In this document: positions 1 through 64,000 of the stretch, one piece after another
How positions within the stretch are numbered: position 1 is the first letter of the stretch
Layout of the letters: each line of letters opens with the position of its first letter
Assembly: GCA_051874735.1 (NCBI GenBank)
Contig: JBJEGD010000031.1
Location: 130,681 to 194,680 of the forward strand
Direction: 5' to 3'
Length of the DNA: 64,000 nt
Source: Candidatus Bruticola sp.
GTDB taxonomy: Bacteria; Vulcanimicrobiota; Xenobia; Xenobiales; Xenobiaceae
Program-made: the position numbers and the translations under genes
The notes under the pieces: model-generated
The model's input: the letters and a program-made list of their open reading frames with translations, nothing else
The model's database searches: none
What the model was told of the DNA's origin: nothing

Positions 1-2
1 GG

Positions 3-269
3 TTGGTAGTTACTTTGAATGAAGACTCTAAAGTTACTAACAACAATGACAAGCAAGTTGCCTTTACCAGAGGTAACAGCACGATGAGTTTTATCGTTTC
101 TCATCCAAAATCTACTAACAGTAGCGGTGGCACTGTCGACCCGCTTTATTACACCACTTATAATAGAAATTTGTTTAATATCAAATTTACTACTCTGGTG
201 GCTAAAAGAACGGGCAAGGCTACTGAAATTAAATTTGAAACTCAGGTCCGCCTTCAGGCCGGAAATTAG
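3..269 (+). CDS. C-terminal fragment of a probable minor pilin / PilW-like protein (runs in from the window edge)
   Basis: ORF open at the left edge; ends KFETQVRLQAGN, resembling pseudopilin C-termini; lies directly upstream of a PilX-like gene. Confidence 0.4.
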   Translation: MVVTLNEDSKVTNNNDKQVAFTRGNSTMSFIVSHPKSTNSSGGTVDPLYYTTYNRNLFNIKFTTLVAKRTGKATEIKFETQVRLQAGN

Positions 270-287
270 AAAGGAGAGTAGTGGTAT

Positions 288-2672
288 ATGAACGTCACCC
301 GAAGAATGAGAGTCAAGAAGGGCGTGGCCCTTATCTTTGCCCTCTTTACTATCGCTATTTTATTCTCTATAAGCACTACAGTGGTGGCCCTGTCTCTCAA
401 CGACAGCAGAACGACCAGAACGGTTAACTATAACGACGCCGCGCTACATGCTGCTAACTGGGGTATAGAGGCCGCTATCAATTATATGGGGCAGCCCGGC
501 ATAGGGTTCGCTAAAACTAGGAGTCAGTGGGTCAATACCTCTAGCTTTGGCAACTTTTTAGTTGAAGGCCGCCATTTGGTATGCATTTCTGGCAGAAATG
601 CTTCCTTAAATGATCAGGTTGACGTAAGAGTGACTTCTCTCGATTCTAACACTCTCAAAAATACCTACGGCTTATCCTACGATACTAATACTAAATTGGG
701 TGAAGATTATTGGAAAAGTAATTATACTGGCACCGATAATTCTACGGCCAACTTGCGCTCCGGCAGCGATAGCCGCCTTATTCGTTTTATAACTAAGAAT
801 GGTAGCAGTAATTATCGCTTAGATTATGGCGGCGGCGTCAATTACGCCGAAGTTGAGGTCGTTTGTACTGAATTTCGCTATCCTACTAGCAATCAGCCCA
901 GTCAGTATCAGTTGTTGTCTGTAGCTAAAGTTTATGCTAACGACAATAAAACTACAGGTAGCAACAGAGTTCCTTTGGCCACTAGAGTTGTGGAAGCTCG
1001 TGTGCGTGAGAGCGTAGCTTGCGACTTCATGCATTTCATTCAGAATGCCCGCTCTTGGGACGCCACCGGCGTCAACTTAGGAGACAAAACTAAGACTGGT
1101 TCCGATGACGGTGTGGAAATTGCTAGAACAGCCGTATTCTTGCCTGAAGATTATTTAGAAGCTGGACGTCTGCGCGTTGATGGTTACGGCAGCAACGATC
1201 CGGAAAAAAACCGAGTCAAAAAGTATTTGAATGAACGCGGACTCGATGGCAAGTTGGGGTTCTTCTCTCCCAGTAATTTCCGGGAAACTAACTATATTTT
1301 CCAAGGTGATGTAACTACTGCCAGAAGCAGTGCTAATTACGAGTACAAAAATAGTAAGGGCGGACGTACTTACACTTTTAATCAGGGTAATAAAGATACT
1401 GGAAGGATATTTAGTGGAACTTTGCGTGACGGTGTGCCTTCACTCGGTCTTCCTCAGGTAAATAGTTATTTTGATGACGTAAATACCAAGGTTAGAAATA
1501 CTAGCGGCGGTACGAAATTATCTTATACTGTGGCTAATAACAGTACTTGGGCTAATAAGCGCAGCGACTGTAATGCTCCTAAAACAGCTGGCGTCTGCCC
1601 TGATATTGCCCAAGCTCCGAAATCAGGTCTCAAAGATATAAACGGAAAAGATATTCCTTCAGCTACGCCTACTTTCGCTACTGTGCGTGTCGAAATTAAG
1701 GGCGATGAAGTCAGAGTTGTTAAATATAATTCAGCTGTAACTGACACTTCCGGCAATATCGATTCCCGATATGTAGAAACTCTTACTAATAGACCGGTTA
1801 AAATTAGCAATATTAATAATGGCGTTATTAGTGTTACCGGTGGTAATGTTGAAGTTGTCAATGTAGATACTTTTGCTAATACTGGTCTCAGCACAAATTA
1901 CATAAAGAGCACTACTGTGAACAATGCTATGCTCGATGGTTCATTGACTATTCTGGCCAATGTCGATGAGGCTCGCGATATTAGCTTAAACAACTCCGAC
2001 GCTTCACCCTCTGAAAAACAGTCTGGTGGTTCTGTTCTTTACAGTGATGCTGCTAGAACTTATTACGAGAAAGATCCCTACGAACATGTGCCGCCTTTCA
2101 GTCAGAAGGATTTAAAAATTGGCAATTCTACCGTCAAGAGCATTTGGCCCACTCCTGCCAACAGTTCCATTGAGCGTGAAGGTAATGTCATGATAGCTAG
2201 TGATATTGCCTATCAACCCGGTTCTTCTTCTAGCCTGGGTGTGGTCGCTAAAAATTACATTTTGCTCAACGACAAATCTCTTGGAGTCAAATCTACTCAG
2301 GCTAAGAAAGATCAGCTGCGCGTAGATGCCGTACTTATGAGTATGGATCACTCCGTGCAGTTCGACTGGAACAATATGGCTGCTAACAGTAAGGCTAATT
2401 ACAACTACTTGATAGCCGATCGTACTTTAAAACGTGCCAGTCAGCGTACCTTTAAGTTAAACGGAGCTATCGTTAGCAGTTTCCTCGACGTCGAAGGCGA
2501 TACTAACGGACGCGGTTATTACACGCAAAATTTCAACCACGACGAAAACTTGCGCTATAACCTGCCTCCTCTCTTCCCTAGATGGGATATCAGCAACTTC
2601 GCTAAAAATGGCATTTTCGGCGAGTGGATGATCACCGCTTATGAAGATAAGGGTGCCATTAGAGACATCTAA
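288..2672 (+). CDS. PilX/GspK-like type IV pilus minor pilin or adhesin, Asn/Thr-rich
   Basis: Prepilin-like leader KKG|VALIFALFTIAIL lacking Glu5, followed by ALHAANWGIEAA (PilX N-terminal pattern); C-terminal DENLRYNLPPLFP; SD GGAG upstream. Confidence 0.7.
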   Translation: MNVTRRMRVKKGVALIFALFTIAILFSISTTVVALSLNDSRTTRTVNYNDAALHAANWGIEAAINYMGQPGIGFAKTRSQWVNTSSFGNFLVEGRHLVCISGRNASLNDQVDVRVTSLDSNTLKNTYGLSYDTNTKLGEDYWKSNYTGTDNSTANLRSGSDSRLIRFITKNGSSNYRLDYGGGVNYAEVEVVCTEFRYPTSNQPSQYQLLSVAKVYANDNKTTGSNRVPLATRVVEARVRESVACDFMHFIQNARSWDATGVNLGDKTKTGSDDGVEIARTAVFLPEDYLEAGRLRVDGYGSNDPEKNRVKKYLNERGLDGKLGFFSPSNFRETNYIFQGDVTTARSSANYEYKNSKGGRTYTFNQGNKDTGRIFSGTLRDGVPSLGLPQVNSYFDDVNTKVRNTSGGTKLSYTVANNSTWANKRSDCNAPKTAGVCPDIAQAPKSGLKDINGKDIPSATPTFATVRVEIKGDEVRVVKYNSAVTDTSGNIDSRYVETLTNRPVKISNINNGVISVTGGNVEVVNVDTFANTGLSTNYIKSTTVNNAMLDGSLTILANVDEARDISLNNSDASPSEKQSGGSVLYSDAARTYYEKDPYEHVPPFSQKDLKIGNSTVKSIWPTPANSSIEREGNVMIASDIAYQPGSSSSLGVVAKNYILLNDKSLGVKSTQAKKDQLRVDAVLMSMDHSVQFDWNNMAANSKANYNYLIADRTLKRASQRTFKLNGAIVSSFLDVEGDTNGRGYYTQNFNHDENLRYNLPPLFPRWDISNFAKNGIFGEWMITAYEDKGAIRDI

Positions 2673-2718
2673 AACTACTTAAATCAGCTCAGCTTTTTTA
2701 GAAGTAGAGTTGTTGGGC

Positions 2719-2759
2719 AGGCCGCTTGTGCTGTAGGGCAGGGGCGGTCTTTTTTTTTT
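2719..2759 (+). terminator. Intrinsic terminator after the pilin locus
   Basis: AGGCCGC...GCGGTCT stem followed by a long T run. Confidence 0.6.
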
Positions 2760-2804
2760 CGAAGTTTTTCTACACCAAGTTGTTTTTGTAAAGGTAAAAA
2801 AACT

Positions 2805-4619
2805 ATGACGAATTGCGGTTTTGATAATTGGGATTTGCAGCCGTTTTTTAGCGGACCTGATCAAGAAGATTATTTAGCTTATTTTTTGTCAGTTAAAGAA
2901 GATATATTATCAATTCTCAGTAAGCCTGAAAATAAACTTAGTTTGGAAGATTTGGGCGCATTTATTGTTGAATTTGAAAACTTGCAAGCTAGATTGCAGC
3001 ATTTAATCTGTTATATAGAATGTGTGCGCTCAGAAAATATTGCTGATGAAGTAAGTGCTCAGGCCCAGAACAGCCTCGATGAATTATCTGCTCAAAGCCG
3101 TTTGGTCGAAGTGCGCCTTTTAGCCCAGCTGCGCCAGCTAAACAAATGCGAATTTTCCCAATTGCGTCGAGATATCCGCTTGAGCGGAGCTGAGTATCAG
3201 TTAGATAGGTTGCGTTACAGAGCTATACACAGCATGGATGCTGCTTTGGAAAGCTTGGCGGCTGAACTGAATTTAACAGGTTTCCGGGCTTGGGAAAATC
3301 TTTATGAAAATATTGCCGGTTCGCTTAATTTTACCATTACTGATAGTTGCGGAAAAAAGCGCTTAGTACCTATGAGTTTAAAAGTCAGCTTGATGGAAGA
3401 TCCTGATCGTCAAGTGAGAACTAGCACTTTAAAAGAATCAAATAAAGCTTGGGCGAGTTCTGCTTATGCTGTCAGCGCTGCTTTAAATAATATAGCTGGA
3501 TGCCGCCTTAAGCTGCAGCAGAAACGTCAATGCGGTCACTTTCTCGATGAAGCCTCCTTTGAAGCTGGCTTGCAGCGCAGCACTTTGGACAAAATGATAG
3601 ATACGGTTTTGCAGCATATTGAACTGCCGCGCCGTTATCTGCTTTTAAAAGCCAAGCTGTTAGGTTTAAATAAGCTAGGATTTCAAGATTTGGGCGCACC
3701 AGTAAATTTTGCTGCCTATACGCATGAAGCAGAAAGTGCGGCTGCTAAAGTTTATACTTGGAGCGAAGCGGGACAAATCATTATAGAGGCATTTAACCGC
3801 TTCGATCCGGCTTTCGGTAGCTTCGCTAAGCAAGCTTTAGATAATCATTGGGTAGAATCTGAAGTGCGCGAAGGTAAACGTCCGGGCGGTTTCTGCACTT
3901 CCTCCACACTGTTGGGACAATCGCGTATTTTTATGACGTTCCAAGGTAATTTGGGCGATGTTTTTACTTTAGCTCATGAGCTGGGCCACGCTTACCACGA
4001 GCACCTAATGGCGGGACTGCGTCCATGTGCTCATAATTACCCCATGACTTTAGCAGAAACGGCTTCCACTTTCGCTGAAGCTTTACTCAGCGATTATTTA
4101 ATTTCTCAGCCTTCTATGAGCCGCTTGGATAAACTCAGCATGTACCAACGGTGCCTCGATGATGCTGCCACTTACCTCTTGAATATAGTGATGCGTTTTC
4201 TATTTGAACGATCATTCTATGAACAGCGAGCCCATAAGATTCTGTCTGCTGATGAATTGTGTCGCCTTATGGAAGAGACTCAAAAAGCTGTTTACGGCGA
4301 AGCCTTAAATACAAATGAGCTTGATCCTTGGTTTTGGGCTTCTAAAGGCCATTTTTACATTACGGATATCAGTTTTTATAATTTCCCTTACATTTTTGGC
4401 TACTTATTTAGTATGGGAATTTATGCTCAGGCTCTGCAGCAGGGCAGAGATTTCTTGCCCACTTTTGCTAAGTTGTTGCGCTTAACTGGCAGTGCTTCTT
4501 GTGAAGATACAGCTCGTTTGGCCTTAGGCGTCGATTTGGATAGCAGTAGCTTCTGGGAAGGTTCTTTAAGCCTAATAGAGCGCGATTTTGCGGCATTTGA
4601 ACTACTACTGAATGCATGA
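2805..4619 (+). CDS. pepF: M3B family oligoendopeptidase F
   Basis: GKRPGGFC, TLAHELGHAYH zinc motif, LAETASTFAE, FYNFPYIFG. Confidence 0.88.
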   Translation: MTNCGFDNWDLQPFFSGPDQEDYLAYFLSVKEDILSILSKPENKLSLEDLGAFIVEFENLQARLQHLICYIECVRSENIADEVSAQAQNSLDELSAQSRLVEVRLLAQLRQLNKCEFSQLRRDIRLSGAEYQLDRLRYRAIHSMDAALESLAAELNLTGFRAWENLYENIAGSLNFTITDSCGKKRLVPMSLKVSLMEDPDRQVRTSTLKESNKAWASSAYAVSAALNNIAGCRLKLQQKRQCGHFLDEASFEAGLQRSTLDKMIDTVLQHIELPRRYLLLKAKLLGLNKLGFQDLGAPVNFAAYTHEAESAAAKVYTWSEAGQIIIEAFNRFDPAFGSFAKQALDNHWVESEVREGKRPGGFCTSSTLLGQSRIFMTFQGNLGDVFTLAHELGHAYHEHLMAGLRPCAHNYPMTLAETASTFAEALLSDYLISQPSMSRLDKLSMYQRCLDDAATYLLNIVMRFLFERSFYEQRAHKILSADELCRLMEETQKAVYGEALNTNELDPWFWASKGHFYITDISFYNFPYIFGYLFSMGIYAQALQQGRDFLPTFAKLLRLTGSASCEDTARLALGVDLDSSSFWEGSLSLIERDFAAFELLLNA

Positions 4620-4717
4620 TAAAATGACAGTTCATAGGGTTAAATTATTGATTAAGTAATTGTGTCGGTGTCTTAAGACACTGGGACTAGGCGGCTCTTT
4701 AGTAAGCTGCCGGGGAG

Positions 4718-5929
4718 TTGAAAGTTTTGGATAAGAAACCTGTCACCATTTTAATTGTGGCCAGCTATTTCAAGGGCAATCGTTTTATTGAAGAGTGCTA
4801 TAAAGAAGGCTGCCGGTTGTATTTGCTTACTAAGCTCAGCCTCAAAGAAGAAGCTTGGGCCAGGCACTGCTTACAAGATGTGTTCTATATGACTGAATTT
4901 ACTAGTCGCGATGAAGTTATGCGAGCTGTGTCCTATTTGGCCCGTAATATAGTCTTCGATCGTATCATTCCTATGGATGATTACGATGTCGAGTTAGTGG
5001 CCTCTTTGCGCGAGCATCTGCGTATTCCCGGTATGGGAGATACTACAGCCCGTTATTTCCGTGACAAATTAGCTATGCGTGTGCAAGCTCGCGATGAACA
5101 TATTCGCTGCCCTCGTTTTGAACATGTTCTCAATTATGGCAAGTTAACCCAATTTATGAATGAGGTACCCGCTCCTTGGTTCTTAAAACCGCGCTCAGAA
5201 GCCGGAGCTGTGGGTATTAAAAAGATTACTTGTGCTCAGGAATTTTGGGATACTATTAATCAGTTGGGTGATGAGCAGAGTTACCGTCTTTTGGAAGAGT
5301 ATATACCTGGCTCAGTTTATCATGTCGATTCTATTGTTTGGGACAGTCAGATCGTTTTTTCTAATGTTTCCCGCTATGTGAAGCCGCCTTTTGATATTTG
5401 GAATTTCGGTGGTGTTTTCTGCACTAGGACTCTGCCCCAGGGCTTTGAAGAAGAGCCGGAAGTGGCCGATATGAACCGGCGCTTAGTGAAGGCTATGAAA
5501 ATAGTGAGGGGAGTAACCCACGCTGAATTTATCCGTTCTTCCAAAGATGGCCAGGTTTACTTTTTAGAAGTAGCAGCTCGTGTAGGCGGAGCTAGCATAG
5601 ATATGATGGTGGAAGCAGCCACAGGTATTAATTTATGGCAAGAGTGGGCGCGTTTAGAAATCGCTTCTGCCCGTGGTGAGACTTATACTGTACCTGACCG
5701 ACGTTACGATAGCGCATCTTTGATGGTCTGTCTCTCCCGTCAGGCCAAACCTGACACCTCTGCTTATAATGATCCTGATATCTTCTGGCGCATGGATAAA
5801 GATCATCATGTCGGTTTAGTTATTAAAAATTCCAGTTTTAATCGTATAACCGATTTAACAAAATCTTATATGGAGCGTATGGCCCAGGATTATCTGGCGG
5901 TTGAACCTCCTAAGCAGACTAACGATTAG
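4718..5929 (+). CDS. ATP-grasp domain protein (carboxylate-amine ligase-like)
   Basis: FRDKLAMR, FLKPRSEAGAVG, LLEEYIPG, HAEF, FLEVAARVGG motifs. Confidence 0.8.
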   Translation: MKVLDKKPVTILIVASYFKGNRFIEECYKEGCRLYLLTKLSLKEEAWARHCLQDVFYMTEFTSRDEVMRAVSYLARNIVFDRIIPMDDYDVELVASLREHLRIPGMGDTTARYFRDKLAMRVQARDEHIRCPRFEHVLNYGKLTQFMNEVPAPWFLKPRSEAGAVGIKKITCAQEFWDTINQLGDEQSYRLLEEYIPGSVYHVDSIVWDSQIVFSNVSRYVKPPFDIWNFGGVFCTRTLPQGFEEEPEVADMNRRLVKAMKIVRGVTHAEFIRSSKDGQVYFLEVAARVGGASIDMMVEAATGINLWQEWARLEIASARGETYTVPDRRYDSASLMVCLSRQAKPDTSAYNDPDIFWRMDKDHHVGLVIKNSSFNRITDLTKSYMERMAQDYLAVEPPKQTND

Positions 5930-6035
5930 CTTGCTCGCTAACCGATTTCAACTTGGCCTGAGGTCAAGATGAAATCGGTTTTTAATTATAAGCAGATCTT
6001 AAACTACTCGAATACGTTTGGGTAAAGGATATAGC

Positions 6036-6893
6036 ATGCTGAGAAAAATTCGTTTTATTTTGGCGGCAATAATACTTATCGTCTTTTGTATTATGTTTGC
6101 TGGGGTGGGCCGATTAGCTGTATATTCAGCCTACTTGGCCAAGATTCAGCTAATTCCAGCTATACTTAGCTTAAGTTTAATTACCGTAGCATTATGGATA
6201 GCTGTAGCAGCTTTGGGAGGCCGCCTTTACTGTTCCCTAATTTGTCCTTTAGGGTTGCTGCAAGAAGTGTTTGCTCTTATCGGAGATAAATTTCGTATGC
6301 AGCCCAAATTTACTTATAGTCAGTCCTATCCGCGTCGGCGCTATGTTGTATTGATTATTTTCACTCTATGTTTATTTACAGGTTTGGGCGCTCTTTTTAC
6401 TTGGCTCGATCCTTACGCTCTATTTGGACGTATGGCTGCGAATGCATCAATGTTAATAAAAAACGCTCATATTTGGCTGAACTTTAAAATGGGGGCTATA
6501 GCTCCTAGGGCCGCCAAATATTATAGTATCGATTGGTTAAATTTTAGTCTGACTTTCGTTATTTTTATTCTAATTATGGGAGCTGCGGTTCTAAAAGGGC
6601 GCTGGTATTGCAATAATATTTGCCCTGTGGGCACTGCACTTGGTCTTATTAGCAGTCATTCTCTCTATAAAATAGATATAGATAAAACTAGTTGTGTTAA
6701 ATGTGGTCTGTGTGCTCGCAGTTGTCAAGTTGAATGCATCGATATTAAAAGTGGCGAAGTTGATAATAGCCGCTGCGTCAAATGTTTTAACTGTTTGAGC
6801 CTCTGTCATAAAAACGCTATAGCTTGGCGTATTCCGTCAAAGGGGAACGCTTTAGATAATAGCCAAGAGAATATCTCTAATCTTAGCAAATAG
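6036..6893 (+). CDS. NapH/MauN-like membrane 4Fe-4S binding protein (N-terminal half of a polyferredoxin)
   Basis: TM helices; GRLYCSLICPLG and GRWYCNNICPVG; CxxCxxCxxxC and CxxCxxCxxxCH motifs; ATG 6036 has SD AAGGA. Confidence 0.8.
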   Translation: MLRKIRFILAAIILIVFCIMFAGVGRLAVYSAYLAKIQLIPAILSLSLITVALWIAVAALGGRLYCSLICPLGLLQEVFALIGDKFRMQPKFTYSQSYPRRRYVVLIIFTLCLFTGLGALFTWLDPYALFGRMAANASMLIKNAHIWLNFKMGAIAPRAAKYYSIDWLNFSLTFVIFILIMGAAVLKGRWYCNNICPVGTALGLISSHSLYKIDIDKTSCVKCGLCARSCQVECIDIKSGEVDNSRCVKCFNCLSLCHKNAIAWRIPSKGNALDNSQENISNLSK

Positions 6894-6896
6894 GAT

Positions 6897-7673
6897 ATGA
6901 AAATGAGCGAAAACACTGAAAAAAAATTATTTAACGATCATAATAATTTGAGCTCTTCTTCAGCAATGTTCTATGGTAAGGCAAGAGAAGAAAATCAGAT
7001 GACTAGGCGCTCTTTTTGTTCTCTTTTAGGTGTTGGTCTAGCAGCTATAGGCGGTTTGGGTGGTTTCCTAACTTGCACTGAATCTGCTTCTGCTGCTTCT
7101 GAGGTTGGGAGTAAAAAAGAACGTCCAGCTAAAGTGGATCCTGAGAGAGAAAATTATGTGCTGCCTTGTGGTTCACAAAGTTATGAACATTTTCACAAAC
7201 ATTGCGTAGGGTGCATGCTGTGTGTCAGCAACTGTCCTAACCGGGTTCTCAATGTTAAGGCTGGCCATAAAATTATAGATTCTAATTACGGATTGTTGAA
7301 CGTTAATCAGCCTGCTATGTCTTTTGCTTCAGGTTACTGCAGTCCGGAGTGTAATAAATGCTCAATGATTTGTCCTGCTGGAGCTATTATGCCCGTCTCA
7401 TTGGCGGATAAAGGGCAGATCTCGATAGGACTGGCGGCTTGGCAAGCAGATAAATGCCGTTTAAGTTTTGGAAAACGGTGTGGAGCCTGCGTGCGGGTAT
7501 GTCCTCAAGAAGCTATAAAGATTGTGACTAAACCGGGAACTGATATTAAGCAACTTGTTGTCGATCCTGATCTATGTATTGGCTGTGGAGCTTGTGAAAA
7601 TATCTGTCCGGCTCGGCCGCTACCTGCTATAGTGATAAACGGCTTGAAAACTCATAAACGGAAAAATTCTTAA
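6897..7673 (+). CDS. NapG/MauM-like multi-4Fe-4S ferredoxin (C-terminal half of a polyferredoxin)
   Basis: TRRSF plus hydrophobic stretch; four Cys clusters such as CVGCMLCVSNCP and CIGCGACENICP; same frame as the upstream gene. Confidence 0.8.
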   Translation: MKMSENTEKKLFNDHNNLSSSSAMFYGKAREENQMTRRSFCSLLGVGLAAIGGLGGFLTCTESASAASEVGSKKERPAKVDPERENYVLPCGSQSYEHFHKHCVGCMLCVSNCPNRVLNVKAGHKIIDSNYGLLNVNQPAMSFASGYCSPECNKCSMICPAGAIMPVSLADKGQISIGLAAWQADKCRLSFGKRCGACVRVCPQEAIKIVTKPGTDIKQLVVDPDLCIGCGACENICPARPLPAIVINGLKTHKRKNS

Positions 7674-7694
7674 ACTTATAAGTTGAGCTAGGTT

Positions 7695-7743
7695 AAAAGC
7701 CCGCCGGTAATCTGATAAACAGCTGTCCAGCGGGCTTTTTTTT
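7695..7743. terminator. Bidirectional intrinsic terminator
   Basis: AAAAGCCCGC...GCGGGCTTTTTTT between convergent genes. Confidence 0.7.
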
Positions 7744-7785
7744 GTTTAGCAGCATATTAAATTGTGTTTTAAGTAGCTGCTCATG

Positions 7786-8472
7786 TTATTCTCTTTCCTC
7801 AAGTAGTTCATTATAGCGATGAGGAAGTTCCAGAAGGCTATTTAACTTCAGATCGGCAGCCGCAAATTTTTTGTTATGGCGCATAGCCGGCTCAGGAATA
7901 GCTACGCAAGTCATTTTAGCCGCTTTAGCAGCAAATACGCCGTTAATAGAATCTTCTATAGCCAAACAGTCCACAGGATCTATTCCTAAGGCTTGAGCTG
8001 TATGGATATAAACGGCCGGATGAGGCTTGCCATAAGTTTCCTTTTCAGCAGAGCAGATGACAGAAAAAATATTTCGCAGTGACAAAGCTTCTAAAACGGC
8101 ATTGATAAGCATATAAGATGAAGAAGAAGCTAGAGCTAAGCGCAGTTTACGGTCTTGCAGAAAACTTATAGCTTCCATTACTCCCGGAAGTTTAGTGCCT
8201 TTTTCTTGTACTAGCTCAGCTACACGATATTGAATTTGCGCAGCTATGTCTGTACAGCTGGGATGAGACCAAGGATGCTGATGATGACGATAACGAACTA
8301 GCTCATCAATACGCACTCCCATAGTTTCCATACAGTCTTCTTCACTTAAATTTAATCCGACTGAGGCAAAAATTTCTCTCTCAGCTTGACGCCAGAAAGG
8401 TTCGGAGTCTAGTAAGACTCCGTCCATATCAAAAATACAAGCTGTGAACGGTTTAGACAAAGTAGTAGACAT
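7786..8472 (-). CDS. hxpB: HAD-family hexitol/2-deoxyglucose-6-phosphate phosphatase (HxpB/YniC-like)
   Basis: IFDMDGVLLDSEPFW, LASSS, GKPHPAVY, IEDSING. Confidence 0.78.
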   Translation of the reverse strand: MSTTLSKPFTACIFDMDGVLLDSEPFWRQAEREIFASVGLNLSEEDCMETMGVRIDELVRYRHHQHPWSHPSCTDIAAQIQYRVAELVQEKGTKLPGVMEAISFLQDRKLRLALASSSSYMLINAVLEALSLRNIFSVICSAEKETYGKPHPAVYIHTAQALGIDPVDCLAIEDSINGVFAAKAAKMTCVAIPEPAMRHNKKFAAADLKLNSLLELPHRYNELLEERE

Positions 8473-8535
8473 AACGACTCGCACTTTCGCTGATGGAAGC
8501 AAACTTCCCCTGTAACCAATAAACAGGGGGAATAT

Positions 8536-8565
8536 TTGCCTTTTTTTATTACGTAGATCTATAAT
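8536..8565 (+). promoter_or_regulatory. Putative sigma70 promoter of the DMT gene
   Basis: TTGCCT-N18-TATAAT. Confidence 0.5.
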
Positions 8566-8620
8566 GTGGGCCGACTTTGTGCTCTGTCTATTCTTGTGTA
8601 TGACGTAAATTTAGCTATCG

Positions 8621-9592
8621 TTGAAGATAATCAGTTTAATTAAAAATATTCCGTTATTGTTTATGTTAGAACATGAATTTAACCGAAACAGTTCCGCTGC
8701 CAATAGTTTAGTAAAGGGCAGTTTTTGGAATCAGCGCACGGCTGATTTAGTTATGATCTGCATTGCTATGGCTTGGGGAACGTCGTATTTATTTATGAAA
8801 CTGGGCCTGGAAGTAATGCCACCTTTAAGTGTACTAGCTGTGCGTTTTTGGATCGCCTTTGCCGTTGTTTCCGCCATTTTCTTTAAGCATTTGCAGTGCA
8901 GTTGGACAATTATTGGTGGCGGTGCTCTGCTAGGTTTATTTACTTACGCTATGTGTGCTCTGTTAATTTTAGGTTTAAAGACTACTACAGCTTCTAATGC
9001 TGGTTTCTTAACTAGTACTGCAGTAGTTATGGTGCCTATTTTACACGCTTTGCTTACTAAGAGATGGCCCAATATCTCTGTAATTGCTGGCACCGTTTGT
9101 ACAGCTGCGGGTATCGGCCTGCTCACGCTTCAGAAGTCTTTGGTTTTTTATGAAGGCGATATACTTTGTTTTTTAGGGGCTATAGTTTACGCTTTCTATA
9201 TTATTTTGACTGATAAACTGAGCAAAGGGAATGATGGTTTACAGTTAGGTATTTGGCAACTTGGCTTTGCGGCACTCTACTCTTCTGTAAGCGCTATGCT
9301 CTTTGAAATTCCATCCTTGCCTTCCAATGTGTTAGGTTGGACAGCTGTTTTAGGGTTATCTTTAATAGGCAGTGCTTTTGCCTTTGTGGCTCAGCCTATA
9401 GCGCAAAAGTATACTACGCCAGAGCATACAGGAGTGCTTTTCTCATTAGAGCCAGTATTCGCTGCTCTTTTTGCCTTCATTTTTTTGCATGAAACTATAT
9501 CTGGGCGTGGATGTCTAGGAGTTGTATTTGTTCTCATTGGTATTGTGATTGTCTCGCTAACGTCTAAAGGGGCCCAAGAAAAAATATGTTAA
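8621..9592 (+). CDS. DMT/EamA family transporter
   Basis: About 10 TM helices; WGTSY, TTASNAGFL, LFSLEPVFA; alternative start ATG 8663. Confidence 0.85.
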   Translation: MKIISLIKNIPLLFMLEHEFNRNSSAANSLVKGSFWNQRTADLVMICIAMAWGTSYLFMKLGLEVMPPLSVLAVRFWIAFAVVSAIFFKHLQCSWTIIGGGALLGLFTYAMCALLILGLKTTTASNAGFLTSTAVVMVPILHALLTKRWPNISVIAGTVCTAAGIGLLTLQKSLVFYEGDILCFLGAIVYAFYIILTDKLSKGNDGLQLGIWQLGFAALYSSVSAMLFEIPSLPSNVLGWTAVLGLSLIGSAFAFVAQPIAQKYTTPEHTGVLFSLEPVFAALFAFIFLHETISGRGCLGVVFVLIGIVIVSLTSKGAQEKIC

Positions 9593-9595
9593 AAT

Positions 9596-9640
9596 AAAAA
9601 AGCACTTGCCGTTTTTAATAGACGATTAAGTGCTTTTTTT
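9596..9640. terminator. Bidirectional intrinsic terminator
   Basis: AAAAAAGCACTT...AAGTGCTTTTTTT between convergent genes. Confidence 0.65.
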
Positions 9641-9676
9641 ATAATTTTTCAGCTTCTTAAAAGCCGATTATAAATA

Positions 9677-10498
9677 CTACCACCTAGGTGGACCGCCAGG
9701 ACCGCCCGGGCCGTGATGGTGCGGACCGCCAGGACCGCCCGGACCATGGTGTGGATGGTGAGGACCATGGGGACCAGGGCCAAGACCAGGACTCCAAGGA
9801 CTGTGATGATGATCGGGGCCTGGAGGAGGAGGGAAGCCTCCGCGTGGAGGAGGCGGCATTCGGAACAGATCGCCATGACGGTGTCCGTGTGGAGGAGGTG
9901 GAGGTGTTGGGAAAGGAGTATAGAGGCTAGCTCTTACAGTTTCTTCTGCTGTCTGAGAAACGGCACTAGATACGGCTGCAGCTCCTAAACCAACGGCAGC
10001 ACCGGCTACAGCTGCCTTACCAACGTTCGAATTAAAGATGCGCTCGCGCTCTCCTGTAGCAGGGGTATTAGGCTGATTTTGTTGACCAGCCTGAGCTGCC
10101 CGTTTGGCCATTTGGTTATTTTGTATATCATTGCCAATTTTAGCACCTATACCGCCGCCCAAAATTGAACCAAGCATGCTGCCGCCCATCATGCCTAAAG
10201 GGCCGCCTAACTTCATACCGAGGTTAATACCGAGCAGACCGCCGATACCCTGACCTATAACAGAACCAGCATAACCGCCCATGCCAAAACTTGGCATAGT
10301 CGCAGGATTAGCTGCGCCATTTAAAGGAATGCTGCTATCGAGAATTGCGGCCATTATAGGAACGCCTACGACAGCACCGGTAAGACTAGACATGGCCAGA
10401 GCCGTCATGGGATTCATAACGGGGCCGAATACTGAACCCGGACCCATAGGCCCGCCAAAAGGACCAGGGCCTCCGAAGGGAATACCAGGAGTGAACAT
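9677..10498 (-). CDS. Hypothetical Gly/Pro-rich protein with glycine-zipper helices and a His-Gly-Pro tail
   Basis: ATG with strong SD (GGAGG); GxxxG repeats GSVIGQGIGGLLGINLG...GGGIGAKIG; C-terminal HHHGPGGPGGP repeats. Confidence 0.65.
   Translation of the reverse strand: MFTPGIPFGGPGPFGGPMGPGSVFGPVMNPMTALAMSSLTGAVVGVPIMAAILDSSIPLNGAANPATMPSFGMGGYAGSVIGQGIGGLLGINLGMKLGGPLGMMGGSMLGSILGGGIGAKIGNDIQNNQMAKRAAQAGQQNQPNTPATGERERIFNSNVGKAAVAGAAVGLGAAAVSSAVSQTAEETVRASLYTPFPTPPPPPHGHRHGDLFRMPPPPRGGFPPPPGPDHHHSPWSPGLGPGPHGPHHPHHGPGGPGGPHHHGPGGPGGPPRW
9690..9742. repeat. 33-bp-period coding tandem repeat
   Basis: GGACCGCCAGGACCGCCCGG at 9690-9709 and 9723-9742, encoding the repeated H-H-G-P-G-G-P-G-G-P unit. 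Confidence 0.8.
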
Positions 10499-10680
10499 AT
10501 TAGAACCTCCATCTACAAATATCTTAACTCATAATACCATATATTGGCTGTATATGGAGCAGAATAATTGTGAACATTTGTCACTAAATTAGCAATAATT
10601 TAGGCTAATAGACGAATTTTTTATATAAAACAGTAACTTTTGTCTGAAATTTACCAGACTGCGCAGTACAGCGAAAGTAT

Positions 10681-10716
10681 AAGGCCCCTGCATACTTAAA
10701 GCTGTGCGGGGGCCTT
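10681..10716 (-). terminator. Hairpin downstream of the pfa cluster
   Basis: AAGGCCCC...GGGGCCTT inverted repeat 12 bp after the pfaBC stop; weak U tract. Confidence 0.55.
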
Positions 10717-10728
10717 CAAGTAACGGGG

Positions 10729-13700
10729 TTATAGAGACGACAAAGATACGCTGAAGTCTTTCAGCTCATAAATTATTTTGCCGTCTGTTTCTAAAATGCC
10801 GTTAGCTTTTATATAAGGATTATTCCCTTGGCCTATTTCAGTAATTTCTGCCCTTACTATAGTTTCTTGGTTCGCTTGGGTTACTTGACCTCGGTAGAGC
10901 CAGTGATGGGGGCTATCTAGGGTAATGGCTGAGAAAGTGTGGCTTTTTTGCAAATTGGGCCATTTTTTAAGAGCGATTATTTTGAGAAGCTGAATAAAAG
11001 CTTCTAATCCTAGCGATCCGGGCATAACCGGATCTTGGAAGAAGTGGGCCTTAAAGAACCACTCTTGAGGATCGATACGTTTTCGGCCTACAGCTGCTCC
11101 TAATCCTAATTTTCCTCCTTGAGGATACCAAGCATATTCATCCAGCATAAGTAGAGCTTTACCGGGTAAAGATAAAGAAGCGGTTCTATTGTCTTGATTG
11201 TCACTTGGGGTTAAAGGAGCTAGCACTGGCAGCTTTTCAAAGGGTACTTCCTGGGCAGGATACCATAAACGTTTTGAGGCGCCACGAACTCCCACCTGAT
11301 CGGCCAGAGCTTTTTCTGTAAAGAAACCAAAAGTAGTTTGTCCTTCATAAATGAGGCGTCCTTTTTGGCTCATATTCATGTCAAAATCTTGAATGATAAG
11401 GCCGCCAGCTTCTGAAGACTTAGTAAGGCGCACTCTAATGGTGACCGTTCCTGATTTAGGATGAAGTTCCTCATGCAGGATTGAGGTTCCGCCTAAATTG
11501 CGGTAGTGCAGATTTTCGCTGCTATGCTTAGAAGAACCAGCATAACTAGATACCCAACCGCATACTTGCAGAGCTATTTCGTTAAGGACACAGAAAGGCA
11601 TGCGTCCAGTATGTCCAGCTTTGAAATACCAAGCATTTTCAGGTATATCGTACTGAGCCTCTACCCAGCCTCCAGGTACGGTTTTAAGGAAAGGATGATC
11701 GGCACTGACAATGCGGCTGACAAATTGGTAAGGCGGTCCAGGCAATCTAGCTATAAATTTAGTATCAAACTCGGCGAACTCCGGTCCAAAGGCTAAAGAA
11801 GGTTTCCCTATGGCAAACTGCATAAACTGCTCTTCGTTAAATATAGCCTTTTTTATAGGATCGCCTAAGTGAACCGCTGGTGGCTGTCTGCTGCTCCAAA
11901 GTTCTTCTAACTTAGCTCCAGTGGTGCCAGTTAACTGCATGGAAATATTTTCAAAGCCTACAACTCTTTTATTATCAGCGTACATAATTGCGTCTGCAAT
12001 AACATAAGGGTGAGGATTATAGCCTATTTCCTTGATCTCTACCTGATAACGCACCGTCTTTGTTGTCTGTAGTACAGGACCGCGACATTTAAGTACGGCT
12101 TTGACTCCAATAACCGGTTCATAGGCTATCTGGTTTTTTTCTCCTACCCAGCCTAAGCGGGTTAACAGGAAACGTAGGGCGTGAGCGCAGCATTCGTACA
12201 TTAAGGTACCAGGCATAACCATATCGTCAACAAAGTGGCAAGTTAGGTACCAATCTTCAGGATGGACGTCAGCTTCAGCTATAACTTTACCCAGCCCCCA
12301 GCGTCCTCCCTGGGGATCACATTCGGGAATACGATGAATTAAGCGCAGCAAACCGGAAGGTAAGCTGATAGGTTGATGCAGTGGCAAACCGGCAAAATCC
12401 GCTCCGAAACAGGCTTCTAAATCGCCGCGGCGTAAGGCTTCAACTTGCTCAGGACTGTAGCTGCCAGGGCTGAGAGGTACTAAATATTTCATATTAGGAT
12501 CTCTGCGCCCCTGTTTAGGACGGAGACTGTCTTCAGTCAGTACTAAACCGCCGTTATTGCGGATTTCATTGTGAGTGAAGAAACCAGCACAACCGTCGCG
12601 CATAGTGAGGAAAGTTTGTCCGTTTATAGTTCCTTCATATTCGAAGAAAAATAACCAAGTATCCCCTTGGTTGATAAAACGTTTAATACGAATGTCATAA
12701 TGAATCGTTTCACCTGGCTGAGGGAGCCCGCGATGGAAAGTAACATTGGCATCTAAAAGGCGGTAGACTCTCTTGCCTTGAGCCTTAAAATCTATACCTA
12801 ACCAACTGCAGAGGAACAGGTCAGCTTGTCCCGCTTCTACTGAAATAAAGACCGGAGCACGTCCTCCATCTAGATACCACATGCCGGGAACGACGTCGTG
12901 TTCAGTTATAACACGCCCAGAGCCCAAAGAGAGAGGTTCACCTTCTACGGATATTATACGATCAACCAGCATGAGAGGTTCGGCTGGCAAGCGAACTCGC
13001 GTAGAATAATTATCAACGGGAGCGAATTTCTCTCCGAGAACATGTCCAATTTTGCCCACAGCAAATTCCAGGCAGGCTTGTCTGTCCATAAAAACTTGCT
13101 GATTGGCAGAAGCTAATGATGGCTTATTACCGCAAATATAACCGTCAGAAGCTGTAAACTCTACACCGTGCAATTTTGTTTTATAAGTAGCCTTATGGCC
13201 GGGGGACGTCTGAGGCGATACTACTCTTCCAGCGGAAGCTGCGGATGGAGCGTCTATTCTACTAAGAGAAGCTCCCTTTAAACTGTCAGGTAGAACTTCG
13301 CTATCTGTATTATGGCCAATACATTGCTGTTGATTAGCAATATCGTTTGCTTTTAAAGAGCTATGTAAAGTTTGATTAGTAAGAGCTTTAACCTGATTGG
13401 GCTGGTAAGCTAAGTCATAACAAGCCAAATTTTGAGTCAAAATACTTTGACGCTGCAGTAAATCAGCTATAGCCTTAGAGCTTTCTTTAACAAAGTCAAG
13501 CCACTTATTATGACTTTGTTGGGAGAGTTGTGCAGAAGTCAGTAAAAGTTTTTCAATATTTTCTAAAGGACTGTTAGCAATATCGATATTTTGAACTGCA
13601 GATGAAGTGACTTCATCATTAGTCAAAAGGCTTGGCAAATGAGCTTCAGCTGGAACTGCAGAAACAGAACTTAACTGATTATGTTCTATATGATTCATAG

Positions 13701-16700
13701 CTTTTTCGGTTATTTTACCATTATTATGCAAATTATCGGCCGCTTTTAAAGGTTTATGAATCGCCTGAGAAGCATCCTCTTCTGTGTTGGGCTGCTTATT
13801 AGGCAAAGAAGCAAACTCCAGTGACAACTGGGCCGCTTGGGGAGTTGATGATTTACAGCTAGCTGATTTTGTGGCTGTCGCTAAAATAGGGGGAGCGTTA
13901 TTCCGAATAATATTATTGAATTCATTCGGTTGGGCTTCTTGACAACTTAATTTAAAGCATAAAGGCGGATCAAAGGGGCGACGTCCTAAAGCAATTTTTA
14001 ATAAACGCTTTCCAACGGAGATAGTCTCTTGCTTGTCTTTAGGGAATAGACTGCTAAGATCGGGACGCAGCCCCTGACTGATAGCTCCAGCTAGCAGGCA
14101 CTCTAAAGATGATAACTCAGATTTACCTCTGTTGCTTAAACTTATGGCAAAATGAGGTTTATCAGCCAAGATATTATTAATCATGCGAGTACATGAGGCC
14201 CCCGGACCCATTTCTAAGAAAATGCGCACTCCGTCTTGCCAAGCTTGACGTATAGTTTTAGTGTAATCGAATCCGAAGCGACCGTGGGCTACAATAGAAT
14301 CGGCTATTTTTTCTGAAGTTAAATTATAAGAGCGGTGGTAATAGCCGCTATAAAAATCGATGCCTGGTGGTGGAGTACAAGGTAAATAATGCATATCCCA
14401 GTATTGTTGAGCCACAGGATCGAGGCAGTCACAATGAACGGTATCCACGCCACTAACAAAAATAGCTTTAGTTTTTAATTTAGTGCAAAGTTTACTGATA
14501 GCTTCGCGAGTGCCTCCCACGACACATTCGTTATCAGTATTAATAATAAGTAAGCGAACTTGAGAAATAGTGGCTATAGCTTCTTTTACCTGAGAAGCTG
14601 GAACGCGGATGACACCAGCCATCCATTCAAACTTGGCGCCAGAAGGAATATTCCAAGCCCTTCTAGCTGCCAGACATTTGCCTGAAAGCTGCTCTCGGAA
14701 TAAGTCGGAACCTTCCATGCGCTTGTACATAAGATCTCTTTCAGGCCAAGCTCTTAGAGCAAATAAAGCTGCCGACTCTCCTAAGCTGTAACCTATGGCC
14801 GCCTGAGGTTCTAAGCCTAAACTACGCACAGCATCTGTAGTCAGCATGGCAAAACTGACCTGGCTGAACATCATTTTATGAGTGTCGGAGGCTAACGTTT
14901 TGAAGGCGTCTCGTTGCCAATTGTCAGACCAATCTAAACGGTAAGGTTGGTTCCAACGCGCCATAAATTCGTCAGCCATATAAAGATTTTCTCGATCGAA
15001 GCGCTCCATTAACTGAGGGAAGTGCAGAGCTAATTCTCTGCCTAAACCTAAGAAATTCGCCCCTGATCCGGGATATACAAAAGCTGTCCGACCTTGCTGA
15101 GCTAAGGGGTTGGGACTGTAAAAAATGGAATGGTTAGCTAGAGGCTTGTCGGCATATTCTTCTAAATGCTTAATAGCAAGTTTCAAACGTATATGGAACT
15201 CATTCCAAGGCTCTTCAGTCGATAAATCTATGACAAAAGCCATGGCTAGCTTATGTTGCTGATTCTGTTGCTTGTGCCAATAAGAGCCTAATCTTATTAA
15301 ATTGTCGACTTCACATTGATCTTGATCAAGCAACTTTTCTGCTTCAGTTTGCAGCTGCTTCAGCTGTTGTTTTAATTGCTCAGCAGTTTCAGCATAAGAA
15401 GCAAATATTACCGAGTTAATTTTATCTAAAGTATGCTGATGAGCGTGTGAGGCAGAAGAATCCACTAACTGATCTTGTGAAGCTGTTTCAGCTACAGGAG
15501 CTTCCTCCAAGATGATAGTCGAGGTCTGGTGCGGGTAGGACGTACATATTACGGCTGCGCATCGAGAGCCGTCAGCGCGTCTGCGGAACCAGAATGAAGG
15601 CTTAGTGTGGACGCAAAAACGGGACCCTGTCCAGTCTTCTCCGTCTAAAGGCTTAATAAATCGAGGAGAAGCTGGCAAGATGTGGTGTTCTAAACTAAGA
15701 GCGGTTTTTAAAGTAGAAGCTAAAGCTGAAGCCGCTCCGCATTGGCCTATAACAGAACTTACAGAGGTGACTGATAAAGGTATATCCCCTTTATCGATAG
15801 TCCGCCTAATTTGCTGTAGGTTTTCACGATAACAGGGCTCAGTTAACAGAGAGCCGTTGCTAAATTCTAGATAACTTAGCTTCTCAGGCGCTGTACCTGC
15901 TTGAGCGCAGGCTTGTTCTAAGGCTAATTGCACAGAAGAAGGTTGAGCGGAATGGTTACCAGTTTCTGAAGCTTGGCCAAAACCTTTAAGCAAACAATAA
16001 ATATGGTCGCCGTCTCGACGAGCGTCGCTTAAACGTTTTAACACGAAACAACAGCAGCCTTCACCGTATCCTTCGGGAAGCTCGGCAAAATGGGAATGAG
16101 CCGCCCGTACGTCACCTTGCAGATCTATGGCACCAACTAACGCTAAATCTAATTTCCTATTAAGTAACGCTTGGCTGCCCAATTTTAAAGCTGTCAAGCC
16201 AGAAGATTCTTGCGATGAAACTGTAAAAGAACAGCCGCCGAACTGAAATTCGCGGGCGGCTCGGCTAGCTGCGATACTGCCGAGCGCTCCCATAGTGCGT
16301 GTTGCATCAAGAGGAGCTGAAATTTCATCTTGCAAATTCTTAAGCCAGTCTTCTTCTTGCTCTGAATTTAAATTGAGTAATTTAGCAAGTTCGTGAGCTT
16401 TCTTCTCTAAATGCCAGCGCAAAGTAAAATTAGTTGAATTTAAGTCTAGCGCAATACCTATAAAGGCAGCTGCGCGATGGCGGCGCTGGCGAAGGGGCTG
16501 TTTAGCATCAGCCATAGCTTGAGCTGCTGTGTACAAAAGCAGAGTTTGCTGAGGCAGAATATGGGGGATATCTGCCGGAGGTACGCGAAATTGGCCTGGA
16601 GTTACAGATATGTCTTTAATATAAGCTTGTTGAGTAGAAATCGGCGTATAGATACCTTGCCAGCGATCGTCAGGTAGCTCTTCTAAAGCGGAAAGGCCGT

Positions 16701-18222
16701 TAAAGACTGCGTCTTTAAATTTCTCTGTGCTATTTAAAGAACCAAAATGGCCAGCTAGGCCAATAACCGCTACAGCATCTAATTTATCTGAGTTAGCAGT
16801 TGAAAGGTTAGGGCAGGAATCTGCTGTTTTACTAGCTCTTGCTTCGGAAGGAAATGGAGCGGTGTACTCTTCTAAAATTATATGAGCGTTAATTCCGCCA
16901 AAGCCGAATCCGCTGACAGCTGCTCGGCGTGGACGTCCCTCAGGTTGGGGCCAAGGTAGTTCCTGATTTTCTATGCGGAAGCAGCTATCTGCCAAAGGTA
17001 GATTGGAACGTTGAAAATTAACTTGGGGAGTAATAATTTTATGCTGCATATTGAGCAGCACCCTAATAAGACCAGCCGCTCCGGCAGCCGTCAGCAAATG
17101 GCCGATCATAGATTTGACTGAGCGGAGCTGACAAACAGAACCTTGAGGAGCATTCTCCCAAAGGGTTTGTAGGCTATTGAATTCTATTCTGTCTCCCACT
17201 GGAGTGCCTGTGCCGTGGCACTCTATTAAATCTATATCCCAGGGGTTAAGTTTGCATACTTCATAAGCTTGGCGCAAGCTGCGCAGTTGCCCTTCGCTGG
17301 AGGGAGCAACTAAACTTCCTTCAATATCGTTGGACAGTCCAGTGCCTTTAATAACAGCATAAATTTTGTCTCCTTGGGCTTCAGCATCGGCAAGACGTTT
17401 CAAAACGACCAAACCACAGCCTTCGCCCACCATTAGACCATCGGCTTTGACGTCGAAAGGAGAGCATACTCCACTGGGAGATAGAGCTCTCAAAGCGGAA
17501 AAGCCCATCTGAGTATATAGACAGTCTGGCCGAGAAACTCCTCCGGCGATCATAGCTTCCGCTTGGCCACTGCGCAGCTCCTCACAGGCTAATTCAATAG
17601 CCACTAAAGAACTGGCGCAGGCGGCGTCTAGGGTATAGCCTCCCAAACCTAAGCCCAAAGAGTTAGCGATCAGCTGTGCCGGCAAGCCTACAGGAGAAGC
17701 GTTGATGGCCCTGACTTCAGAGCTAGCGGCGCCGTTGCTAATAAAAGATGGTTGGATAGAAAATTCAGCAGTGTTGGGATAAGTCTCCTGAAGTTTGCTG
17801 CGCAGACGTTCCGCAAAATCGCTGCCCAAAATATTTTCGCTCAGCTCTACAGTTGTATCGGTAGGAAGAGCTATAGCGGCCATGATAACTCCGGTCCGCT
17901 CTTTCTTGATAGCAGTATTTTGCACAGCTTGGCGAGCAGTATTTAAGCTTAAAACAAATACTGGATCAGTTCCGTTTGGCAGTCCCTCATCTTCCGGCGA
18001 GGGAAGGTTGTGCAGATAATAGCCGCGTGTACAGCGCAGGCCGTCCGCTTTAGGGATAGGACTCAAATGTTTGGCGTCATCTATAGGCCAGCGATTGGAA
18101 CTAGGATGTTCCGAAAGATCTTGGGCTTCTTGAAGGCGGCGCCAATATTCTTCAGCATTGTGTGCTCCGGGAAAGTTTAGTCCGATGCCGACAACGGCTA
18201 TATCTGTATTTTGTTTTGCCAT
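10729..18222 (-). CDS. PUFA synthase PfaBC/Pfa3-like fusion: KS-CLF-AT-pseudoDH-DH-pseudoDH-DH
   Basis: Active KS (DAACASS, ECHGTGT, GHLLTAAG); second KS fold lacking the Cys (SSQESSG) = CLF; AT with YPGSG and GYSLGE; FabA-type DH motifs CHFVDDMVMPGTLMYE and AHFFQDPVMPGSLGLE, each preceded by a degenerate hotdog domain. Confidence 0.9.
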   Translation of the reverse strand: MAKQNTDIAVVGIGLNFPGAHNAEEYWRRLQEAQDLSEHPSSNRWPIDDAKHLSPIPKADGLRCTRGYYLHNLPSPEDEGLPNGTDPVFVLSLNTARQAVQNTAIKKERTGVIMAAIALPTDTTVELSENILGSDFAERLRSKLQETYPNTAEFSIQPSFISNGAASSEVRAINASPVGLPAQLIANSLGLGLGGYTLDAACASSLVAIELACEELRSGQAEAMIAGGVSRPDCLYTQMGFSALRALSPSGVCSPFDVKADGLMVGEGCGLVVLKRLADAEAQGDKIYAVIKGTGLSNDIEGSLVAPSSEGQLRSLRQAYEVCKLNPWDIDLIECHGTGTPVGDRIEFNSLQTLWENAPQGSVCQLRSVKSMIGHLLTAAGAAGLIRVLLNMQHKIITPQVNFQRSNLPLADSCFRIENQELPWPQPEGRPRRAAVSGFGFGGINAHIILEEYTAPFPSEARASKTADSCPNLSTANSDKLDAVAVIGLAGHFGSLNSTEKFKDAVFNGLSALEELPDDRWQGIYTPISTQQAYIKDISVTPGQFRVPPADIPHILPQQTLLLYTAAQAMADAKQPLRQRRHRAAAFIGIALDLNSTNFTLRWHLEKKAHELAKLLNLNSEQEEDWLKNLQDEISAPLDATRTMGALGSIAASRAAREFQFGGCSFTVSSQESSGLTALKLGSQALLNRKLDLALVGAIDLQGDVRAAHSHFAELPEGYGEGCCCFVLKRLSDARRDGDHIYCLLKGFGQASETGNHSAQPSSVQLALEQACAQAGTAPEKLSYLEFSNGSLLTEPCYRENLQQIRRTIDKGDIPLSVTSVSSVIGQCGAASALASTLKTALSLEHHILPASPRFIKPLDGEDWTGSRFCVHTKPSFWFRRRADGSRCAAVICTSYPHQTSTIILEEAPVAETASQDQLVDSSASHAHQHTLDKINSVIFASYAETAEQLKQQLKQLQTEAEKLLDQDQCEVDNLIRLGSYWHKQQNQQHKLAMAFVIDLSTEEPWNEFHIRLKLAIKHLEEYADKPLANHSIFYSPNPLAQQGRTAFVYPGSGANFLGLGRELALHFPQLMERFDRENLYMADEFMARWNQPYRLDWSDNWQRDAFKTLASDTHKMMFSQVSFAMLTTDAVRSLGLEPQAAIGYSLGESAALFALRAWPERDLMYKRMEGSDLFREQLSGKCLAARRAWNIPSGAKFEWMAGVIRVPASQVKEAIATISQVRLLIINTDNECVVGGTREAISKLCTKLKTKAIFVSGVDTVHCDCLDPVAQQYWDMHYLPCTPPPGIDFYSGYYHRSYNLTSEKIADSIVAHGRFGFDYTKTIRQAWQDGVRIFLEMGPGASCTRMINNILADKPHFAISLSNRGKSELSSLECLLAGAISQGLRPDLSSLFPKDKQETISVGKRLLKIALGRRPFDPPLCFKLSCQEAQPNEFNNIIRNNAPPILATATKSASCKSSTPQAAQLSLEFASLPNKQPNTEEDASQAIHKPLKAADNLHNNGKITEKAMNHIEHNQLSSVSAVPAEAHLPSLLTNDEVTSSAVQNIDIANSPLENIEKLLLTSAQLSQQSHNKWLDFVKESSKAIADLLQRQSILTQNLACYDLAYQPNQVKALTNQTLHSSLKANDIANQQQCIGHNTDSEVLPDSLKGASLSRIDAPSAASAGRVVSPQTSPGHKATYKTKLHGVEFTASDGYICGNKPSLASANQQVFMDRQACLEFAVGKIGHVLGEKFAPVDNYSTRVRLPAEPLMLVDRIISVEGEPLSLGSGRVITEHDVVPGMWYLDGGRAPVFISVEAGQADLFLCSWLGIDFKAQGKRVYRLLDANVTFHRGLPQPGETIHYDIRIKRFINQGDTWLFFFEYEGTINGQTFLTMRDGCAGFFTHNEIRNNGGLVLTEDSLRPKQGRRDPNMKYLVPLSPGSYSPEQVEALRRGDLEACFGADFAGLPLHQPISLPSGLLRLIHRIPECDPQGGRWGLGKVIAEADVHPEDWYLTCHFVDDMVMPGTLMYECCAHALRFLLTRLGWVGEKNQIAYEPVIGVKAVLKCRGPVLQTTKTVRYQVEIKEIGYNPHPYVIADAIMYADNKRVVGFENISMQLTGTTGAKLEELWSSRQPPAVHLGDPIKKAIFNEEQFMQFAIGKPSLAFGPEFAEFDTKFIARLPGPPYQFVSRIVSADHPFLKTVPGGWVEAQYDIPENAWYFKAGHTGRMPFCVLNEIALQVCGWVSSYAGSSKHSSENLHYRNLGGTSILHEELHPKSGTVTIRVRLTKSSEAGGLIIQDFDMNMSQKGRLIYEGQTTFGFFTEKALADQVGVRGASKRLWYPAQEVPFEKLPVLAPLTPSDNQDNRTASLSLPGKALLMLDEYAWYPQGGKLGLGAAVGRKRIDPQEWFFKAHFFQDPVMPGSLGLEAFIQLLKIIALKKWPNLQKSHTFSAITLDSPHHWLYRGQVTQANQETIVRAEITEIGQGNNPYIKANGILETDGKIIYELKDFSVSLSSL

Positions 18223-18260
18223 ATTTAATAAACCCGTGTTGATAAGCTTAAAACTGTGTG

Positions 18261-21200
18261 TTAAAAACAGTTGCTGCGGAATGATTCAGCCAAGGAAGAA
18301 CTCATAATCCAATGGACGTCACGCCATTCAGCTAACACTTCGCCTTTGTTATCGGTGAGGAATATATCTCCGCGCATTTCATTAGTATCTGCTTCCTTGG
18401 GATAGAGAAGAATATGGGCCTTCTCAGGAAACTTATCTACATATTGACGATAGCTGCCACCGAACATAGGCAAAGAACACAGACCGCGCTGAGCGCCGCT
18501 CCATAACAGTCCACTTTGTAAAGCACAGTCGAGGAACAGCGGATGAGTAATAGGAGTCTCTTGGGGATGATTCATTAATTTGACGCCGCTGTCAGTCACA
18601 TCGGCAGCTAAAACATGCTGTCCGCAAGCCCTAACTTTATCTATGCCGCGCAGTTTGGGACCATGGAAAAGATATTTATTATAAGCTTCTGGCATAGTGC
18701 AAGGATAGCCGTTTTCTTCGATTGGGTTAAGACGGCTGCTTGGTTTATGAGGTAGGCCAGGCTTCAGAGCCAGTACAACTGTACCCTCTGCGCATTTGTG
18801 GGGAGTTGAATTTGGCTTGCGATGATTTATCACAAAGGAAACGCGCAGTTCATCTCTTATTGGCTCTGCTCGTCTAATAACTATATCGATTTCTGAATCG
18901 GCAATATGCTTATCTGGCTGGCCTTGCTCTCGTCCTAATGGTAAAGTAACAGGTCTCAGTACTCTGAGGTTGTCACAGCCCAAAAAGCGGTACTGAGGAA
19001 AATACTTGCGGCAAGCTTGAGCCGCCAGTTCCACCATTAAAGCGGCTGGCATAACAGAGTGACCGCCTAAAATATGATCCTCTAAAAGAGGATAATATTC
19101 TGAATTGAGAGTGCGGTTGTAAGGATCGCAACGATCAATTCCAGAACAATCATCATATGGTGCGGCGGTTTCGTCCGAAGATGCGCGATTGGGAAGCCGG
19201 ACGGGCTTTGGGCCCGTCAGCGCAAAAGGGCGCTGAGAATCGTCTCCTTTCTCTTCCTCGTTACTGTCTAGTCCCAATGATTTAGCTAAGCGGCTCACTT
19301 CCTCTGCAGGCTGCTTTTCTTGATTTTCACTAGAATTGTCTTCGCTAGGTACGTTGAAACCATCTCCCATGACGAGCTCGCAGGCCTGATCGTGACCTAA
19401 CAAAACTTCTGCCGTTAAAGCGCGTGCTCCGCGTCCTCGTTCTATAACTTCAACGCCCAATTGCTCAAATTTGCGTTTAAGACTTTCATCTACCATACCG
19501 CCTTCCCACGGTCCCCAGCCCATGGCTTCAAAACGGGTTTGAGGATAGAGAGCACTGGCTGTATAAGTAAATTTGTTCATTACTTCATTAGCCATAGCGT
19601 AATCTGCTTGACCAGGGCGGCCGAACCGCGCAGAAACAGAGGAAAAAGTAACCACAAACTGCAGCGGGTCATCTTGTAAGGCTTGCATAAAGTTATAAAG
19701 GCCGTTTACTTTAGTGTCGAAGACCATACTAAATTGGTCATCAGTTTTATCACATATGTATCTATCGGCCAAAACGCCGGCTCCGTGTATAAAGCCTGTG
19801 ATGGGGCCTAAGCGCTTGCGAATATCAGCGACAATTTGATTAATTAAGCTGTCATCGCGCACATCAAGGGAAATATACTCCGCCTGTGAGCCGCAGGCTC
19901 GGATATCGTTGATGTTTTGGGAAATCTCCCGATTAACTAAAATGCGGCGACATTCACTCTCTAGAAGCTTAGGAGAGATACTCTTACCGCTCTGTTTAGC
20001 CTGTTGGTAAAGTAAAGCTTTTAAATCGCGGGCCGTTTGGGCTGATTTAGTTTGAGTCCATTCAGGTACAGGAATAGGGGATCTGCCTATTAAAACAAAG
20101 TTGAACTTACCATGTTTAGCTAAAAGTTTAGCACAATCGGCGGTTACGCCTCTAGCTCCGCCCGTTACTATAATTGTCGAACCTAGCTTAGGTAAATTCT
20201 CCCCGTTAAAGCCAAGTTTCTCTTCACGCAATACTGGAATGCGGCGTACGCCACGTCGATCTATGCCTATTTCGTTACTGCCATCAATTAGCAATTCCGC
20301 AATAATCTCAGCTGCTATACGATCGGGATTGTCATCGACGCAAAAATCGAAAGAGCGGCTGCGCAGATTCGGATATTCTTGAGCTACTACTTTGGCTAAT
20401 CCGTGCAGTCCAGCTTCAATAGGATTGCTGGCTTCATCAAAAGTTCCGAAGCGTCCGTCCATGCGGGTGACTGTTAAAAACAGGCCAGGAACCTGATTTA
20501 TCTGTTTCCAAATTTGGCACTGCTGGCGTACCAGCTTGAAGCAGTCTTTGAGGGCTTCTTCTGCTGCACTGCGCTTAAAGAAAAAGTCGCCTACTTCATA
20601 GAGGGGGAAGCTAGGCATAATTACTATTAAACCAGCGAAGTGGTTAGCCATACTTAAATGCTGGTCGGTTAGAGGTTGATCTTTACTTATAAGGCAAGCT
20701 TGCAAACCGAGCTGCTCCATGGCGGAACAGAGAGCCGGAGCAATATAACCGTCATCAGTGATGACATAAAGCCCTTGAGCGTCAATATCAACAGTTTTGT
20801 TAGGTGCCGGCGATTCTTCATAGTAAAGTTTACGCCGTTTGAGCATTTGGCCATTAGGAGCCAAAGCTTCGGCCAAAGCTTCGGCAGTGTTTTTAACTGC
20901 TGAATTTGAGGGCGGATTTTCATCATTAGCCGCTGCAGCGGCTGCGGCGGACGAGTGGTCTTCAGCCACTTGTTCCGCGGCAGCCGGATGGTCGCCTTCA
21001 GTCTGATTACTGCTGCTATTTAAAGCAGCAGAAGTTTCTTTAGGAACCTGTTCCGCAGCTAATGGTAAATTAGACTCAGAACTAGCTTCATTTATGGCCT
21101 CGGTTCCTTTATCGTTATTTTTTTTTTCTTTCCCGCCGTTTGTTGGCTGGGGGCCATTTTCCGGAGGGGTAGGATGATTATTAGGGCTCAGACGGTTGAG

Positions 21201-24200
21201 AATATCGCGCACTGTGTGCAGAGAGCCTATCTCATCGGGCCCTATAGCTGAAGCCGCCGGAATGATCTTTTGGACAGCAGCTAAGATTTCGACCCTTTTT
21301 ATAGAGTCGATACCTAAATCGTTTTCCAAATCCATATCCAGATTTAGCGTTTCTAATGGATAGCCAGTCATATCGGCTACAACCTTCAGTACGGTATCTT
21401 CATTGCTAAATGCTGAGTCGGCAGCTATTTTAGCAACAGTAACCTCTGAAGTTACCTGAGAGTTATTACCCAAACGGTTGATAATATCGCGCAGAGTGTG
21501 TAAAGAACCGATTTCCTCAGGACTGATGGTAGCAGCTGAAGGCAGAGATTTCTGGACAGTAGCCAGAATTTCTACCCTTTTAATAGAGTCGATGCCCAAG
21601 TCGCTCTCTAGATCCATATCGGTATTTAGTGTCTCTACCGGATAGCCAGTCATATCAGATACAATCTTAATGATAACTTCTTCCGCAGGAACAGACTTGG
21701 CGCCATTTTGTTCTTGGATAGCGTCATTCGGCTGAGCACCTGTTGTTTTGTTAGAAGTGAGTCTATCTAAAATTTGACGCAAAGTGTGCAGAGAACCGAT
21801 TTCGTCTGGGCTGATGGCTGTTGTGCCGGACAGCTGTTTTTGGATGGCAGCTAGAATTTCTACTCTTTTAATCGAGTCGATACCCAAGTCATTTTCCAAA
21901 TCCATATCGAGGTTTAAAGTTTCAACAGGATAACCTGTCGTTTCAGCCACTACACTCAGAAGTAGATTTTCGGGATCTTGAACTTTAGCGTCATTCTGAG
22001 CAGAAGCCTCGGCGATAACCTTCTTTTCGGAAACACTGCTCTGGGAAGCGTTTTCGGCAAGGCTGTTAGATTTTAAATTATTCAGCTTATCGGCAATTTG
22101 GCGAAGAGTTTGCAAAGAGCCTATTTCATCGGGAGCTATAACTTTAGCTTGAGGGAATCTTTTCTGTACGGCTGCTATAATTTCAACCCGTTTAATAGAG
22201 TCAATGCCCAGATCGGTCTCTAAATTCATGTCTAAGTTGATCATATCCGCCGGATAACCGGTCATTTCGGCTACTGTGCCGATAATAGCGGCAGTCAAAT
22301 CGCCTGCCTGCTCAGTCTGGGGGGCGGCAGGCATTTTCAATTTCATTTCAGTTACAGCAGTAGCTGGAGCTTCTGCGTTTACTTCTGAAATAGGTTTAGC
22401 TAAAGGCTTGGCTGCTGAAAAGGCAGACATAGCTGAAGATATAGGCACTGAAACTAAGGGCTCAGGCTCAGCAGGGGGTTGGAAATAGGGACGATGCTCC
22501 GCCAAAGGAATGCTGGCCGTCTGGACAGTAGCCAAGTTAGAAACGGTTGTTAAATTGGCGCTATCTTGGCTGAAAGGTTGTGAACACACCTTACTGATAG
22601 GTTCTGCTCCTAAGCTTAATTGCGCTAAAGTTTGCTGAGAGGCAATAATACTCTGCAGAGTCTGTTGAATCTGCACTTGACTATCTAAAAAGCGCAAATG
22701 AGCATTGGCTGTTTGCTGTTGCAGAGTTTGCATAGCTTCCAGGCCAATTTGTATGGTGCGAAAAGCCTGACTCAGCATAGAACTATCAGTTTTTAAAGTC
22801 GTGCTAGTACCAAAAGAGCTGAGATGAGTATTTTGAACGGCAGCTGCTTTTAGGTCTGTCGCCGAAGCTGGAGAAGTGTAACTTTGCGATGTAGGCTCAG
22901 TTAAAGGAGAGGATACGAATATAGGTTGGGGCTGAGACGCGTAGGAAGATTGAACCGGTTTAGTAACTTCATCGGTTGTTGATGGCGTACAGCGAGGGGC
23001 GGCCTGAACTGCGGACAATCCCGGGGTGGAGACTTCCTTGGGGGTAGGAGCCTCTTTATCAATGTGAATGTCGTCAGGCTTTTGGGCAGCCGGAACTGAA
23101 TCAAAAGCGACTTCTCCCAATTCTACAGGAGCAGACGGATTGACCACTGGATTATCGCTGATAAATTTGAGGGGCTGATAGCCTTCCACCGGTTGAATGG
23201 GATCACAGCTAGGAGCTGGAGCATGTTTGCCAGGAGTACGGTAGTTAGCTCCGCAGATAGGCACAATCATGCGTTTATGGCGTGGTTCGCTGATATTTTC
23301 TTCCCATTTAGCAAGATCTACTGGGTAGCCTAAAGCGGACAGTTGGGCTAAAACTTGGGCTAAGCAGACTAACTCTCCGCCTCCGCGGCGTCCGTCGGTA
23401 GCGAGCATGTAGTGAGCTTTACTTCCCAAAATCTTTTTTACTAAACCGGTTAAAACCGTTTTCGGTCCGACTTCAATAAAAGTGCGGAAGCCATCAGCGT
23501 ACATGTTTTCAATAATATCAATGAAACGCACCGAGCTGACCAACTGTTCTCCCAGAGTCCGGCGGAGCTGTTCAATATCGTCTGTATAAACTTTACCAGT
23601 GACATCAGCATAGACTGGAATCTTAGGAGCTTGCAGTTTAATTTTGCTCAAAGCCTCGCAGAAAGGCTCTTTGGCAGTAGCCATAAGAGAACTATGGAAA
23701 GCGGCCGATACTTGAAGACGCTTAGCAGTAATGCGGCGCGATTTACAAATTTCTTCTGCCTGGCTGACGGCTTCTTTAGAGCCGGAGATAACACCCTGAG
23801 AGGGATGATTGCGGTTAGCCAGTACCAGATCTCCACCAACTTCTTGTACTATTTCTTCAATGGTTGAAAGAGGAGCGGAAACTGCTGACATAGCGCCACG
23901 TCCTCCGTCTCCCTTAGCCATAAGGGAACCGCGCAGAGCTGAGAGGGCGAAGAGATCCGATTGAGTGTAAACACCGGCTTGTTGAAGGGCTACCAGCTCT
24001 CCGTAAGAGTGGCCGGCCATAGCTTGAGGTAACACTCCAAAGCCGCGCAGAATAGAGGCTGCTGCTGATTCGGCAGCTCCTAAGCAAGGCTGGGCTGCGC
24101 GGGTATCAGTGATAGCCTTAGTCTGGGCTGTCTCTTCTCCTTCAGCAAAAGTTTTTATGGGGAAGATAAGCTGAGCTGGATCCTGGCTATCCTCCAAAGT

Positions 24201-26021
24201 GTTATGAGCTGTTTCTAAAGCCGCCAACGCTTCAGGGAAAATACTGAAAAATTCGCGATCCATACCGACATACTGGCTGCCTTGACCGGGGAAGAGGAAG
24301 GCTATTTTGCCAGGTTCAGAAGAGGCGTCGCCGTAGAAAGAACCACTGGGAAGCGAGCCAGACGCATCTTTATTTTGCTCCAAAGCCTCGGCTAATTCGT
24401 TAAGTTTAGACGAGTAATCATTAGGTCCACAGACCAGTAGGGTACGAACCGCTGCATCTGCCCGGAAATTACGGCGCGACAAATTGGCCTTATAGGCGGC
24501 TTCATAAAATTCGCAAGCGGCGGCGCTGCGGATATCAGCAATTAAAGAACTGCGCTCTGCAGAACTAAAAGCCCAAATCTGCACAGAACCGTCCCAGGCT
24601 GGAACGGTGCGCTGCCGATTGTATTCTTCTAAAACAACGTGGAAATTGCTGCCTCCAAAGCCAAAAGACGAGACGCCGCTGCGTCTGACTTCACCTTTCT
24701 TGACAACCCAAGGTTTAGTTTGAGTGCTTATATAGAAAGGAGTCTCTTCCAGACCTAATTTAGGATTGGGACGGCTAACGTGTAAAGTCGGCAGAATAAC
24801 TTTGTGGAAAAGAGATAAGCTGGCTTTGCAGAGACTGGCGGCTCCAGCCGAAGCTTTAGTATGACCAATTTGTGATTTGACAGTACCTAAGGCGCAGCTG
24901 CTCTTTTTATCTACGTTTTTAAAAACGCTCTTCAAAGCGTTAAATTCCACGACATCGCCTACTTTTGTACCGGTGCCGTGAGCCTCAATTAGACCTATGT
25001 CAGCGGGGGTAATTCCCGCTTCTTTATAGGCTCTTTCTAAAGCTAAACTTTGACCAGGAGCACTGGGAGCGTAAATAGCTCCGGAATTTCCGTCTGAAGA
25101 AGCCCCCAGTCCTTTTATGACTGCATAAATTCGATCTCCGTCGCGTTCGGCGTCAGCTAAACGCTTAAGTACTAAAACACCTATGCCTTCTCCTAAAAGA
25201 GTACCGTCGCAATCTTCGGAAAAAGGAGCTATATGTCCGGAGTCAGACAGAGCTGGAGTCTTGCTGAAGCAAGTGAACATAAATACATCATTGAAGGTAT
25301 CTGTGCCGCCAGTTAGCACCATATCGGCATTACCTGAGCGAAGTTCAGAGAGAGCCAGATGGACCGCTGCCAGAGAACTAGCACAGGCTGCATCGACGGC
25401 GCAGTTAGCTCCGTGTAAGTCAAGGCGATTAGCTATGCGCCCTGCTACTACGTTGCCCAGCAAGCCTGGAAATGAATTTTCCTGCCAAGATACATAAGAA
25501 TCAGCAATACTGGCAACTACTTTTTCAGCTGTAGCTTTATCAACTCCGGCTTCAGCTAAAGCCTTGCGCCAGCGAGGATGGCCTAAGCGAGCTCCCAGAG
25601 GAATAACCATTTCCAAGGCGCCCGTTACGCCTAAAATAACGCTGGTCGTATCCTTAGGAACGGCTTTGCCCCCCTGACCGTAACCAGCATCTTCCAAAGC
25701 GGCCTTGGCGCCAGCTAAACCGAGAAGTTGAGAAGTATCTGTAGCTTCTAAAACATTGGGCGGAATGTTAAATTCTGTGGGATCGAAGGGGTAAGGTTCC
25801 AAGAATCCGCCTACTTTGGCGTAACAGCGATCGGGACTGTTGTGATCGCCGTCGTACAAATCGTTTACCGACCAATGAGTAGCAGGAACCGGGCCTATAC
25901 AATCAGTTCCGGTGCGCAAAATACGCCAAAAACTCTGGCGGCTGTCGGCTTTAGGAAAAAGGCACCCCATGCCGATAATAGCAATGGGCAGATTATGATT
26001 ATTCTTGTAATTAGAAGACAC
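18261..26021 (-). CDS. pfaA: PUFA synthase PfaA/Pfa2-like: KS-MAT-ACPx4-KR-DH
   Basis: ENSFPGLLGNVVAGRIANR, DAACASS, EAHGTGT; MAT GQGSQ, GHSYG, AFHS; four LGIDSIKRVEI ACPs; KR TGGARGVT, HGAGVLAD, DYAMANE; PKS-type DH HILGGHSVMP and DCALQ; GTG start at 26021 with SD AGGAG. Confidence 0.92.
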   Translation of the reverse strand: MSSNYKNNHNLPIAIIGMGCLFPKADSRQSFWRILRTGTDCIGPVPATHWSVNDLYDGDHNSPDRCYAKVGGFLEPYPFDPTEFNIPPNVLEATDTSQLLGLAGAKAALEDAGYGQGGKAVPKDTTSVILGVTGALEMVIPLGARLGHPRWRKALAEAGVDKATAEKVVASIADSYVSWQENSFPGLLGNVVAGRIANRLDLHGANCAVDAACASSLAAVHLALSELRSGNADMVLTGGTDTFNDVFMFTCFSKTPALSDSGHIAPFSEDCDGTLLGEGIGVLVLKRLADAERDGDRIYAVIKGLGASSDGNSGAIYAPSAPGQSLALERAYKEAGITPADIGLIEAHGTGTKVGDVVEFNALKSVFKNVDKKSSCALGTVKSQIGHTKASAGAASLCKASLSLFHKVILPTLHVSRPNPKLGLEETPFYISTQTKPWVVKKGEVRRSGVSSFGFGGSNFHVVLEEYNRQRTVPAWDGSVQIWAFSSAERSSLIADIRSAAACEFYEAAYKANLSRRNFRADAAVRTLLVCGPNDYSSKLNELAEALEQNKDASGSLPSGSFYGDASSEPGKIAFLFPGQGSQYVGMDREFFSIFPEALAALETAHNTLEDSQDPAQLIFPIKTFAEGEETAQTKAITDTRAAQPCLGAAESAAASILRGFGVLPQAMAGHSYGELVALQQAGVYTQSDLFALSALRGSLMAKGDGGRGAMSAVSAPLSTIEEIVQEVGGDLVLANRNHPSQGVISGSKEAVSQAEEICKSRRITAKRLQVSAAFHSSLMATAKEPFCEALSKIKLQAPKIPVYADVTGKVYTDDIEQLRRTLGEQLVSSVRFIDIIENMYADGFRTFIEVGPKTVLTGLVKKILGSKAHYMLATDGRRGGGELVCLAQVLAQLSALGYPVDLAKWEENISEPRHKRMIVPICGANYRTPGKHAPAPSCDPIQPVEGYQPLKFISDNPVVNPSAPVELGEVAFDSVPAAQKPDDIHIDKEAPTPKEVSTPGLSAVQAAPRCTPSTTDEVTKPVQSSYASQPQPIFVSSPLTEPTSQSYTSPASATDLKAAAVQNTHLSSFGTSTTLKTDSSMLSQAFRTIQIGLEAMQTLQQQTANAHLRFLDSQVQIQQTLQSIIASQQTLAQLSLGAEPISKVCSQPFSQDSANLTTVSNLATVQTASIPLAEHRPYFQPPAEPEPLVSVPISSAMSAFSAAKPLAKPISEVNAEAPATAVTEMKLKMPAAPQTEQAGDLTAAIIGTVAEMTGYPADMINLDMNLETDLGIDSIKRVEIIAAVQKRFPQAKVIAPDEIGSLQTLRQIADKLNNLKSNSLAENASQSSVSEKKVIAEASAQNDAKVQDPENLLLSVVAETTGYPVETLNLDMDLENDLGIDSIKRVEILAAIQKQLSGTTAISPDEIGSLHTLRQILDRLTSNKTTGAQPNDAIQEQNGAKSVPAEEVIIKIVSDMTGYPVETLNTDMDLESDLGIDSIKRVEILATVQKSLPSAATISPEEIGSLHTLRDIINRLGNNSQVTSEVTVAKIAADSAFSNEDTVLKVVADMTGYPLETLNLDMDLENDLGIDSIKRVEILAAVQKIIPAASAIGPDEIGSLHTVRDILNRLSPNNHPTPPENGPQPTNGGKEKKNNDKGTEAINEASSESNLPLAAEQVPKETSAALNSSSNQTEGDHPAAAEQVAEDHSSAAAAAAANDENPPSNSAVKNTAEALAEALAPNGQMLKRRKLYYEESPAPNKTVDIDAQGLYVITDDGYIAPALCSAMEQLGLQACLISKDQPLTDQHLSMANHFAGLIVIMPSFPLYEVGDFFFKRSAAEEALKDCFKLVRQQCQIWKQINQVPGLFLTVTRMDGRFGTFDEASNPIEAGLHGLAKVVAQEYPNLRSRSFDFCVDDNPDRIAAEIIAELLIDGSNEIGIDRRGVRRIPVLREEKLGFNGENLPKLGSTIIVTGGARGVTADCAKLLAKHGKFNFVLIGRSPIPVPEWTQTKSAQTARDLKALLYQQAKQSGKSISPKLLESECRRILVNREISQNINDIRACGSQAEYISLDVRDDSLINQIVADIRKRLGPITGFIHGAGVLADRYICDKTDDQFSMVFDTKVNGLYNFMQALQDDPLQFVVTFSSVSARFGRPGQADYAMANEVMNKFTYTASALYPQTRFEAMGWGPWEGGMVDESLKRKFEQLGVEVIERGRGARALTAEVLLGHDQACELVMGDGFNVPSEDNSSENQEKQPAEEVSRLAKSLGLDSNEEEKGDDSQRPFALTGPKPVRLPNRASSDETAAPYDDCSGIDRCDPYNRTLNSEYYPLLEDHILGGHSVMPAALMVELAAQACRKYFPQYRFLGCDNLRVLRPVTLPLGREQGQPDKHIADSEIDIVIRRAEPIRDELRVSFVINHRKPNSTPHKCAEGTVVLALKPGLPHKPSSRLNPIEENGYPCTMPEAYNKYLFHGPKLRGIDKVRACGQHVLAADVTDSGVKLMNHPQETPITHPLFLDCALQSGLLWSGAQRGLCSLPMFGGSYRQYVDKFPEKAHILLYPKEADTNEMRGDIFLTDNKGEVLAEWRDVHWIMSSSLAESFRSNCF
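21190..22300 (-). repeat. Four tandem ACP domain repeats within pfaA
   Basis: Repeated TGYP..LN.DM.LE.DLGIDSIKRVEI.A..QK...I.P.EIGSL.T unit, four copies (approximate bounds). Confidence 0.85.
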
Positions 26022-27670
26022 TATAACGACTCCTGTAACAGCGAGGCTAATTCTTGGATAGGAAGGGGAGCAAAACGCTTCCACTGGGCTGGGAGCTCGA
26101 CTCCCTGATTGCAAAGAAGCGAGGTTCTGGTCAGGATGCAAGCCCCAGTCATAATATTAAGTGCTGCCAAATCTGCGTGGCGCTCTTTTACGTTTTCCAT
26201 AAATGTTCCTTTGCACCACTCATTAAAGCTGCCCATAGATGGACCGCACCAGATTTGGTAATCGGCTCGGCGATCGGGAAGACCGGCATTGGCCCAGCGT
26301 GAAGCTTGCCCCAAGTATGATCTAAAAACTAACGCCATCTTGTGCTTAGGGTCTAGTTCTGCTTTAGTAATTTGCCGCGGGTCTCGTTTAGCAAAGAAAG
26401 CTTTCGTATTTTGCCAAGCTTCTTCAAAGCTGGAGCGCAGCATAGTCTTTTCTATTTGCTCCCTAGTTGAAGGCGGCACTTCGCTAAATGAATTGTAAGT
26501 GCGGTAAACTTCATAGAGACGTTTCGCCCTTACTGGGAACATCGTTCCCCATTTGAGCACTTGGACATTTACACCCATTTCGAACATGTCGGCAGCTGGG
26601 GCCATAGTGACATCGGCCGGAGAGGCCTTAGCCAGCATCTCCCGTACTACCTGACTGGAACCAGATTCCTGACAGGCCTGATTTATAGAACCAGTCATTA
26701 CGTAGGCTGCTCCCATAGCAAAAGCGGCGGCTGCCGCCTGAGGAGAGGCAATACCCCCGGCTGCGCCTACTGGCACTTGCCATCCCCATTTTTCTTGCAT
26801 TCTGTCTCGTAAATCGAGCATAGATGGAAGTAGTCCGAAAGCGGGACGATTATCTGTGTGTCCTCCGCTGTCAGCCTCAGCAGTTATAGCTGAGGCGGGG
26901 GGCAGCAGATAGGCTGCGGCTGCTTCTTCTTGGGTCAGCAGTCCCTGATCAGCTAAAGCAGAAATCATTTCTTGAGGTGGAGGAGCCAGCAGTTTCGCGG
27001 CTACTTCTAAGCGTGATACTTTTGCAAAAACATGATGCGGAGCGCTGATTGTGCCGTCGGGCAAACGCTTTATCCCGCTGTATCGGTAATGAAGCAGCGC
27101 CGGAGTTAAGCCTAAAAAGGCTGAAGCTTCAATACAACTGACTTTATTGTCTATAAAAAGCTGAGCAGTTTCTTTTTCCAGTTGCTGATCAGAAGGACTG
27201 TGAATTAAATTGAAACCATGCGGCAGAGAGCCAAGTTTTTGTTTGAGAGAATGAATGTGAGCTTCTGCTTCTTTTAAACTGAGTCCGGCAGAGCCGAAAA
27301 AGCCCATCATGCCAGCTTTAGCCATAGCTTCAACTAAATTCTCGGAGGCTATGCCGTTAGCCATAGAACCACTTAGACAGGCATAGCGCAGTGAATAAGT
27401 GCGGCGGAATGATTCTTGGCCCAGTTCACTGGGAGGCAGTGCTGGAGCTAAGGCTAATAAAGGCAGGCTTCCTGCGGCAAATGAAGCAGGAAACTGGCAT
27501 ATCCCGTCTTCGAAGAGGGTAAAGGGCAGTTCTTGATCTTTCCATATCGAAGGGGAGGCAACTGCGAAAACAGGTTGTTTCAAATTGCGCAGCACAGCAA
27601 CTGGGTCTGGGCGTTTGGCAGTCGTCTGGGGAGTCCAGCTGCCCGTAACTTTTATGCAGGAATTTGCCAT
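26021..27670 (-). CDS. pfaD: PfaD-family FMN-dependent enoyl reductase
   Basis: SMANGIAS, IEASAF, AEADSGGHTDNR, MAPAADMFEMGV, YQIWCGPSMG. Confidence 0.93.
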   Translation of the reverse strand: MANSCIKVTGSWTPQTTAKRPDPVAVLRNLKQPVFAVASPSIWKDQELPFTLFEDGICQFPASFAAGSLPLLALAPALPPSELGQESFRRTYSLRYACLSGSMANGIASENLVEAMAKAGMMGFFGSAGLSLKEAEAHIHSLKQKLGSLPHGFNLIHSPSDQQLEKETAQLFIDNKVSCIEASAFLGLTPALLHYRYSGIKRLPDGTISAPHHVFAKVSRLEVAAKLLAPPPQEMISALADQGLLTQEEAAAAYLLPPASAITAEADSGGHTDNRPAFGLLPSMLDLRDRMQEKWGWQVPVGAAGGIASPQAAAAAFAMGAAYVMTGSINQACQESGSSQVVREMLAKASPADVTMAPAADMFEMGVNVQVLKWGTMFPVRAKRLYEVYRTYNSFSEVPPSTREQIEKTMLRSSFEEAWQNTKAFFAKRDPRQITKAELDPKHKMALVFRSYLGQASRWANAGLPDRRADYQIWCGPSMGSFNEWCKGTFMENVKERHADLAALNIMTGACILTRTSLLCNQGVELPAQWKRFAPLPIQELASLLQESL

Positions 27671-27965
27671 ATTAATATATTTTATGTCCTTTTATCCGCT
27701 CTAAACAAAATGCGGTGGAAATTGTTCTTTAAACAACCGTATTTGGCTGTGATCTTAACTTAAGAACAGCTTTGCAATTTCTCTGATTCTCAGATAAAGC
27801 CACGGCTTTTCCATTCTTAGTCCATATAATTTACTTAAGTTTTGCCCTACTGTCAAATATCTATTAATATTGGAATTAGTCTGTATCTTGCGCTGTCTTA
27901 GAGGATAGTAAAGCCGATCTGGTTGGGAGCAGGAATCATCCCTGATTAAGTGCAAAAATACCACC

Positions 27966-28811
27966 ATGATCAACCGAGACATTTTAGCCAAATTTTTTAG
28001 ATATTACGTTGTGGCTTATCGCCTGGAACATGATATCGACTGGGCAAAAGCCGATGCTTCTTTTTGGAGCTACGAACTAGCTGTGCAGTCAGGCAGCTCT
28101 TCCAAGATTCCCATTTTGCGCAAAGTCTTTAAAGGCAAGAATCTTGTGGCAGATGAAAAAGAAGGTAGCGTTATTTGCAAGGCTCCTTTCTGCCCAATAG
28201 AAAGTCTGCCTTCGTTCGACGAGATGCTGAGCAGCTTAGAAAATAAGGCCAAGGATCTTAATGGTTCCAAATTCCAAATTCAGCTGCTCATTTCCCACAA
28301 AGACGACGAACTTAAAGAAGATTTCGATAGGGAAATGCAGTGGCAGTGGCTTGTTTCTTCTCCCCGCATCTGCGAGTTGTTTATCTTGGGAGAAATAAAA
28401 GATAATTCTGTCTGCTTTGAATCATGCTTCCACTCCTGCTATCAATCTGATCACAACCGCGATATAAGCGAAGATATTTCCGTGATGATTGCTCAGTGGG
28501 AAAAAGTCTATAAAGAAGTCGCTTCAGCTTACGTGGCTCCTACTGATGAAAAAGCCATTATGTCGGTTCTTAAGAAAGAAAATTGGGGAGCCAGCAGCAG
28601 CGAGCATACTTATCCCTGCGAAAGTCAGGAAGAAGCTGATGAAATTTTTGACACTTGCCATAAACTTGGCGTTTTTGAGAGTCGTGGACTTTCAAAAGAA
28701 CGTCATCTTTTGCGTAGCAAGCTTGGACTTATAGAAATGGTCGATTTGGTCTACAGTCGCAGGTATGCCAGAGCTTATCAGCTTTTCGGTTGTGAAGTTT
28801 TGCCTGAATAA
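27966..28811 (+). CDS. Hypothetical protein
   Basis: 281-aa ORF divergent from pfaD; no motif recognised. Confidence 0.6.
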   Translation: MINRDILAKFFRYYVVAYRLEHDIDWAKADASFWSYELAVQSGSSSKIPILRKVFKGKNLVADEKEGSVICKAPFCPIESLPSFDEMLSSLENKAKDLNGSKFQIQLLISHKDDELKEDFDREMQWQWLVSSPRICELFILGEIKDNSVCFESCFHSCYQSDHNRDISEDISVMIAQWEKVYKEVASAYVAPTDEKAIMSVLKKENWGASSSEHTYPCESQEEADEIFDTCHKLGVFESRGLSKERHLLRSKLGLIEMVDLVYSRRYARAYQLFGCEVLPE

Positions 28812-28904
28812 ATTGAGTAGATACTGTTTCGTTGTGTGTAGGGCGGCGCAGATATAACTGAACCGCCTGAACTGTTTTTTCGCAGATGGTGAAGGCGGTA
28901 AGCT

Positions 28905-29894
28905 ATGTATTTTTCTAAATTCAATTTAAAAAAAATCGCTTTTTCAATAGTTTTGGCTGTAGGGGTCGGCTGCTGTTTGGCTGGCGGAGCCGCTTGCAGC
29001 AATGTCGGCACTGTCGATAAAAATGAACTTCGGAAAGAGTCTAAGAGTTCTGAATCTTTATCGGTTAGTTCGAGCGAGCATAGAGTCTCAGAACAGCCAG
29101 TGCTTACTCTAGCCACCTGGAATTTAGAGAATTTTTTCGATACGGTTGACGACGATTATAATGATGATGTGCTTACTGAATCGGAATATGCTGATAAGCT
29201 GAGTAGAGTAAGCTCTGTCCTTCAGCAGGTCGGCGCTGATGTCGTAGGAGTTGAAGAAATTGAGAACTCCCAAGTTCTGTCCGATTTAGGGCGTCGCAGC
29301 GGGTACCCTTACTATGTACTCATTCCCGGTAACGATAAAGTTCGAGGTATAAATGTAGGCGTGCTTTCAAAAGTGCCGGTGCGTAATTGCGTAACTCACA
29401 CTCAAGACAGCTTTATTCAGCCGAAAGGTAAGCGCTCTGCAGTGTTTTCCCGAGATTGTTTAGAAGTGCACTTTAATCATAAAAGTAATTTTACACTTCT
29501 AGTAAATCATTTTAAGAGCAAACGCGGAGGAGCGGCTACAGACGCCAAACGTATCGCTCAGGCTAAGCGAGTGAAAGAAATAGCTCGTTCGCTGAGTTCT
29601 TATCCTACAGCCATATGCGGCGACTTAAATGATACTCCTGAAGCTAAGACGCTTCGTCCTTTGCTTAGTTGTACTTTCCTCACCGATGTTTTAGGACATT
29701 TACCCGAGACAGAGAGGCGCAGCTTCTTTAATAGTAGGTATCAGTCAGCTCTAGATTATATTATTGTCAATGAGAAGCTCAAGCCGGCTGTAGTTCCGAA
29801 CAGCGCTATGGTTTGTGCCGATATACCCGACATAGAGAAAGCTAGCGATCATCGGCCGGTTAAAGTTATTTTCGATTTCCGCAAAATTAAATAG
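28905..29894 (+). CDS. Exported endonuclease/exonuclease/phosphatase (EEP) family protein
   Basis: ATWNLENFFD, VGVEEIEN, NHFKSK, CGDLND, LDYI, SDHRPV; signal/lipobox-like N-terminus. Confidence 0.85.
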   Translation: MYFSKFNLKKIAFSIVLAVGVGCCLAGGAACSNVGTVDKNELRKESKSSESLSVSSSEHRVSEQPVLTLATWNLENFFDTVDDDYNDDVLTESEYADKLSRVSSVLQQVGADVVGVEEIENSQVLSDLGRRSGYPYYVLIPGNDKVRGINVGVLSKVPVRNCVTHTQDSFIQPKGKRSAVFSRDCLEVHFNHKSNFTLLVNHFKSKRGGAATDAKRIAQAKRVKEIARSLSSYPTAICGDLNDTPEAKTLRPLLSCTFLTDVLGHLPETERRSFFNSRYQSALDYIIVNEKLKPAVVPNSAMVCADIPDIEKASDHRPVKVIFDFRKIK

Positions 29895-30042
29895 CTCTGC
29901 TGGGGCTACTTGTCTATGGCAGTAGCAGTTTTAAAGTTTGCAGACATATTATTAAGCTGTGCCGCTTGTGTTGACCTGAAGCTGCACGGCTTTATGTTTT
30001 TTTTAGGTATGGCCGTCTTTTTATTAAAAAGGAAAAGTATTT

Positions 30043-31611
30043 ATGCTCACAATTTGTAGTTTTTGGCACCGACAGAAAAATTTTGTTTCAAAAGCGGCTT
30101 TTATGTTGGTTTTGGAAATTTTTTGCTGCTCTACTGTTTGGGCTTTGCCGACCGAGCCTGCTGCTGTTAAAGCTGTCGGTACTGTCACTAAAGTCGAAAC
30201 ATGTTGTATAGCTTGGGAAAGATCTGCTGCCAGCAAAACTGCAGATGATTCTGCGTCAATTAAAGAGCAAGTCCGCCGTTTGGCAAGCGAAACTGAAAAA
30301 ATCAGGGGATTGCGTTTTAAAGAGCCGGTTAACTGCCATTTTTGTACTCAGAATGAGGCGGGGAACTATTTGTTAGAGGCTAATCGCCAGGAATCTAAGC
30401 CTAATATCGATGAACGACGCAATCTGTTCTTTCACAATCTTGGTCTTTTGCAACAAGGACAGAATTTCCGCAATTACGCCGACTTAGTTTATTCAGAGCA
30501 AGTGCGCGGCCTTTATGATACCGTCAATAAAATTCTGTTAGTGGTGACTGATATTTTAGAAGAACCAAAAATTGATGCGATTATCAGCAAACTGCTCAAT
30601 CATTTTAATATCGATTTAAGCGATTTACTCTTAGTGCATGAGCTTTGCCACGCTCTGCAAGATCAAAACTTTAATTTAGGCCAGAAGTTATCAGCCGCTG
30701 AAGGTAATCTTGATAAGGAATTAGCCTTGACAGCTGTAGCTGAGGGAGACGCCACTAGTACTATGTTTACCTATTTGGCTTCTTCTATGGGCTTAAATAA
30801 GTACACTGTCCAGAAATATATAATTACTTCTCCTCAGTTAGTTGAAAAGGCTGTGAATCAATTTCCTCAGCTGGAAAAAGCTCCGCTGATTGTGAAAGCG
30901 GTAACGCTTATGCCTTATATGAACGGCCTCGATTTTTGTCAAGTTTTAGCTGAACAGCAGGGAAGTTCCAGTATAAATGGCGCTTTGGTTGATCCTCCTG
31001 TATCGACTGAACATATACTCCATCCTTTTAAGCATATAAAGAAAGTGGACTTGCCTAAAACTGTAGATTTCAGCGCTTTACCCAGTAATTTCGGCAATTA
31101 TGTAAGCTTAGGCGATGACACTGCCGGTGAGTACATTATCCGTACTTGGATCGAAAATTTTAATAAAGCCAAGGCTGCAGCTGTAGCTCGAGGTTGGGGT
31201 GGTGATACTTGGCGTGTTTACAGACTGTCTCGCTCAATTGGCAGTGCAAATGAGCTTAGTCAATATGCCGACGGTGAGTTGCCTAGGACTTACAGTGTTG
31301 AAAATGGAGCAGATAAAGCTAATCATAGCCAAATTAACGCGTCAGTCTCTAAATTATCAAGCAAACAAGCTTCGGAAAAAACTTCACACTTATATGGCAG
31401 TTTTAATGACAGCTTTGTTATTTGGGCTTCAATTTGGGATAGTGAAGGTGATGCTAAAGAATTTGCTGACGCTGTGAAGAATATATCAGATGTAAAGTCG
31501 GAAATTCATGCTCACGATCGCAGCGTAATTGTTCTGCTTAATGTTCCTGAGAGCCAAATCAATGCGGTTAGAAAGGCAATCTCCAAGCCTAGTATTATGG
31601 TGCGTGGTTGA
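30043..31611 (+). CDS. Exported zincin-like metalloprotease-family protein
   Basis: Signal peptide; VHELCHALQDQNF, AVAEGDA, PYMNG, PPVSTEHILHP, GWGGD. Confidence 0.6.
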   Translation: MLTICSFWHRQKNFVSKAAFMLVLEIFCCSTVWALPTEPAAVKAVGTVTKVETCCIAWERSAASKTADDSASIKEQVRRLASETEKIRGLRFKEPVNCHFCTQNEAGNYLLEANRQESKPNIDERRNLFFHNLGLLQQGQNFRNYADLVYSEQVRGLYDTVNKILLVVTDILEEPKIDAIISKLLNHFNIDLSDLLLVHELCHALQDQNFNLGQKLSAAEGNLDKELALTAVAEGDATSTMFTYLASSMGLNKYTVQKYIITSPQLVEKAVNQFPQLEKAPLIVKAVTLMPYMNGLDFCQVLAEQQGSSSINGALVDPPVSTEHILHPFKHIKKVDLPKTVDFSALPSNFGNYVSLGDDTAGEYIIRTWIENFNKAKAAAVARGWGGDTWRVYRLSRSIGSANELSQYADGELPRTYSVENGADKANHSQINASVSKLSSKQASEKTSHLYGSFNDSFVIWASIWDSEGDAKEFADAVKNISDVKSEIHAHDRSVIVLLNVPESQINAVRKAISKPSIMVRG

Positions 31612-31739
31612 AATTGACGTCTGACTAGTATCAGCTTTTGAGTTTAGACAGACTATAAGTTACAGGAAATCACATTGTTTTTTTAGAAAGATAACGGGAT
31701 TTTTGCCTATTTGGCAGCTGCCGTTTGGGGTGTAGTGTT

Positions 31740-32144
31740 ATGCATATACAAATTTTGCTGCGTATTTGTGGCGATAGCGGTCGGCGTTTTATGGGGCCAG
31801 GGCCTTATGCTTTGCTGCGAGGTGTTGAAAAATATGGTTCTATACGTAAATCAGCTATCAATTTGAATATGTCTTATGCTAAGGCTCACCGTATTCTAAC
31901 TTCTTTAGAAAAAGAATTAGGCATAAAGCTCATGAACAGGTATATTGGCGGTTATGAGCATGGCGGAGCTGAGCTAACTAAGGAAGCCAGTTTGCTTTTG
32001 GACCATTATGATAGTATGTTAAAGAAGCTTCAGGAGGCCGCTAAGGAACCTTGGCAAGAGTTCTTACAGGCAGCAGATCGCATCAAACATGAACAGGAGC
32101 TCAGCTCTGCCGCATCGCAAGAACATGAGGAACTTGACAGTTAA
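31740..32144 (+). CDS. ModE-family winged-HTH regulator (no molybdate-binding TOBE domains)
   Basis: FMGPGPYALLRGVEKYGSIRKSA..LNMSYAKA...GGAELT; only ~134 aa. Confidence 0.8.
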   Translation: MHIQILLRICGDSGRRFMGPGPYALLRGVEKYGSIRKSAINLNMSYAKAHRILTSLEKELGIKLMNRYIGGYEHGGAELTKEASLLLDHYDSMLKKLQEAAKEPWQEFLQAADRIKHEQELSSAASQEHEELDS

Positions 32145-32769
32145 AGAACTGACATTTACAGCTATGCTAACTTGCTGCAACTCTGTTTCAGAGTTAGTGA
32201 TTGGCACGCTGCTTCATCTCATCAACTTTTCTATGAAAGGATCTGTGTTAGTTGGCCTTAACGTTATGGTCTACACCGTTCTTTTCAGTCGGATACCGCG
32301 TTTTGGTATTGTCACTTTGTGCGGTTTAGGTACAGCATTAGTTAATTTTCTAATTACAGGCGGGTTCAAATTCTTTGCCCTTTACTGTATTGTCATTGAA
32401 GCTTTAGTTGTTGATATTATTTTTTCTGTTTTTAAGCTTAGCAAATCTAGTATTATAGCTTCATGCGTAGCTGCAGGTCTTACCGCCTGTCTTTGCGGCT
32501 TCGTCAACGCTTTTTTATTTTTAGGTATTGATCCTGGAATAGCATTGCAGCGTTTGTCTCAAAGTACGTTGACCTTGGGTCAGCCTTTAGCAGTTATAGT
32601 AGGTTTTATTGTTCTGGGACGAATTTTAGCTGGTGTAGTTTTGGGCTTAGTAGCCTGGAGACTAGTGCGTCTGATTAGTCCTGAAAGAGACTATATCGGT
32701 AGTACCACCGCCATAAAATCAAGCCCAAAATTACATATATCTGAGACAGTAATACATAAAGAAAGTTGA
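32125..32769 (+). CDS. Integral membrane protein, possibly ECF-transporter S-component-like
   Basis: About 6 hydrophobic segments; short N-terminus LTVKELTF typical of S components. Confidence 0.45.
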   Translation: MRNLTVKELTFTAMLTCCNSVSELVIGTLLHLINFSMKGSVLVGLNVMVYTVLFSRIPRFGIVTLCGLGTALVNFLITGGFKFFALYCIVIEALVVDIIFSVFKLSKSSIIASCVAAGLTACLCGFVNAFLFLGIDPGIALQRLSQSTLTLGQPLAVIVGFIVLGRILAGVVLGLVAWRLVRLISPERDYIGSTTAIKSSPKLHISETVIHKES

Positions 32770-33434
32770 TGATAGTGAAAATGGACCAACTTAAAAGTTT
32801 TCTTTTTACTTTGGGATTAATGGCATTAATGCAGATTAGTTGTGCAGCAGAACCGATAACTGCGGTTGAACTTCCTGCTCCAGAACAGAGCGGAGGCCGT
32901 CCTATTATGGACGTTTTTAAAGATCGACACACAGAGCGCCGTTTTGCTATTAACAAAGAGGTTCCCGAGCAGATTCTCAGCAATTTGCTTTGGGCTTCTT
33001 GGGGTATAAATAGGAGTGATGGTAAGCGTACCGCTCCTACAGCTAGAAATAGTAGGAATATAGATATTTATGTGGCTAAGGCTGACGGCCTTTGGCGTTA
33101 CGATGCTGCTGCTAATAAGCTTATACTGTTTAAAAGCGGCGATGCTCGCCGGGGCCGATTTAAGAGTGCTCCTTTTTCGTTTTATTATGTTGCTCCAGTT
33201 GCCCCTGATCCCCATTTCTCTTATATGCATGCTGGTTCATTGTATCAAAATGCCGGTCTTTACTGCGCTTCTTGCGGTTTAGGAAATGTGGTAGTTGGCG
33301 ATCCCTCTACTCTTGAGTCTATTAATCGTGATTACAAGTTTGATAAAGGTTATGAAGTTTTGGTTATTCAGTCTTTCGGATGGCCCAGTACTGAGAAAAC
33401 GAATAATTCGGCTCAGAATAAAATGTCTAAATAG
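32766..33434 (+). CDS. Nitroreductase-family (SagB/ThcOx-like) flavoprotein with signal peptide
   Basis: LPAPEQSGG, DRHTERRF, LSNLLWASWGINR, KRTAPTARN, QNAGLYCASCGL. Confidence 0.8.
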   Translation: MMIVKMDQLKSFLFTLGLMALMQISCAAEPITAVELPAPEQSGGRPIMDVFKDRHTERRFAINKEVPEQILSNLLWASWGINRSDGKRTAPTARNSRNIDIYVAKADGLWRYDAAANKLILFKSGDARRGRFKSAPFSFYYVAPVAPDPHFSYMHAGSLYQNAGLYCASCGLGNVVVGDPSTLESINRDYKFDKGYEVLVIQSFGWPSTEKTNNSAQNKMSK

Positions 33435-33564
33435 AAGAGCAAGCTGACAAGCGTGTTTCTGGATATGAAAGGTAAAGGCTTAAAGTTAAAGGAAACAAGC
33501 CGTTCAACTAGCTGCTTTTTTTCAGCTATATGCGCTTAGTAATAAGGAGAGTTCTTAAAGAAGT

Positions 33565-34437
33565 ATGTCCGACACCTTGTTTATTGTAGATACTATGTAC
33601 CAGATATTTAAAAATTTTTATGCTTTGGGTGGCGCCCGAGGTTTAAGAAGTGCGCAGGGTGTACCTACTTCGGCTGTCTATGGTTTAGCTAAAACTTTGC
33701 GCAGTTGGCGTACTAAATTAGGCATGGATTACTGTATTTGTGCTTTTGAAAGTTCTGTGCCAGTTTTTCGCCGGGAAATTTCTCCTTTATATAAGGCGAA
33801 CCGTCCGCCGTTAGATCCCGATTTAAAGGTACAAATTCCTCTGGCTATGGATATGTGTCGCCATTTGGGATATAAGGTTATTTATGCTGATGGTTATGAG
33901 GCTGACGATATAATCGGAACTTTATCGGCGTCTGCTTTAAAAAAAGGCTGGAAAGTGCGCGTTCTCTCTAAAGACAAAGATTTTGCCCAGTTGCTCGCTC
34001 TAGATGGGGACATTGCCATAATGCTTCCAGCAGAGGGCAAAAGTGACGAGCATTATGTTGATAAAAGCAACTGTCAGGATAATTATTGTGGAGTACCGGC
34101 TGAACTTATAGTCGATTGGTTGGCTTTAATGGGAGACGCTTCTGATAATATTATAGGTGTGAAAGGTATAGGCGAGAAAACTGGTGCTAAGCTCATCAAT
34201 AAATTCGGAAGTTTGGAAAATATTATAGAACGAGCCGATCTTTGCGGACGTTTTGCCGTGGCTATAAAAGAAGCTCAGGATCGTTTAAAAATGAATAAAG
34301 TTTTGGCTTCTATACGCCAGGATGCTCCTTTGCCTGTACATATGAACAGTTTGGAGGAGTTTAAAATTCAGAATCCAGGAGCTGCTGCCGAGTCTTTTTG
34401 TCAAAATTTAGGTATCAAGTTTGCTTCTTTAATTTGA
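33565..34437 (+). CDS. Stand-alone 5'-3' exonuclease / flap endonuclease (PolA N-terminal-like)
   Basis: YKANR, GYEADDIIG, SKDKDFAQL, LMGDASDNIIGVKGIGEKTG; no polymerase domain. Confidence 0.88.
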   Translation: MSDTLFIVDTMYQIFKNFYALGGARGLRSAQGVPTSAVYGLAKTLRSWRTKLGMDYCICAFESSVPVFRREISPLYKANRPPLDPDLKVQIPLAMDMCRHLGYKVIYADGYEADDIIGTLSASALKKGWKVRVLSKDKDFAQLLALDGDIAIMLPAEGKSDEHYVDKSNCQDNYCGVPAELIVDWLALMGDASDNIIGVKGIGEKTGAKLINKFGSLENIIERADLCGRFAVAIKEAQDRLKMNKVLASIRQDAPLPVHMNSLEEFKIQNPGAAAESFCQNLGIKFASLI

Positions 34438-34527
34438 GCTGTTGTTAATCTTGATGATAAATGTGCTTCCAAAATTTTGACTAAGCTTAATAGGTACAAA
34501 CTTTAGAATATATTGGCGACAATAATG

Positions 34528-34576
34528 AGGCCCGAGGGCTTAGGCAGCCAGTTCAGCTGCTTAAGCCCTCGGGCTT
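34528..34576. terminator. Long hairpin between convergent genes
   Basis: AGGCCCGAGGGCTTAGGCAGC...GCTGCTTAAGCCCTCGGGCTT. Confidence 0.65.
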
Positions 34577-34595
34577 AGTCAATTCTTACACTTGA

Positions 34596-35975
34596 CTATT
34601 TTTTCATCTCCGGAAGCGCAGCAATTTCCTGCATCAGATAAATAGAAGCAGCTATGCCAGCGTGGAAATTTTCTAAAGAAAGATGCTCGTTAGGAGCATG
34701 AATCTGCTCATCTTCCAAACCTACGCCTAAGAGTACAGCTGGGATGTTGAGTACTTTGGTAAAAGTAGAAACAATGGGGATGGAACCGCCTTCGCGAACT
34801 TTTACCGGGACTGTATTCCAGGCTTTCTGAGCTGCAATATTAGCTGCGCGTAAAACGGGATCGTCAGGAGAAGTCATCCAAGCTGGGCCGCCGTGATCAA
34901 ATTTAACGCTTACGGTAACAGCCGGGGAGGCTAAACGCCTTATTTCAGCTTCTAAGAGTTGAGCAATCTCTTTGTCGTCTTGATCGGGAACCAAACGGCA
35001 GGAAATTTTGGCGTAAGCTCTGGAAGGAATGACCGTTTTGGCACCTTCGCCAGTAAAACCACCCCAAATTCCATTTACATCGAGGGTGGGACGAGCCCAG
35101 CGCCGCTCAATGCAGCTGTATCCCTCTTCGCCGCAGAGCTCCGGAGAACCGACCATCTGACGATACTCTTCTTCGTCAAAATCGAGACCTTCCCATTCTT
35201 TACGTTCCTCCTCAGAGAGAGGGCGCACCTTATCGTAGAAGTGGGGGATGGTAATGCGGTACTTGTCATCTTTGAGAGCAGCAATAATGCGGCAGAGTTC
35301 ATTAATGGGGTTAGGTACAGCTCCTCCGAACATACCTGAGTGCATATCGCCATCGCCGCCCTTAATTTCCACTTCAAGATAAGTTAGGCCGCGCAAGCCG
35401 TAAAGCAGGGAGGGACGGCCTGGAGCGTACATAGTGGTGTCAGAAATAACTAAAACATCGGCTTTTAATAAGTCGGCGTGGCTGACAATCCAGTTATCAA
35501 GGTTAGGACTGCCGCACTCTTCTTCGCCTTCGATACAGAACTTCAAGTTTACCGGCAGGGCCTTAAGGTCATTGAGAGTTTTAGCCGCTTTAATATGTAC
35601 TAAAAATTGGCCTTTGTCGTCTGAAGTGCCTCGGGCATAAATTTTTCCATCACGTATTGAAGGCTCAAAAGGAGGGGTTTCCCACTCTTCAATGGGATCT
35701 TCAGGCTGCACATCGTAGTGGCCGTAAACTAAAATGGTGGGACGATCAGCTTTTTGTTCAGATTCGGCATAAACTATAGGATGGCCCGGTGTAGGCATAA
35801 TTTCTGCTTTGCTGATACCAGCTTCATTGAGCTGGCGCACAACTTCTTGAGCGCATTTCAGCATATCCTGTTTGTGCTTTTCATCGGTGCTGACACTGGG
35901 AATGCGCAGAATAGATTTGAGATCTTCCTCAAATTTGGCGGCATTCTCTTTTAAATAAGTGGTAATTTCCGTCAT
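34596..35975 (-). CDS. M20 family dipeptidase
   Basis: YGHYDVQP, ARGTSDDKGQ, EGEEECGS, HSGMFGG, HAPNE; ATG 35975 with SD AGGAGG. Confidence 0.9.
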   Translation of the reverse strand: MTEITTYLKENAAKFEEDLKSILRIPSVSTDEKHKQDMLKCAQEVVRQLNEAGISKAEIMPTPGHPIVYAESEQKADRPTILVYGHYDVQPEDPIEEWETPPFEPSIRDGKIYARGTSDDKGQFLVHIKAAKTLNDLKALPVNLKFCIEGEEECGSPNLDNWIVSHADLLKADVLVISDTTMYAPGRPSLLYGLRGLTYLEVEIKGGDGDMHSGMFGGAVPNPINELCRIIAALKDDKYRITIPHFYDKVRPLSEEERKEWEGLDFDEEEYRQMVGSPELCGEEGYSCIERRWARPTLDVNGIWGGFTGEGAKTVIPSRAYAKISCRLVPDQDDKEIAQLLEAEIRRLASPAVTVSVKFDHGGPAWMTSPDDPVLRAANIAAQKAWNTVPVKVREGGSIPIVSTFTKVLNIPAVLLGVGLEDEQIHAPNEHLSLENFHAGIAASIYLMQEIAALPEMKK

Positions 35976-36224
35976 TAACATCCTCCTGTTTGAGCTTTTG
36001 AAAGAGCCAAACTCACTGTAAAACCAATGTGAAATACCCCGCGTAAACGGGCAGCCATATTGCACCCTAAAGTGTATTTCGACAAATAAGCTTTGTTACT
36101 TACCTAATTTTCGTATCAAGCTGAAAATTTGCATCTGCAAGGCAGTACAGCTTGAAAAATAAAAAAACGAGTTCCGGGAGTCAAACCCGAAACCCGCTTA
36201 ACGTAGGGGATTGCTATTCTACAG

Positions 36225-36314
36225 TGGCGGAGTGACTGGGATTCGAACCCAGGTGGGCCTTTTGGACCCTCACGCTTAGCAGGCGTGCGCCTTTAACCTC
36301 TCGGCCATCGCTCC
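36225..36314 (-). tRNA. tRNA-Ser(GCT)
   Basis: Minus strand GGAGCGATGGCCGAGAGGTTAAAGGCGCACGC-CTGCTAA-GCGTG, long variable arm, GGGTTCGAATCCC, G73, encoded CCA. Confidence 0.95.
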
Positions 36315-36327
36315 GTGGAACGCAGTG

Positions 36328-36356
36328 ATTATACTAATAACTCTATAAAAAGGCAA
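36328..36356 (-). promoter_or_regulatory. sigma70 promoter of tRNA-Ser
   Basis: TTGCCT-N17-TATAAT on the minus strand, 13 nt upstream of the tRNA 5' end. Confidence 0.75.
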
Positions 36357-36615
36357 GAGGTATTTAGCAAAAATAATATAAATTTTTTGGGTATGTAAGT
36401 TTATAGCTTGTTATACAGGAAGCTTTTTGTGTTTTTAAGCTTTGTATTATCGTAACCATCTATGCTGTAAGGTAGATTAAAGCTGCCCTATGAGAGGATA
36501 GTTGTTTTCTAAAAGTTATTCCGATGCAGCTTTTTTGTATTATACTGTAAAAGGGAACGTTTATATTAGTTTATAAAGAAACTGCTGGAAATGAGCAGAT
36601 AAGAGATGTTTTTTT

Positions 36616-37266
36616 ATGTTTAACAATCCGAACGGTTCACTGAAGCGGGCTTTTGATTTTTTCGCTTCGCTATTTTTGTTAGTTATACTCAGTCCTATTT
36701 TAGCAGCCTGTGCAGTTGCCGTACTTATTGATAACGGTTGGCCTATTTTTTATGTGCAGGAGCGCGTAGGCAGGCGTGGCCGCAAGTTTCCTTTTTTTAA
36801 ATTTCGCACTATGATTCGCAACGCAGAGCGGTTGGGCAGCGGCTATGAAATATCAAAGAATGATTCGAGAATAACCAAGACTGGGGCTTTTTTGCGCCGT
36901 TGGTCACTAGACGAACTGCCTCAGCTTTTCAACGTACTGCGCGGTGAAATGAGTTTAGTCGGTCCGCGTCCTACTTTAGCTTATCAGGTAGAAGCCTACA
37001 GCCCCCACCAGCGCCGCCGTTTAGAAGTTTTGCCTGGTTTAACTGGACTAGCTCAGGTAAGCGGACGCAACAGTATTACCTGGCCGGAGCGTATAGAATT
37101 AGATATATATTATATAAACAATTATTCTTTCTGGCTTGATTGTCAAATTTTGTGGCGCACTGTAGGCGTGCTTTATCGCGGGGATGAAATTTACGGTTAT
37201 GGTTGGCTGCCTAAAGCTGGGCAGGTATCTGTTGATTCAGCCACAGGCGACGAGCATAAACAGTAA
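36616..37266 (+). CDS. Monotopic phosphoglycosyl transferase (PglC-like bacterial sugar transferase)
   Basis: KRAFD, FKFRTM, LRRWSLDELPQLFNVLRGEMSLVGPRP, PGLTGLAQV. Confidence 0.9.
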   Translation: MFNNPNGSLKRAFDFFASLFLLVILSPILAACAVAVLIDNGWPIFYVQERVGRRGRKFPFFKFRTMIRNAERLGSGYEISKNDSRITKTGAFLRRWSLDELPQLFNVLRGEMSLVGPRPTLAYQVEAYSPHQRRRLEVLPGLTGLAQVSGRNSITWPERIELDIYYINNYSFWLDCQILWRTVGVLYRGDEIYGYGWLPKAGQVSVDSATGDEHKQ

Positions 37267-37335
37267 AGTGCATGTAGATTGTCGGTATATTTTATCAGTG
37301 TGGAATAAAAAATAAAAAAATAAAGAGGTAAGGTT

Positions 37336-38502
37336 ATGGAAAAGCGCACACCAGCTATTTTAGGCGGTTCACCATTATTTGATCCAGCTATTCCCTTTAC
37401 TCAGCCTACTACGCCAGCCTGGGAAGAAGTTGCTCCTTCTTTAGAAAAGATGTATCGCAGTGGCTGGTTAACTAAGGGGCCTTATTTGCGCCTTTTTGAA
37501 CAAAAAATGGCCGATTTGCTTGGCGTAAAATATGCCATAGGTGTTTCTTCCTGCACTAGCGGTCTTATTTTAGGACTGCAGGCTTTGCAGCTTAATAAGG
37601 ATAAGGGCGAAATTATCGTACCTTCATTTTCTTTTATGGCCACTTTCCACGCTATTTGGTGGAACGGTTTTAAACCCGTGTTTGTGGACTGTGAACCCGA
37701 TACGTTTACGGTCGATGTTGAGCAAATGCGCCGCGCCATTACTCCGCGTACCGCTGCTTTAGCAGCAGTAAGCGTTTTTGGCAATCCTCTAGATTTTGCA
37801 GCTGTAGAACGTTTGGGAGAAGAATACGGTTTGCCCGTATTTTATGATTCTGCTCACGGCTTAGGCACCATATATGAGGGCCATCCATTAGGTGGTCGAG
37901 GTAGCTTTGAATCATTTTCTCTTTCACCCACCAAGTTGCTCACTGGAGGTGAGGGCGGTTTAGTCACTACTAATAGTGAAAAAATTGCCAATCATATTAT
38001 TGCTGGAAGAGATTATGGCAACCCAGGCAGCTATGAGTGTCCTTATATCGGTATGAATGCTCGCATGAGTGAAGCTAATGCTATTATTGCCGCTAAAGGA
38101 GCTGACTATTTAGAAAATTACGCTCTGCACCGCAATAAAGCGGCTGAGGCTTATAAGCAAGGACTACAAGATTTGCCCGGTCTTTCTTTCCAAACTATCC
38201 GCGCTCACTCGCGCTCTTCTTACAAAGATTTTGCTGTTGTCGTCAGTTCTGAATTCGGTATGAGTCGTGACACCCTCAGTAAAGCACTTACCATGGAAGG
38301 CGTGCCTAACCGAGCCTATTTTAATCCGGCAGGTCACAAGTTATCTTGCTATAACGACGGACGGTTACAGCTGCCTATTACTGAGAAAATTAGCGACAGT
38401 ATTATCTGCCTCCCTATCTCCTCTCATATGGATCTGCAGCTAATCTCTAAAATTTGCCAACTTATTCATGAGCTGCACGACTGCCGCGCTCAGTTGTCCT
38501 AA
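37336..38502 (+). CDS. DegT/DnrJ/EryC1/StrS PLP-dependent sugar aminotransferase
   Basis: VSSCTSGL, YDSAHGLG, SLSPTKLLTGGEGG, GMNARMSE. Confidence 0.9.
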   Translation: MEKRTPAILGGSPLFDPAIPFTQPTTPAWEEVAPSLEKMYRSGWLTKGPYLRLFEQKMADLLGVKYAIGVSSCTSGLILGLQALQLNKDKGEIIVPSFSFMATFHAIWWNGFKPVFVDCEPDTFTVDVEQMRRAITPRTAALAAVSVFGNPLDFAAVERLGEEYGLPVFYDSAHGLGTIYEGHPLGGRGSFESFSLSPTKLLTGGEGGLVTTNSEKIANHIIAGRDYGNPGSYECPYIGMNARMSEANAIIAAKGADYLENYALHRNKAAEAYKQGLQDLPGLSFQTIRAHSRSSYKDFAVVVSSEFGMSRDTLSKALTMEGVPNRAYFNPAGHKLSCYNDGRLQLPITEKISDSIICLPISSHMDLQLISKICQLIHELHDCRAQLS

Positions 38503-38514
38503 GGAGGTCAGATT

Positions 38515-40329
38515 TTGACTTTTCGCCATAAACTAACTTTAGCGCTCCTAGACATTGTCTTAGTTTTTTTAGGCCTGATTTTAGCTTTAGGATTGCGTCT
38601 GGATTTTGACTTAGCAGCTATGGAGCGCTTTATGCAGCTCAGCAATATTTCCCTGTACGTGGGAGTTTCTATGCTAGCTGTGGTTAGTTTTTCTTTTTTT
38701 GGTCTTTACGACAAAGTTTGGCGCTATGCCGGTGTGCATGAACTTCTGTCCACATTTTACGCCGTATTTTTAACGGCTTCAGTTTGGGAAGTATGTGTTT
38801 TATTGGCTGGAGGGACTGTATTTCCGCGTACCAGCACAGCTATAGCGGCTTTACTTTGGCTGTCTGCCTGCGGAGGAACTCGTCTTATTTTGCGTTTAAT
38901 GAGCGTCAAAAAAGGGCTTAATGGTACTGAGCAGCGTCGGGCTTTAGTTGTAGGGGTCGATGATGGCGGTGAGGTCATTATCAGGGAATTGGAAAGAGAA
39001 AATTCCGGTTTTAGTTGTATAGGTTTAGTTGATAACGATCTTCATAAACGGAGGCTGCGCATTCACGGTGTCCCTGTTTTGGGCACTGTTGATAACTTAG
39101 CCGATTTGATAAAACAGTTTGATATAAGCTTTGTTATTATGTCAGGCCGGTCTCCGTCTTTAGTGAGAGCTGTAGTGCAAGCTTGTGCTAAGACTCCTCA
39201 AGTCCGTATGCGTGTAGTTCCTAGTGTAGCTGATTTGCTAGAGGGTAACGTTAAAGTCAACAGTTTGCGTGAAGTACAAATTGAAGATTTGCTCGATCGC
39301 GATCCCGTAGATGGCGATTTATCTGAAGTGAGCAGTTATATAAGAGGTCAGCGTGTTTTAGTAACTGGGGCCGGAGGTTCAATTGGATCAGAAATTTGTC
39401 GTCAAGTTGTCAAACTGGGAGCTGCTCAAGTAATTATGATGGGGCGGGGGGAAAACAGCATTCATGAAATTGGTATTGAGTTGCGCAATGCTCCTGTAGT
39501 GCAGTTTATAGGTAATTTGCGCGACAAAGCCAGAATGACTAAACTTTTTGAGCGTTTTAAACCTCAAGTGGTCTTCCATACTGCTGCTCATAAGCATGTA
39601 CCTTTAATGGAATTGAGTCCTGCTGAAGCCGTAGCTAACAATGTTTTTGGCACGTTAACTCTGCTCGAATTAGCTCAGCAGTATGGCGTGCAAAAGTTGA
39701 TATCTATCTCTACTGATAAAGCCGTTAATCCTACTTCCGTTATGGGAGCTACTAAGCGTTTAGCGGAGCTAATTTTGGCTTCCAGACGAATCCCTGGGTT
39801 TGCGGCCGTGCGTTTTGGCAATGTTTTGGGTTCTAGGGGAAGCGTTATCCCCACTTTTAAAAAGCAAATAGCTAAAGGCGGTCCAGTTACGGTTACTGAT
39901 GAAAACATGACTCGCTTTTTTATGACTATTCCCGAAGCTGTAGGGTTAGTGCTGCAGGCTGGAGCTTTGGCTCAGGGTGGGGAAATTTATGTTCTGGATA
40001 TGGGTAAGCCGGTAAAAATTATCGATTTAGCCAGAAATTTAATTCGCCTTTCCGGTTTTGAACCTGATATAGATATACCTATAAAAATAGTTGGTTTACG
40101 CCCCGGAGAGAAGCTTTACGAAGAACTTACTAACAGCGGCGAAGACACCGAACCTACCAAGTTGGCTAAAATAACTAAGGTAACTACTGAAGCCCCTCCT
40201 AAGGATTGGCCGGGTGAAAAGTTAGCAGAGCTTCGCCAGGTAGCCAATGAAGCTGACGACGAATCAGCGCTCCGTTTGCTTGTCGAGTTAGTGCCCCATT
40301 TTACCAGTGAACAACTTAATAAAATGTAA
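38515..40329 (+). CDS. Membrane-anchored NDP-sugar 4,6-dehydratase (PglF/CapD-like)
   Basis: N-terminal TMs; VTGAGGSIGSEI, HTAAHKHVP, STDKAVNP, VRFGNVLGSRGSV, GLRPGEKLYEEL. Confidence 0.92.
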   Translation: MTFRHKLTLALLDIVLVFLGLILALGLRLDFDLAAMERFMQLSNISLYVGVSMLAVVSFSFFGLYDKVWRYAGVHELLSTFYAVFLTASVWEVCVLLAGGTVFPRTSTAIAALLWLSACGGTRLILRLMSVKKGLNGTEQRRALVVGVDDGGEVIIRELERENSGFSCIGLVDNDLHKRRLRIHGVPVLGTVDNLADLIKQFDISFVIMSGRSPSLVRAVVQACAKTPQVRMRVVPSVADLLEGNVKVNSLREVQIEDLLDRDPVDGDLSEVSSYIRGQRVLVTGAGGSIGSEICRQVVKLGAAQVIMMGRGENSIHEIGIELRNAPVVQFIGNLRDKARMTKLFERFKPQVVFHTAAHKHVPLMELSPAEAVANNVFGTLTLLELAQQYGVQKLISISTDKAVNPTSVMGATKRLAELILASRRIPGFAAVRFGNVLGSRGSVIPTFKKQIAKGGPVTVTDENMTRFFMTIPEAVGLVLQAGALAQGGEIYVLDMGKPVKIIDLARNLIRLSGFEPDIDIPIKIVGLRPGEKLYEELTNSGEDTEPTKLAKITKVTTEAPPKDWPGEKLAELRQVANEADDESALRLLVELVPHFTSEQLNKM

Positions 40330-40459
40330 AAGTATATATAAAGTTTAATAGTTTTCAGCCGGTGGGCCTCCAACTGTTTTTATCCGGATAAATTGCAAGT
40401 TAGGAGGCCGCAATTGGCTGTTTATAAAAAAATGTTGTGTGTTCAGCTAGCTGATGAGG

Positions 40460-42721
40460 CTACTTTGGCTCAGCAGTTGTATTTTCGCCTTTTCCTTCAT
40501 CTTCCCATACTAAAGGAATTTTCAGCGTAAAAACAGAGCCTACTTTATCTTTGGATATTAGTTCTAAGCGGGCTCTGAGCATGTGGGAATAGTGACGGAC
40601 TAGGGCTAAACCTAATCCTGTACCTCCGTAACTACGAGAAATGGAATCATCAGCTTGAGTAAATTCTTCAAAAATTTTGGAGAATTTCTCTTCATTCATA
40701 CCCATACCCGTATCTTGAACGCTAAAAATAACGACCAGACTATCATCTTTAAATGGGGCTTCGACAACCGTATAACCGGGGCTGTCTAAATAAGGAACTT
40801 GATAAAATTCGTTTTGGGCTTTTTGTCCGCTCCAGATTTCAATAGAGAGCTTAATGAGGCCGTTTTTAGTAAATTTGACGGCATTGCCTAGTAAATTAAT
40901 TAAAATTTGGCGCAGTTTGGCGTGATCGGTATTGAGAGTAAGGGATTGATTGGGACACTCTAGCTCAAACTTGTTATTGTTAACTTGGTAAAGAGAATTA
41001 GTTGAAGCCCTGATTTCAGTAATAATTTCACTCAAAGGGAATTTTTCAATAAATAGGCTAACTTTGCCAGATTCTAAACGGGAAATATTCAGAATATCAT
41101 TGATGTTAGAGAGTAAATTCAGCCCAGCTATATGGATATTTTGCAAATCTTTAACTGCTTGACTGTCGTGCCGTTCAGAAGCGTCATCGATAAGCATTTC
41201 ACTGTAACCGATTATCGCGTTTAGGGGAGTGCGCAGCTCATGGCTCATGTTGGCTAAAAAGCTGCTTTTGATACGACTTGCTTCCATAGCTTGATCGCGA
41301 GCCGTTTTCAAATCTGTCATAGTTTTTTCGATGCGTCCGGCCATAGCATCGAAGGCTGCAGCTAAACGACCTATTTCGTCTCGTCGGTTAATATGGCACC
41401 TGGTAGTATGATCTCCCCCAGCAATTTCGCTGGCTGCCTGGCTGAGTTTGATAATGGGATTGACTAGACCGTTAGCTGTAAAGAAAGCCAACACCATAAA
41501 CACAGCGCCTATAGATACTGTAATGAGAATTGAAATTAATAGAGAACGGCGCAGAGAGTGAAAAAGCTCTGATTCTGTAAATTCTGAAAGAACGAACCAA
41601 TTTATCTGATTGCAAGCGCTCCAAGCTCCAATAACCCGATGGCCGAAAATGTCGTTGTACGTGTCTTTGACCGCATTTTCCATTAAATAGTCAGTAGGAA
41701 AATTAGGGTGAAGTTTGTTGTGGGTATCATGGTAAGTTAGATACTCAATTAAAGGTTGAGTAGGATTGCCTTCTAAAGTTTTTAAGTAAAAAGTTTGCGA
41801 TTTAGCTTGGTTATAGTCTTCTGAAGTATCTGTGCTGGGAGAAAGAGCTTCCATGGCTTTGGAGCTTACATTGGAAGGCATAGAAATAATTTGTCCGTGA
41901 TCATCAACTACATAAAAATTTCCGTGCGATGAAAGTGAGCGTATGTTAATCGGGTAGAGGCGGAAAGTGAGAATCGCCATAGGCATACGCCGGTTGTTTG
42001 GATCAAGCCCCTCAGCGTAATAATTGTCGTTAGGTTCATCATAAACTAAAATTGAAAGGTAGCTAGCAGAACAGCGATTGTCGTAAATTTTGTCATGATC
42101 GGAATGATGTGATGACTCAGTGTTGATTATAGAACGCTGAGAGAGAACTACCTCGCCCTGATTTAATTTGCTGAGTACATCTTGACTGTTTTTCATCATT
42201 TCTGCGGGCAGCCAGGGCAGACCGATATGTTTGCTGTTAGTGCTAAAATAAATGCTGCCGCCTGTATAAAAAGACTGCAGATGCTGACCCTCAGGTTTAT
42301 TTTTTAGTTCAGAATACTGAATATTGTCATTGTTGTATCTTATATCGCTGCCTAAAGATGATAAATATATTTCGGAAACTTGCGGCATCGATTTATTCAT
42401 AATTTCAGCTTTTTCACTGAACTGTTTATAGAGCTTTTTTTCTTTTTCGGGGTTATTTTCGACTTTGTTGTATAAAACGACAAAATCTCTGACTATTTTA
42501 GTCTCAGAAATTGCTCGTATAGCACCTTTTTGGCGAATTATCCAAGAGTCTATATCCTGACATATATGTTTAGAAGAGGATAGCAGATAAGCCGTTTGGG
42601 AATCATATATGCTGGTTACTTCCCGATTACAAAAATATGTGCCTGCCACTATTAAAGGCAAAAATATGGCAGCCAAAGTCATAAGCATCAGGCGCGTGCG
42701 CAGAGAAATGTCGTTTAACAT
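40460..42721 (-). CDS. Membrane sensor histidine kinase (extracytoplasmic Cache-like domain, HAMP, HisKA, HATPase; no receiver)
   Basis: Two TM segments; RRDEIGRLAAAFDAM; FLANMSHELRTPLNAIIG; NLLGNAVKFT; DTGMG; GGTGLGL. Confidence 0.92.
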   Translation of the reverse strand: MLNDISLRTRLMLMTLAAIFLPLIVAGTYFCNREVTSIYDSQTAYLLSSSKHICQDIDSWIIRQKGAIRAISETKIVRDFVVLYNKVENNPEKEKKLYKQFSEKAEIMNKSMPQVSEIYLSSLGSDIRYNNDNIQYSELKNKPEGQHLQSFYTGGSIYFSTNSKHIGLPWLPAEMMKNSQDVLSKLNQGEVVLSQRSIINTESSHHSDHDKIYDNRCSASYLSILVYDEPNDNYYAEGLDPNNRRMPMAILTFRLYPINIRSLSSHGNFYVVDDHGQIISMPSNVSSKAMEALSPSTDTSEDYNQAKSQTFYLKTLEGNPTQPLIEYLTYHDTHNKLHPNFPTDYLMENAVKDTYNDIFGHRVIGAWSACNQINWFVLSEFTESELFHSLRRSLLISILITVSIGAVFMVLAFFTANGLVNPIIKLSQAASEIAGGDHTTRCHINRRDEIGRLAAAFDAMAGRIEKTMTDLKTARDQAMEASRIKSSFLANMSHELRTPLNAIIGYSEMLIDDASERHDSQAVKDLQNIHIAGLNLLSNINDILNISRLESGKVSLFIEKFPLSEIITEIRASTNSLYQVNNNKFELECPNQSLTLNTDHAKLRQILINLLGNAVKFTKNGLIKLSIEIWSGQKAQNEFYQVPYLDSPGYTVVEAPFKDDSLVVIFSVQDTGMGMNEEKFSKIFEEFTQADDSISRSYGGTGLGLALVRHYSHMLRARLELISKDKVGSVFTLKIPLVWEDEGKGENTTAEPK

Positions 42722-42825
42722 GTTATTCCTTACTTCCGACCATATCGGTAAATTCTAGCTTAAACAAAAAAACTTCGTCATATAGAAAATAGGTATATAA
42801 GTTTCATTATAGAAAATATTATATC

Positions 42826-44055
42826 ATGGCTAATGAAGTTATATTGGTTGTTGACGATGAAGAATTCAACCGCGATATGTTGTCCCGCCGTTTGCGTCGT
42901 GAGGGATATGAAACTTTTACGGCTTCAGGCGGACGCGAAGCCATAAAACTGATCAAAACTTTAGGACGCATCGATATGGTGCTTCTCGACATAATGATGC
43001 CGGAGATGGACGGATTCCAAACCTTAGAGGAGCTTCGCGCTGTCTATTCTGATAGCCTACTTCCTGTCATTATGTTGACCGCTATAGGCGACAGTGAAAG
43101 TGTGGTCAAGGCTTTAAACATGGGGGCGAGCGATTACGTTACTAAGCCCGTCAATATGGATGTGCTCAAAGCTCGAATCCAGAGCCGTCTGGCTAAGCGT
43201 CAGTTCAGTCAAGAAGACGGTAGCCATATGCCAACTGTAGGGTCTAAGTTGGGAGCTTACTTGCTCGAACATGAAATAGGCAAAGGGGCTACTTCGGTAG
43301 TTTTTTTAGCTGAAGATACGCGTTTGATGCGCCAGGTAGCTATTAAAGTGCTGAAGCCAGAATTTTGCGAAGATGAGGAAGCTCTCGGACGCTTTGTAAG
43401 AGAAGCGAAAACGGTAGCCAGTATAGAACATCCTGGTGTGGTGGGCATATTTGAGATAGCTCATAAGCCTTGCCGTTATTTGGTGATGGAGTATTTAAAA
43501 GGTACTAATATGGCTTCTTTTGTAGGGGTTAAGCCGCTTTCTGTATCTGAAGCCGTCGATTACGCTTGGCAGATAGCTGATATCCTTACCGCAGTCCATG
43601 AAAAAGGTATTATCCATCGCGATTTGAAACCGCAGAACTTAATAGTGGATGATGAGGGGCGGGTCCATTTAATGGATTTTGGTACAGCTAAGTTAACTAA
43701 TAAAGAGAGCAATTTAACTAAGGCTGGTACTATTTTAGGTACACCGCGCTATATGGCTCCTGAGCAGATCGACGGACGAATGGGACAGGTGGGGGAAGCT
43801 ACCGATCTGTTTCCTTTAGGTTTAATGCTCTATGAAATGATTTCTGGTAAGCGGGCTATAGAGGGAGATAGCTTCCATTCTATATTCTATGAGTTGTTCT
43901 TCCGAGAGCCGGATAGCTTGATTAAAGTAAGGCCTGATATCCCGCTGCCTCTTGACTCTCTCTGCCGCCGCCTGCAAGCGGCTAAAGTGGCCGATCGTCC
44001 ACAGACGGCAGCAGAGGTTCGTGCCGAATTGGCTCAGATAAAAACTATGCTCTAG
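42826..44055 (+). CDS. Response-regulator receiver domain fused to a Hanks-type Ser/Thr protein kinase
   Basis: REC: VVDD, LLDIMMP, MLTA, VTKP; kinase: IGKGATSVV, VAIK, HRDLKPQN, DFG, GTPRYMAPE. Confidence 0.92.
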   Translation: MANEVILVVDDEEFNRDMLSRRLRREGYETFTASGGREAIKLIKTLGRIDMVLLDIMMPEMDGFQTLEELRAVYSDSLLPVIMLTAIGDSESVVKALNMGASDYVTKPVNMDVLKARIQSRLAKRQFSQEDGSHMPTVGSKLGAYLLEHEIGKGATSVVFLAEDTRLMRQVAIKVLKPEFCEDEEALGRFVREAKTVASIEHPGVVGIFEIAHKPCRYLVMEYLKGTNMASFVGVKPLSVSEAVDYAWQIADILTAVHEKGIIHRDLKPQNLIVDDEGRVHLMDFGTAKLTNKESNLTKAGTILGTPRYMAPEQIDGRMGQVGEATDLFPLGLMLYEMISGKRAIEGDSFHSIFYELFFREPDSLIKVRPDIPLPLDSLCRRLQAAKVADRPQTAAEVRAELAQIKTML

Positions 44056-44074
44056 AAAATTAATTTAGCCTAAA

Positions 44075-45280
44075 TTAATTTAGCTGATATTGGGGCAATA
44101 GTTTGGCGTAGTACTCCATGAGTTTGCGTGCCTGTGGCGCTTCTTGAAATTCTGAAATCGCCTTAGCATAGCCTCGCTCAGCTAACTGGGTTGCGTACTC
44201 TGGTTTACTATACAATTCAAATAGGGCCTGAGCGGTAGCTTCTGGATTTTTAGGAGGTACTAGTAGTCCATTCTTTTGATGGTCAACTACGTCGATAACC
44301 CCACCTACAGCAGTGCAGACTACGGGGCGATGCATTATCATCGCCTCTAGGTTGGCTATGCCTAAACCTTCATAGTTTGAGTTTAAAGCGTAAATATCGA
44401 AGTTACCCAAATATTCTAACAAATTGTCTGCCCATCCCACCAGAATAACTTGCTTTTGTAGTTTAAGTTCATCAATAAGTTCTTCTAGCTGACGGCGGAG
44501 TCGGCCCTGTCCCACTATGACAAGGTAAACCTTGGAGGCCTCCTGTGGGGCTAACTTTTGCAAAAATATCGAAAAGGCTTTTATTAAAATGTCGTGTCCT
44601 TTGGCTTCTTCTAGACGGCCTACTGAGTCTATAATGAAAGAGTCGGACGGTATCTGTAATTTTCTGCGCAGCTCTGCAGGACTGCCGCAAGGTTGATAGC
44701 GATCCAGATCTAAGCAGCCTTCACGGACTATGGCTAATTTGTGGGCGGGGACAATACCTTCAGAGATAATTTGCTTTAAATTGGGAGTAGAAACTGTAAA
44801 GTGGAAACAGGCCAGTCTGGCTGCTATTTTTTCTAAAATTCGATATAAAAATTTGAGATAGAGGTTAGTGGCGGCATTTTCTGGCAGCTCATGAATCGTA
44901 TGCAAACGCAGAGGAACCCCACAGAGGAAACCAGCTAGGCGTCCGATAAAGCCTGCTTTAGAAGTGTGAGTATGAATAATATCCGGCTTATACTGTCTAA
45001 TAAACTTAATTAATTTTATTAAAGAACAGATATCTTGTAGAGGAGATATACGCCTACTTATAGGAATATTGACGACTTTGATGCCTAAACTTTCCAGCGG
45101 TTGTCGGAATTTCTGTACTGTGCAAGCTAAGGTCACCTCGTAGCCGCAGGCCACCATAGCTTCGAACTTGCGGCGAAGAAAACACTGAGCTGTCAGGTCG
45201 ATAGTTGTAACTACTAAAACTTTTTTACCGGTGCCGCTTTTTTCCAGACCGGTTATATCAATGGGAGTGGATCTGTTCAC
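44075..45280 (-). CDS. Glycosyltransferase family 4
   Basis: HTHTSKAG, SVGRLEEAKG, YEGLGIANLEAM, TAVGG. Confidence 0.9.
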   Translation of the reverse strand: MNRSTPIDITGLEKSGTGKKVLVVTTIDLTAQCFLRRKFEAMVACGYEVTLACTVQKFRQPLESLGIKVVNIPISRRISPLQDICSLIKLIKFIRQYKPDIIHTHTSKAGFIGRLAGFLCGVPLRLHTIHELPENAATNLYLKFLYRILEKIAARLACFHFTVSTPNLKQIISEGIVPAHKLAIVREGCLDLDRYQPCGSPAELRRKLQIPSDSFIIDSVGRLEEAKGHDILIKAFSIFLQKLAPQEASKVYLVIVGQGRLRRQLEELIDELKLQKQVILVGWADNLLEYLGNFDIYALNSNYEGLGIANLEAMIMHRPVVCTAVGGVIDVVDHQKNGLLVPPKNPEATAQALFELYSKPEYATQLAERGYAKAISEFQEAPQARKLMEYYAKLLPQYQLN

Positions 45281-45308
45281 ACCGGCTCCTTTGTCTGAGA
45301 TTTTGCTG

Positions 45309-45719
45309 TTATTGCCTGTGCCATTCCTCTATAGAAGCAGCTGAACGGTGACACGGATTGGGTTTTATTTCTGGATGAGGATCGGGATTGAGGCCGTACA
45401 TCGCTCTTCCTTCATGGGCTTCAGGTAAATATTCAGTAATAGGCAGATCATTGGCAGCTACATAGAGAAGGCAATGGCAATATTTATAAATTTGCATTTC
45501 ATCGCAGGGGCAGAGCCAGCGTCTATGTTTAATTTCCGATTTTTTATCAGCGTAAAAATTGCAAGGACAGAGGGGGCGGCCCAACTCCGCCATATTTTGG
45601 GCCAGCCCTTTGATAACGGCCTCTGTAACTCCTGGAACTGTACTAAATTGGGTGCCAGTTTTGCGTTTATAAATTTCAGTATAGCGCCGCAGGCGCTCCA
45701 AGATCTTTGAGTCGGTCAT
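45309..45719 (-). CDS. Ferredoxin:thioredoxin reductase catalytic (beta) subunit
   Basis: Diagnostic CPC...CPC...CHC motifs (LCPCNF, WLCPCD, YCHCLL). Confidence 0.85.
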   Translation of the reverse strand: MTDSKILERLRRYTEIYKRKTGTQFSTVPGVTEAVIKGLAQNMAELGRPLCPCNFYADKKSEIKHRRWLCPCDEMQIYKYCHCLLYVAANDLPITEYLPEAHEGRAMYGLNPDPHPEIKPNPCHRSAASIEEWHRQ

Positions 45720-45775
45720 AAACTCTCCTGGAAATTTTCTATGGGCTTCGCTCCTAAAATTTTGTTGGCAGACAA

Positions 45776-46165
45776 CTACTCCATTATATTGTCTGGCATA
45801 ATTAGGATATCCTTAGCCGTTATTGAGCCGTTCCAGTCACGTCCGCCTTCAACTTTTATAATATCACCTTTTTCGATAACGCTAAATATTTCACTTACAG
45901 GTATACTTTCATCGCGCAGCCAGCCGTTTTGGGAAAAACGTTTAGTAACTTTTGTTTTCAAGCGGAGATATACCCAGTTTTGAGTAACGGTCGGATTGGC
46001 GTCTAGCTGGGCTATGCCTATACGTTCTTTTCCTTGATCTAGTTCAGTAATACGGTAAGTGCCCGAAGCTAAAATGAGTTGGGCTTGCGCTTTAGGTGAT
46101 GCCGCTAGCAGAGCTGCTAACAAAATGGCAAAAAGTGTTAAGTACAATTTAAAGGAGCGTTTCAT
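45776..46165 (-). CDS. Small exported hypothetical protein
   Basis: ATG 46165 with SD GAGG; Sec signal ending AQA; beta-rich mature part. Confidence 0.6.
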   Translation of the reverse strand: MKRSFKLYLTLFAILLAALLAASPKAQAQLILASGTYRITELDQGKERIGIAQLDANPTVTQNWVYLRLKTKVTKRFSQNGWLRDESIPVSEIFSVIEKGDIIKVEGGRDWNGSITAKDILIMPDNIME

Positions 46166-46358
46166 AATACTTTCCTCTTTAGTTATGCTGAATTTGCGGA
46201 TAAAACTATCGGCGAGCATTCGGCGCGCCTTTATTTTATTCCCTGAAACTTTTAAGATTTTTTTTTTAGTTTAGTTTTTTATTGGGGAAAGATGAAGCTG
46301 TATAGAGAATGGTAAACGCGAGTAGCGAGTATATAGCTTTGGACTAAAGGATACTTCA

Positions 46359-49214
46359 GTGAACTGTTTACTAAGCTGGAAATTAAAATTGTCTGCTGTT
46401 TTTCAGCGGGAAAATTTAAAAAAGATGAATAGCAGACTGTTTATTGGGCTGCTGGTAATTTTTGTCTATTCTATTGTGGCCTCTTCTGCTTATGCAGAAG
46501 ATTTTCCTAAACGGTTGTGCGAACAAGGCAACATACCTGGCGGTACAGTTCGGACAATTATGTTAAGTTCAGGTATTAAGGCCTTTATTCAGCATGTACC
46601 TCGGTCTGAAGCCGCAGGTATAAGCCTTTCAGTTAAGGCTGGATCTGAGTTAGATACTCAAGGATCGTGGGGAAGAGCTCATTTTTTGGAACATTTGTTG
46701 TTTCGTAGAACTGCTCGTTTTTCAGGAGGCAAACTGTCAGTCTCTCTTGATAGCATAGGAGCTGATCGGGGAGCTAGCACTACTGAGAACAGTTTAAATT
46801 TTTGGGAAGTTGTGCCAAACGGCTCTGCTGAATTAGCTTTACAAATAGAAGCCGATCGTCTGAGCGGTTTAGTTTTTACCCCTAGAGAATTAGAACTGGA
46901 AAGGCGCTTGCTTATCAAAGAAGTAGCTAAACTCCGTGCTAATCCTTGGCGTTTAGTGCGCCAGCATCTGCTGAGCAGTCTTTATCCTCATCTGCGTAAT
47001 GGAGAACTTGTTCCTGATGGTGCTGCTTCCGATATTGCCAGTATAACTGCACAAGAATTAATTGATTTTTATAAGCGCTATTTTATACCTGGACGTACTT
47101 GTATTTATTTTATAACATCGGAACCTTTTAGTTTATCTGAAACGCGATTAGAGCGCCATTTCGGCAAAAATTTAATTAAAAATAGACAGAATTGGGAGAA
47201 ACAAGCGGTTATTCTTGAGCAAAATAATAAGAACAGGAAGACATCAGAAGCGGTTGTGCCTGCTTCTTCGCAAGATTTACTCTCTAAAAAAGAAACAGAT
47301 CTTTGTACCTCTAAGAGCAGGCAGGGCATGGCTGTTTTCGCTTGGCCGGCTCCTAAACTCAGTACATCCGACTATGCTGATTGGCTGGTTCTCAATATTT
47401 TGTGGGCCGATAGTTCTGAAGCTTACTTGCAAAAGGTAATTCAAGAGCACGGCCTTACTTCTAAAGTTAAGATTAATTATGACGCCGATTTTGGCGATTC
47501 TATGTATGTAATTGGAGCTCACTGCACTGCTGGTATATCTCCGCAGAAGGTGGCTGACTTGTTGGAAGAGGCCTTAAGTAATCCCGATAGCCAAAAATTT
47601 GTGGCACTTCATTTAGAAGCGGCTAAAAGGCGGGCGGTGGCTCATTTTTATAAATTGTGGCAAAATTATCAAGATAGGTTGTGCCTTTTTGAGGATCTAA
47701 ATTCAGAACATCCTGAGTCTCAGCTTATTTCAGTGCCTGAAGCTATTAAAGCTGTTAATACTGACAGTGTACTTGCTCTTTGGAATCGCCTAGCGCGTAG
47801 TCATCCTCAAACTTATATTTCTGAATCAACTGAATTTTGGAAGTCGTTTTCTGCTTCTCCTGGTCCGCGCAGAGTATTTGTAAGTTCAGAAGAGGGGTCA
47901 GATAAAGTTGCTTCTGCAACTGTGCCCAAGAATGAAAATGACAATACGAATAGTCCTGTTAAACTTTTCTATCTAGATAACGGTGTAAAGGTTCAGGTTT
48001 GGATTGATAATTCTTTGCCTATTGCGTCTATGCGCGCCTTTTTAGACTGTGGCGAGATATCTCAAGATAAGTTAATCAAGGCAGCAGCTGAACTGATGGG
48101 GCGAAATAGTATAATTCAAAATGGAGAGTCTGTTTCTTTACAAGAAGTTGTGGAGCGCGAAGGTTTTACTCTGAATTTTGTTCCTCAGCAGAGAGGTATT
48201 TCTATTAACGGATGGTGTTGCAGCGATCAACTGCCTCGATTACTGAATTTGCTTGGAGCAGTTTTGAAAAATCCTCAATTCTCTACTTCAGATGTTGATA
48301 AAATTTTACAGAAGTACAACAAAGAAGATAGCGGTGCTGCAGAGAGCGGTAGATTAAAATCCTTAACAGCAATTATTAAGGCTGTAAGTGGATCTACACT
48401 GAATAATAAAGATCTTGAGATACAGAAAATTTCTGCTTCAGAGCTTCAGGAGAGTATAACAGAACTCATCCATTCAGCCTCTATTTCTCTAAATTTTTCT
48501 GGTTGTGTCAAAACCGAAGAAATTAAGAAAATCTGTCAAGAAGAGTTAGGAGAAGAGAGTGCGTTTCGAGCTGCTGAAAATGTTTACGGTACCATACGAG
48601 CAGAGCAGTCTTTAATTAGAACTAAGGGAAGTAACCTCACTGTAGAAGGAAAGTTCTCTCCGTCAGTTCTTTTAGTCGGTCAGGTGGCGCCGCCTCCAGG
48701 GCACAGAGATTATTTCGCTTATATGACCGCATTGCAAATTTTGGGGGGCAGCAGCAGTTCCCGTTTACCGTTGCGCATCGTCCACTTAGAGAAATTGGGC
48801 AGTCGCGCTTCAGTCAGCGATATGTCTACCGTTTGCGGTAGGCCTTCCTGGGTAGCCGTTTTTCAAGTTCAAGAAGATAAACAGGACAGAGCTTTAGCTA
48901 TTTTGCGTCAGGAATTGCAACGTTTGCTCCATGGAACTTCTCAAACTGAGTTGGATCGCGCTCTGTCTGCTTGTAAAGGTCGGCTGCAGATTTCTTGGAG
49001 TAGTCCAGACGGCAAAGCTGAATGGTTGCGTTTACAAGGCCCAAGCGCGTCGCTGCCGGAGGAGCATTTGAGAGGTTACAGTAAAGTCAGTTTATCGGAT
49101 ATTAAGCGTGTAGCTTCTGTTTGGTTAAACAGCAAAAATTTAATTATCGTTCGGACTCTTAATTCAGCATCAGAACGTCCACATGGTGCTTCTAATCAAG
49201 TGGCTGTCCCCTGA
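46359..49214 (+). CDS. M16 (insulinase/pitrilysin) family peptidase-like protein, fused two-subunit type, exported
   Basis: Signal peptide; GRAHFLEHLLF inverted zinc motif; repeated M16 N/C halves; ILGGSSSSRL. Confidence 0.75.
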   Translation: MNCLLSWKLKLSAVFQRENLKKMNSRLFIGLLVIFVYSIVASSAYAEDFPKRLCEQGNIPGGTVRTIMLSSGIKAFIQHVPRSEAAGISLSVKAGSELDTQGSWGRAHFLEHLLFRRTARFSGGKLSVSLDSIGADRGASTTENSLNFWEVVPNGSAELALQIEADRLSGLVFTPRELELERRLLIKEVAKLRANPWRLVRQHLLSSLYPHLRNGELVPDGAASDIASITAQELIDFYKRYFIPGRTCIYFITSEPFSLSETRLERHFGKNLIKNRQNWEKQAVILEQNNKNRKTSEAVVPASSQDLLSKKETDLCTSKSRQGMAVFAWPAPKLSTSDYADWLVLNILWADSSEAYLQKVIQEHGLTSKVKINYDADFGDSMYVIGAHCTAGISPQKVADLLEEALSNPDSQKFVALHLEAAKRRAVAHFYKLWQNYQDRLCLFEDLNSEHPESQLISVPEAIKAVNTDSVLALWNRLARSHPQTYISESTEFWKSFSASPGPRRVFVSSEEGSDKVASATVPKNENDNTNSPVKLFYLDNGVKVQVWIDNSLPIASMRAFLDCGEISQDKLIKAAAELMGRNSIIQNGESVSLQEVVEREGFTLNFVPQQRGISINGWCCSDQLPRLLNLLGAVLKNPQFSTSDVDKILQKYNKEDSGAAESGRLKSLTAIIKAVSGSTLNNKDLEIQKISASELQESITELIHSASISLNFSGCVKTEEIKKICQEELGEESAFRAAENVYGTIRAEQSLIRTKGSNLTVEGKFSPSVLLVGQVAPPPGHRDYFAYMTALQILGGSSSSRLPLRIVHLEKLGSRASVSDMSTVCGRPSWVAVFQVQEDKQDRALAILRQELQRLLHGTSQTELDRALSACKGRLQISWSSPDGKAEWLRLQGPSASLPEEHLRGYSKVSLSDIKRVASVWLNSKNLIIVRTLNSASERPHGASNQVAVP

Positions 49215-49242
49215 GGTCAGCACCTCTGTAAAAAATTCAAAT

Positions 49243-49295
49243 AAAAAAGTAGGCCCCCATCTCCTGCAAAAATTACGGGAGATGGGGCCTCCTTT
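49243..49295. terminator. Intrinsic terminator between convergent genes
   Basis: AGGCCCCCATCTCC...GGAGATGGGGCCT flanked by A and T tracts. Confidence 0.7.
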
Positions 49296-49349
49296 ATGTT
49301 TATTAAAAAAATACGCGCAGTCGATACTTGTTACTTAGTAGAAATAAAA

Positions 49350-49943
49350 CTAAGCTTCAGCTTTCATCGATCTTAAATTGTGAATCAAGAACTCCATTAT
49401 AGCCCTGGCCATAGGCAAAATTTTCTCTTCTAAGATGCGCACCAATGCCGATCGCATATTGTCAAGGTTATGAGCGGTCGCATACGCAATAACATTCTCG
49501 TCGGAGAGCCATTCCATGGTAGGTACAAAGTAACCAACTTCAATAAAGAAGCGATCGCTCTTGCCTGCATCTTTGGATGGACGTACACTCAGACTATGAA
49601 GACTGTCGCCATAGACGCCTGCTTTCAAAATTTGCAGCACTTCCTTTTTAACGCGATCTATTACATCGGCTTCAACAACCTTTTTGTCCGTAACTTCGGT
49701 AGGTTCTTTATCTTGATCGATACTGGCATACGGAGCGGAGAAGAGGAGTATATTACCTTTTCCGTCTTCGGAAACTTCCGTTTTTTCAAAAGCGAAAGTT
49801 TTGGAACTTTCTATATCAAGAAATCTGAGGCCGCCTAATTTGGTAGGACTGCCCTGGGCTACGTAATCACGGAATATTTGCGTTAAAACGACATTGATCT
49901 GATCGGCGATGCGGTTCAGGTTCAGATTATTTTGTGCTGACAC
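49350..49943 (-). CDS. Hypothetical protein
   Basis: Likely GTG start at 49943 with SD GAGG (ORF track extends to 50105); no motif recognised. Confidence 0.55.
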   Translation of the reverse strand: MSAQNNLNLNRIADQINVVLTQIFRDYVAQGSPTKLGGLRFLDIESSKTFAFEKTEVSEDGKGNILLFSAPYASIDQDKEPTEVTDKKVVEADVIDRVKKEVLQILKAGVYGDSLHSLSVRPSKDAGKSDRFFIEVGYFVPTMEWLSDENVIAYATAHNLDNMRSALVRILEEKILPMARAIMEFLIHNLRSMKAEA

Positions 49944-50262
49944 TTTTTGTCTACCTCTTGCATGCTCTCCACAATAAAACTGAGGAATTGTAGCATATTT
50001 GCGAACTTTAGCCCGCAGACTGCGGGCCCGCTTTAGATACTGCCCGCATCTAAAAAGCGGGAGCATTTGGGGAAACACCCCATTTTTCCATAAGTTCCTA
50101 AACAATTCTGCATATCTATTTTCAGTCCTGCTTATCTATATCTGCATTTATCTGTAAAAACAGTGGGCTAAACTGCAGTCTGGATCCAATAAGGCAGATT
50201 ATCAAGGATTTTTAAGAAGCTATCTTGAGAATGACGCCAATTCTATATCTTGCATACAGCGG

Positions 50263-50311
50263 TAAAGTCCGGCTTTACACTGCTGGCTAAGCAGTATAAA
50301 GCCGGACTTTA
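50263..50311. terminator. Long near-perfect hairpin downstream of thrC
   Basis: TAAAGTCCGGCTTTA.ACTGCT...AGCAGT.TAAAGCCGGACTTTA. Confidence 0.65.
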
Positions 50312-50367
50312 TTTTATAAGCAGATATTTACAGTTAATTTGTCTTTTAACTTAATTGAGGACTATAG

Positions 50368-51627
50368 TCAGATATTAAGCAGCTGACGGAGAGTATTTTT
50401 AAGTGCCGCAGGATCGCGATCAATAGAAACTGCAGAAGTGCGCAGAGCTTTCATCGCTCCATCGACATCTTTAAGTCCATTGCCCGTAATTAAGGCTACA
50501 ACTTTAGCATCGGCGGGGATTAAATTCTCTTTCCTAGCTTTAATAAGACCGGCGATAGGAGTAGCTCCAGCCGGTTCGGCGAAGACGCCTGCGTTGGCTG
50601 CCAATAGGGCCTGTCCGTTCTTTATTTCATCGTCTTCAACAACTATGAATTGTCCTCCGGACTCCCGGACGCCGCGTAGGGCTAAAGAAGCTGCTCTGGG
50701 CATTCCTACGCTTATTGAATCGGCATAAGTGTCGGCGTTGGGATCTGCTTCTACTTTTCCGCCATTAGCAAAAGCTTTGGCCAGTACTGAAGAACCTCGG
50801 GCCTGGACGCCGATGAGCTTAGGTAGTTTATCAATAAGCCCCATACGCTTAAGATCGAGGAAACCTTTACCTAAACCGCCGATGATGCAGCCGTCGCCCA
50901 CAGAGACCGCCACATAATCGGGAGCTTGATAACCACAGTTTTCCCAAATTTCTAATGCTGCTGTTTTTTTGCCCTCTAAAAGGTAGGGATTAAAGCCGGT
51001 ATTGCGGTTATACCATCCGAAATCTTTGGTGGCTTGCAGAGAAAGCTCGAAAGCATCGTCGTAGGTGCCTCGCACAGACAGAACGGTGGCGCCGAACATC
51101 AGCAACTGAGCGACTTTGGCTTTAGGAGCTCTTTCAGGTACAAAAATTATAGTTTTCAAGCCTAAAGAAGCGCACATACCTGAAAGAGAAGAGGCCGCAT
51201 TGCCGGTGGAGGCGGCCGTAATCAAATTTAAGCCCATTTCTTGAGCTGAGGCGGCGCAAACGGCACTGGCCCGATCTTTGAGTGATCCTGTAGGATTCTG
51301 ACCGTCATCTTTAAGGTAAAGATGATTAAAGCCAATGGCTTGACCTAGGCGTTCTGCACTGTAAAAGGGAGTTTGACCTACACGAAGAGGAGGCAGACTG
51401 TCAGCACTGTGTAAAGGCAAAATGGGGGCCCATTTAGCTAAGCCGGAAGCTTTATTCTGACTTAACCGTTCAGGAGTCAGCATTTGTGACGCCTGTTGGT
51501 AATCGTACAGCACTTCTAAAATTCCGTCATTACCACAATCTTCACAGGTATAACGAAAACTATTAGGACTATAACTGCGCTGGCATATGGAGCAACGCAA
51601 TTCTGTTACAGGAAAAGTATTTGTCAT
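50368..51627 (-). CDS. thrC: Threonine synthase
   Basis: N-terminal CxxC..CxxC; NPTGSLKDRAS, ASTGNAA, EGKKT, SVGDG, EPAGA, ITGNGLKD. Confidence 0.88.
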   Translation of the reverse strand: MTNTFPVTELRCSICQRSYSPNSFRYTCEDCGNDGILEVLYDYQQASQMLTPERLSQNKASGLAKWAPILPLHSADSLPPLRVGQTPFYSAERLGQAIGFNHLYLKDDGQNPTGSLKDRASAVCAASAQEMGLNLITAASTGNAASSLSGMCASLGLKTIIFVPERAPKAKVAQLLMFGATVLSVRGTYDDAFELSLQATKDFGWYNRNTGFNPYLLEGKKTAALEIWENCGYQAPDYVAVSVGDGCIIGGLGKGFLDLKRMGLIDKLPKLIGVQARGSSVLAKAFANGGKVEADPNADTYADSISVGMPRAASLALRGVRESGGQFIVVEDDEIKNGQALLAANAGVFAEPAGATPIAGLIKARKENLIPADAKVVALITGNGLKDVDGAMKALRTSAVSIDRDPAALKNTLRQLLNI

Positions 51628-51755
51628 AGTCGCCCTGAGTTCGATTTTTTATGTCGTCTACCTTGCTAAAAATGTTTAATAGTGCTCTAATATACAGGTT
51701 TATTTTCATTAAGTATGCAGGTTACAGCTTTTTCTGCTATAAAATAGGCGGAATT

Positions 51756-52973
51756 ATGAATTTTCGTTTTTTGTCAACGATATTTGTGGTTGCTTTAAGT
51801 ACAGCTTGCTTCTTTGCTCCCGATGGGGCGTCAGCTTATCCTTGTGACTCTCACGACGAGATAGTTTCGGCTTCGTCTTCTAATCCGTCAGATGAAAGTT
51901 CGGATCAAAAACCTCGCCAAGCGATAGCTGCGCTGTCAAATAAGACTGGCTCCGAATTAGAGTCTAAAAATAGTGAATCAGCTTCAAAAAATGGAGGGCG
52001 TGCATCCCAATCTGCTGTGGGTGGCAAGTGGAAGTTCGGTGGTAAAGCAGAATTGGAATTTTCTAATTCTAAATATCCCAGTATAGTAAACAACGAACGC
52101 GGTTCTGACATGCTCATGTATGAAACTGACAAGCTCATGCCTAAACTGGAGTTCAATGCCAAATATACTAATGAAAGTTTCCTTTTCTATACTAAGGCCC
52201 GCTATCGCTTCGATAAAAATAAAATTGAGCTGCAGGATTGTTACGCTCACATCCCCCTGGGAACCAAGCAAAAATTAGTACTTGGTCGCTTCAAAACGCG
52301 TTTTGGTATAGAAAGATCGCAGTCTAGTAGTAAGGTGCTCACTTGTAATCCCAGTGCTGTTAGTGAGGCTATGTACTTAGGGCGTGCTTGGGGAGCTAGT
52401 TTCGAATTTGAGAGCAAAAGGGGCGATCAGCTGATGCTTGGTCTAATGAATGAGCATAATAATCATCGCTTTACTAGTTCAGATAACGATTTATTTGCTC
52501 GTGGACGGGTACGTATTTCTGATCATGCCTATTTAGGAGCCTCCTTTTTGGCCGGACGCCACAGCTTTAGTGAAGGCCATTCTTTGCCAGTGCAGCGCTT
52601 AGGCTTTGATTATCAACTGAAAACGGATGATTTACGTATAGATTCTGAAATAATTTACGGTCATGGCTATAACGGCATTCAAGAGGTGAGTAGCCGTTCT
52701 TTAGGTTCTTATGTTGGCACAGCTTATACATTAGACAAAAATTGGGATATAGTAGGTTTTGTCGATTGGTTCGATCCCAACTTAGATTTGTGCAACGATA
52801 GTCTTTACAACGACGAAATTAACGCTGCTTTGCGTTATGTGGTTGGCGTAAATTATTATTTAGACCGCAGCAAAGATCGACGGATTATGTTTAATTACGA
52901 GTGGAAGTCTCCTACAGAAGGTCCCAAAGTTAGCTCAAACGGTATTTATATGCGTTGGAGTTATGAATTTTGA
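51756..52973 (+). CDS. Outer-membrane porin (OprO/OprP-like beta-barrel)
   Basis: Signal peptide; LQDCYA..., GRFKTRFGIERSQSS; alternating beta-strands; C-terminal YMRWSYEF Bam signature. Confidence 0.65.
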   Translation: MNFRFLSTIFVVALSTACFFAPDGASAYPCDSHDEIVSASSSNPSDESSDQKPRQAIAALSNKTGSELESKNSESASKNGGRASQSAVGGKWKFGGKAELEFSNSKYPSIVNNERGSDMLMYETDKLMPKLEFNAKYTNESFLFYTKARYRFDKNKIELQDCYAHIPLGTKQKLVLGRFKTRFGIERSQSSSKVLTCNPSAVSEAMYLGRAWGASFEFESKRGDQLMLGLMNEHNNHRFTSSDNDLFARGRVRISDHAYLGASFLAGRHSFSEGHSLPVQRLGFDYQLKTDDLRIDSEIIYGHGYNGIQEVSSRSLGSYVGTAYTLDKNWDIVGFVDWFDPNLDLCNDSLYNDEINAALRYVVGVNYYLDRSKDRRIMFNYEWKSPTEGPKVSSNGIYMRWSYEF

Positions 52974-52993
52974 CAGTTTTTTTATAGGTGAAG

Positions 52994-53017
52994 AGTTATA
53001 TATAGTAAAATATATCG
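52994..53017. promoter_or_regulatory. Candidate ModE-type operator upstream of selD
   Basis: AGTTATAT-N8-ATATATCG, 14/16 match to the CGTTATAT-N8-ATATAACG palindrome; region is AT-rich. Confidence 0.35.
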
Positions 53018-53081
53018 GTGCAGTTTGTCGTGCTGCAGCGTTATTTAATGTTAAGTATTAACTAAACGGAGATGGAGAAAT

Positions 53082-54149
53082 ATGAGCCATAACGATGAAA
53101 ACCGGAATCTTAAGCTTACGCAGATGTGCTCCTGTGCCGGTTGTGCTGCCAAAATTAAGGCCCAAGATTTAGAAGAGCTGCTGAAGAAAGTAAATTATCC
53201 TCTAGATAGCAGAGCCCTAGCCGGACAAAGCAGCGGAGATGATGCTGTAGTTGTTAAGTTAAATGAAAATCAAGCCTTAGTTCAAACCATTGACTTTTTT
53301 ACTCCTGTAGTAGATGATCCACTGCGTTTTGGCCGTATTGCTGCAGCTAATGCCCTGTCCGATGTTTACGCTATGGGTGGCGTACCATTTACAGCGATGA
53401 ATGTGGCTTGTTTCCCAATGAAAACTATGGGGGTGGAAATCTTAAGTCTTATTCTTAAGGGAGGCTTGGAAAAGGTTCTTGAGGCTGGAGCGGTAATGGC
53501 TGGGGGACACACCGTTGAAGATCCTGAGCCTAAGTTCGGTTTAGCCGTTACTGGTCTGATCGATCCTAATAAAATGGTACGCAAAGATGGAGCTCGTCCC
53601 GGCGATGTTTTAATTCTCACCAAGCCACTGGGAACTGGGGTTTTGAATACCGCTCATAAATTCCGCGATATCTCTCCCGATGAGTTAGAGTGGGTTATGC
53701 AGTCTATGGAAATGCTGAATAAAAACGCCTCAGAAGCTATGGTGGCTGTAGGCGCCCAGGCTGGCACAGATGTAACTGGTTACGGTTTATTAGGTCACAG
53801 CTTGGAAATGGCTAGAAATTCAAATACAGTTTTTGAATTCCAGTCTGAAGCTATTCCCTGGTTGCCTGGAGCACAAGGAGCCTACTTAAGAGGAAATATT
53901 CCAGGAGGATCGGTTGCTAATCTTAAGTATGTCAGGCCCTATTTAGAGGTAGTAGGAACGGTAGCTGAACCGATTCTCGGTTTGATGGCCGATGCTCAAA
54001 CTTCCGGTGGACTTTTAATTGCTGTTTCAGAAGAAAAAGTAGATGAACTTCTTAAACGTCTGCCAGAATTTTTCAGCGCTCCAGCTGTCATCGGTATGGT
54101 GTTGGCCAAAGAGAGTAATGACAGCACTTATTTACGTATTCGCGGTTAA
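53082..54149 (+). CDS. selD: Selenide, water dikinase (selenophosphate synthetase), Cys form
   Basis: CAGCAAK, DDAVV, QTIDFFTPVVDDP, ANALSDVYAMGG, GGHTV, DVTGYGLLGH, DAQTSGGLL. Confidence 0.95.
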   Translation: MSHNDENRNLKLTQMCSCAGCAAKIKAQDLEELLKKVNYPLDSRALAGQSSGDDAVVVKLNENQALVQTIDFFTPVVDDPLRFGRIAAANALSDVYAMGGVPFTAMNVACFPMKTMGVEILSLILKGGLEKVLEAGAVMAGGHTVEDPEPKFGLAVTGLIDPNKMVRKDGARPGDVLILTKPLGTGVLNTAHKFRDISPDELEWVMQSMEMLNKNASEAMVAVGAQAGTDVTGYGLLGHSLEMARNSNTVFEFQSEAIPWLPGAQGAYLRGNIPGGSVANLKYVRPYLEVVGTVAEPILGLMADAQTSGGLLIAVSEEKVDELLKRLPEFFSAPAVIGMVLAKESNDSTYLRIRG

Positions 54150-54188
54150 CGTCTGTTTTCTGATTATATCATTGGTCTTGGGGTTTTA

Positions 54189-55277
54189 ATGGCAAGAAGC
54201 GGTTTTAAAGGAAGAGAACGAGTGTGGCAGAGCTATTCAAAAAAGCTTTGGACGCGCATTCTTAAAGATTGCAAAGCAGGGCTTATCGAAGTTCGAGCCG
54301 ATTTGCACTGGTTTCACAAAATGTTTGAAGCCGATCCTGAGTTTCAAGTGGAAATTTTTGGCCGATCGTATCCTGAAGTTAAGCAAAAGCTCGCCCCTTG
54401 GGCTCCCTTTCGCATAGGTTTGCTGATTATATCATTATTCATAGGCACTTATGGCGCTTATGAATTTTGCCAAAACTTTTTTAAAAATAATTCAGTTTGT
54501 CTGATTTTAGCGGCCGCTCTTGCTGTTATGGCTGTTACTGTCTTTGTAAGTCACGTTAAATCAGTTTATGAAGATCCCAAAGATTTGCCTTTGATAGGCG
54601 TATATTTGTTAGCTTTCTTGCTGTCTTCAATTCTGTTGCAATCTTCAAAATTCTTAATAGTGGCTTTACTTTTATTCCTATGTTCGCTCGTGTTGGCCAA
54701 TGTAGAGTTATGGATATTGCGCAAATGTATTATTAAATTGATCTGTTCAGATTATGAATTTTTTAAACAGAGTTCCGGACGTCCTAATGAAAGTAATGAG
54801 AGGCCACCTATATGTTTTTTAAAGTTCGCTGGTGAGGAGCAACGGCCGTTAGTTTGGGATGAACATAGCAATCCTGCTTTGCCTGAATCGATTACCAGAG
54901 TAATGAACAGTATTATTTGGGGGCCGCGCTTCGATATATTTTTATCTAAAACATCAGCTCAAGTCTTAGTTTTTATTGCTGCGGCTTTGATCGCTTTACC
55001 TAGTGAAGAATTAACCGTAGAAAAAGCTGTTATATTTGTTGTCTGTGCAGCTCTAGGATTAACGGTGTTTACTACTTATTTGTGTCCGTCTTCTTATTAC
55101 GCAGAATACCGAGAACAGACGGAGAGAGAAAAAAGACGCACTTATGAGGAGCCAACGCAACTGTCCATCCATTTAACCTGGATAGTTAAAAATACTTTAT
55201 GGACAGCTATTTGCATTGCTTTTTGGACTTGGCTGCTGCAGTGGATACGCGTAATGATACCTACTATTTCTTCTTAA
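54189..55277 (+). CDS. Hypothetical multi-pass membrane protein
   Basis: 362-aa ORF with about 7 hydrophobic segments; no motif recognised. Confidence 0.6.
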   Translation: MARSGFKGRERVWQSYSKKLWTRILKDCKAGLIEVRADLHWFHKMFEADPEFQVEIFGRSYPEVKQKLAPWAPFRIGLLIISLFIGTYGAYEFCQNFFKNNSVCLILAAALAVMAVTVFVSHVKSVYEDPKDLPLIGVYLLAFLLSSILLQSSKFLIVALLLFLCSLVLANVELWILRKCIIKLICSDYEFFKQSSGRPNESNERPPICFLKFAGEEQRPLVWDEHSNPALPESITRVMNSIIWGPRFDIFLSKTSAQVLVFIAAALIALPSEELTVEKAVIFVVCAALGLTVFTTYLCPSSYYAEYREQTEREKRRTYEEPTQLSIHLTWIVKNTLWTAICIAFWTWLLQWIRVMIPTISS

Positions 55278-55281
55278 AGCG

Positions 55282-55310
55282 TTGCTTTAGGTTGTTTTTT
55301 TTGCTATAAT
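55282..55310 (+). promoter_or_regulatory. sigma70 promoter (extended -10) of the rpsF-ssb-rpsR operon
   Basis: TTGCTT-N17-TATAAT with TG immediately upstream (TGcTATAAT). Confidence 0.75.
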
Positions 55311-55511
55311 GCCCACCGTGCAGCTCTATAAGAGCGTTGCTTCCTGCCTATGTGTATGGTTGGGGAGCTCTTCCTGCCCGTATAGGAACGTGTTGTAGAG
55401 ACAACAGATCGGTTTGTTCTGTGATGTTTAGCAGTTGTAAATCCTTGTCAGGATTATATTTTTTCCGTTCGTTGTGCGGGCCTGAAAGGCCGAAGGAAGG
55501 AGGTTTGCGCT

Positions 55512-55799
55512 GTGCGCAAATACGAAATTACTTATATCCTCACTCCCGATTTTAGTGAGGAAACTGTCGCCGCTAAGGCTGAGCAGTATCAAAATCAGGT
55601 AATCAACGAGGGCGGTCAGGTCGTCAACGTTAATAACTGGGGCAAGCGCCGCTTTGCTTACGAAGTCAATGGAAAAGCCGAAGGCTACTATGTAACTATG
55701 CGTTTCGATGCTGAGAGCGCTGTAGCTGATGAACTTCGCCGCGTTATGAAGAACAGCGACGAAGTACTGCGCTGCATGGTAGTAAACGCTCGCTGGTAG
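55512..55799 (+). CDS. rpsF: 30S ribosomal protein S6
   Basis: MRKYEITYIL.P, WGKRRFAYEV, EGYY; SD AGGAGG. Confidence 0.97.
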   Translation: MRKYEITYILTPDFSEETVAAKAEQYQNQVINEGGQVVNVNNWGKRRFAYEVNGKAEGYYVTMRFDAESAVADELRRVMKNSDEVLRCMVVNARW

Positions 55800-55876
55800 T
55801 TTTTTTAGCTAAAAAGGAATTTACAGACCGTAAAATTCACTTTCGAGTGAAGTATTTATTGTGGAGGGTATTATAA

Positions 55877-56317
55877 ATGTCAGTACTCAACCGAGTTATC
55901 CTTATTGGTCGTCTGGTACGTGACCCGGAAGTTAGGACTACTCCTTCCGGCAAGCAAACTGCTCGTTTTACCCTCGCTGTAGATCGCCGCAGCAGAAATT
56001 CTGAGAAGAGTGCCGATTTTATTCCTATCACTACTTGGGAGTCGGTGGCTAATTTCTGCGCTAACTACCTTCGCAAAGGACGTCAGGTAGCTGTAGAAGG
56101 ACGACTGCAGATAAATACTAAGGAAGAAAATGGAACTTACCGCACATTCGTTGAAGTGGTTGCCGATGATGTGCAGGCTTTAGGAAGTAAGTCCGACGTA
56201 CAGCCTGCTGCTGTTGGTGGTTCCAACTCGTACTCGTCTTCCGCTGCTCCCGATCCTTTAAATGATGGATTGGATGACGACTTCGGCGGCGAGAGCGATA
56301 TGGATGTTCCTTTTTAG
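55877..56317 (+). CDS. ssb: Single-stranded DNA-binding protein
   Basis: LNRVILIGRLVRDPE, ADFI, KGRQVAVEGRLQ, acidic tail DMDVPF. Confidence 0.97.
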   Translation: MSVLNRVILIGRLVRDPEVRTTPSGKQTARFTLAVDRRSRNSEKSADFIPITTWESVANFCANYLRKGRQVAVEGRLQINTKEENGTYRTFVEVVADDVQALGSKSDVQPAAVGGSNSYSSSAAPDPLNDGLDDDFGGESDMDVPF

Positions 56318-56375
56318 TCAATGCTGAGATAATTTTTTCCCTTTGTGGGGTTTTGTTTAAATTCGGAGGTTCACT

Positions 56376-56609
56376 ATGGCTCGTGGAGAGCGCCGAGGCC
56401 GCAGGCCTCGCAGGAAGGTTTGTCATTTCTGCGCTAACAAGATTGAAGAGATCGATTACAAGGAAGTCGCCACTTTGCGCAAGTATACTAGCGAGCGCGG
56501 TAAAATTTTGCCCCGCCGCATTTCCGGAACTTGTGCCCGCCATCAGCGTATGGTCACTTCCGCTGTGAAGAGAGCCCGTTATATCGCTTTGCTGCCTTAC
56601 ACCGTATAA
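56376..56609 (+). CDS. rpsR: 30S ribosomal protein S18 (zinc-ribbon type)
   Basis: [38 protein letters not shown]. Confidence 0.97.
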
Positions 56610-56630
56610 TCGATATAATTGCTCCTTGAA

Positions 56631-56681
56631 AGCGGTCTCCCTTGTTATCGTTTCCGATAAAAGTGGGAGGTCGCTTTTTTT
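56631..56681 (+). terminator. Intrinsic terminator after rpsR
   Basis: AGCGGTCTCCC...GGGAGGTCGCT followed by a T run. Confidence 0.7.
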
Positions 56682-56702
56682 ATTAATTATGGAGGTCTAT
56701 CA

Positions 56703-57149
56703 ATGCAGGTTATATTACTTAAAGATGTACCGAAAGTCGGCAAAAAGGGAGAGTTGCACAATGTAGCCGACGGATATGGCCGCAACTTCTTAGTCGCACG
56801 AGGTTTTGCTGAAATCGCTTCTGAAGGCCGTTTGCGCGCTGCCGAAAAAGAGAAAAAAGATCGTGAAGCTCAAGCTCAAAGAGAAGAAGAGGCTGCTAAG
56901 GCTCAAGCTGAGCGACTTCAGAGCAAGCCCTTAGTTATAAAAGCTAATTGTGGAGCTCAGGATAAACTGTTCGGATCTATTACTGCCCAAGATATCGCTG
57001 AAGCTGTGGCTGCGCAGTTTAACGAAAATATTGATAAAAAAAATATAAAACTTGACGAACCCATTCGCAAGATTGGGAACTCAGTTGTAGTTATAAAGCT
57101 GCATTCTAAAGTCAAGGCTAACCTTAAGGTTACAGTAGAGAAGGCTTAG
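56703..57149 (+). CDS. rplI: 50S ribosomal protein L9
   Basis: MQVILLKDV..VGKKG, VADGYGRNFL, KLFGSIT. Confidence 0.97.
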   Translation: MQVILLKDVPKVGKKGELHNVADGYGRNFLVARGFAEIASEGRLRAAEKEKKDREAQAQREEEAAKAQAERLQSKPLVIKANCGAQDKLFGSITAQDIAEAVAAQFNENIDKKNIKLDEPIRKIGNSVVVIKLHSKVKANLKVTVEKA

Positions 57150-57228
57150 TTTAATAGATTAAGGTAGCTGTTTTTAGGCCCGCTTCATAATTGGGGCGGG
57201 TGTTTTTTTTGAAAAAAGGAAATTTCTT

Positions 57229-58743
57229 ATGAGCTTAACTTCAATTGAAGACCGCCTGCTTCTGCCTCCTCAGAATGAAGAAGCGGAGAGAGCCTGTTTA
57301 GGGAGCTGTTTAATAGATCCGGAAGCTTTTGATAAAGTTTCTGAAATTTTGGCCGGTCCGGAAGATTTTTATCAAAGAGCTTATCAAGAAATTTACGCGG
57401 CCATGGCCTATTTAGCCGAAAACACTGGTGTGATCGATCTGATTACGGTAAGTAATTATCTGCGTGATCATGGTAAGCTAGAACACTGCGGCGGAGTCGC
57501 CCGTCTTAATGATCTGGTGGAGACTGTGCACAGTTCTGCTCATGTAACGGCGTACGCTAAAATTGTCGCTGATAATGCAATCGCTAGGCGTCTTCTGCGG
57601 GCTGGTGAGACGATCAGTCGCTTAGCTGTCGATCAAGAAATAGAAGTACCTCAGCGCGTCGATCAGGCTGAAGAAGTCGTTTTTGGAGTAGATAATGCTC
57701 ATTTTCGTGGTGAGTTAGAGCCTATCTCCGACTCAATTAGCCGAACTTTTGATGAAGCTTATGAAAGATTTTTGGCTGGTGGCAGTGTCTCTGGACTTTC
57801 TTCTGGTTTTACAGAGCTCGATGAACTGACTAATGGTCTTCATCCTGCCAATTTAATTGTAGTTGGAGCTCGTCCCAGTATGGGTAAAACAGCTTTTGCT
57901 CTTTCTATTGCTGTTAATGTAGCTTTAGCTGATAAACCTGGCAAAGTAGCCATATTCTCTCTAGAAATGCCTAGAGAAGATCTTTGTATGCGCATGATGT
58001 GCTCTATTGCGAAGGTAAACGGACAGAGCTTGCGCAGTGGCAAACTCAAACAGCAGGATTGGACGTCTATGGCTGAAGCTGTTAATAAGTTGAGTAAAGC
58101 CCCTATTTTTATAGATGATAGTGGCAGTGTGACTATTTTAGATATGAAAGCTAAATTGCGCCGCTTGAAAAAGCGCAGCGGACTTGATTTAGTTATTATT
58201 GATTACTTGCAGCTTATAAGAGGCAGCGGCGCCAATAGAGTTAGTTCCGAAAGAATATTTGAAATTTCAGAAATCTCCCGACAACTAAAAGGCCTTTCTA
58301 AAGAGCTCAATGTGCCTATTATTGCGCTCTCTCAGCTGAGTCGCAATGTAGAAAGTCGTCAGGATAAGCGGCCTCTGCTTTCCGATTTGCGTGAATCTGG
58401 AGCTATTGAACAGGATGCCGATTTAGTAGCTTTTCTCTATCGGGATGAATATTACAATAAACAGAGTACGGAGCTGAATATAGCGGAAGTAATTGTGGCT
58501 AAACATCGCAACGGGCCGATAGGTACTCTTAAACTTAAATTCATGAAGCAATTTGGTGGATTCTACAATATAAACTCTCTAAATTCTGCAGATCTCAGAG
58601 CTGTCAATGCTGGAGGACAGAGCGTTTCCTTCGGTCCGGGAGGCAGTTTTACTATGTCTTTACCTAACAAAACAACTAATTCTGCAGCCGCGTCGGCTGA
58701 ATTGGCCGAGGATAGTCTCAATTTAGATGATATTCCCATTTGA
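57229..58743 (+). CDS. dnaB: Replicative DNA helicase
   Basis: PPQNEEAE, GARPSMGKT, FSLEM, IIDYLQL, LSQLSR, SDLRESGAIEQDAD, KHRNGP. Confidence 0.97.
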   Translation: MSLTSIEDRLLLPPQNEEAERACLGSCLIDPEAFDKVSEILAGPEDFYQRAYQEIYAAMAYLAENTGVIDLITVSNYLRDHGKLEHCGGVARLNDLVETVHSSAHVTAYAKIVADNAIARRLLRAGETISRLAVDQEIEVPQRVDQAEEVVFGVDNAHFRGELEPISDSISRTFDEAYERFLAGGSVSGLSSGFTELDELTNGLHPANLIVVGARPSMGKTAFALSIAVNVALADKPGKVAIFSLEMPREDLCMRMMCSIAKVNGQSLRSGKLKQQDWTSMAEAVNKLSKAPIFIDDSGSVTILDMKAKLRRLKKRSGLDLVIIDYLQLIRGSGANRVSSERIFEISEISRQLKGLSKELNVPIIALSQLSRNVESRQDKRPLLSDLRESGAIEQDADLVAFLYRDEYYNKQSTELNIAEVIVAKHRNGPIGTLKLKFMKQFGGFYNINSLNSADLRAVNAGGQSVSFGPGGSFTMSLPNKTTNSAAASAELAEDSLNLDDIPI

Positions 58744-58794
58744 AAATAGCCGAGAGATAACTTAAAATGAAGTTTTACCTCTCGGCTATTTTTT
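58743..58794. terminator. Bidirectional terminator
   Basis: AAAATAGCCGAGAG...CTCTCGGCTATTTT between convergent genes. Confidence 0.7.
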
Positions 58795-58822
58795 ATAAAG
58801 CTTAATTTAGATAGTGTTTGAG

Positions 58823-59185
58823 TTACGGGCGGATTATTTTGTCAGCTTTGACTAGAATTGAGGAGATAGAGGCCATATCGGAAACAGTTCCGATCATCTG
58901 CTCAGCTTGCAGGGAATAATGATCTAGGCAAGTGGAACATAGCAAAATTTTGCATCCCTTATCTTGCATAAAAGATAGCGACAGAGCAGTATCGCTGCCG
59001 CGTACAGCATTGAAAACGCCCTCAGTGTAACAGACTATGGTATCTATTTTATCCGCCTTATTCTCCATATTGTGAAGGAATTTGGCCATCATAGTTTTTC
59101 CGAACTCTAAACTATGGTTGGTGTCCTGATTAGCAATTTGGCCGATTGTGCCCAGAACAGCACTCGTTAAAAGCAAAACTGTCAT
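58823..59185 (-). CDS. DsrE-fold protein similar to the C-terminal domain of selenium-metabolism protein YedF
   Basis: EFGKTMMAKFL, CYTEGV, ILLCSTCLDHY, IGTVSDM pattern. Confidence 0.65.
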   Translation of the reverse strand: MTVLLLTSAVLGTIGQIANQDTNHSLEFGKTMMAKFLHNMENKADKIDTIVCYTEGVFNAVRGSDTALSLSFMQDKGCKILLCSTCLDHYSLQAEQMIGTVSDMASISSILVKADKIIRP

Positions 59186-59206
59186 TTTAAGTCAGACTCC
59201 TGTTAA

Positions 59207-60958
59207 TTAATATACTACTTCTGTGGTATCTAAAGTGATATTAAGACGCTCCTCTATTTCAAAAAGGCGCGGCCAAGGAAGAGTTATTTCGATAAACATG
59301 CTGCGAAAAACTAATTTACGCCTTGCAATGGGCGAATAATAACTCTGTCCAGACAGTTTTTCATCCCAAAGTTGCTGAGCCCAGGGAATAGCGGCTTGGC
59401 GGGCTGCTAAACCGGCCGGGCCGGCTGCATTGATTAGAGGATTAGCCCTAATATCAATATTTTTGTATTCTTGACTCAAATTTTGGCGTATAACCGCTTG
59501 GTAAGCGTAGTCGTCGATCAGTCGGGCCACAGTAAAAGCCTGGTGAGTTTTTTCACTTTCTAGTTGGCGACTGAAGTTCCAATTATGTCCTTTTACCATA
59601 GCTATTTGCTGAGCGCATGCCTGAGCTATAGCTGTTCCTAATGAATTAGAAGGGGTATTCCAGGCTGAATAGCAAGCAAATTCCCAGATGGGGATATTGT
59701 CTATTAGGGTTTGTGCGAAAATTGGCTCAGCCCTGTTTACTAAATGGAGATCGGCTACTCCGTAAGGGCGCTTTCTTTGTCCGGAAAACTTACTGTTGAT
59801 GCGTTTTAATAGATGCTCAGCCTGGGTTTTAGTTTCCTCATTTCCCTCCAAACTGGGTGGGGTAAAAGGTTGGTCGCTTGGAGTTTCGATAAATATTACT
59901 GTGCCAGTATTTTCTGTTTTTGCAGCTCCGCTCAGCTTTATGTGCAAGCGGGCTGTTTCTTCCAGGGTGAAAGATTCCAGCGGCGGCACTTTGTTTTTAT
60001 CTTCCGGATTTGAATAGTCCAGCTCTAAATGGGGAGTGTAACCTGATTCCTGAGCTAGCCAGCTAGCTGTCATATTGGAAGCCAGTTCATCAGCTCCGCA
60101 GAGAATATCGACTTTATCGTTTATGCCTAGCTCTTGAACTTTGGCTTTTAACTGCGCTATTTCACTAATATGAATGCCCGTTCGGCTAGAATCATCCTGA
60201 CCTATAACTAGATGGTCGATAATACCTTGATGAGTAAATATCAATAAGTTGTAAATAACTTCCAGGTTGCGATTCCTAACTTGCATGTACTCACGAAAGT
60301 ATTTTTCCGGTACGTTAGTCGGTGGGGCCATTTGACCTTGGGCCGCCCAGTTGCGCAGACTGGCTTCGTAGGGAGCTTGTTCGTCAGATGTGCGTAGCGA
60401 CAGACGTGGCACGATAGTTAATACTTCTAATCTCTGGCCTTTTTTGGCTAATTCAGGCAGAATATTCAAGTTGGCCAGAGCCTCAGCTACGCTGAGTTTG
60501 GCCGTGCGTGAGGCAATCAAGCCTCCGTAAGCCAGCATGTCGGCGGATATAATAGCATTGGAGCAGAGAGGCTGACTGCGAAGCCAATCTTTTATCTGTT
60601 GCGGGTTGCCTGGCTTATACGCTTTACCTAACCAATATCGCTCTGGGCTAATTAAGTGACCGCCGCCAATGCGGGCTATTTGACCAGGAAAAAGCCAGTT
60701 GCAGGGACGATCGTCCAAAGGTACATAAAGAGCTTCCCAGGTTTCGCCCGAATTTACAGCTGGCTGATTTTTTTTAGAGGATGAGGCCGTTGGGTGGGCC
60801 TTATTTGTATCTGATAGCTCAGACGCTTCATTTTGTGCTGGTACGTACACTGAAGTTGGAATAGCACTAGTTTGTGGGGGCTGAGGTATTTCAGCTGATG
60901 CTGCCGAGCAAAGAAAAATAATGGTAGTAAGGAGGCAAAAAATCGGTCTTTTGAACAT
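59207..60958 (-). CDS. DUF4127-family protein with signal peptide
   Basis: YVPLDDRPCN, DMLAYGGLIASR, IGQDDS, GADE, YSAWNTPSNSLGTA, DDYAYQ. Confidence 0.7.
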   Translation of the reverse strand: MFKRPIFCLLTTIIFLCSAASAEIPQPPQTSAIPTSVYVPAQNEASELSDTNKAHPTASSSKKNQPAVNSGETWEALYVPLDDRPCNWLFPGQIARIGGGHLISPERYWLGKAYKPGNPQQIKDWLRSQPLCSNAIISADMLAYGGLIASRTAKLSVAEALANLNILPELAKKGQRLEVLTIVPRLSLRTSDEQAPYEASLRNWAAQGQMAPPTNVPEKYFREYMQVRNRNLEVIYNLLIFTHQGIIDHLVIGQDDSSRTGIHISEIAQLKAKVQELGINDKVDILCGADELASNMTASWLAQESGYTPHLELDYSNPEDKNKVPPLESFTLEETARLHIKLSGAAKTENTGTVIFIETPSDQPFTPPSLEGNEETKTQAEHLLKRINSKFSGQRKRPYGVADLHLVNRAEPIFAQTLIDNIPIWEFACYSAWNTPSNSLGTAIAQACAQQIAMVKGHNWNFSRQLESEKTHQAFTVARLIDDYAYQAVIRQNLSQEYKNIDIRANPLINAAGPAGLAARQAAIPWAQQLWDEKLSGQSYYSPIARRKLVFRSMFIEITLPWPRLFEIEERLNITLDTTEVVY

Positions 60959-61088
60959 GTGTTAGACTTTTCTTTAGTCTATGTCTACCTCCTTCGCTAT
61001 TTAAAGGTAGTCTCTTAGGCGGGAAAGCGGTAATATAGCTTGTACATTTCCCTAGCCGAGTAACTGTTTTGCTCAGAGGTGTCTATAA

Positions 61089-62072
61089 ATGAATAAAATT
61101 AAAATTTCCTTATTTTTGCTGCTAGTTGTTTGGGCAGTTTCACTTTTGCTTCTACCCATTCCCTTGCATGCCCAGGGACTAACTGCGCCCCGTTTATTAA
61201 TATCGTGCTTTTTAGGCGATTCTATGAGCGTAGTTGATGCTAGAACTGTACGCGTTAAAGGAACTTTTTCCATAGGCAGTAATCCGGAGCGCATGTCAGT
61301 TTCTCCAGATAACCGTTATATAGCTGTGGCTCAGCCTAAAAATAGCTGTATATCTGTGATAGAGAGCAGTAATATGCGCTTCGGCAATACTTATACCGAT
61401 GAAAATATCAAAGCGCCTGTCGATGTTTGTTTTTCTACTGATGGAGCCAGGCTCTATGTGCTCGAATCTTCGACTTGCTCTTTGGTAGAGCTGCACGTAC
61501 CCTCTTTTAAGGTTGTGCGCACTCTTTCTTTAAATGCTTTGGCGCCCAGTTTAATGCGTATTTCTAAAAATGGCGCCAAAATGTTTATATCTCATGAAAA
61601 TACTGGAATAATTACGGTTGTCGATCTCTTTAATTGGTCAATCTTTAAGCAAGTGGGAGTAGGGCCTACTGCTGGCGGCTTAGACTTGTCTAAGGACAAC
61701 GGACGTTTAATTGTAGCCTTGCCTTCAGAGAGCAAAGTCGGTATTTACAAAACTACCGACATGCGTCTGCTCAGCAAAGTTCCAGTGGGATCTGGAGCTA
61801 GTATAGTTGGAGTCTCCTCTGAAGATCAGGTGGTGGTCATTAACTCTATATCTAACGATGTGTCTATATTCCCTCTAGATCGTCCTTCTATGCGTTTTCG
61901 TACTGCAGTAGGCGTAGGCCCTCGCGATCTTTGTTTTGCTCCAGATGGTTCTATGTGCTATATAGCTAACTTTAATACTAATGACCTTTCAGTTATAGAC
62001 ATGAAAAGTGGTCATCAGTTGGGCCGCTTGGCTATAGGCCAAGGGCCGCGCAGCATTGTTTGGGTTTATTAG
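61089..62072 (+). CDS. YncE/YVTN-type beta-propeller, exported
   Basis: Signal peptide; repeated VG.GP / SPD / VSVID blades. Confidence 0.8.
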   Translation: MNKIKISLFLLLVVWAVSLLLLPIPLHAQGLTAPRLLISCFLGDSMSVVDARTVRVKGTFSIGSNPERMSVSPDNRYIAVAQPKNSCISVIESSNMRFGNTYTDENIKAPVDVCFSTDGARLYVLESSTCSLVELHVPSFKVVRTLSLNALAPSLMRISKNGAKMFISHENTGIITVVDLFNWSIFKQVGVGPTAGGLDLSKDNGRLIVALPSESKVGIYKTTDMRLLSKVPVGSGASIVGVSSEDQVVVINSISNDVSIFPLDRPSMRFRTAVGVGPRDLCFAPDGSMCYIANFNTNDLSVIDMKSGHQLGRLAIGQGPRSIVWVY

Positions 62073-62208
62073 TTTTTTTATTCCTATTGTTCAGCTGAGC
62101 AAAAAAGGATGACTCTAGGCCGAGGCGAAAGGCAAAGACCGATTTGCAAAGGGCGGCAGCGCCTCATATCGTCTCAGATTTTTTTCTTTATTTTAAGGAG
62201 TATTTTCC

Positions 62209-64000
62209 ATGCAATACGATCCGGCTAGTTTTGAACAAAAATGGCGTGATATTTGGGAATCTAAAAAGTTGCACCACGCTGTTAAGAGCGACAGCCGCCC
62301 TAAGTATTATTGCCTTGATATGTTCCCTTATCCGTCTGGCGAAGGGCTCCATGTCGGTCATTGGCGCGGTTACGTTCTTTCCGATGTAATGAGCCGCTAT
62401 ATGACTCTGCATGGACGCCAGGTGCTCCATCCTATGGGGTGGGATGCGTTTGGTCTGCCTGCTGAAAATGCAGCTATTAAACGAAAAATTCATCCTGTTG
62501 CCCAAACGATGGCTGCTACCACGAATATGCGTAGACAGCTCAAAGATATGGGATCTATGTACGATTGGGATCGCGAAGTTAACTCTTCTCTTCCTGAATA
62601 TTACAAATGGACGCAGTGGACTTTCTTAAAAGTTTATGAAGCTGGTTTAGCTTATAAAAAAGAAGCTCCCATTAACTGGTGTCCTTCTTGCGCTACCGGT
62701 TTGGCTGATGAAGAGGTAAAAGAGGGGCGCTGTGAGCGTTGTGGCACGTTGGTGACTAAAAAAGGACTGCCTCAGTGGTTTTTTGCTATAAGCAAGTACG
62801 CTCAGCGCCTTATTGACGATCTTAAAGATCTCGATTGGCCGGAAAAAGTTAAGAAAATGCAGATCGATTGGATCGGCCGCAGTGAAGGAGCTGAAGTCCA
62901 TTTCGCTATTGAGGGGCATGAAGGCGAGCAGTTAACTATCTTTACTACTCGTCCCGACACTATTTACGGAGCTTCCTATATGGTTTTGGCTCCAGAACAT
63001 GAGTTGGTGCGCCATATTACTACTCCCGATAGGCTGGAAAAAGTAGAGGCTTACATTACTCGTACCTGTTCGCGCACTGAGGTAGAGCGTCAGGAACAGA
63101 AAGAAAAGACTGGTGAATTTACTGGCGCTTACGCAGTCAACCCTGTAAACGGTGATAAAATTCCTATCTGGATTGCCGACTATGTGCTCATGGGCTATGG
63201 TACCGGAGCTATTATGGCTGTACCAGCTCACGATGATCGCGACTGGGAATTTGCTAAAGCGTTTAATCTGCCTATTAAACAGGTGGTTATGACTGCGGAG
63301 CAAGCTCAGGCTTTAAAATCTGCAGGAGTCGATTTCAATGATGCAGCTGCCGTAAGTGCTGCTTGGAAAGAGAAATTTGGCCATCTTCCTTACGAACAGC
63401 CTTACTGTGAGTTGGGCTTTATGATCAACTCCGAAGAATTTTCTGGTTTAACTTCTGAAGCTGGTAAAAAGGCTGTAGTAGCTAAATTTGAAAAGATGAG
63501 TTTGGGTGAGGCTGTGGTAAATTATCGTCTGCGAGACTGGTTGGTTTCGCGTCAGCGTTATTGGGGAGCCCCCATTCCCATGGTTTACTGCGACAAGTGC
63601 GGTATAGTGCCCGTTCCAGAAGAGCAGCTGCCCGTACTTCTCCCTCATGTGGAAAGTTACGAACCTTCCGGTACAGGCGCCTCTCCTTTGGCTTCTTTAC
63701 CAGAGTTTGTAAATACCTCTTGCCCTAAGTGTGGCGGTCCGGCCAGACGTGATACTGACACCATTTCTCAGTGGATCTGCTCATCTTGGTATTTCTTGCG
63801 CTATCCTTCGTACGATTGTAACGAAGCTGCTTGGCGTCGTGAAGATGTCGATTTTTGGAATCCCGTAGACCTCTATGTCGGCGGTATTGAACACGCTGTG
63901 TTGCATCTACTTTACAGTCGTTTTTATACTAAAATTTTCTACGATTTAGGTCTAGTAGGATTCAAAGAGCCTTTCACTCGTTTGTTTAATCAAGGCATGA
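62209..64000 (+). CDS. leuS: Leucine--tRNA ligase (partial, runs off the right edge)
   Basis: Missing from the ORF track; ATG 62209 with SD AAGGAG; MQYDPASFEQKW, LDMFPYPSGEGLHVGH, GWDAFGLPAENAA, FTTRPDT, RLRDWLVSRQRYWGAPIP, YVGGIEHA. Confidence 0.96.
   Translation, partial: MQYDPASFEQKWRDIWESKKLHHAVKSDSRPKYYCLDMFPYPSGEGLHVGHWRGYVLSDVMSRYMTLHGRQVLHPMGWDAFGLPAENAAIKRKIHPVAQTMAATTNMRRQLKDMGSMYDWDREVNSSLPEYYKWTQWTFLKVYEAGLAYKKEAPINWCPSCATGLADEEVKEGRCERCGTLVTKKGLPQWFFAISKYAQRLIDDLKDLDWPEKVKKMQIDWIGRSEGAEVHFAIEGHEGEQLTIFTTRPDTIYGASYMVLAPEHELVRHITTPDRLEKVEAYITRTCSRTEVERQEQKEKTGEFTGAYAVNPVNGDKIPIWIADYVLMGYGTGAIMAVPAHDDRDWEFAKAFNLPIKQVVMTAEQAQALKSAGVDFNDAAAVSAAWKEKFGHLPYEQPYCELGFMINSEEFSGLTSEAGKKAVVAKFEKMSLGEAVVNYRLRDWLVSRQRYWGAPIPMVYCDKCGIVPVPEEQLPVLLPHVESYEPSGTGASPLASLPEFVNTSCPKCGGPARRDTDTISQWICSSWYFLRYPSYDCNEAAWRREDVDFWNPVDLYVGGIEHAVLHLLYSRFYTKIFYDLGLVGFKEPFTRLFNQGM

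Follow-up and report, generated by a model that had tools for sequence, protein, structure and literature searches.

A PUFA-synthase-type gene cluster in a gut Candidatus Bruticola, its likely hydrocarbon product and the absence of fabD

Why does a gut bacterium with a reduced genome keep a 17-kb PUFA-synthase-type cluster, and what might the enzyme make? The question is raised by positions 10729-27670 of a 64,000-nucleotide stretch of DNA, called the window here (GenBank assembly GCA_051874735.1, contig JBJEGD010000031.1, positions 130,681-194,680), which are filled by three co-oriented minus-strand ORFs: pfaD, pfaA and a fused pfaB/C. The assembly is a 2.47-Mb gut MAG, 92% complete, of Candidatus Bruticola (Xenobiaceae, Vulcanimicrobiota/Eremiobacterota), an uncultured gut bacterium. 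A reading made earlier from the sequence only had placed the host among diderm Terrabacteria-type organisms, with which this lineage agrees. The pfa cluster belongs to a known kind; what is new here is the loss of fabD. The features of the locus are as follows.

26021..27670, minus strand: pfaD, FMN-type enoyl reductase (ER), 549 aa (TIGR02814)
18261..26021, minus strand: pfaA, KS-MAT-ACPx4-KR-DH (PKS type), 2586 aa, GTG start (TIGR02813, Pfam)
24777..25988, minus strand: PfaA KS domain, residues 52-455 of the long ORF, Cys-His-His kept (PF00109 and PF02801)
23418..24299, minus strand: PfaA MAT domain (TIGR00128 fabD, 203 bits; GHSYG, Arg, AAFHS)
21192..22313, minus strand: four tandem ACP domains (4 PP-binding stretches)
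19503..20177, minus strand: PfaA KR domain (PF08659, 118 bits; YAMAN motif)
18288..19118, minus strand: PfaA PKS-type DH domain (PF21089 and PF14765; HxxxGxxxxP at residue 2356)
10729..18222, minus strand: fused pfaB/C, KS-CLF-AT-linker-DH'-DH-DH'-DH, 2497 aa (Pfam, NCBIfam, structure match, motifs)
17014..18207, minus strand: PfaC KS domain, active by its motifs (DAACASS, HGTGT, GH)
15373..16785, minus strand: chain-length-factor (CLF, inactive KS) domain; aligns to KS with catalytic positions changed
14140..15120, minus strand: PfaB-type AT domain (PF00698, 25.5 bits; GYSLG motif)
10738..12999, minus strand: two FabA-type dehydratase/isomerase domains with a pseudo-DH ahead of each (TIGR01749; genome position C31:141418-143679)
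27966..28811, plus strand: 281-aa gene with no family assigned, divergent from pfaD, possibly cluster-associated

The sequence-only reading had described a complete, intact three-gene megasynthase with the ER gene first, PfaB and PfaC fused, and the order KS-MAT-4ACP-KR-DH followed by KS-CLF-AT-pseudoDH-DH-pseudoDH-DH; profile scores, Pfam and NCBIfam domains and the catalytic motifs checked in the KS, MAT, AT, ACP, KR and DH alignments all agreed with this. PfaD scored 587.5 bits against the pfaD_fam profile TIGR02814 (cut-off 449; profile positions 3-443 of 444) and is 90% identical to its homologue from a Ca. Bruticola sp. (locus L010). PfaA scored 1471 bits against TIGR02813 (cut-off 1010), and Pfam found in it KS, Acyl_transf_1, four PP-binding, KR and PS-DH domains. 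The longest pfaA ORF (18261-26141, from which PfaA domain residues are counted) begins with TTG; the true start is most likely the GTG at 26021, which shares one base with the pfaD stop (TAGTG), with AGGAG lying 8 nt upstream of it; the L010 homologue starts likewise. The four LGIDS ACP sites have their serines at residues 1315, 1423, 1519 and 1613.

In PfaB/C, which is 82% identical to the L010 homologue over its first 741 residues, Pfam found two KS-type stretches and a weak Acyl_transf_1 match. The alignments showed that Cys-His-His (DAACASS, HGTGT, GH) is kept in both the PfaA and PfaC KS domains, and that the CLF has Glu for Cys, lacks the first His and has Gln for the second. The best solved relative was 6RIW 'ORF10' (residues 7-713, the KS-CLF region; E 1.9e-100), which we take to be the Moritella PfaC KS-CLF didomain. 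The PfaB-type AT reached 82.9 bits against the PfaB model TIGR02816, under its cut-off of 144. Four FabA-like TIGR01749 stretches (28.9, 77.3, 30.6 and 59.8 bits) correspond to DH'-DH-DH'-DH, the catalytic His motifs of the two DH domains being HFVDDMVMPG and HFFQDPVMPG.

The earlier match to myxobacterial pfa1-pfa2-pfa3 holds for the ER-first order and the fused PfaB/C, but it is imprecise because PfaB/C has no PF01553 match and ends 10 residues past its last DH, whereas a C-terminal AGPAT domain on Pfa3 is described as the trait that best characterises the myxobacterial type (Yoshida 2016, excerpt). Judged by layout, the cluster fits Shulse & Allen's Type I (Geobacter bemidjiensis, Gemmata) at least as well: Type I shares with the host the ER gene first, fused pfaB/C, ole genes, an anaerobic lifestyle and no AGPAT. 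Geobacter bemidjiensis carries pfaD-A-B-C-oleABCD-pfaE and makes C31:9 (Yoshida 2016, excerpt; Shulse & Allen 2011), and its contiguous block has a counterpart in a same-phylum relative (below); in contrast, the host's ole genes and PPTase lie unlinked on other contigs, the PPTase beside fabI, and its genome has no fabD. Of myxobacterial Type L (Aetherobacter, Sorangium), Aetherobacter also carries its AT midway along the third protein, and the host PfaD is 49-50% identical to that of Sorangium, yet forms a separate clade. The pfaABCDE plus oleABCD systems of marine gammaproteobacteria (Shewanella, Photobacterium; EPA/DHA, 31:9) have the same domain set, and their OleA diversion of a Pfa intermediate is the mechanism proposed for the host too; unlike the host, they have the order A-B-C-D, a separate PfaB and a FAS II that is complete, fabD included (Shulse & Allen). 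Within the phylum, Ca. Eudoremicrobiaceae have a family-conserved PUFA-synthase-like cluster that sits together with oleBCD and is reported to be expressed constitutively (Paoli et al. 2022, Supplementary Information). These are marine bacteria with large genomes, against the small gut genome of the host, and the cluster is given one supplementary paragraph without domain analysis; fabD occurs nowhere in that Supplementary Information. The sequence-only reading knew of no characterised PUFA or secondary lipid from such a lineage; no product is indeed characterised, but this cluster makes the lineage less unprecedented than was held.

We then asked how the cluster came to be in this genome. PfaD scored above its cut-off in 37 of 41 relatives spanning genus, family, order and class, gave a match at E<=0.001 in all 24 high-quality genomes, and turned up in 49 genomes of a phylum-wide sample of 201, with no internal stop in any PfaD match. 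In the PfaD tree, families f1-f4 formed one clade (87/89), with f1 at 97/96 and the host with Bruticola at 100/99; this clade mirrors the families and stands apart from Sorangium, Paenibacillus and Planctomycetota. pfaD-pfaA-pfaC was contiguous in six of the nine relatives' loci examined (G005, G015, G013, G028, L010 and G069); G021 and G049 have pfaD-pfaA without an adjacent pfaC, and the G161 locus is cut by a contig end. The pfa genes are under strong purifying selection (dN/dS against L010 of 0.05 for pfaD, 0.085 for pfaA and 0.08 for pfaB/C, with dS >1 and near saturation). On this distribution and phylogeny the cluster is vertically inherited in the Xenobia lineage of Eremiobacterota. 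Recent horizontal gain from myxobacteria or another PUFA producer, or ongoing decay, is hardly credible: the cluster's GC of 46.5% against 43.4% for the genome, and Sorangium as the nearest named PfaD outside Eremiobacterota, would fit such a gain, but the survey of relatives, the tree, the uninterrupted PfaD matches and dN/dS below 0.1 contradict it. The flanking genes named earlier (SSB, L9, DnaB, DUF4127, porin and a SelD-like AIRS protein) were recovered, and no integrase or transposase family was matched among the 37 ORFs scanned, so that the locus looks as resident as had been proposed.

The host genome has a single FabD-like domain, the PfaA MAT. The fabD model TIGR00128 gave three matches genome-wide, all within pfaA/pfaC and best in the PfaA MAT; PF00698 matched only the PfaA MAT and the PfaC AT; and tblastn with FabD from two relatives hit only pfaA/pfaC. 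PfaB-type ATs differ in specificity, acting on long chains (Lofeudo 2026, excerpt), which leaves the PfaA MAT as the only candidate malonyl transacylase; it shares 37% identity with the stand-alone FabD that relative G040 has. FabF, FabG, AcpP, FabI and FabZ are present, and the syntenic site reads dfr-yceD-rpmF-fabG-acpP in the host against dfr-x-fabD-fabG-acpP in G013. No stand-alone fabD was found in the host, nine congeners and 20 further relatives, all 30 of which carry Pfa.

Across the 201 genomes, with FabD scored at E<=1e-64, FabD was missing from 34, that is from 30 of 49 PfaD-positive and 4 of 152 PfaD-negative genomes (counts that include the unpublished G127 and G177, both FabD-positive and neither among the PfaD matches). 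Thirty of the 34 make up the entire sample of genera g1, g2 and g4 and of family f3, and every one is PfaD-positive. The gene is missing in 10/10 genomes of the host genus (88-98% complete) and in 16/16 of f3, including a genome of 20 contigs that is 99% complete; f3 genomes also hold many other PKS AT domains, so the PfaA MAT is not the sole candidate there. By the PfaD tree, fabD seems to have been lost on two or more separate occasions. FabD is kept in 19 PfaD-positive genomes, so Pfa alone does not lead to the loss. In laboratory work the PfaA MAT was able to replace FabD, and in fabD mutants of Photobacterium profundum SS9 it is the sole malonyl transacylase while FAS II runs (Allemann & Allen 2021). 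The loss in Pfa-bearing genomes looks like a natural counterpart, fixed across entire genera and one family and, in the host, in a gut anaerobe, not a deep-sea psychrophile.

A second clue came from OleA/B/C/D-like genes in canonical order (G000:C5; L040:7293-11957, minus strand), unlinked to pfa. The host OleA-like protein aligned end to end with 3FK5, 3ROW and 3S21 (E about 1e-72), presumably Xanthomonas OleA, while FabH chains gave at most 75 bits. OleA homologues occurred in 45 of the 201 genomes, 42 of them also PfaD-positive, a co-occurrence that overstates its support since related genomes are not independent; seven genomes were PfaD-positive without an OleA match and three the reverse, five of these ten being 65-78% complete. 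In G069 the genes form one co-oriented block, pfaD-pfaA-pfaC-oleA-oleB-oleC-oleD. OleA of other bacteria uses type II FAS products, so ole here might work apart from pfa. In Shewanella, 31:9 arises when OleA removes a 16:4 acyl chain from the Pfa ACPs (Allemann 2019). By analogy, the host synthase probably feeds a hydrocarbon-making pathway. The likely product, given co-occurrence across the phylum and contiguity in one relative, is a long polyunsaturated hydrocarbon, whether or not PUFA is made as well. The ole operon lies on another contig than pfa, which counts against the coupling.

Taken together, we favour, at a probability of roughly 60%, a working, iterative, vertically inherited Pfa synthase coupled to Ole, whose PfaA MAT replaces FabD; for product, coupling and replacement we infer from genome context. 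By analogy with characterised Pfa synthases, the genome's single Sfp/HetI-type PPTase would prime the four PfaA ACPs. Malonyl units loaded by the MAT would serve chain extension by both KS domains and the CLF, the cis double-bond pattern would be set by the KR, the dehydratases (the PKS-type DH and the two FabA-type DH/isomerase domains) and the PfaD ER, and the PfaB-type AT would off-load the product. The unlinked oleABCD would take a Pfa-bound polyenoyl intermediate and condense it head-to-head into a very long, C31:9-like polyunsaturated hydrocarbon, and PUFA may be made for membrane lipids as well. As FabF, FabG, FabZ, FabI and AcpP are present without FabD, the MAT would also load malonyl onto free AcpP of the type II synthase. 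If so, a 'secondary' synthase would be indispensable to its host, which would explain why the cluster is kept in a reduced gut genome of about 2.4 Mb.

That the MAT instead serves only the Pfa ACPs is somewhat unlikely. The source of malonyl-AcpP would then be self-malonylation of the ACP, an unrecognised transacylase without homology to FabD, or a gene that falls in the 8% missing from this 92% complete genome, or FAS II would work mainly on scavenged fatty acids, which are on offer in a gut. Pfa complementation of E. coli fabD::Kan failed at 37 °C, as warm as a mammalian gut, and fabD(Ts) strains of E. coli gave rise to suppressors whose mechanism is unknown (Allemann & Allen 2021). The genus of the host yielded no biotin carboxylase (AccC), which leaves the malonyl-CoA source in doubt and counts against FabD replacement. 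An assembly gap fits poorly with the absence of fabD from every genome of the genus and of f3; FabF, retained with its partners, requires malonyl-ACP, and the MAT has all FabD catalytic motifs. We consider it highly unlikely that Pfa is the cell's main fatty-acid synthase, with the remaining Fab enzymes making only lipid A hydroxy-acyl chains. Canonical FabH, FabD and PlsX are absent from the usual rpmF-plsX-fabH-fabD-fabG-acpP site, and such a role was proposed for the Pfa-like synthases of Renibacterium and Desulfobacterium, whose FAS II is incomplete (Shulse & Allen 2011). Yet the host's elongation cycle, with two FabZ copies, is complete save for malonyl transfer, a divergent 383-aa KAS III is kept in 8/9 congeners, and f3 retains canonical FabH and AccC, FabD alone being absent.

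It is also unlikely that the product of Pfa is an unsaturated (polyunsaturated or other) fatty acid destined for membrane phospholipids while ole acts on other acyl chains or is unrelated. An anaerobe without a FabA/FabB pair or desaturase might use Pfa as its route to unsaturated acyl chains: apart from weak FabZ similarity, nothing FabA-like occurs in the genome outside the two FabA-type domains, a genome search for the FA_desaturase family gave no match, and the neighbourhood of the ole operon holds a gene for a PlsC-type acyltransferase (L040:13523-14587). Aetherobacter synthases with the AT in mid Pfa3 make EPA/DHA; against this, C31:9 is reported for Geobacter with the present layout, other pfa/ole products being called largely unknown (Yoshida 2016, excerpt). 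The 42/45 overlap and the G069 block also speak for the hydrocarbon, and the second FabZ-like gene (L028) could give unsaturation like other FabZ paralogues. The membrane and hydrocarbon readings are compatible with each other.

The divergent 281-aa gene beside pfaD had no match in Pfam and NCBIfam searches and no usable match in the protein atlas (best score 0.78). Its homologue was not upstream of pfaD in the G005 and G028 loci. It lies directly upstream of pfaD in L010 (88%), G015 (39%) and G013 (30%), and the gene is possibly associated with the cluster.

The assembly that holds the window comprises 2.47 Mb in 42 contigs and is 92% complete. Positions 10729-27670 are occupied by three minus-strand ORFs, which we annotated as follows.

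26021-27670, minus strand: pfaD, enoyl reductase (587.5 bits with TIGR02814, cut-off 449)
Likely start at 26021 (longest ORF starts further upstream), minus strand: pfaA, with KS, MAT (malonyl-CoA:ACP transacylase), four PP-binding, KR and PKS-type DH domains (1471 bits with TIGR02813, cut-off 1010)
Minus strand: fused pfaB/C (also called pfaC), 2497 aa, comprising one active KS, one further KS-like domain, an AT with a weak PfaB match and four stretches that resemble FabA

Read as its longest ORF, pfaA would share 120 bases with pfaD. A GTG at 26021 is the likely start codon: it shares 1 base with the stop codon of pfaD, and AGGAG stands 8 nt before it. In the alignments, the Cys-His-His residues are kept in both KS domains, and the CLF has Glu for Cys, lacks the first His and has Gln for the second. 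The KS-CLF part of PfaC matched the solved chain PDB 6RIW with an E value of 1.9e-100. The MAT carries GHSYG, Arg and AAFHS, and the second, PfaB-like AT in PfaC carries a GYSLG motif (82.9 bits with TIGR02816, below the cut-off of 144). Four ACP serine sites (LGIDS) are present, as are the dehydratase motifs HxxxGxxxxP and HF...P..PG. The FabA-like stretches of the fused protein run pseudo-DH, DH, pseudo-DH, DH, with the catalytic His motif in two of the four. Both the Pfam/TIGR domain calls and the aligned catalytic motifs agree with the complete, intact megasynthase that the sequence-only reading had described, and the three genes almost certainly encode a functional Pfa-type synthase.

The same reading had likened the cluster to myxobacterial pfa1-pfa2-pfa3, and this comparison held in part. 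The cluster shares with the myxobacterial Type L a pfaD homologue at the 5' end, a fused pfaB/C and an AT in mid-protein, but it lacks a C-terminal AGPAT domain. According to Yoshida et al., 2016, this domain on Pfa3 is what characterises the myxobacterial type most. No AGPAT match (PF01553) was found in PfaC, whose last FabA domain ends at residue 2487 of 2497. In Type I, as described by Shulse & Allen, 2011, pfaB/C fusions occur in Geobacter, Desulfuromonas, Pelobacter and Gemmata, and the type has been linked to obligate anaerobes and to ole genes. In Geobacter bemidjiensis, which produces hentriacontanonaene, pfaD-A-B-C-oleABCD-pfaE stand in tandem (Yoshida 2016). The pfaD-pfaA-fused pfaB/C layout without AGPAT matches the published description of the Geobacter/Gemmata clusters, and the cluster fits Type I by layout, as judged on published descriptions. 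These results indicate a real, intact Type I-like Pfa cluster accompanied by Ole, of a known kind in a host lineage that is new for it.

The only near-identical public locus belongs to a Candidatus Bruticola sp. MAG (Candidatus Xenobiaceae, Vulcanimicrobiota; PfaD 90%). Beyond Bruticola, the contig search returned PfaD homologues from Sorangium, Paenibacillus, a Planctomycetota MAG and Ruminiclostridium only. PfaD scored above the cut-off in 37 of 41 relatives, including 9/9 of the genus, and matched in 24/24 high-quality genomes. In an even sample of the phylum it was found in 49/201 genomes, mostly those of the host's order together with a few other families, and in just 1/114 genomes of the largest family. 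The PfaD tree placed the host families f1-f4 in one clade (support 87/89), with f1, the host's own family, at 97/96 and our genome plus Bruticola at 100/99, and set them apart from Sorangium, Paenibacillus and the Planctomycetota MAG. On this tree, a recent transfer from myxobacteria is rejected. Estimates of dN/dS against the Bruticola sp. locus were 0.05 for pfaD, 0.085 for pfaA and 0.08 for pfaC (first 737 codons), figures that are rough because dS exceeded 1. The GC content is 46.5% for the cluster and 43.4% for the genome. No mobile-element family was matched among the 37 flanking ORFs scanned. Together with the presence of PfaD in most relatives and a tree that follows families, this bears out the earlier description of the locus as resident; it is also old and under selection. 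In some lineages the cluster is divided: in two genomes (G021, contig C2, and G049, contig C21; stretches L055-L058) pfaD and pfaA adjoin, with no pfaC homologue downstream in the stretch examined.

We then considered the host's own fatty-acid synthase of type II (FAS II). The fabD model TIGR00128 had only three matches in the genome, namely the PfaA MAT at 203 bits and the PfaC AT in two fragments, and a PF00698 (Acyl_transf_1) search agreed, returning the PfaA MAT and the PfaC AT alone. A stand-alone FabD was not found in the genome by either model or by tblastn with the FabD proteins of two relatives, nor was one found in any of the congeners (9/9). By tblastn, the PfaA MAT is 37% identical to the stand-alone FabD of one relative, G040. 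The usual fatty-acid site reads dfr-x-fabD-fabG-acpP in relative G013 and fabH-fabD-fabG-acpP in G040; the host's own locus on contig C13 (L038:5430-8288) reads dfr-yceD-rpmF-fabG-acpP, with plsX, fabH and fabD missing between rpmF and fabG. FabG (341 bits) and AcpP (102 bits) are both above cut-off, FabF (623 bits) adjoins rnc, FabI is present, and FabZ follows lpxC, with a second FabZ-like gene elsewhere.

The absence of FabD extends well beyond the genus. At a threshold of E<=1e-64, which keeps out the PfaA MAT matches (best E ~1e-62), FabD was missing from 34/201 phylum genomes; these counts include two unpublished genomes, G127 and G177, both FabD-positive and neither among the PfaD matches. 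Thirty of the 34 FabD-less genomes are all the sampled members of genera g1 (10, including our own), g2 (2) and g4 (2) and of family f3 (16, up to 99% complete), and every one of them is PfaD-positive (30/30). The remaining four are G027, which is 65% complete, and three genomes of families f15 and f20. FabD was absent from 30/49 PfaD-positive genomes versus 4/152 PfaD-negative ones, and was kept in 19 Pfa-positive genomes. In the PfaD tree the FabD-positive genus g5 is basal in f1, and families f2 and f4 retain FabD; fabD would therefore have been lost at least twice, as the tree implies.

In the host genome, the PfaA MAT appears to be the sole candidate replacement for FabD. The simplest reading is that in FabD-less lineages it would charge free AcpP as well as its own ACPs. 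The other acyltransferase of the cluster is PfaB-like, and PfaB-type ATs have been described as long-chain terminal acyltransferases with a specificity unlike that of the PfaA AT (Lofeudo 2026). Family f3 carries other PKS AT domains. Cloned pfa operons rescued an Escherichia coli fabD::Kan strain, but not at 37 °C, and the same authors suggested, as speculation, that other Pfa-bearing organisms might do without FabD; they reported no natural loss (Allemann & Allen 2021). We likewise found no report of natural fabD loss in Pfa holders among open-licence papers and bioRxiv. We judge the odds even or slightly in favour of the PfaA MAT replacing FabD. The fuller proposal, that in Bruticola and at least 30 sampled Xenobia-lineage genomes the PfaA MAT permanently took over FabD's job, so that a secondary megasynthase is now essential to primary fatty-acid synthesis, has in our estimate a probability of about 0.5. 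If true, it would give the Photobacterium fabD/pfaA synthetic lethality its first counterpart in nature and would explain why a 17 kb cluster has outlasted genome reduction in a gut symbiont.

A PUFA-synthase-like cluster is already on record for the phylum: in Ca. Eudoremicrobiaceae it is conserved, co-localised with oleBCD and constitutively expressed (Paoli et al. 2022 supplement), and fabD goes unmentioned in supplement file 1. For Pfa in Bruticola or Xenobia, we found nothing in open-licence papers or on bioRxiv. What is new here is that whole lineages lack fabD, with no candidate substitute other than the PfaA MAT, a plausible natural case of a secondary synthase joining primary metabolism. 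Natural and repeated fabD loss among Pfa carriers offers a case, open to direct test, in which a multidomain 'secondary' synthase would be wired into essential lipid metabolism; so far, such wiring is known only from laboratory strains that were engineered or selected. It bears on the assumed essentiality of FabD, on carrier sharing between FAS II and PKS-type systems, and on the use of MAT domains in engineering.

Further genes with possible roles in carrier priming, chain initiation and carboxylation were located as follows.

Contig C26, L039:2995-4521, minus strand: fabI, then directly downstream a 251-aa HetI/Sfp-type PPTase (PF01648)
Contig C16, L024:1462-2613, minus strand: divergent KAS III-like protein, 383 aa (fabH models below cut-off)
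L060:7062-8663, minus strand: stand-alone MmdA-like carboxyltransferase (730 bits, below the cut-off of 999)
Contig C31, 215067-216921 in contig coordinates, ~20 kb past the window: OAD-beta sodium-pump subunit next to a biotinyl protein

The HetI/Sfp-type enzyme is the only PF01648 match in the genome and a candidate for priming the Pfa ACPs; no AcpS-type enzyme was found in the genome. None of the 19 genomes of family f1 yielded a canonical FabH, and most of them keep a KAS III-like protein of 380-390 aa. Biotin carboxylase (AccC) was found in 0/15 genomes of genera g1-g4 (our own and 14 relatives, E<=1e-60) versus 26/26 of the others. Speculatively, malonyl-CoA could come from a transcarboxylase-like route.

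A complete ole operon lies on another contig of the host genome.

Contig C5, 41292-45956 (L040:7293-11957), minus strand: oleA-oleB-oleC-oleD

Its genes encode, in order, a thiolase-fold protein, a haloalkane-dehalogenase-like alpha/beta hydrolase, an AMP-binding enzyme and a 3-beta-HSD-type reductase. The OleA-like thiolase scored 390 bits with NF006720 (cut-off 285) and matched the solved chains 3FK5, 3ROW and 3S21, which we take to be Xanthomonas OleA, over its full length at E ~1e-72; FabH chains reached at most 75 bits. In its composition the operon agrees with the canonical oleA-B-C-D set of Allemann 2019. Upstream of it stands a HIT-family gene, and a PlsC-type acyltransferase is encoded nearby at L040:13523-14587.

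OleA homologues were found in 36/41 relatives and in 45/201 phylum genomes. Forty-two of these 45 are also PfaD-positive, although many of the genomes are kin and the counts are not independent. The three OleA-positive genomes without PfaD are G017 (72% complete), G027 (65% complete) and G109; seven PfaD-positive genomes (G014, G032, G036, G037, G048, G055 and G161) had no OleA match. In G069, from another family of the phylum, pfaD-pfaA-pfaC-oleA-oleB-oleC-oleD form a single co-oriented block, whose proteins are 38-50% identical to those of our genome. In Shewanella, a 16:4 chain carried by the Pfa ACPs is taken up by OleA, after which OleBCD complete a 31:9 hydrocarbon (Allemann 2019). This route, the co-occurrence of pfa and ole and their contiguity in G069 therefore point to a long polyunsaturated hydrocarbon as the most likely end product, possibly alongside PUFA, and Ole probably uses the Pfa product. 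Outside the pfa cluster, the genome had no match to FabA or to a fatty-acid desaturase family. Vulcanimicrobium alpinus, the sole cultured member of the phylum, contains iso-C14 fatty acids; the part of its description used here mentions neither polyunsaturated lipids nor hydrocarbons. On these data, animal-gut members of a phylum that has hardly been studied carry an Ole pathway and a Pfa synthase that is intact and under selection; the prediction is that such bacteria produce polyunsaturated hydrocarbons or PUFA in the gut.

A search for sequencing runs returned a single DNA run, with a word share of just 0.08, and no RNA run. Several further genes were noted around the cluster and elsewhere in the genome. 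Divergent from pfaD, positions 27966-28811 (plus strand) encode a 281-aa acidic protein that occupies the same position in some family relatives (88%, 39% and 30% identity); it had no Pfam or NCBIfam match, and its best score in the protein atlas, 0.78, was under the usable level. A 273-aa Gly/Pro/His-rich ORF just downstream of pfaC (9677-10498, minus strand) may not be a real gene, and was rejected as a cluster member because it had no family match and no tblastn homologue at the relatives' loci examined. A response-regulator receiver fused to a Ser/Thr protein kinase domain (42826-44055, plus strand) adjoins a HAMP histidine kinase (40460-42721). Contig C35 (L026:488-2337) carries a DpgA-like type III polyketide synthase (409 bits, cut-off 425) preceded by an enoyl-CoA hydratase gene, and a 388-aa ORF at L060:13143-14309 (minus strand) is weakly similar to the class A beta-lactamase family (113 bits, cut-off 200).
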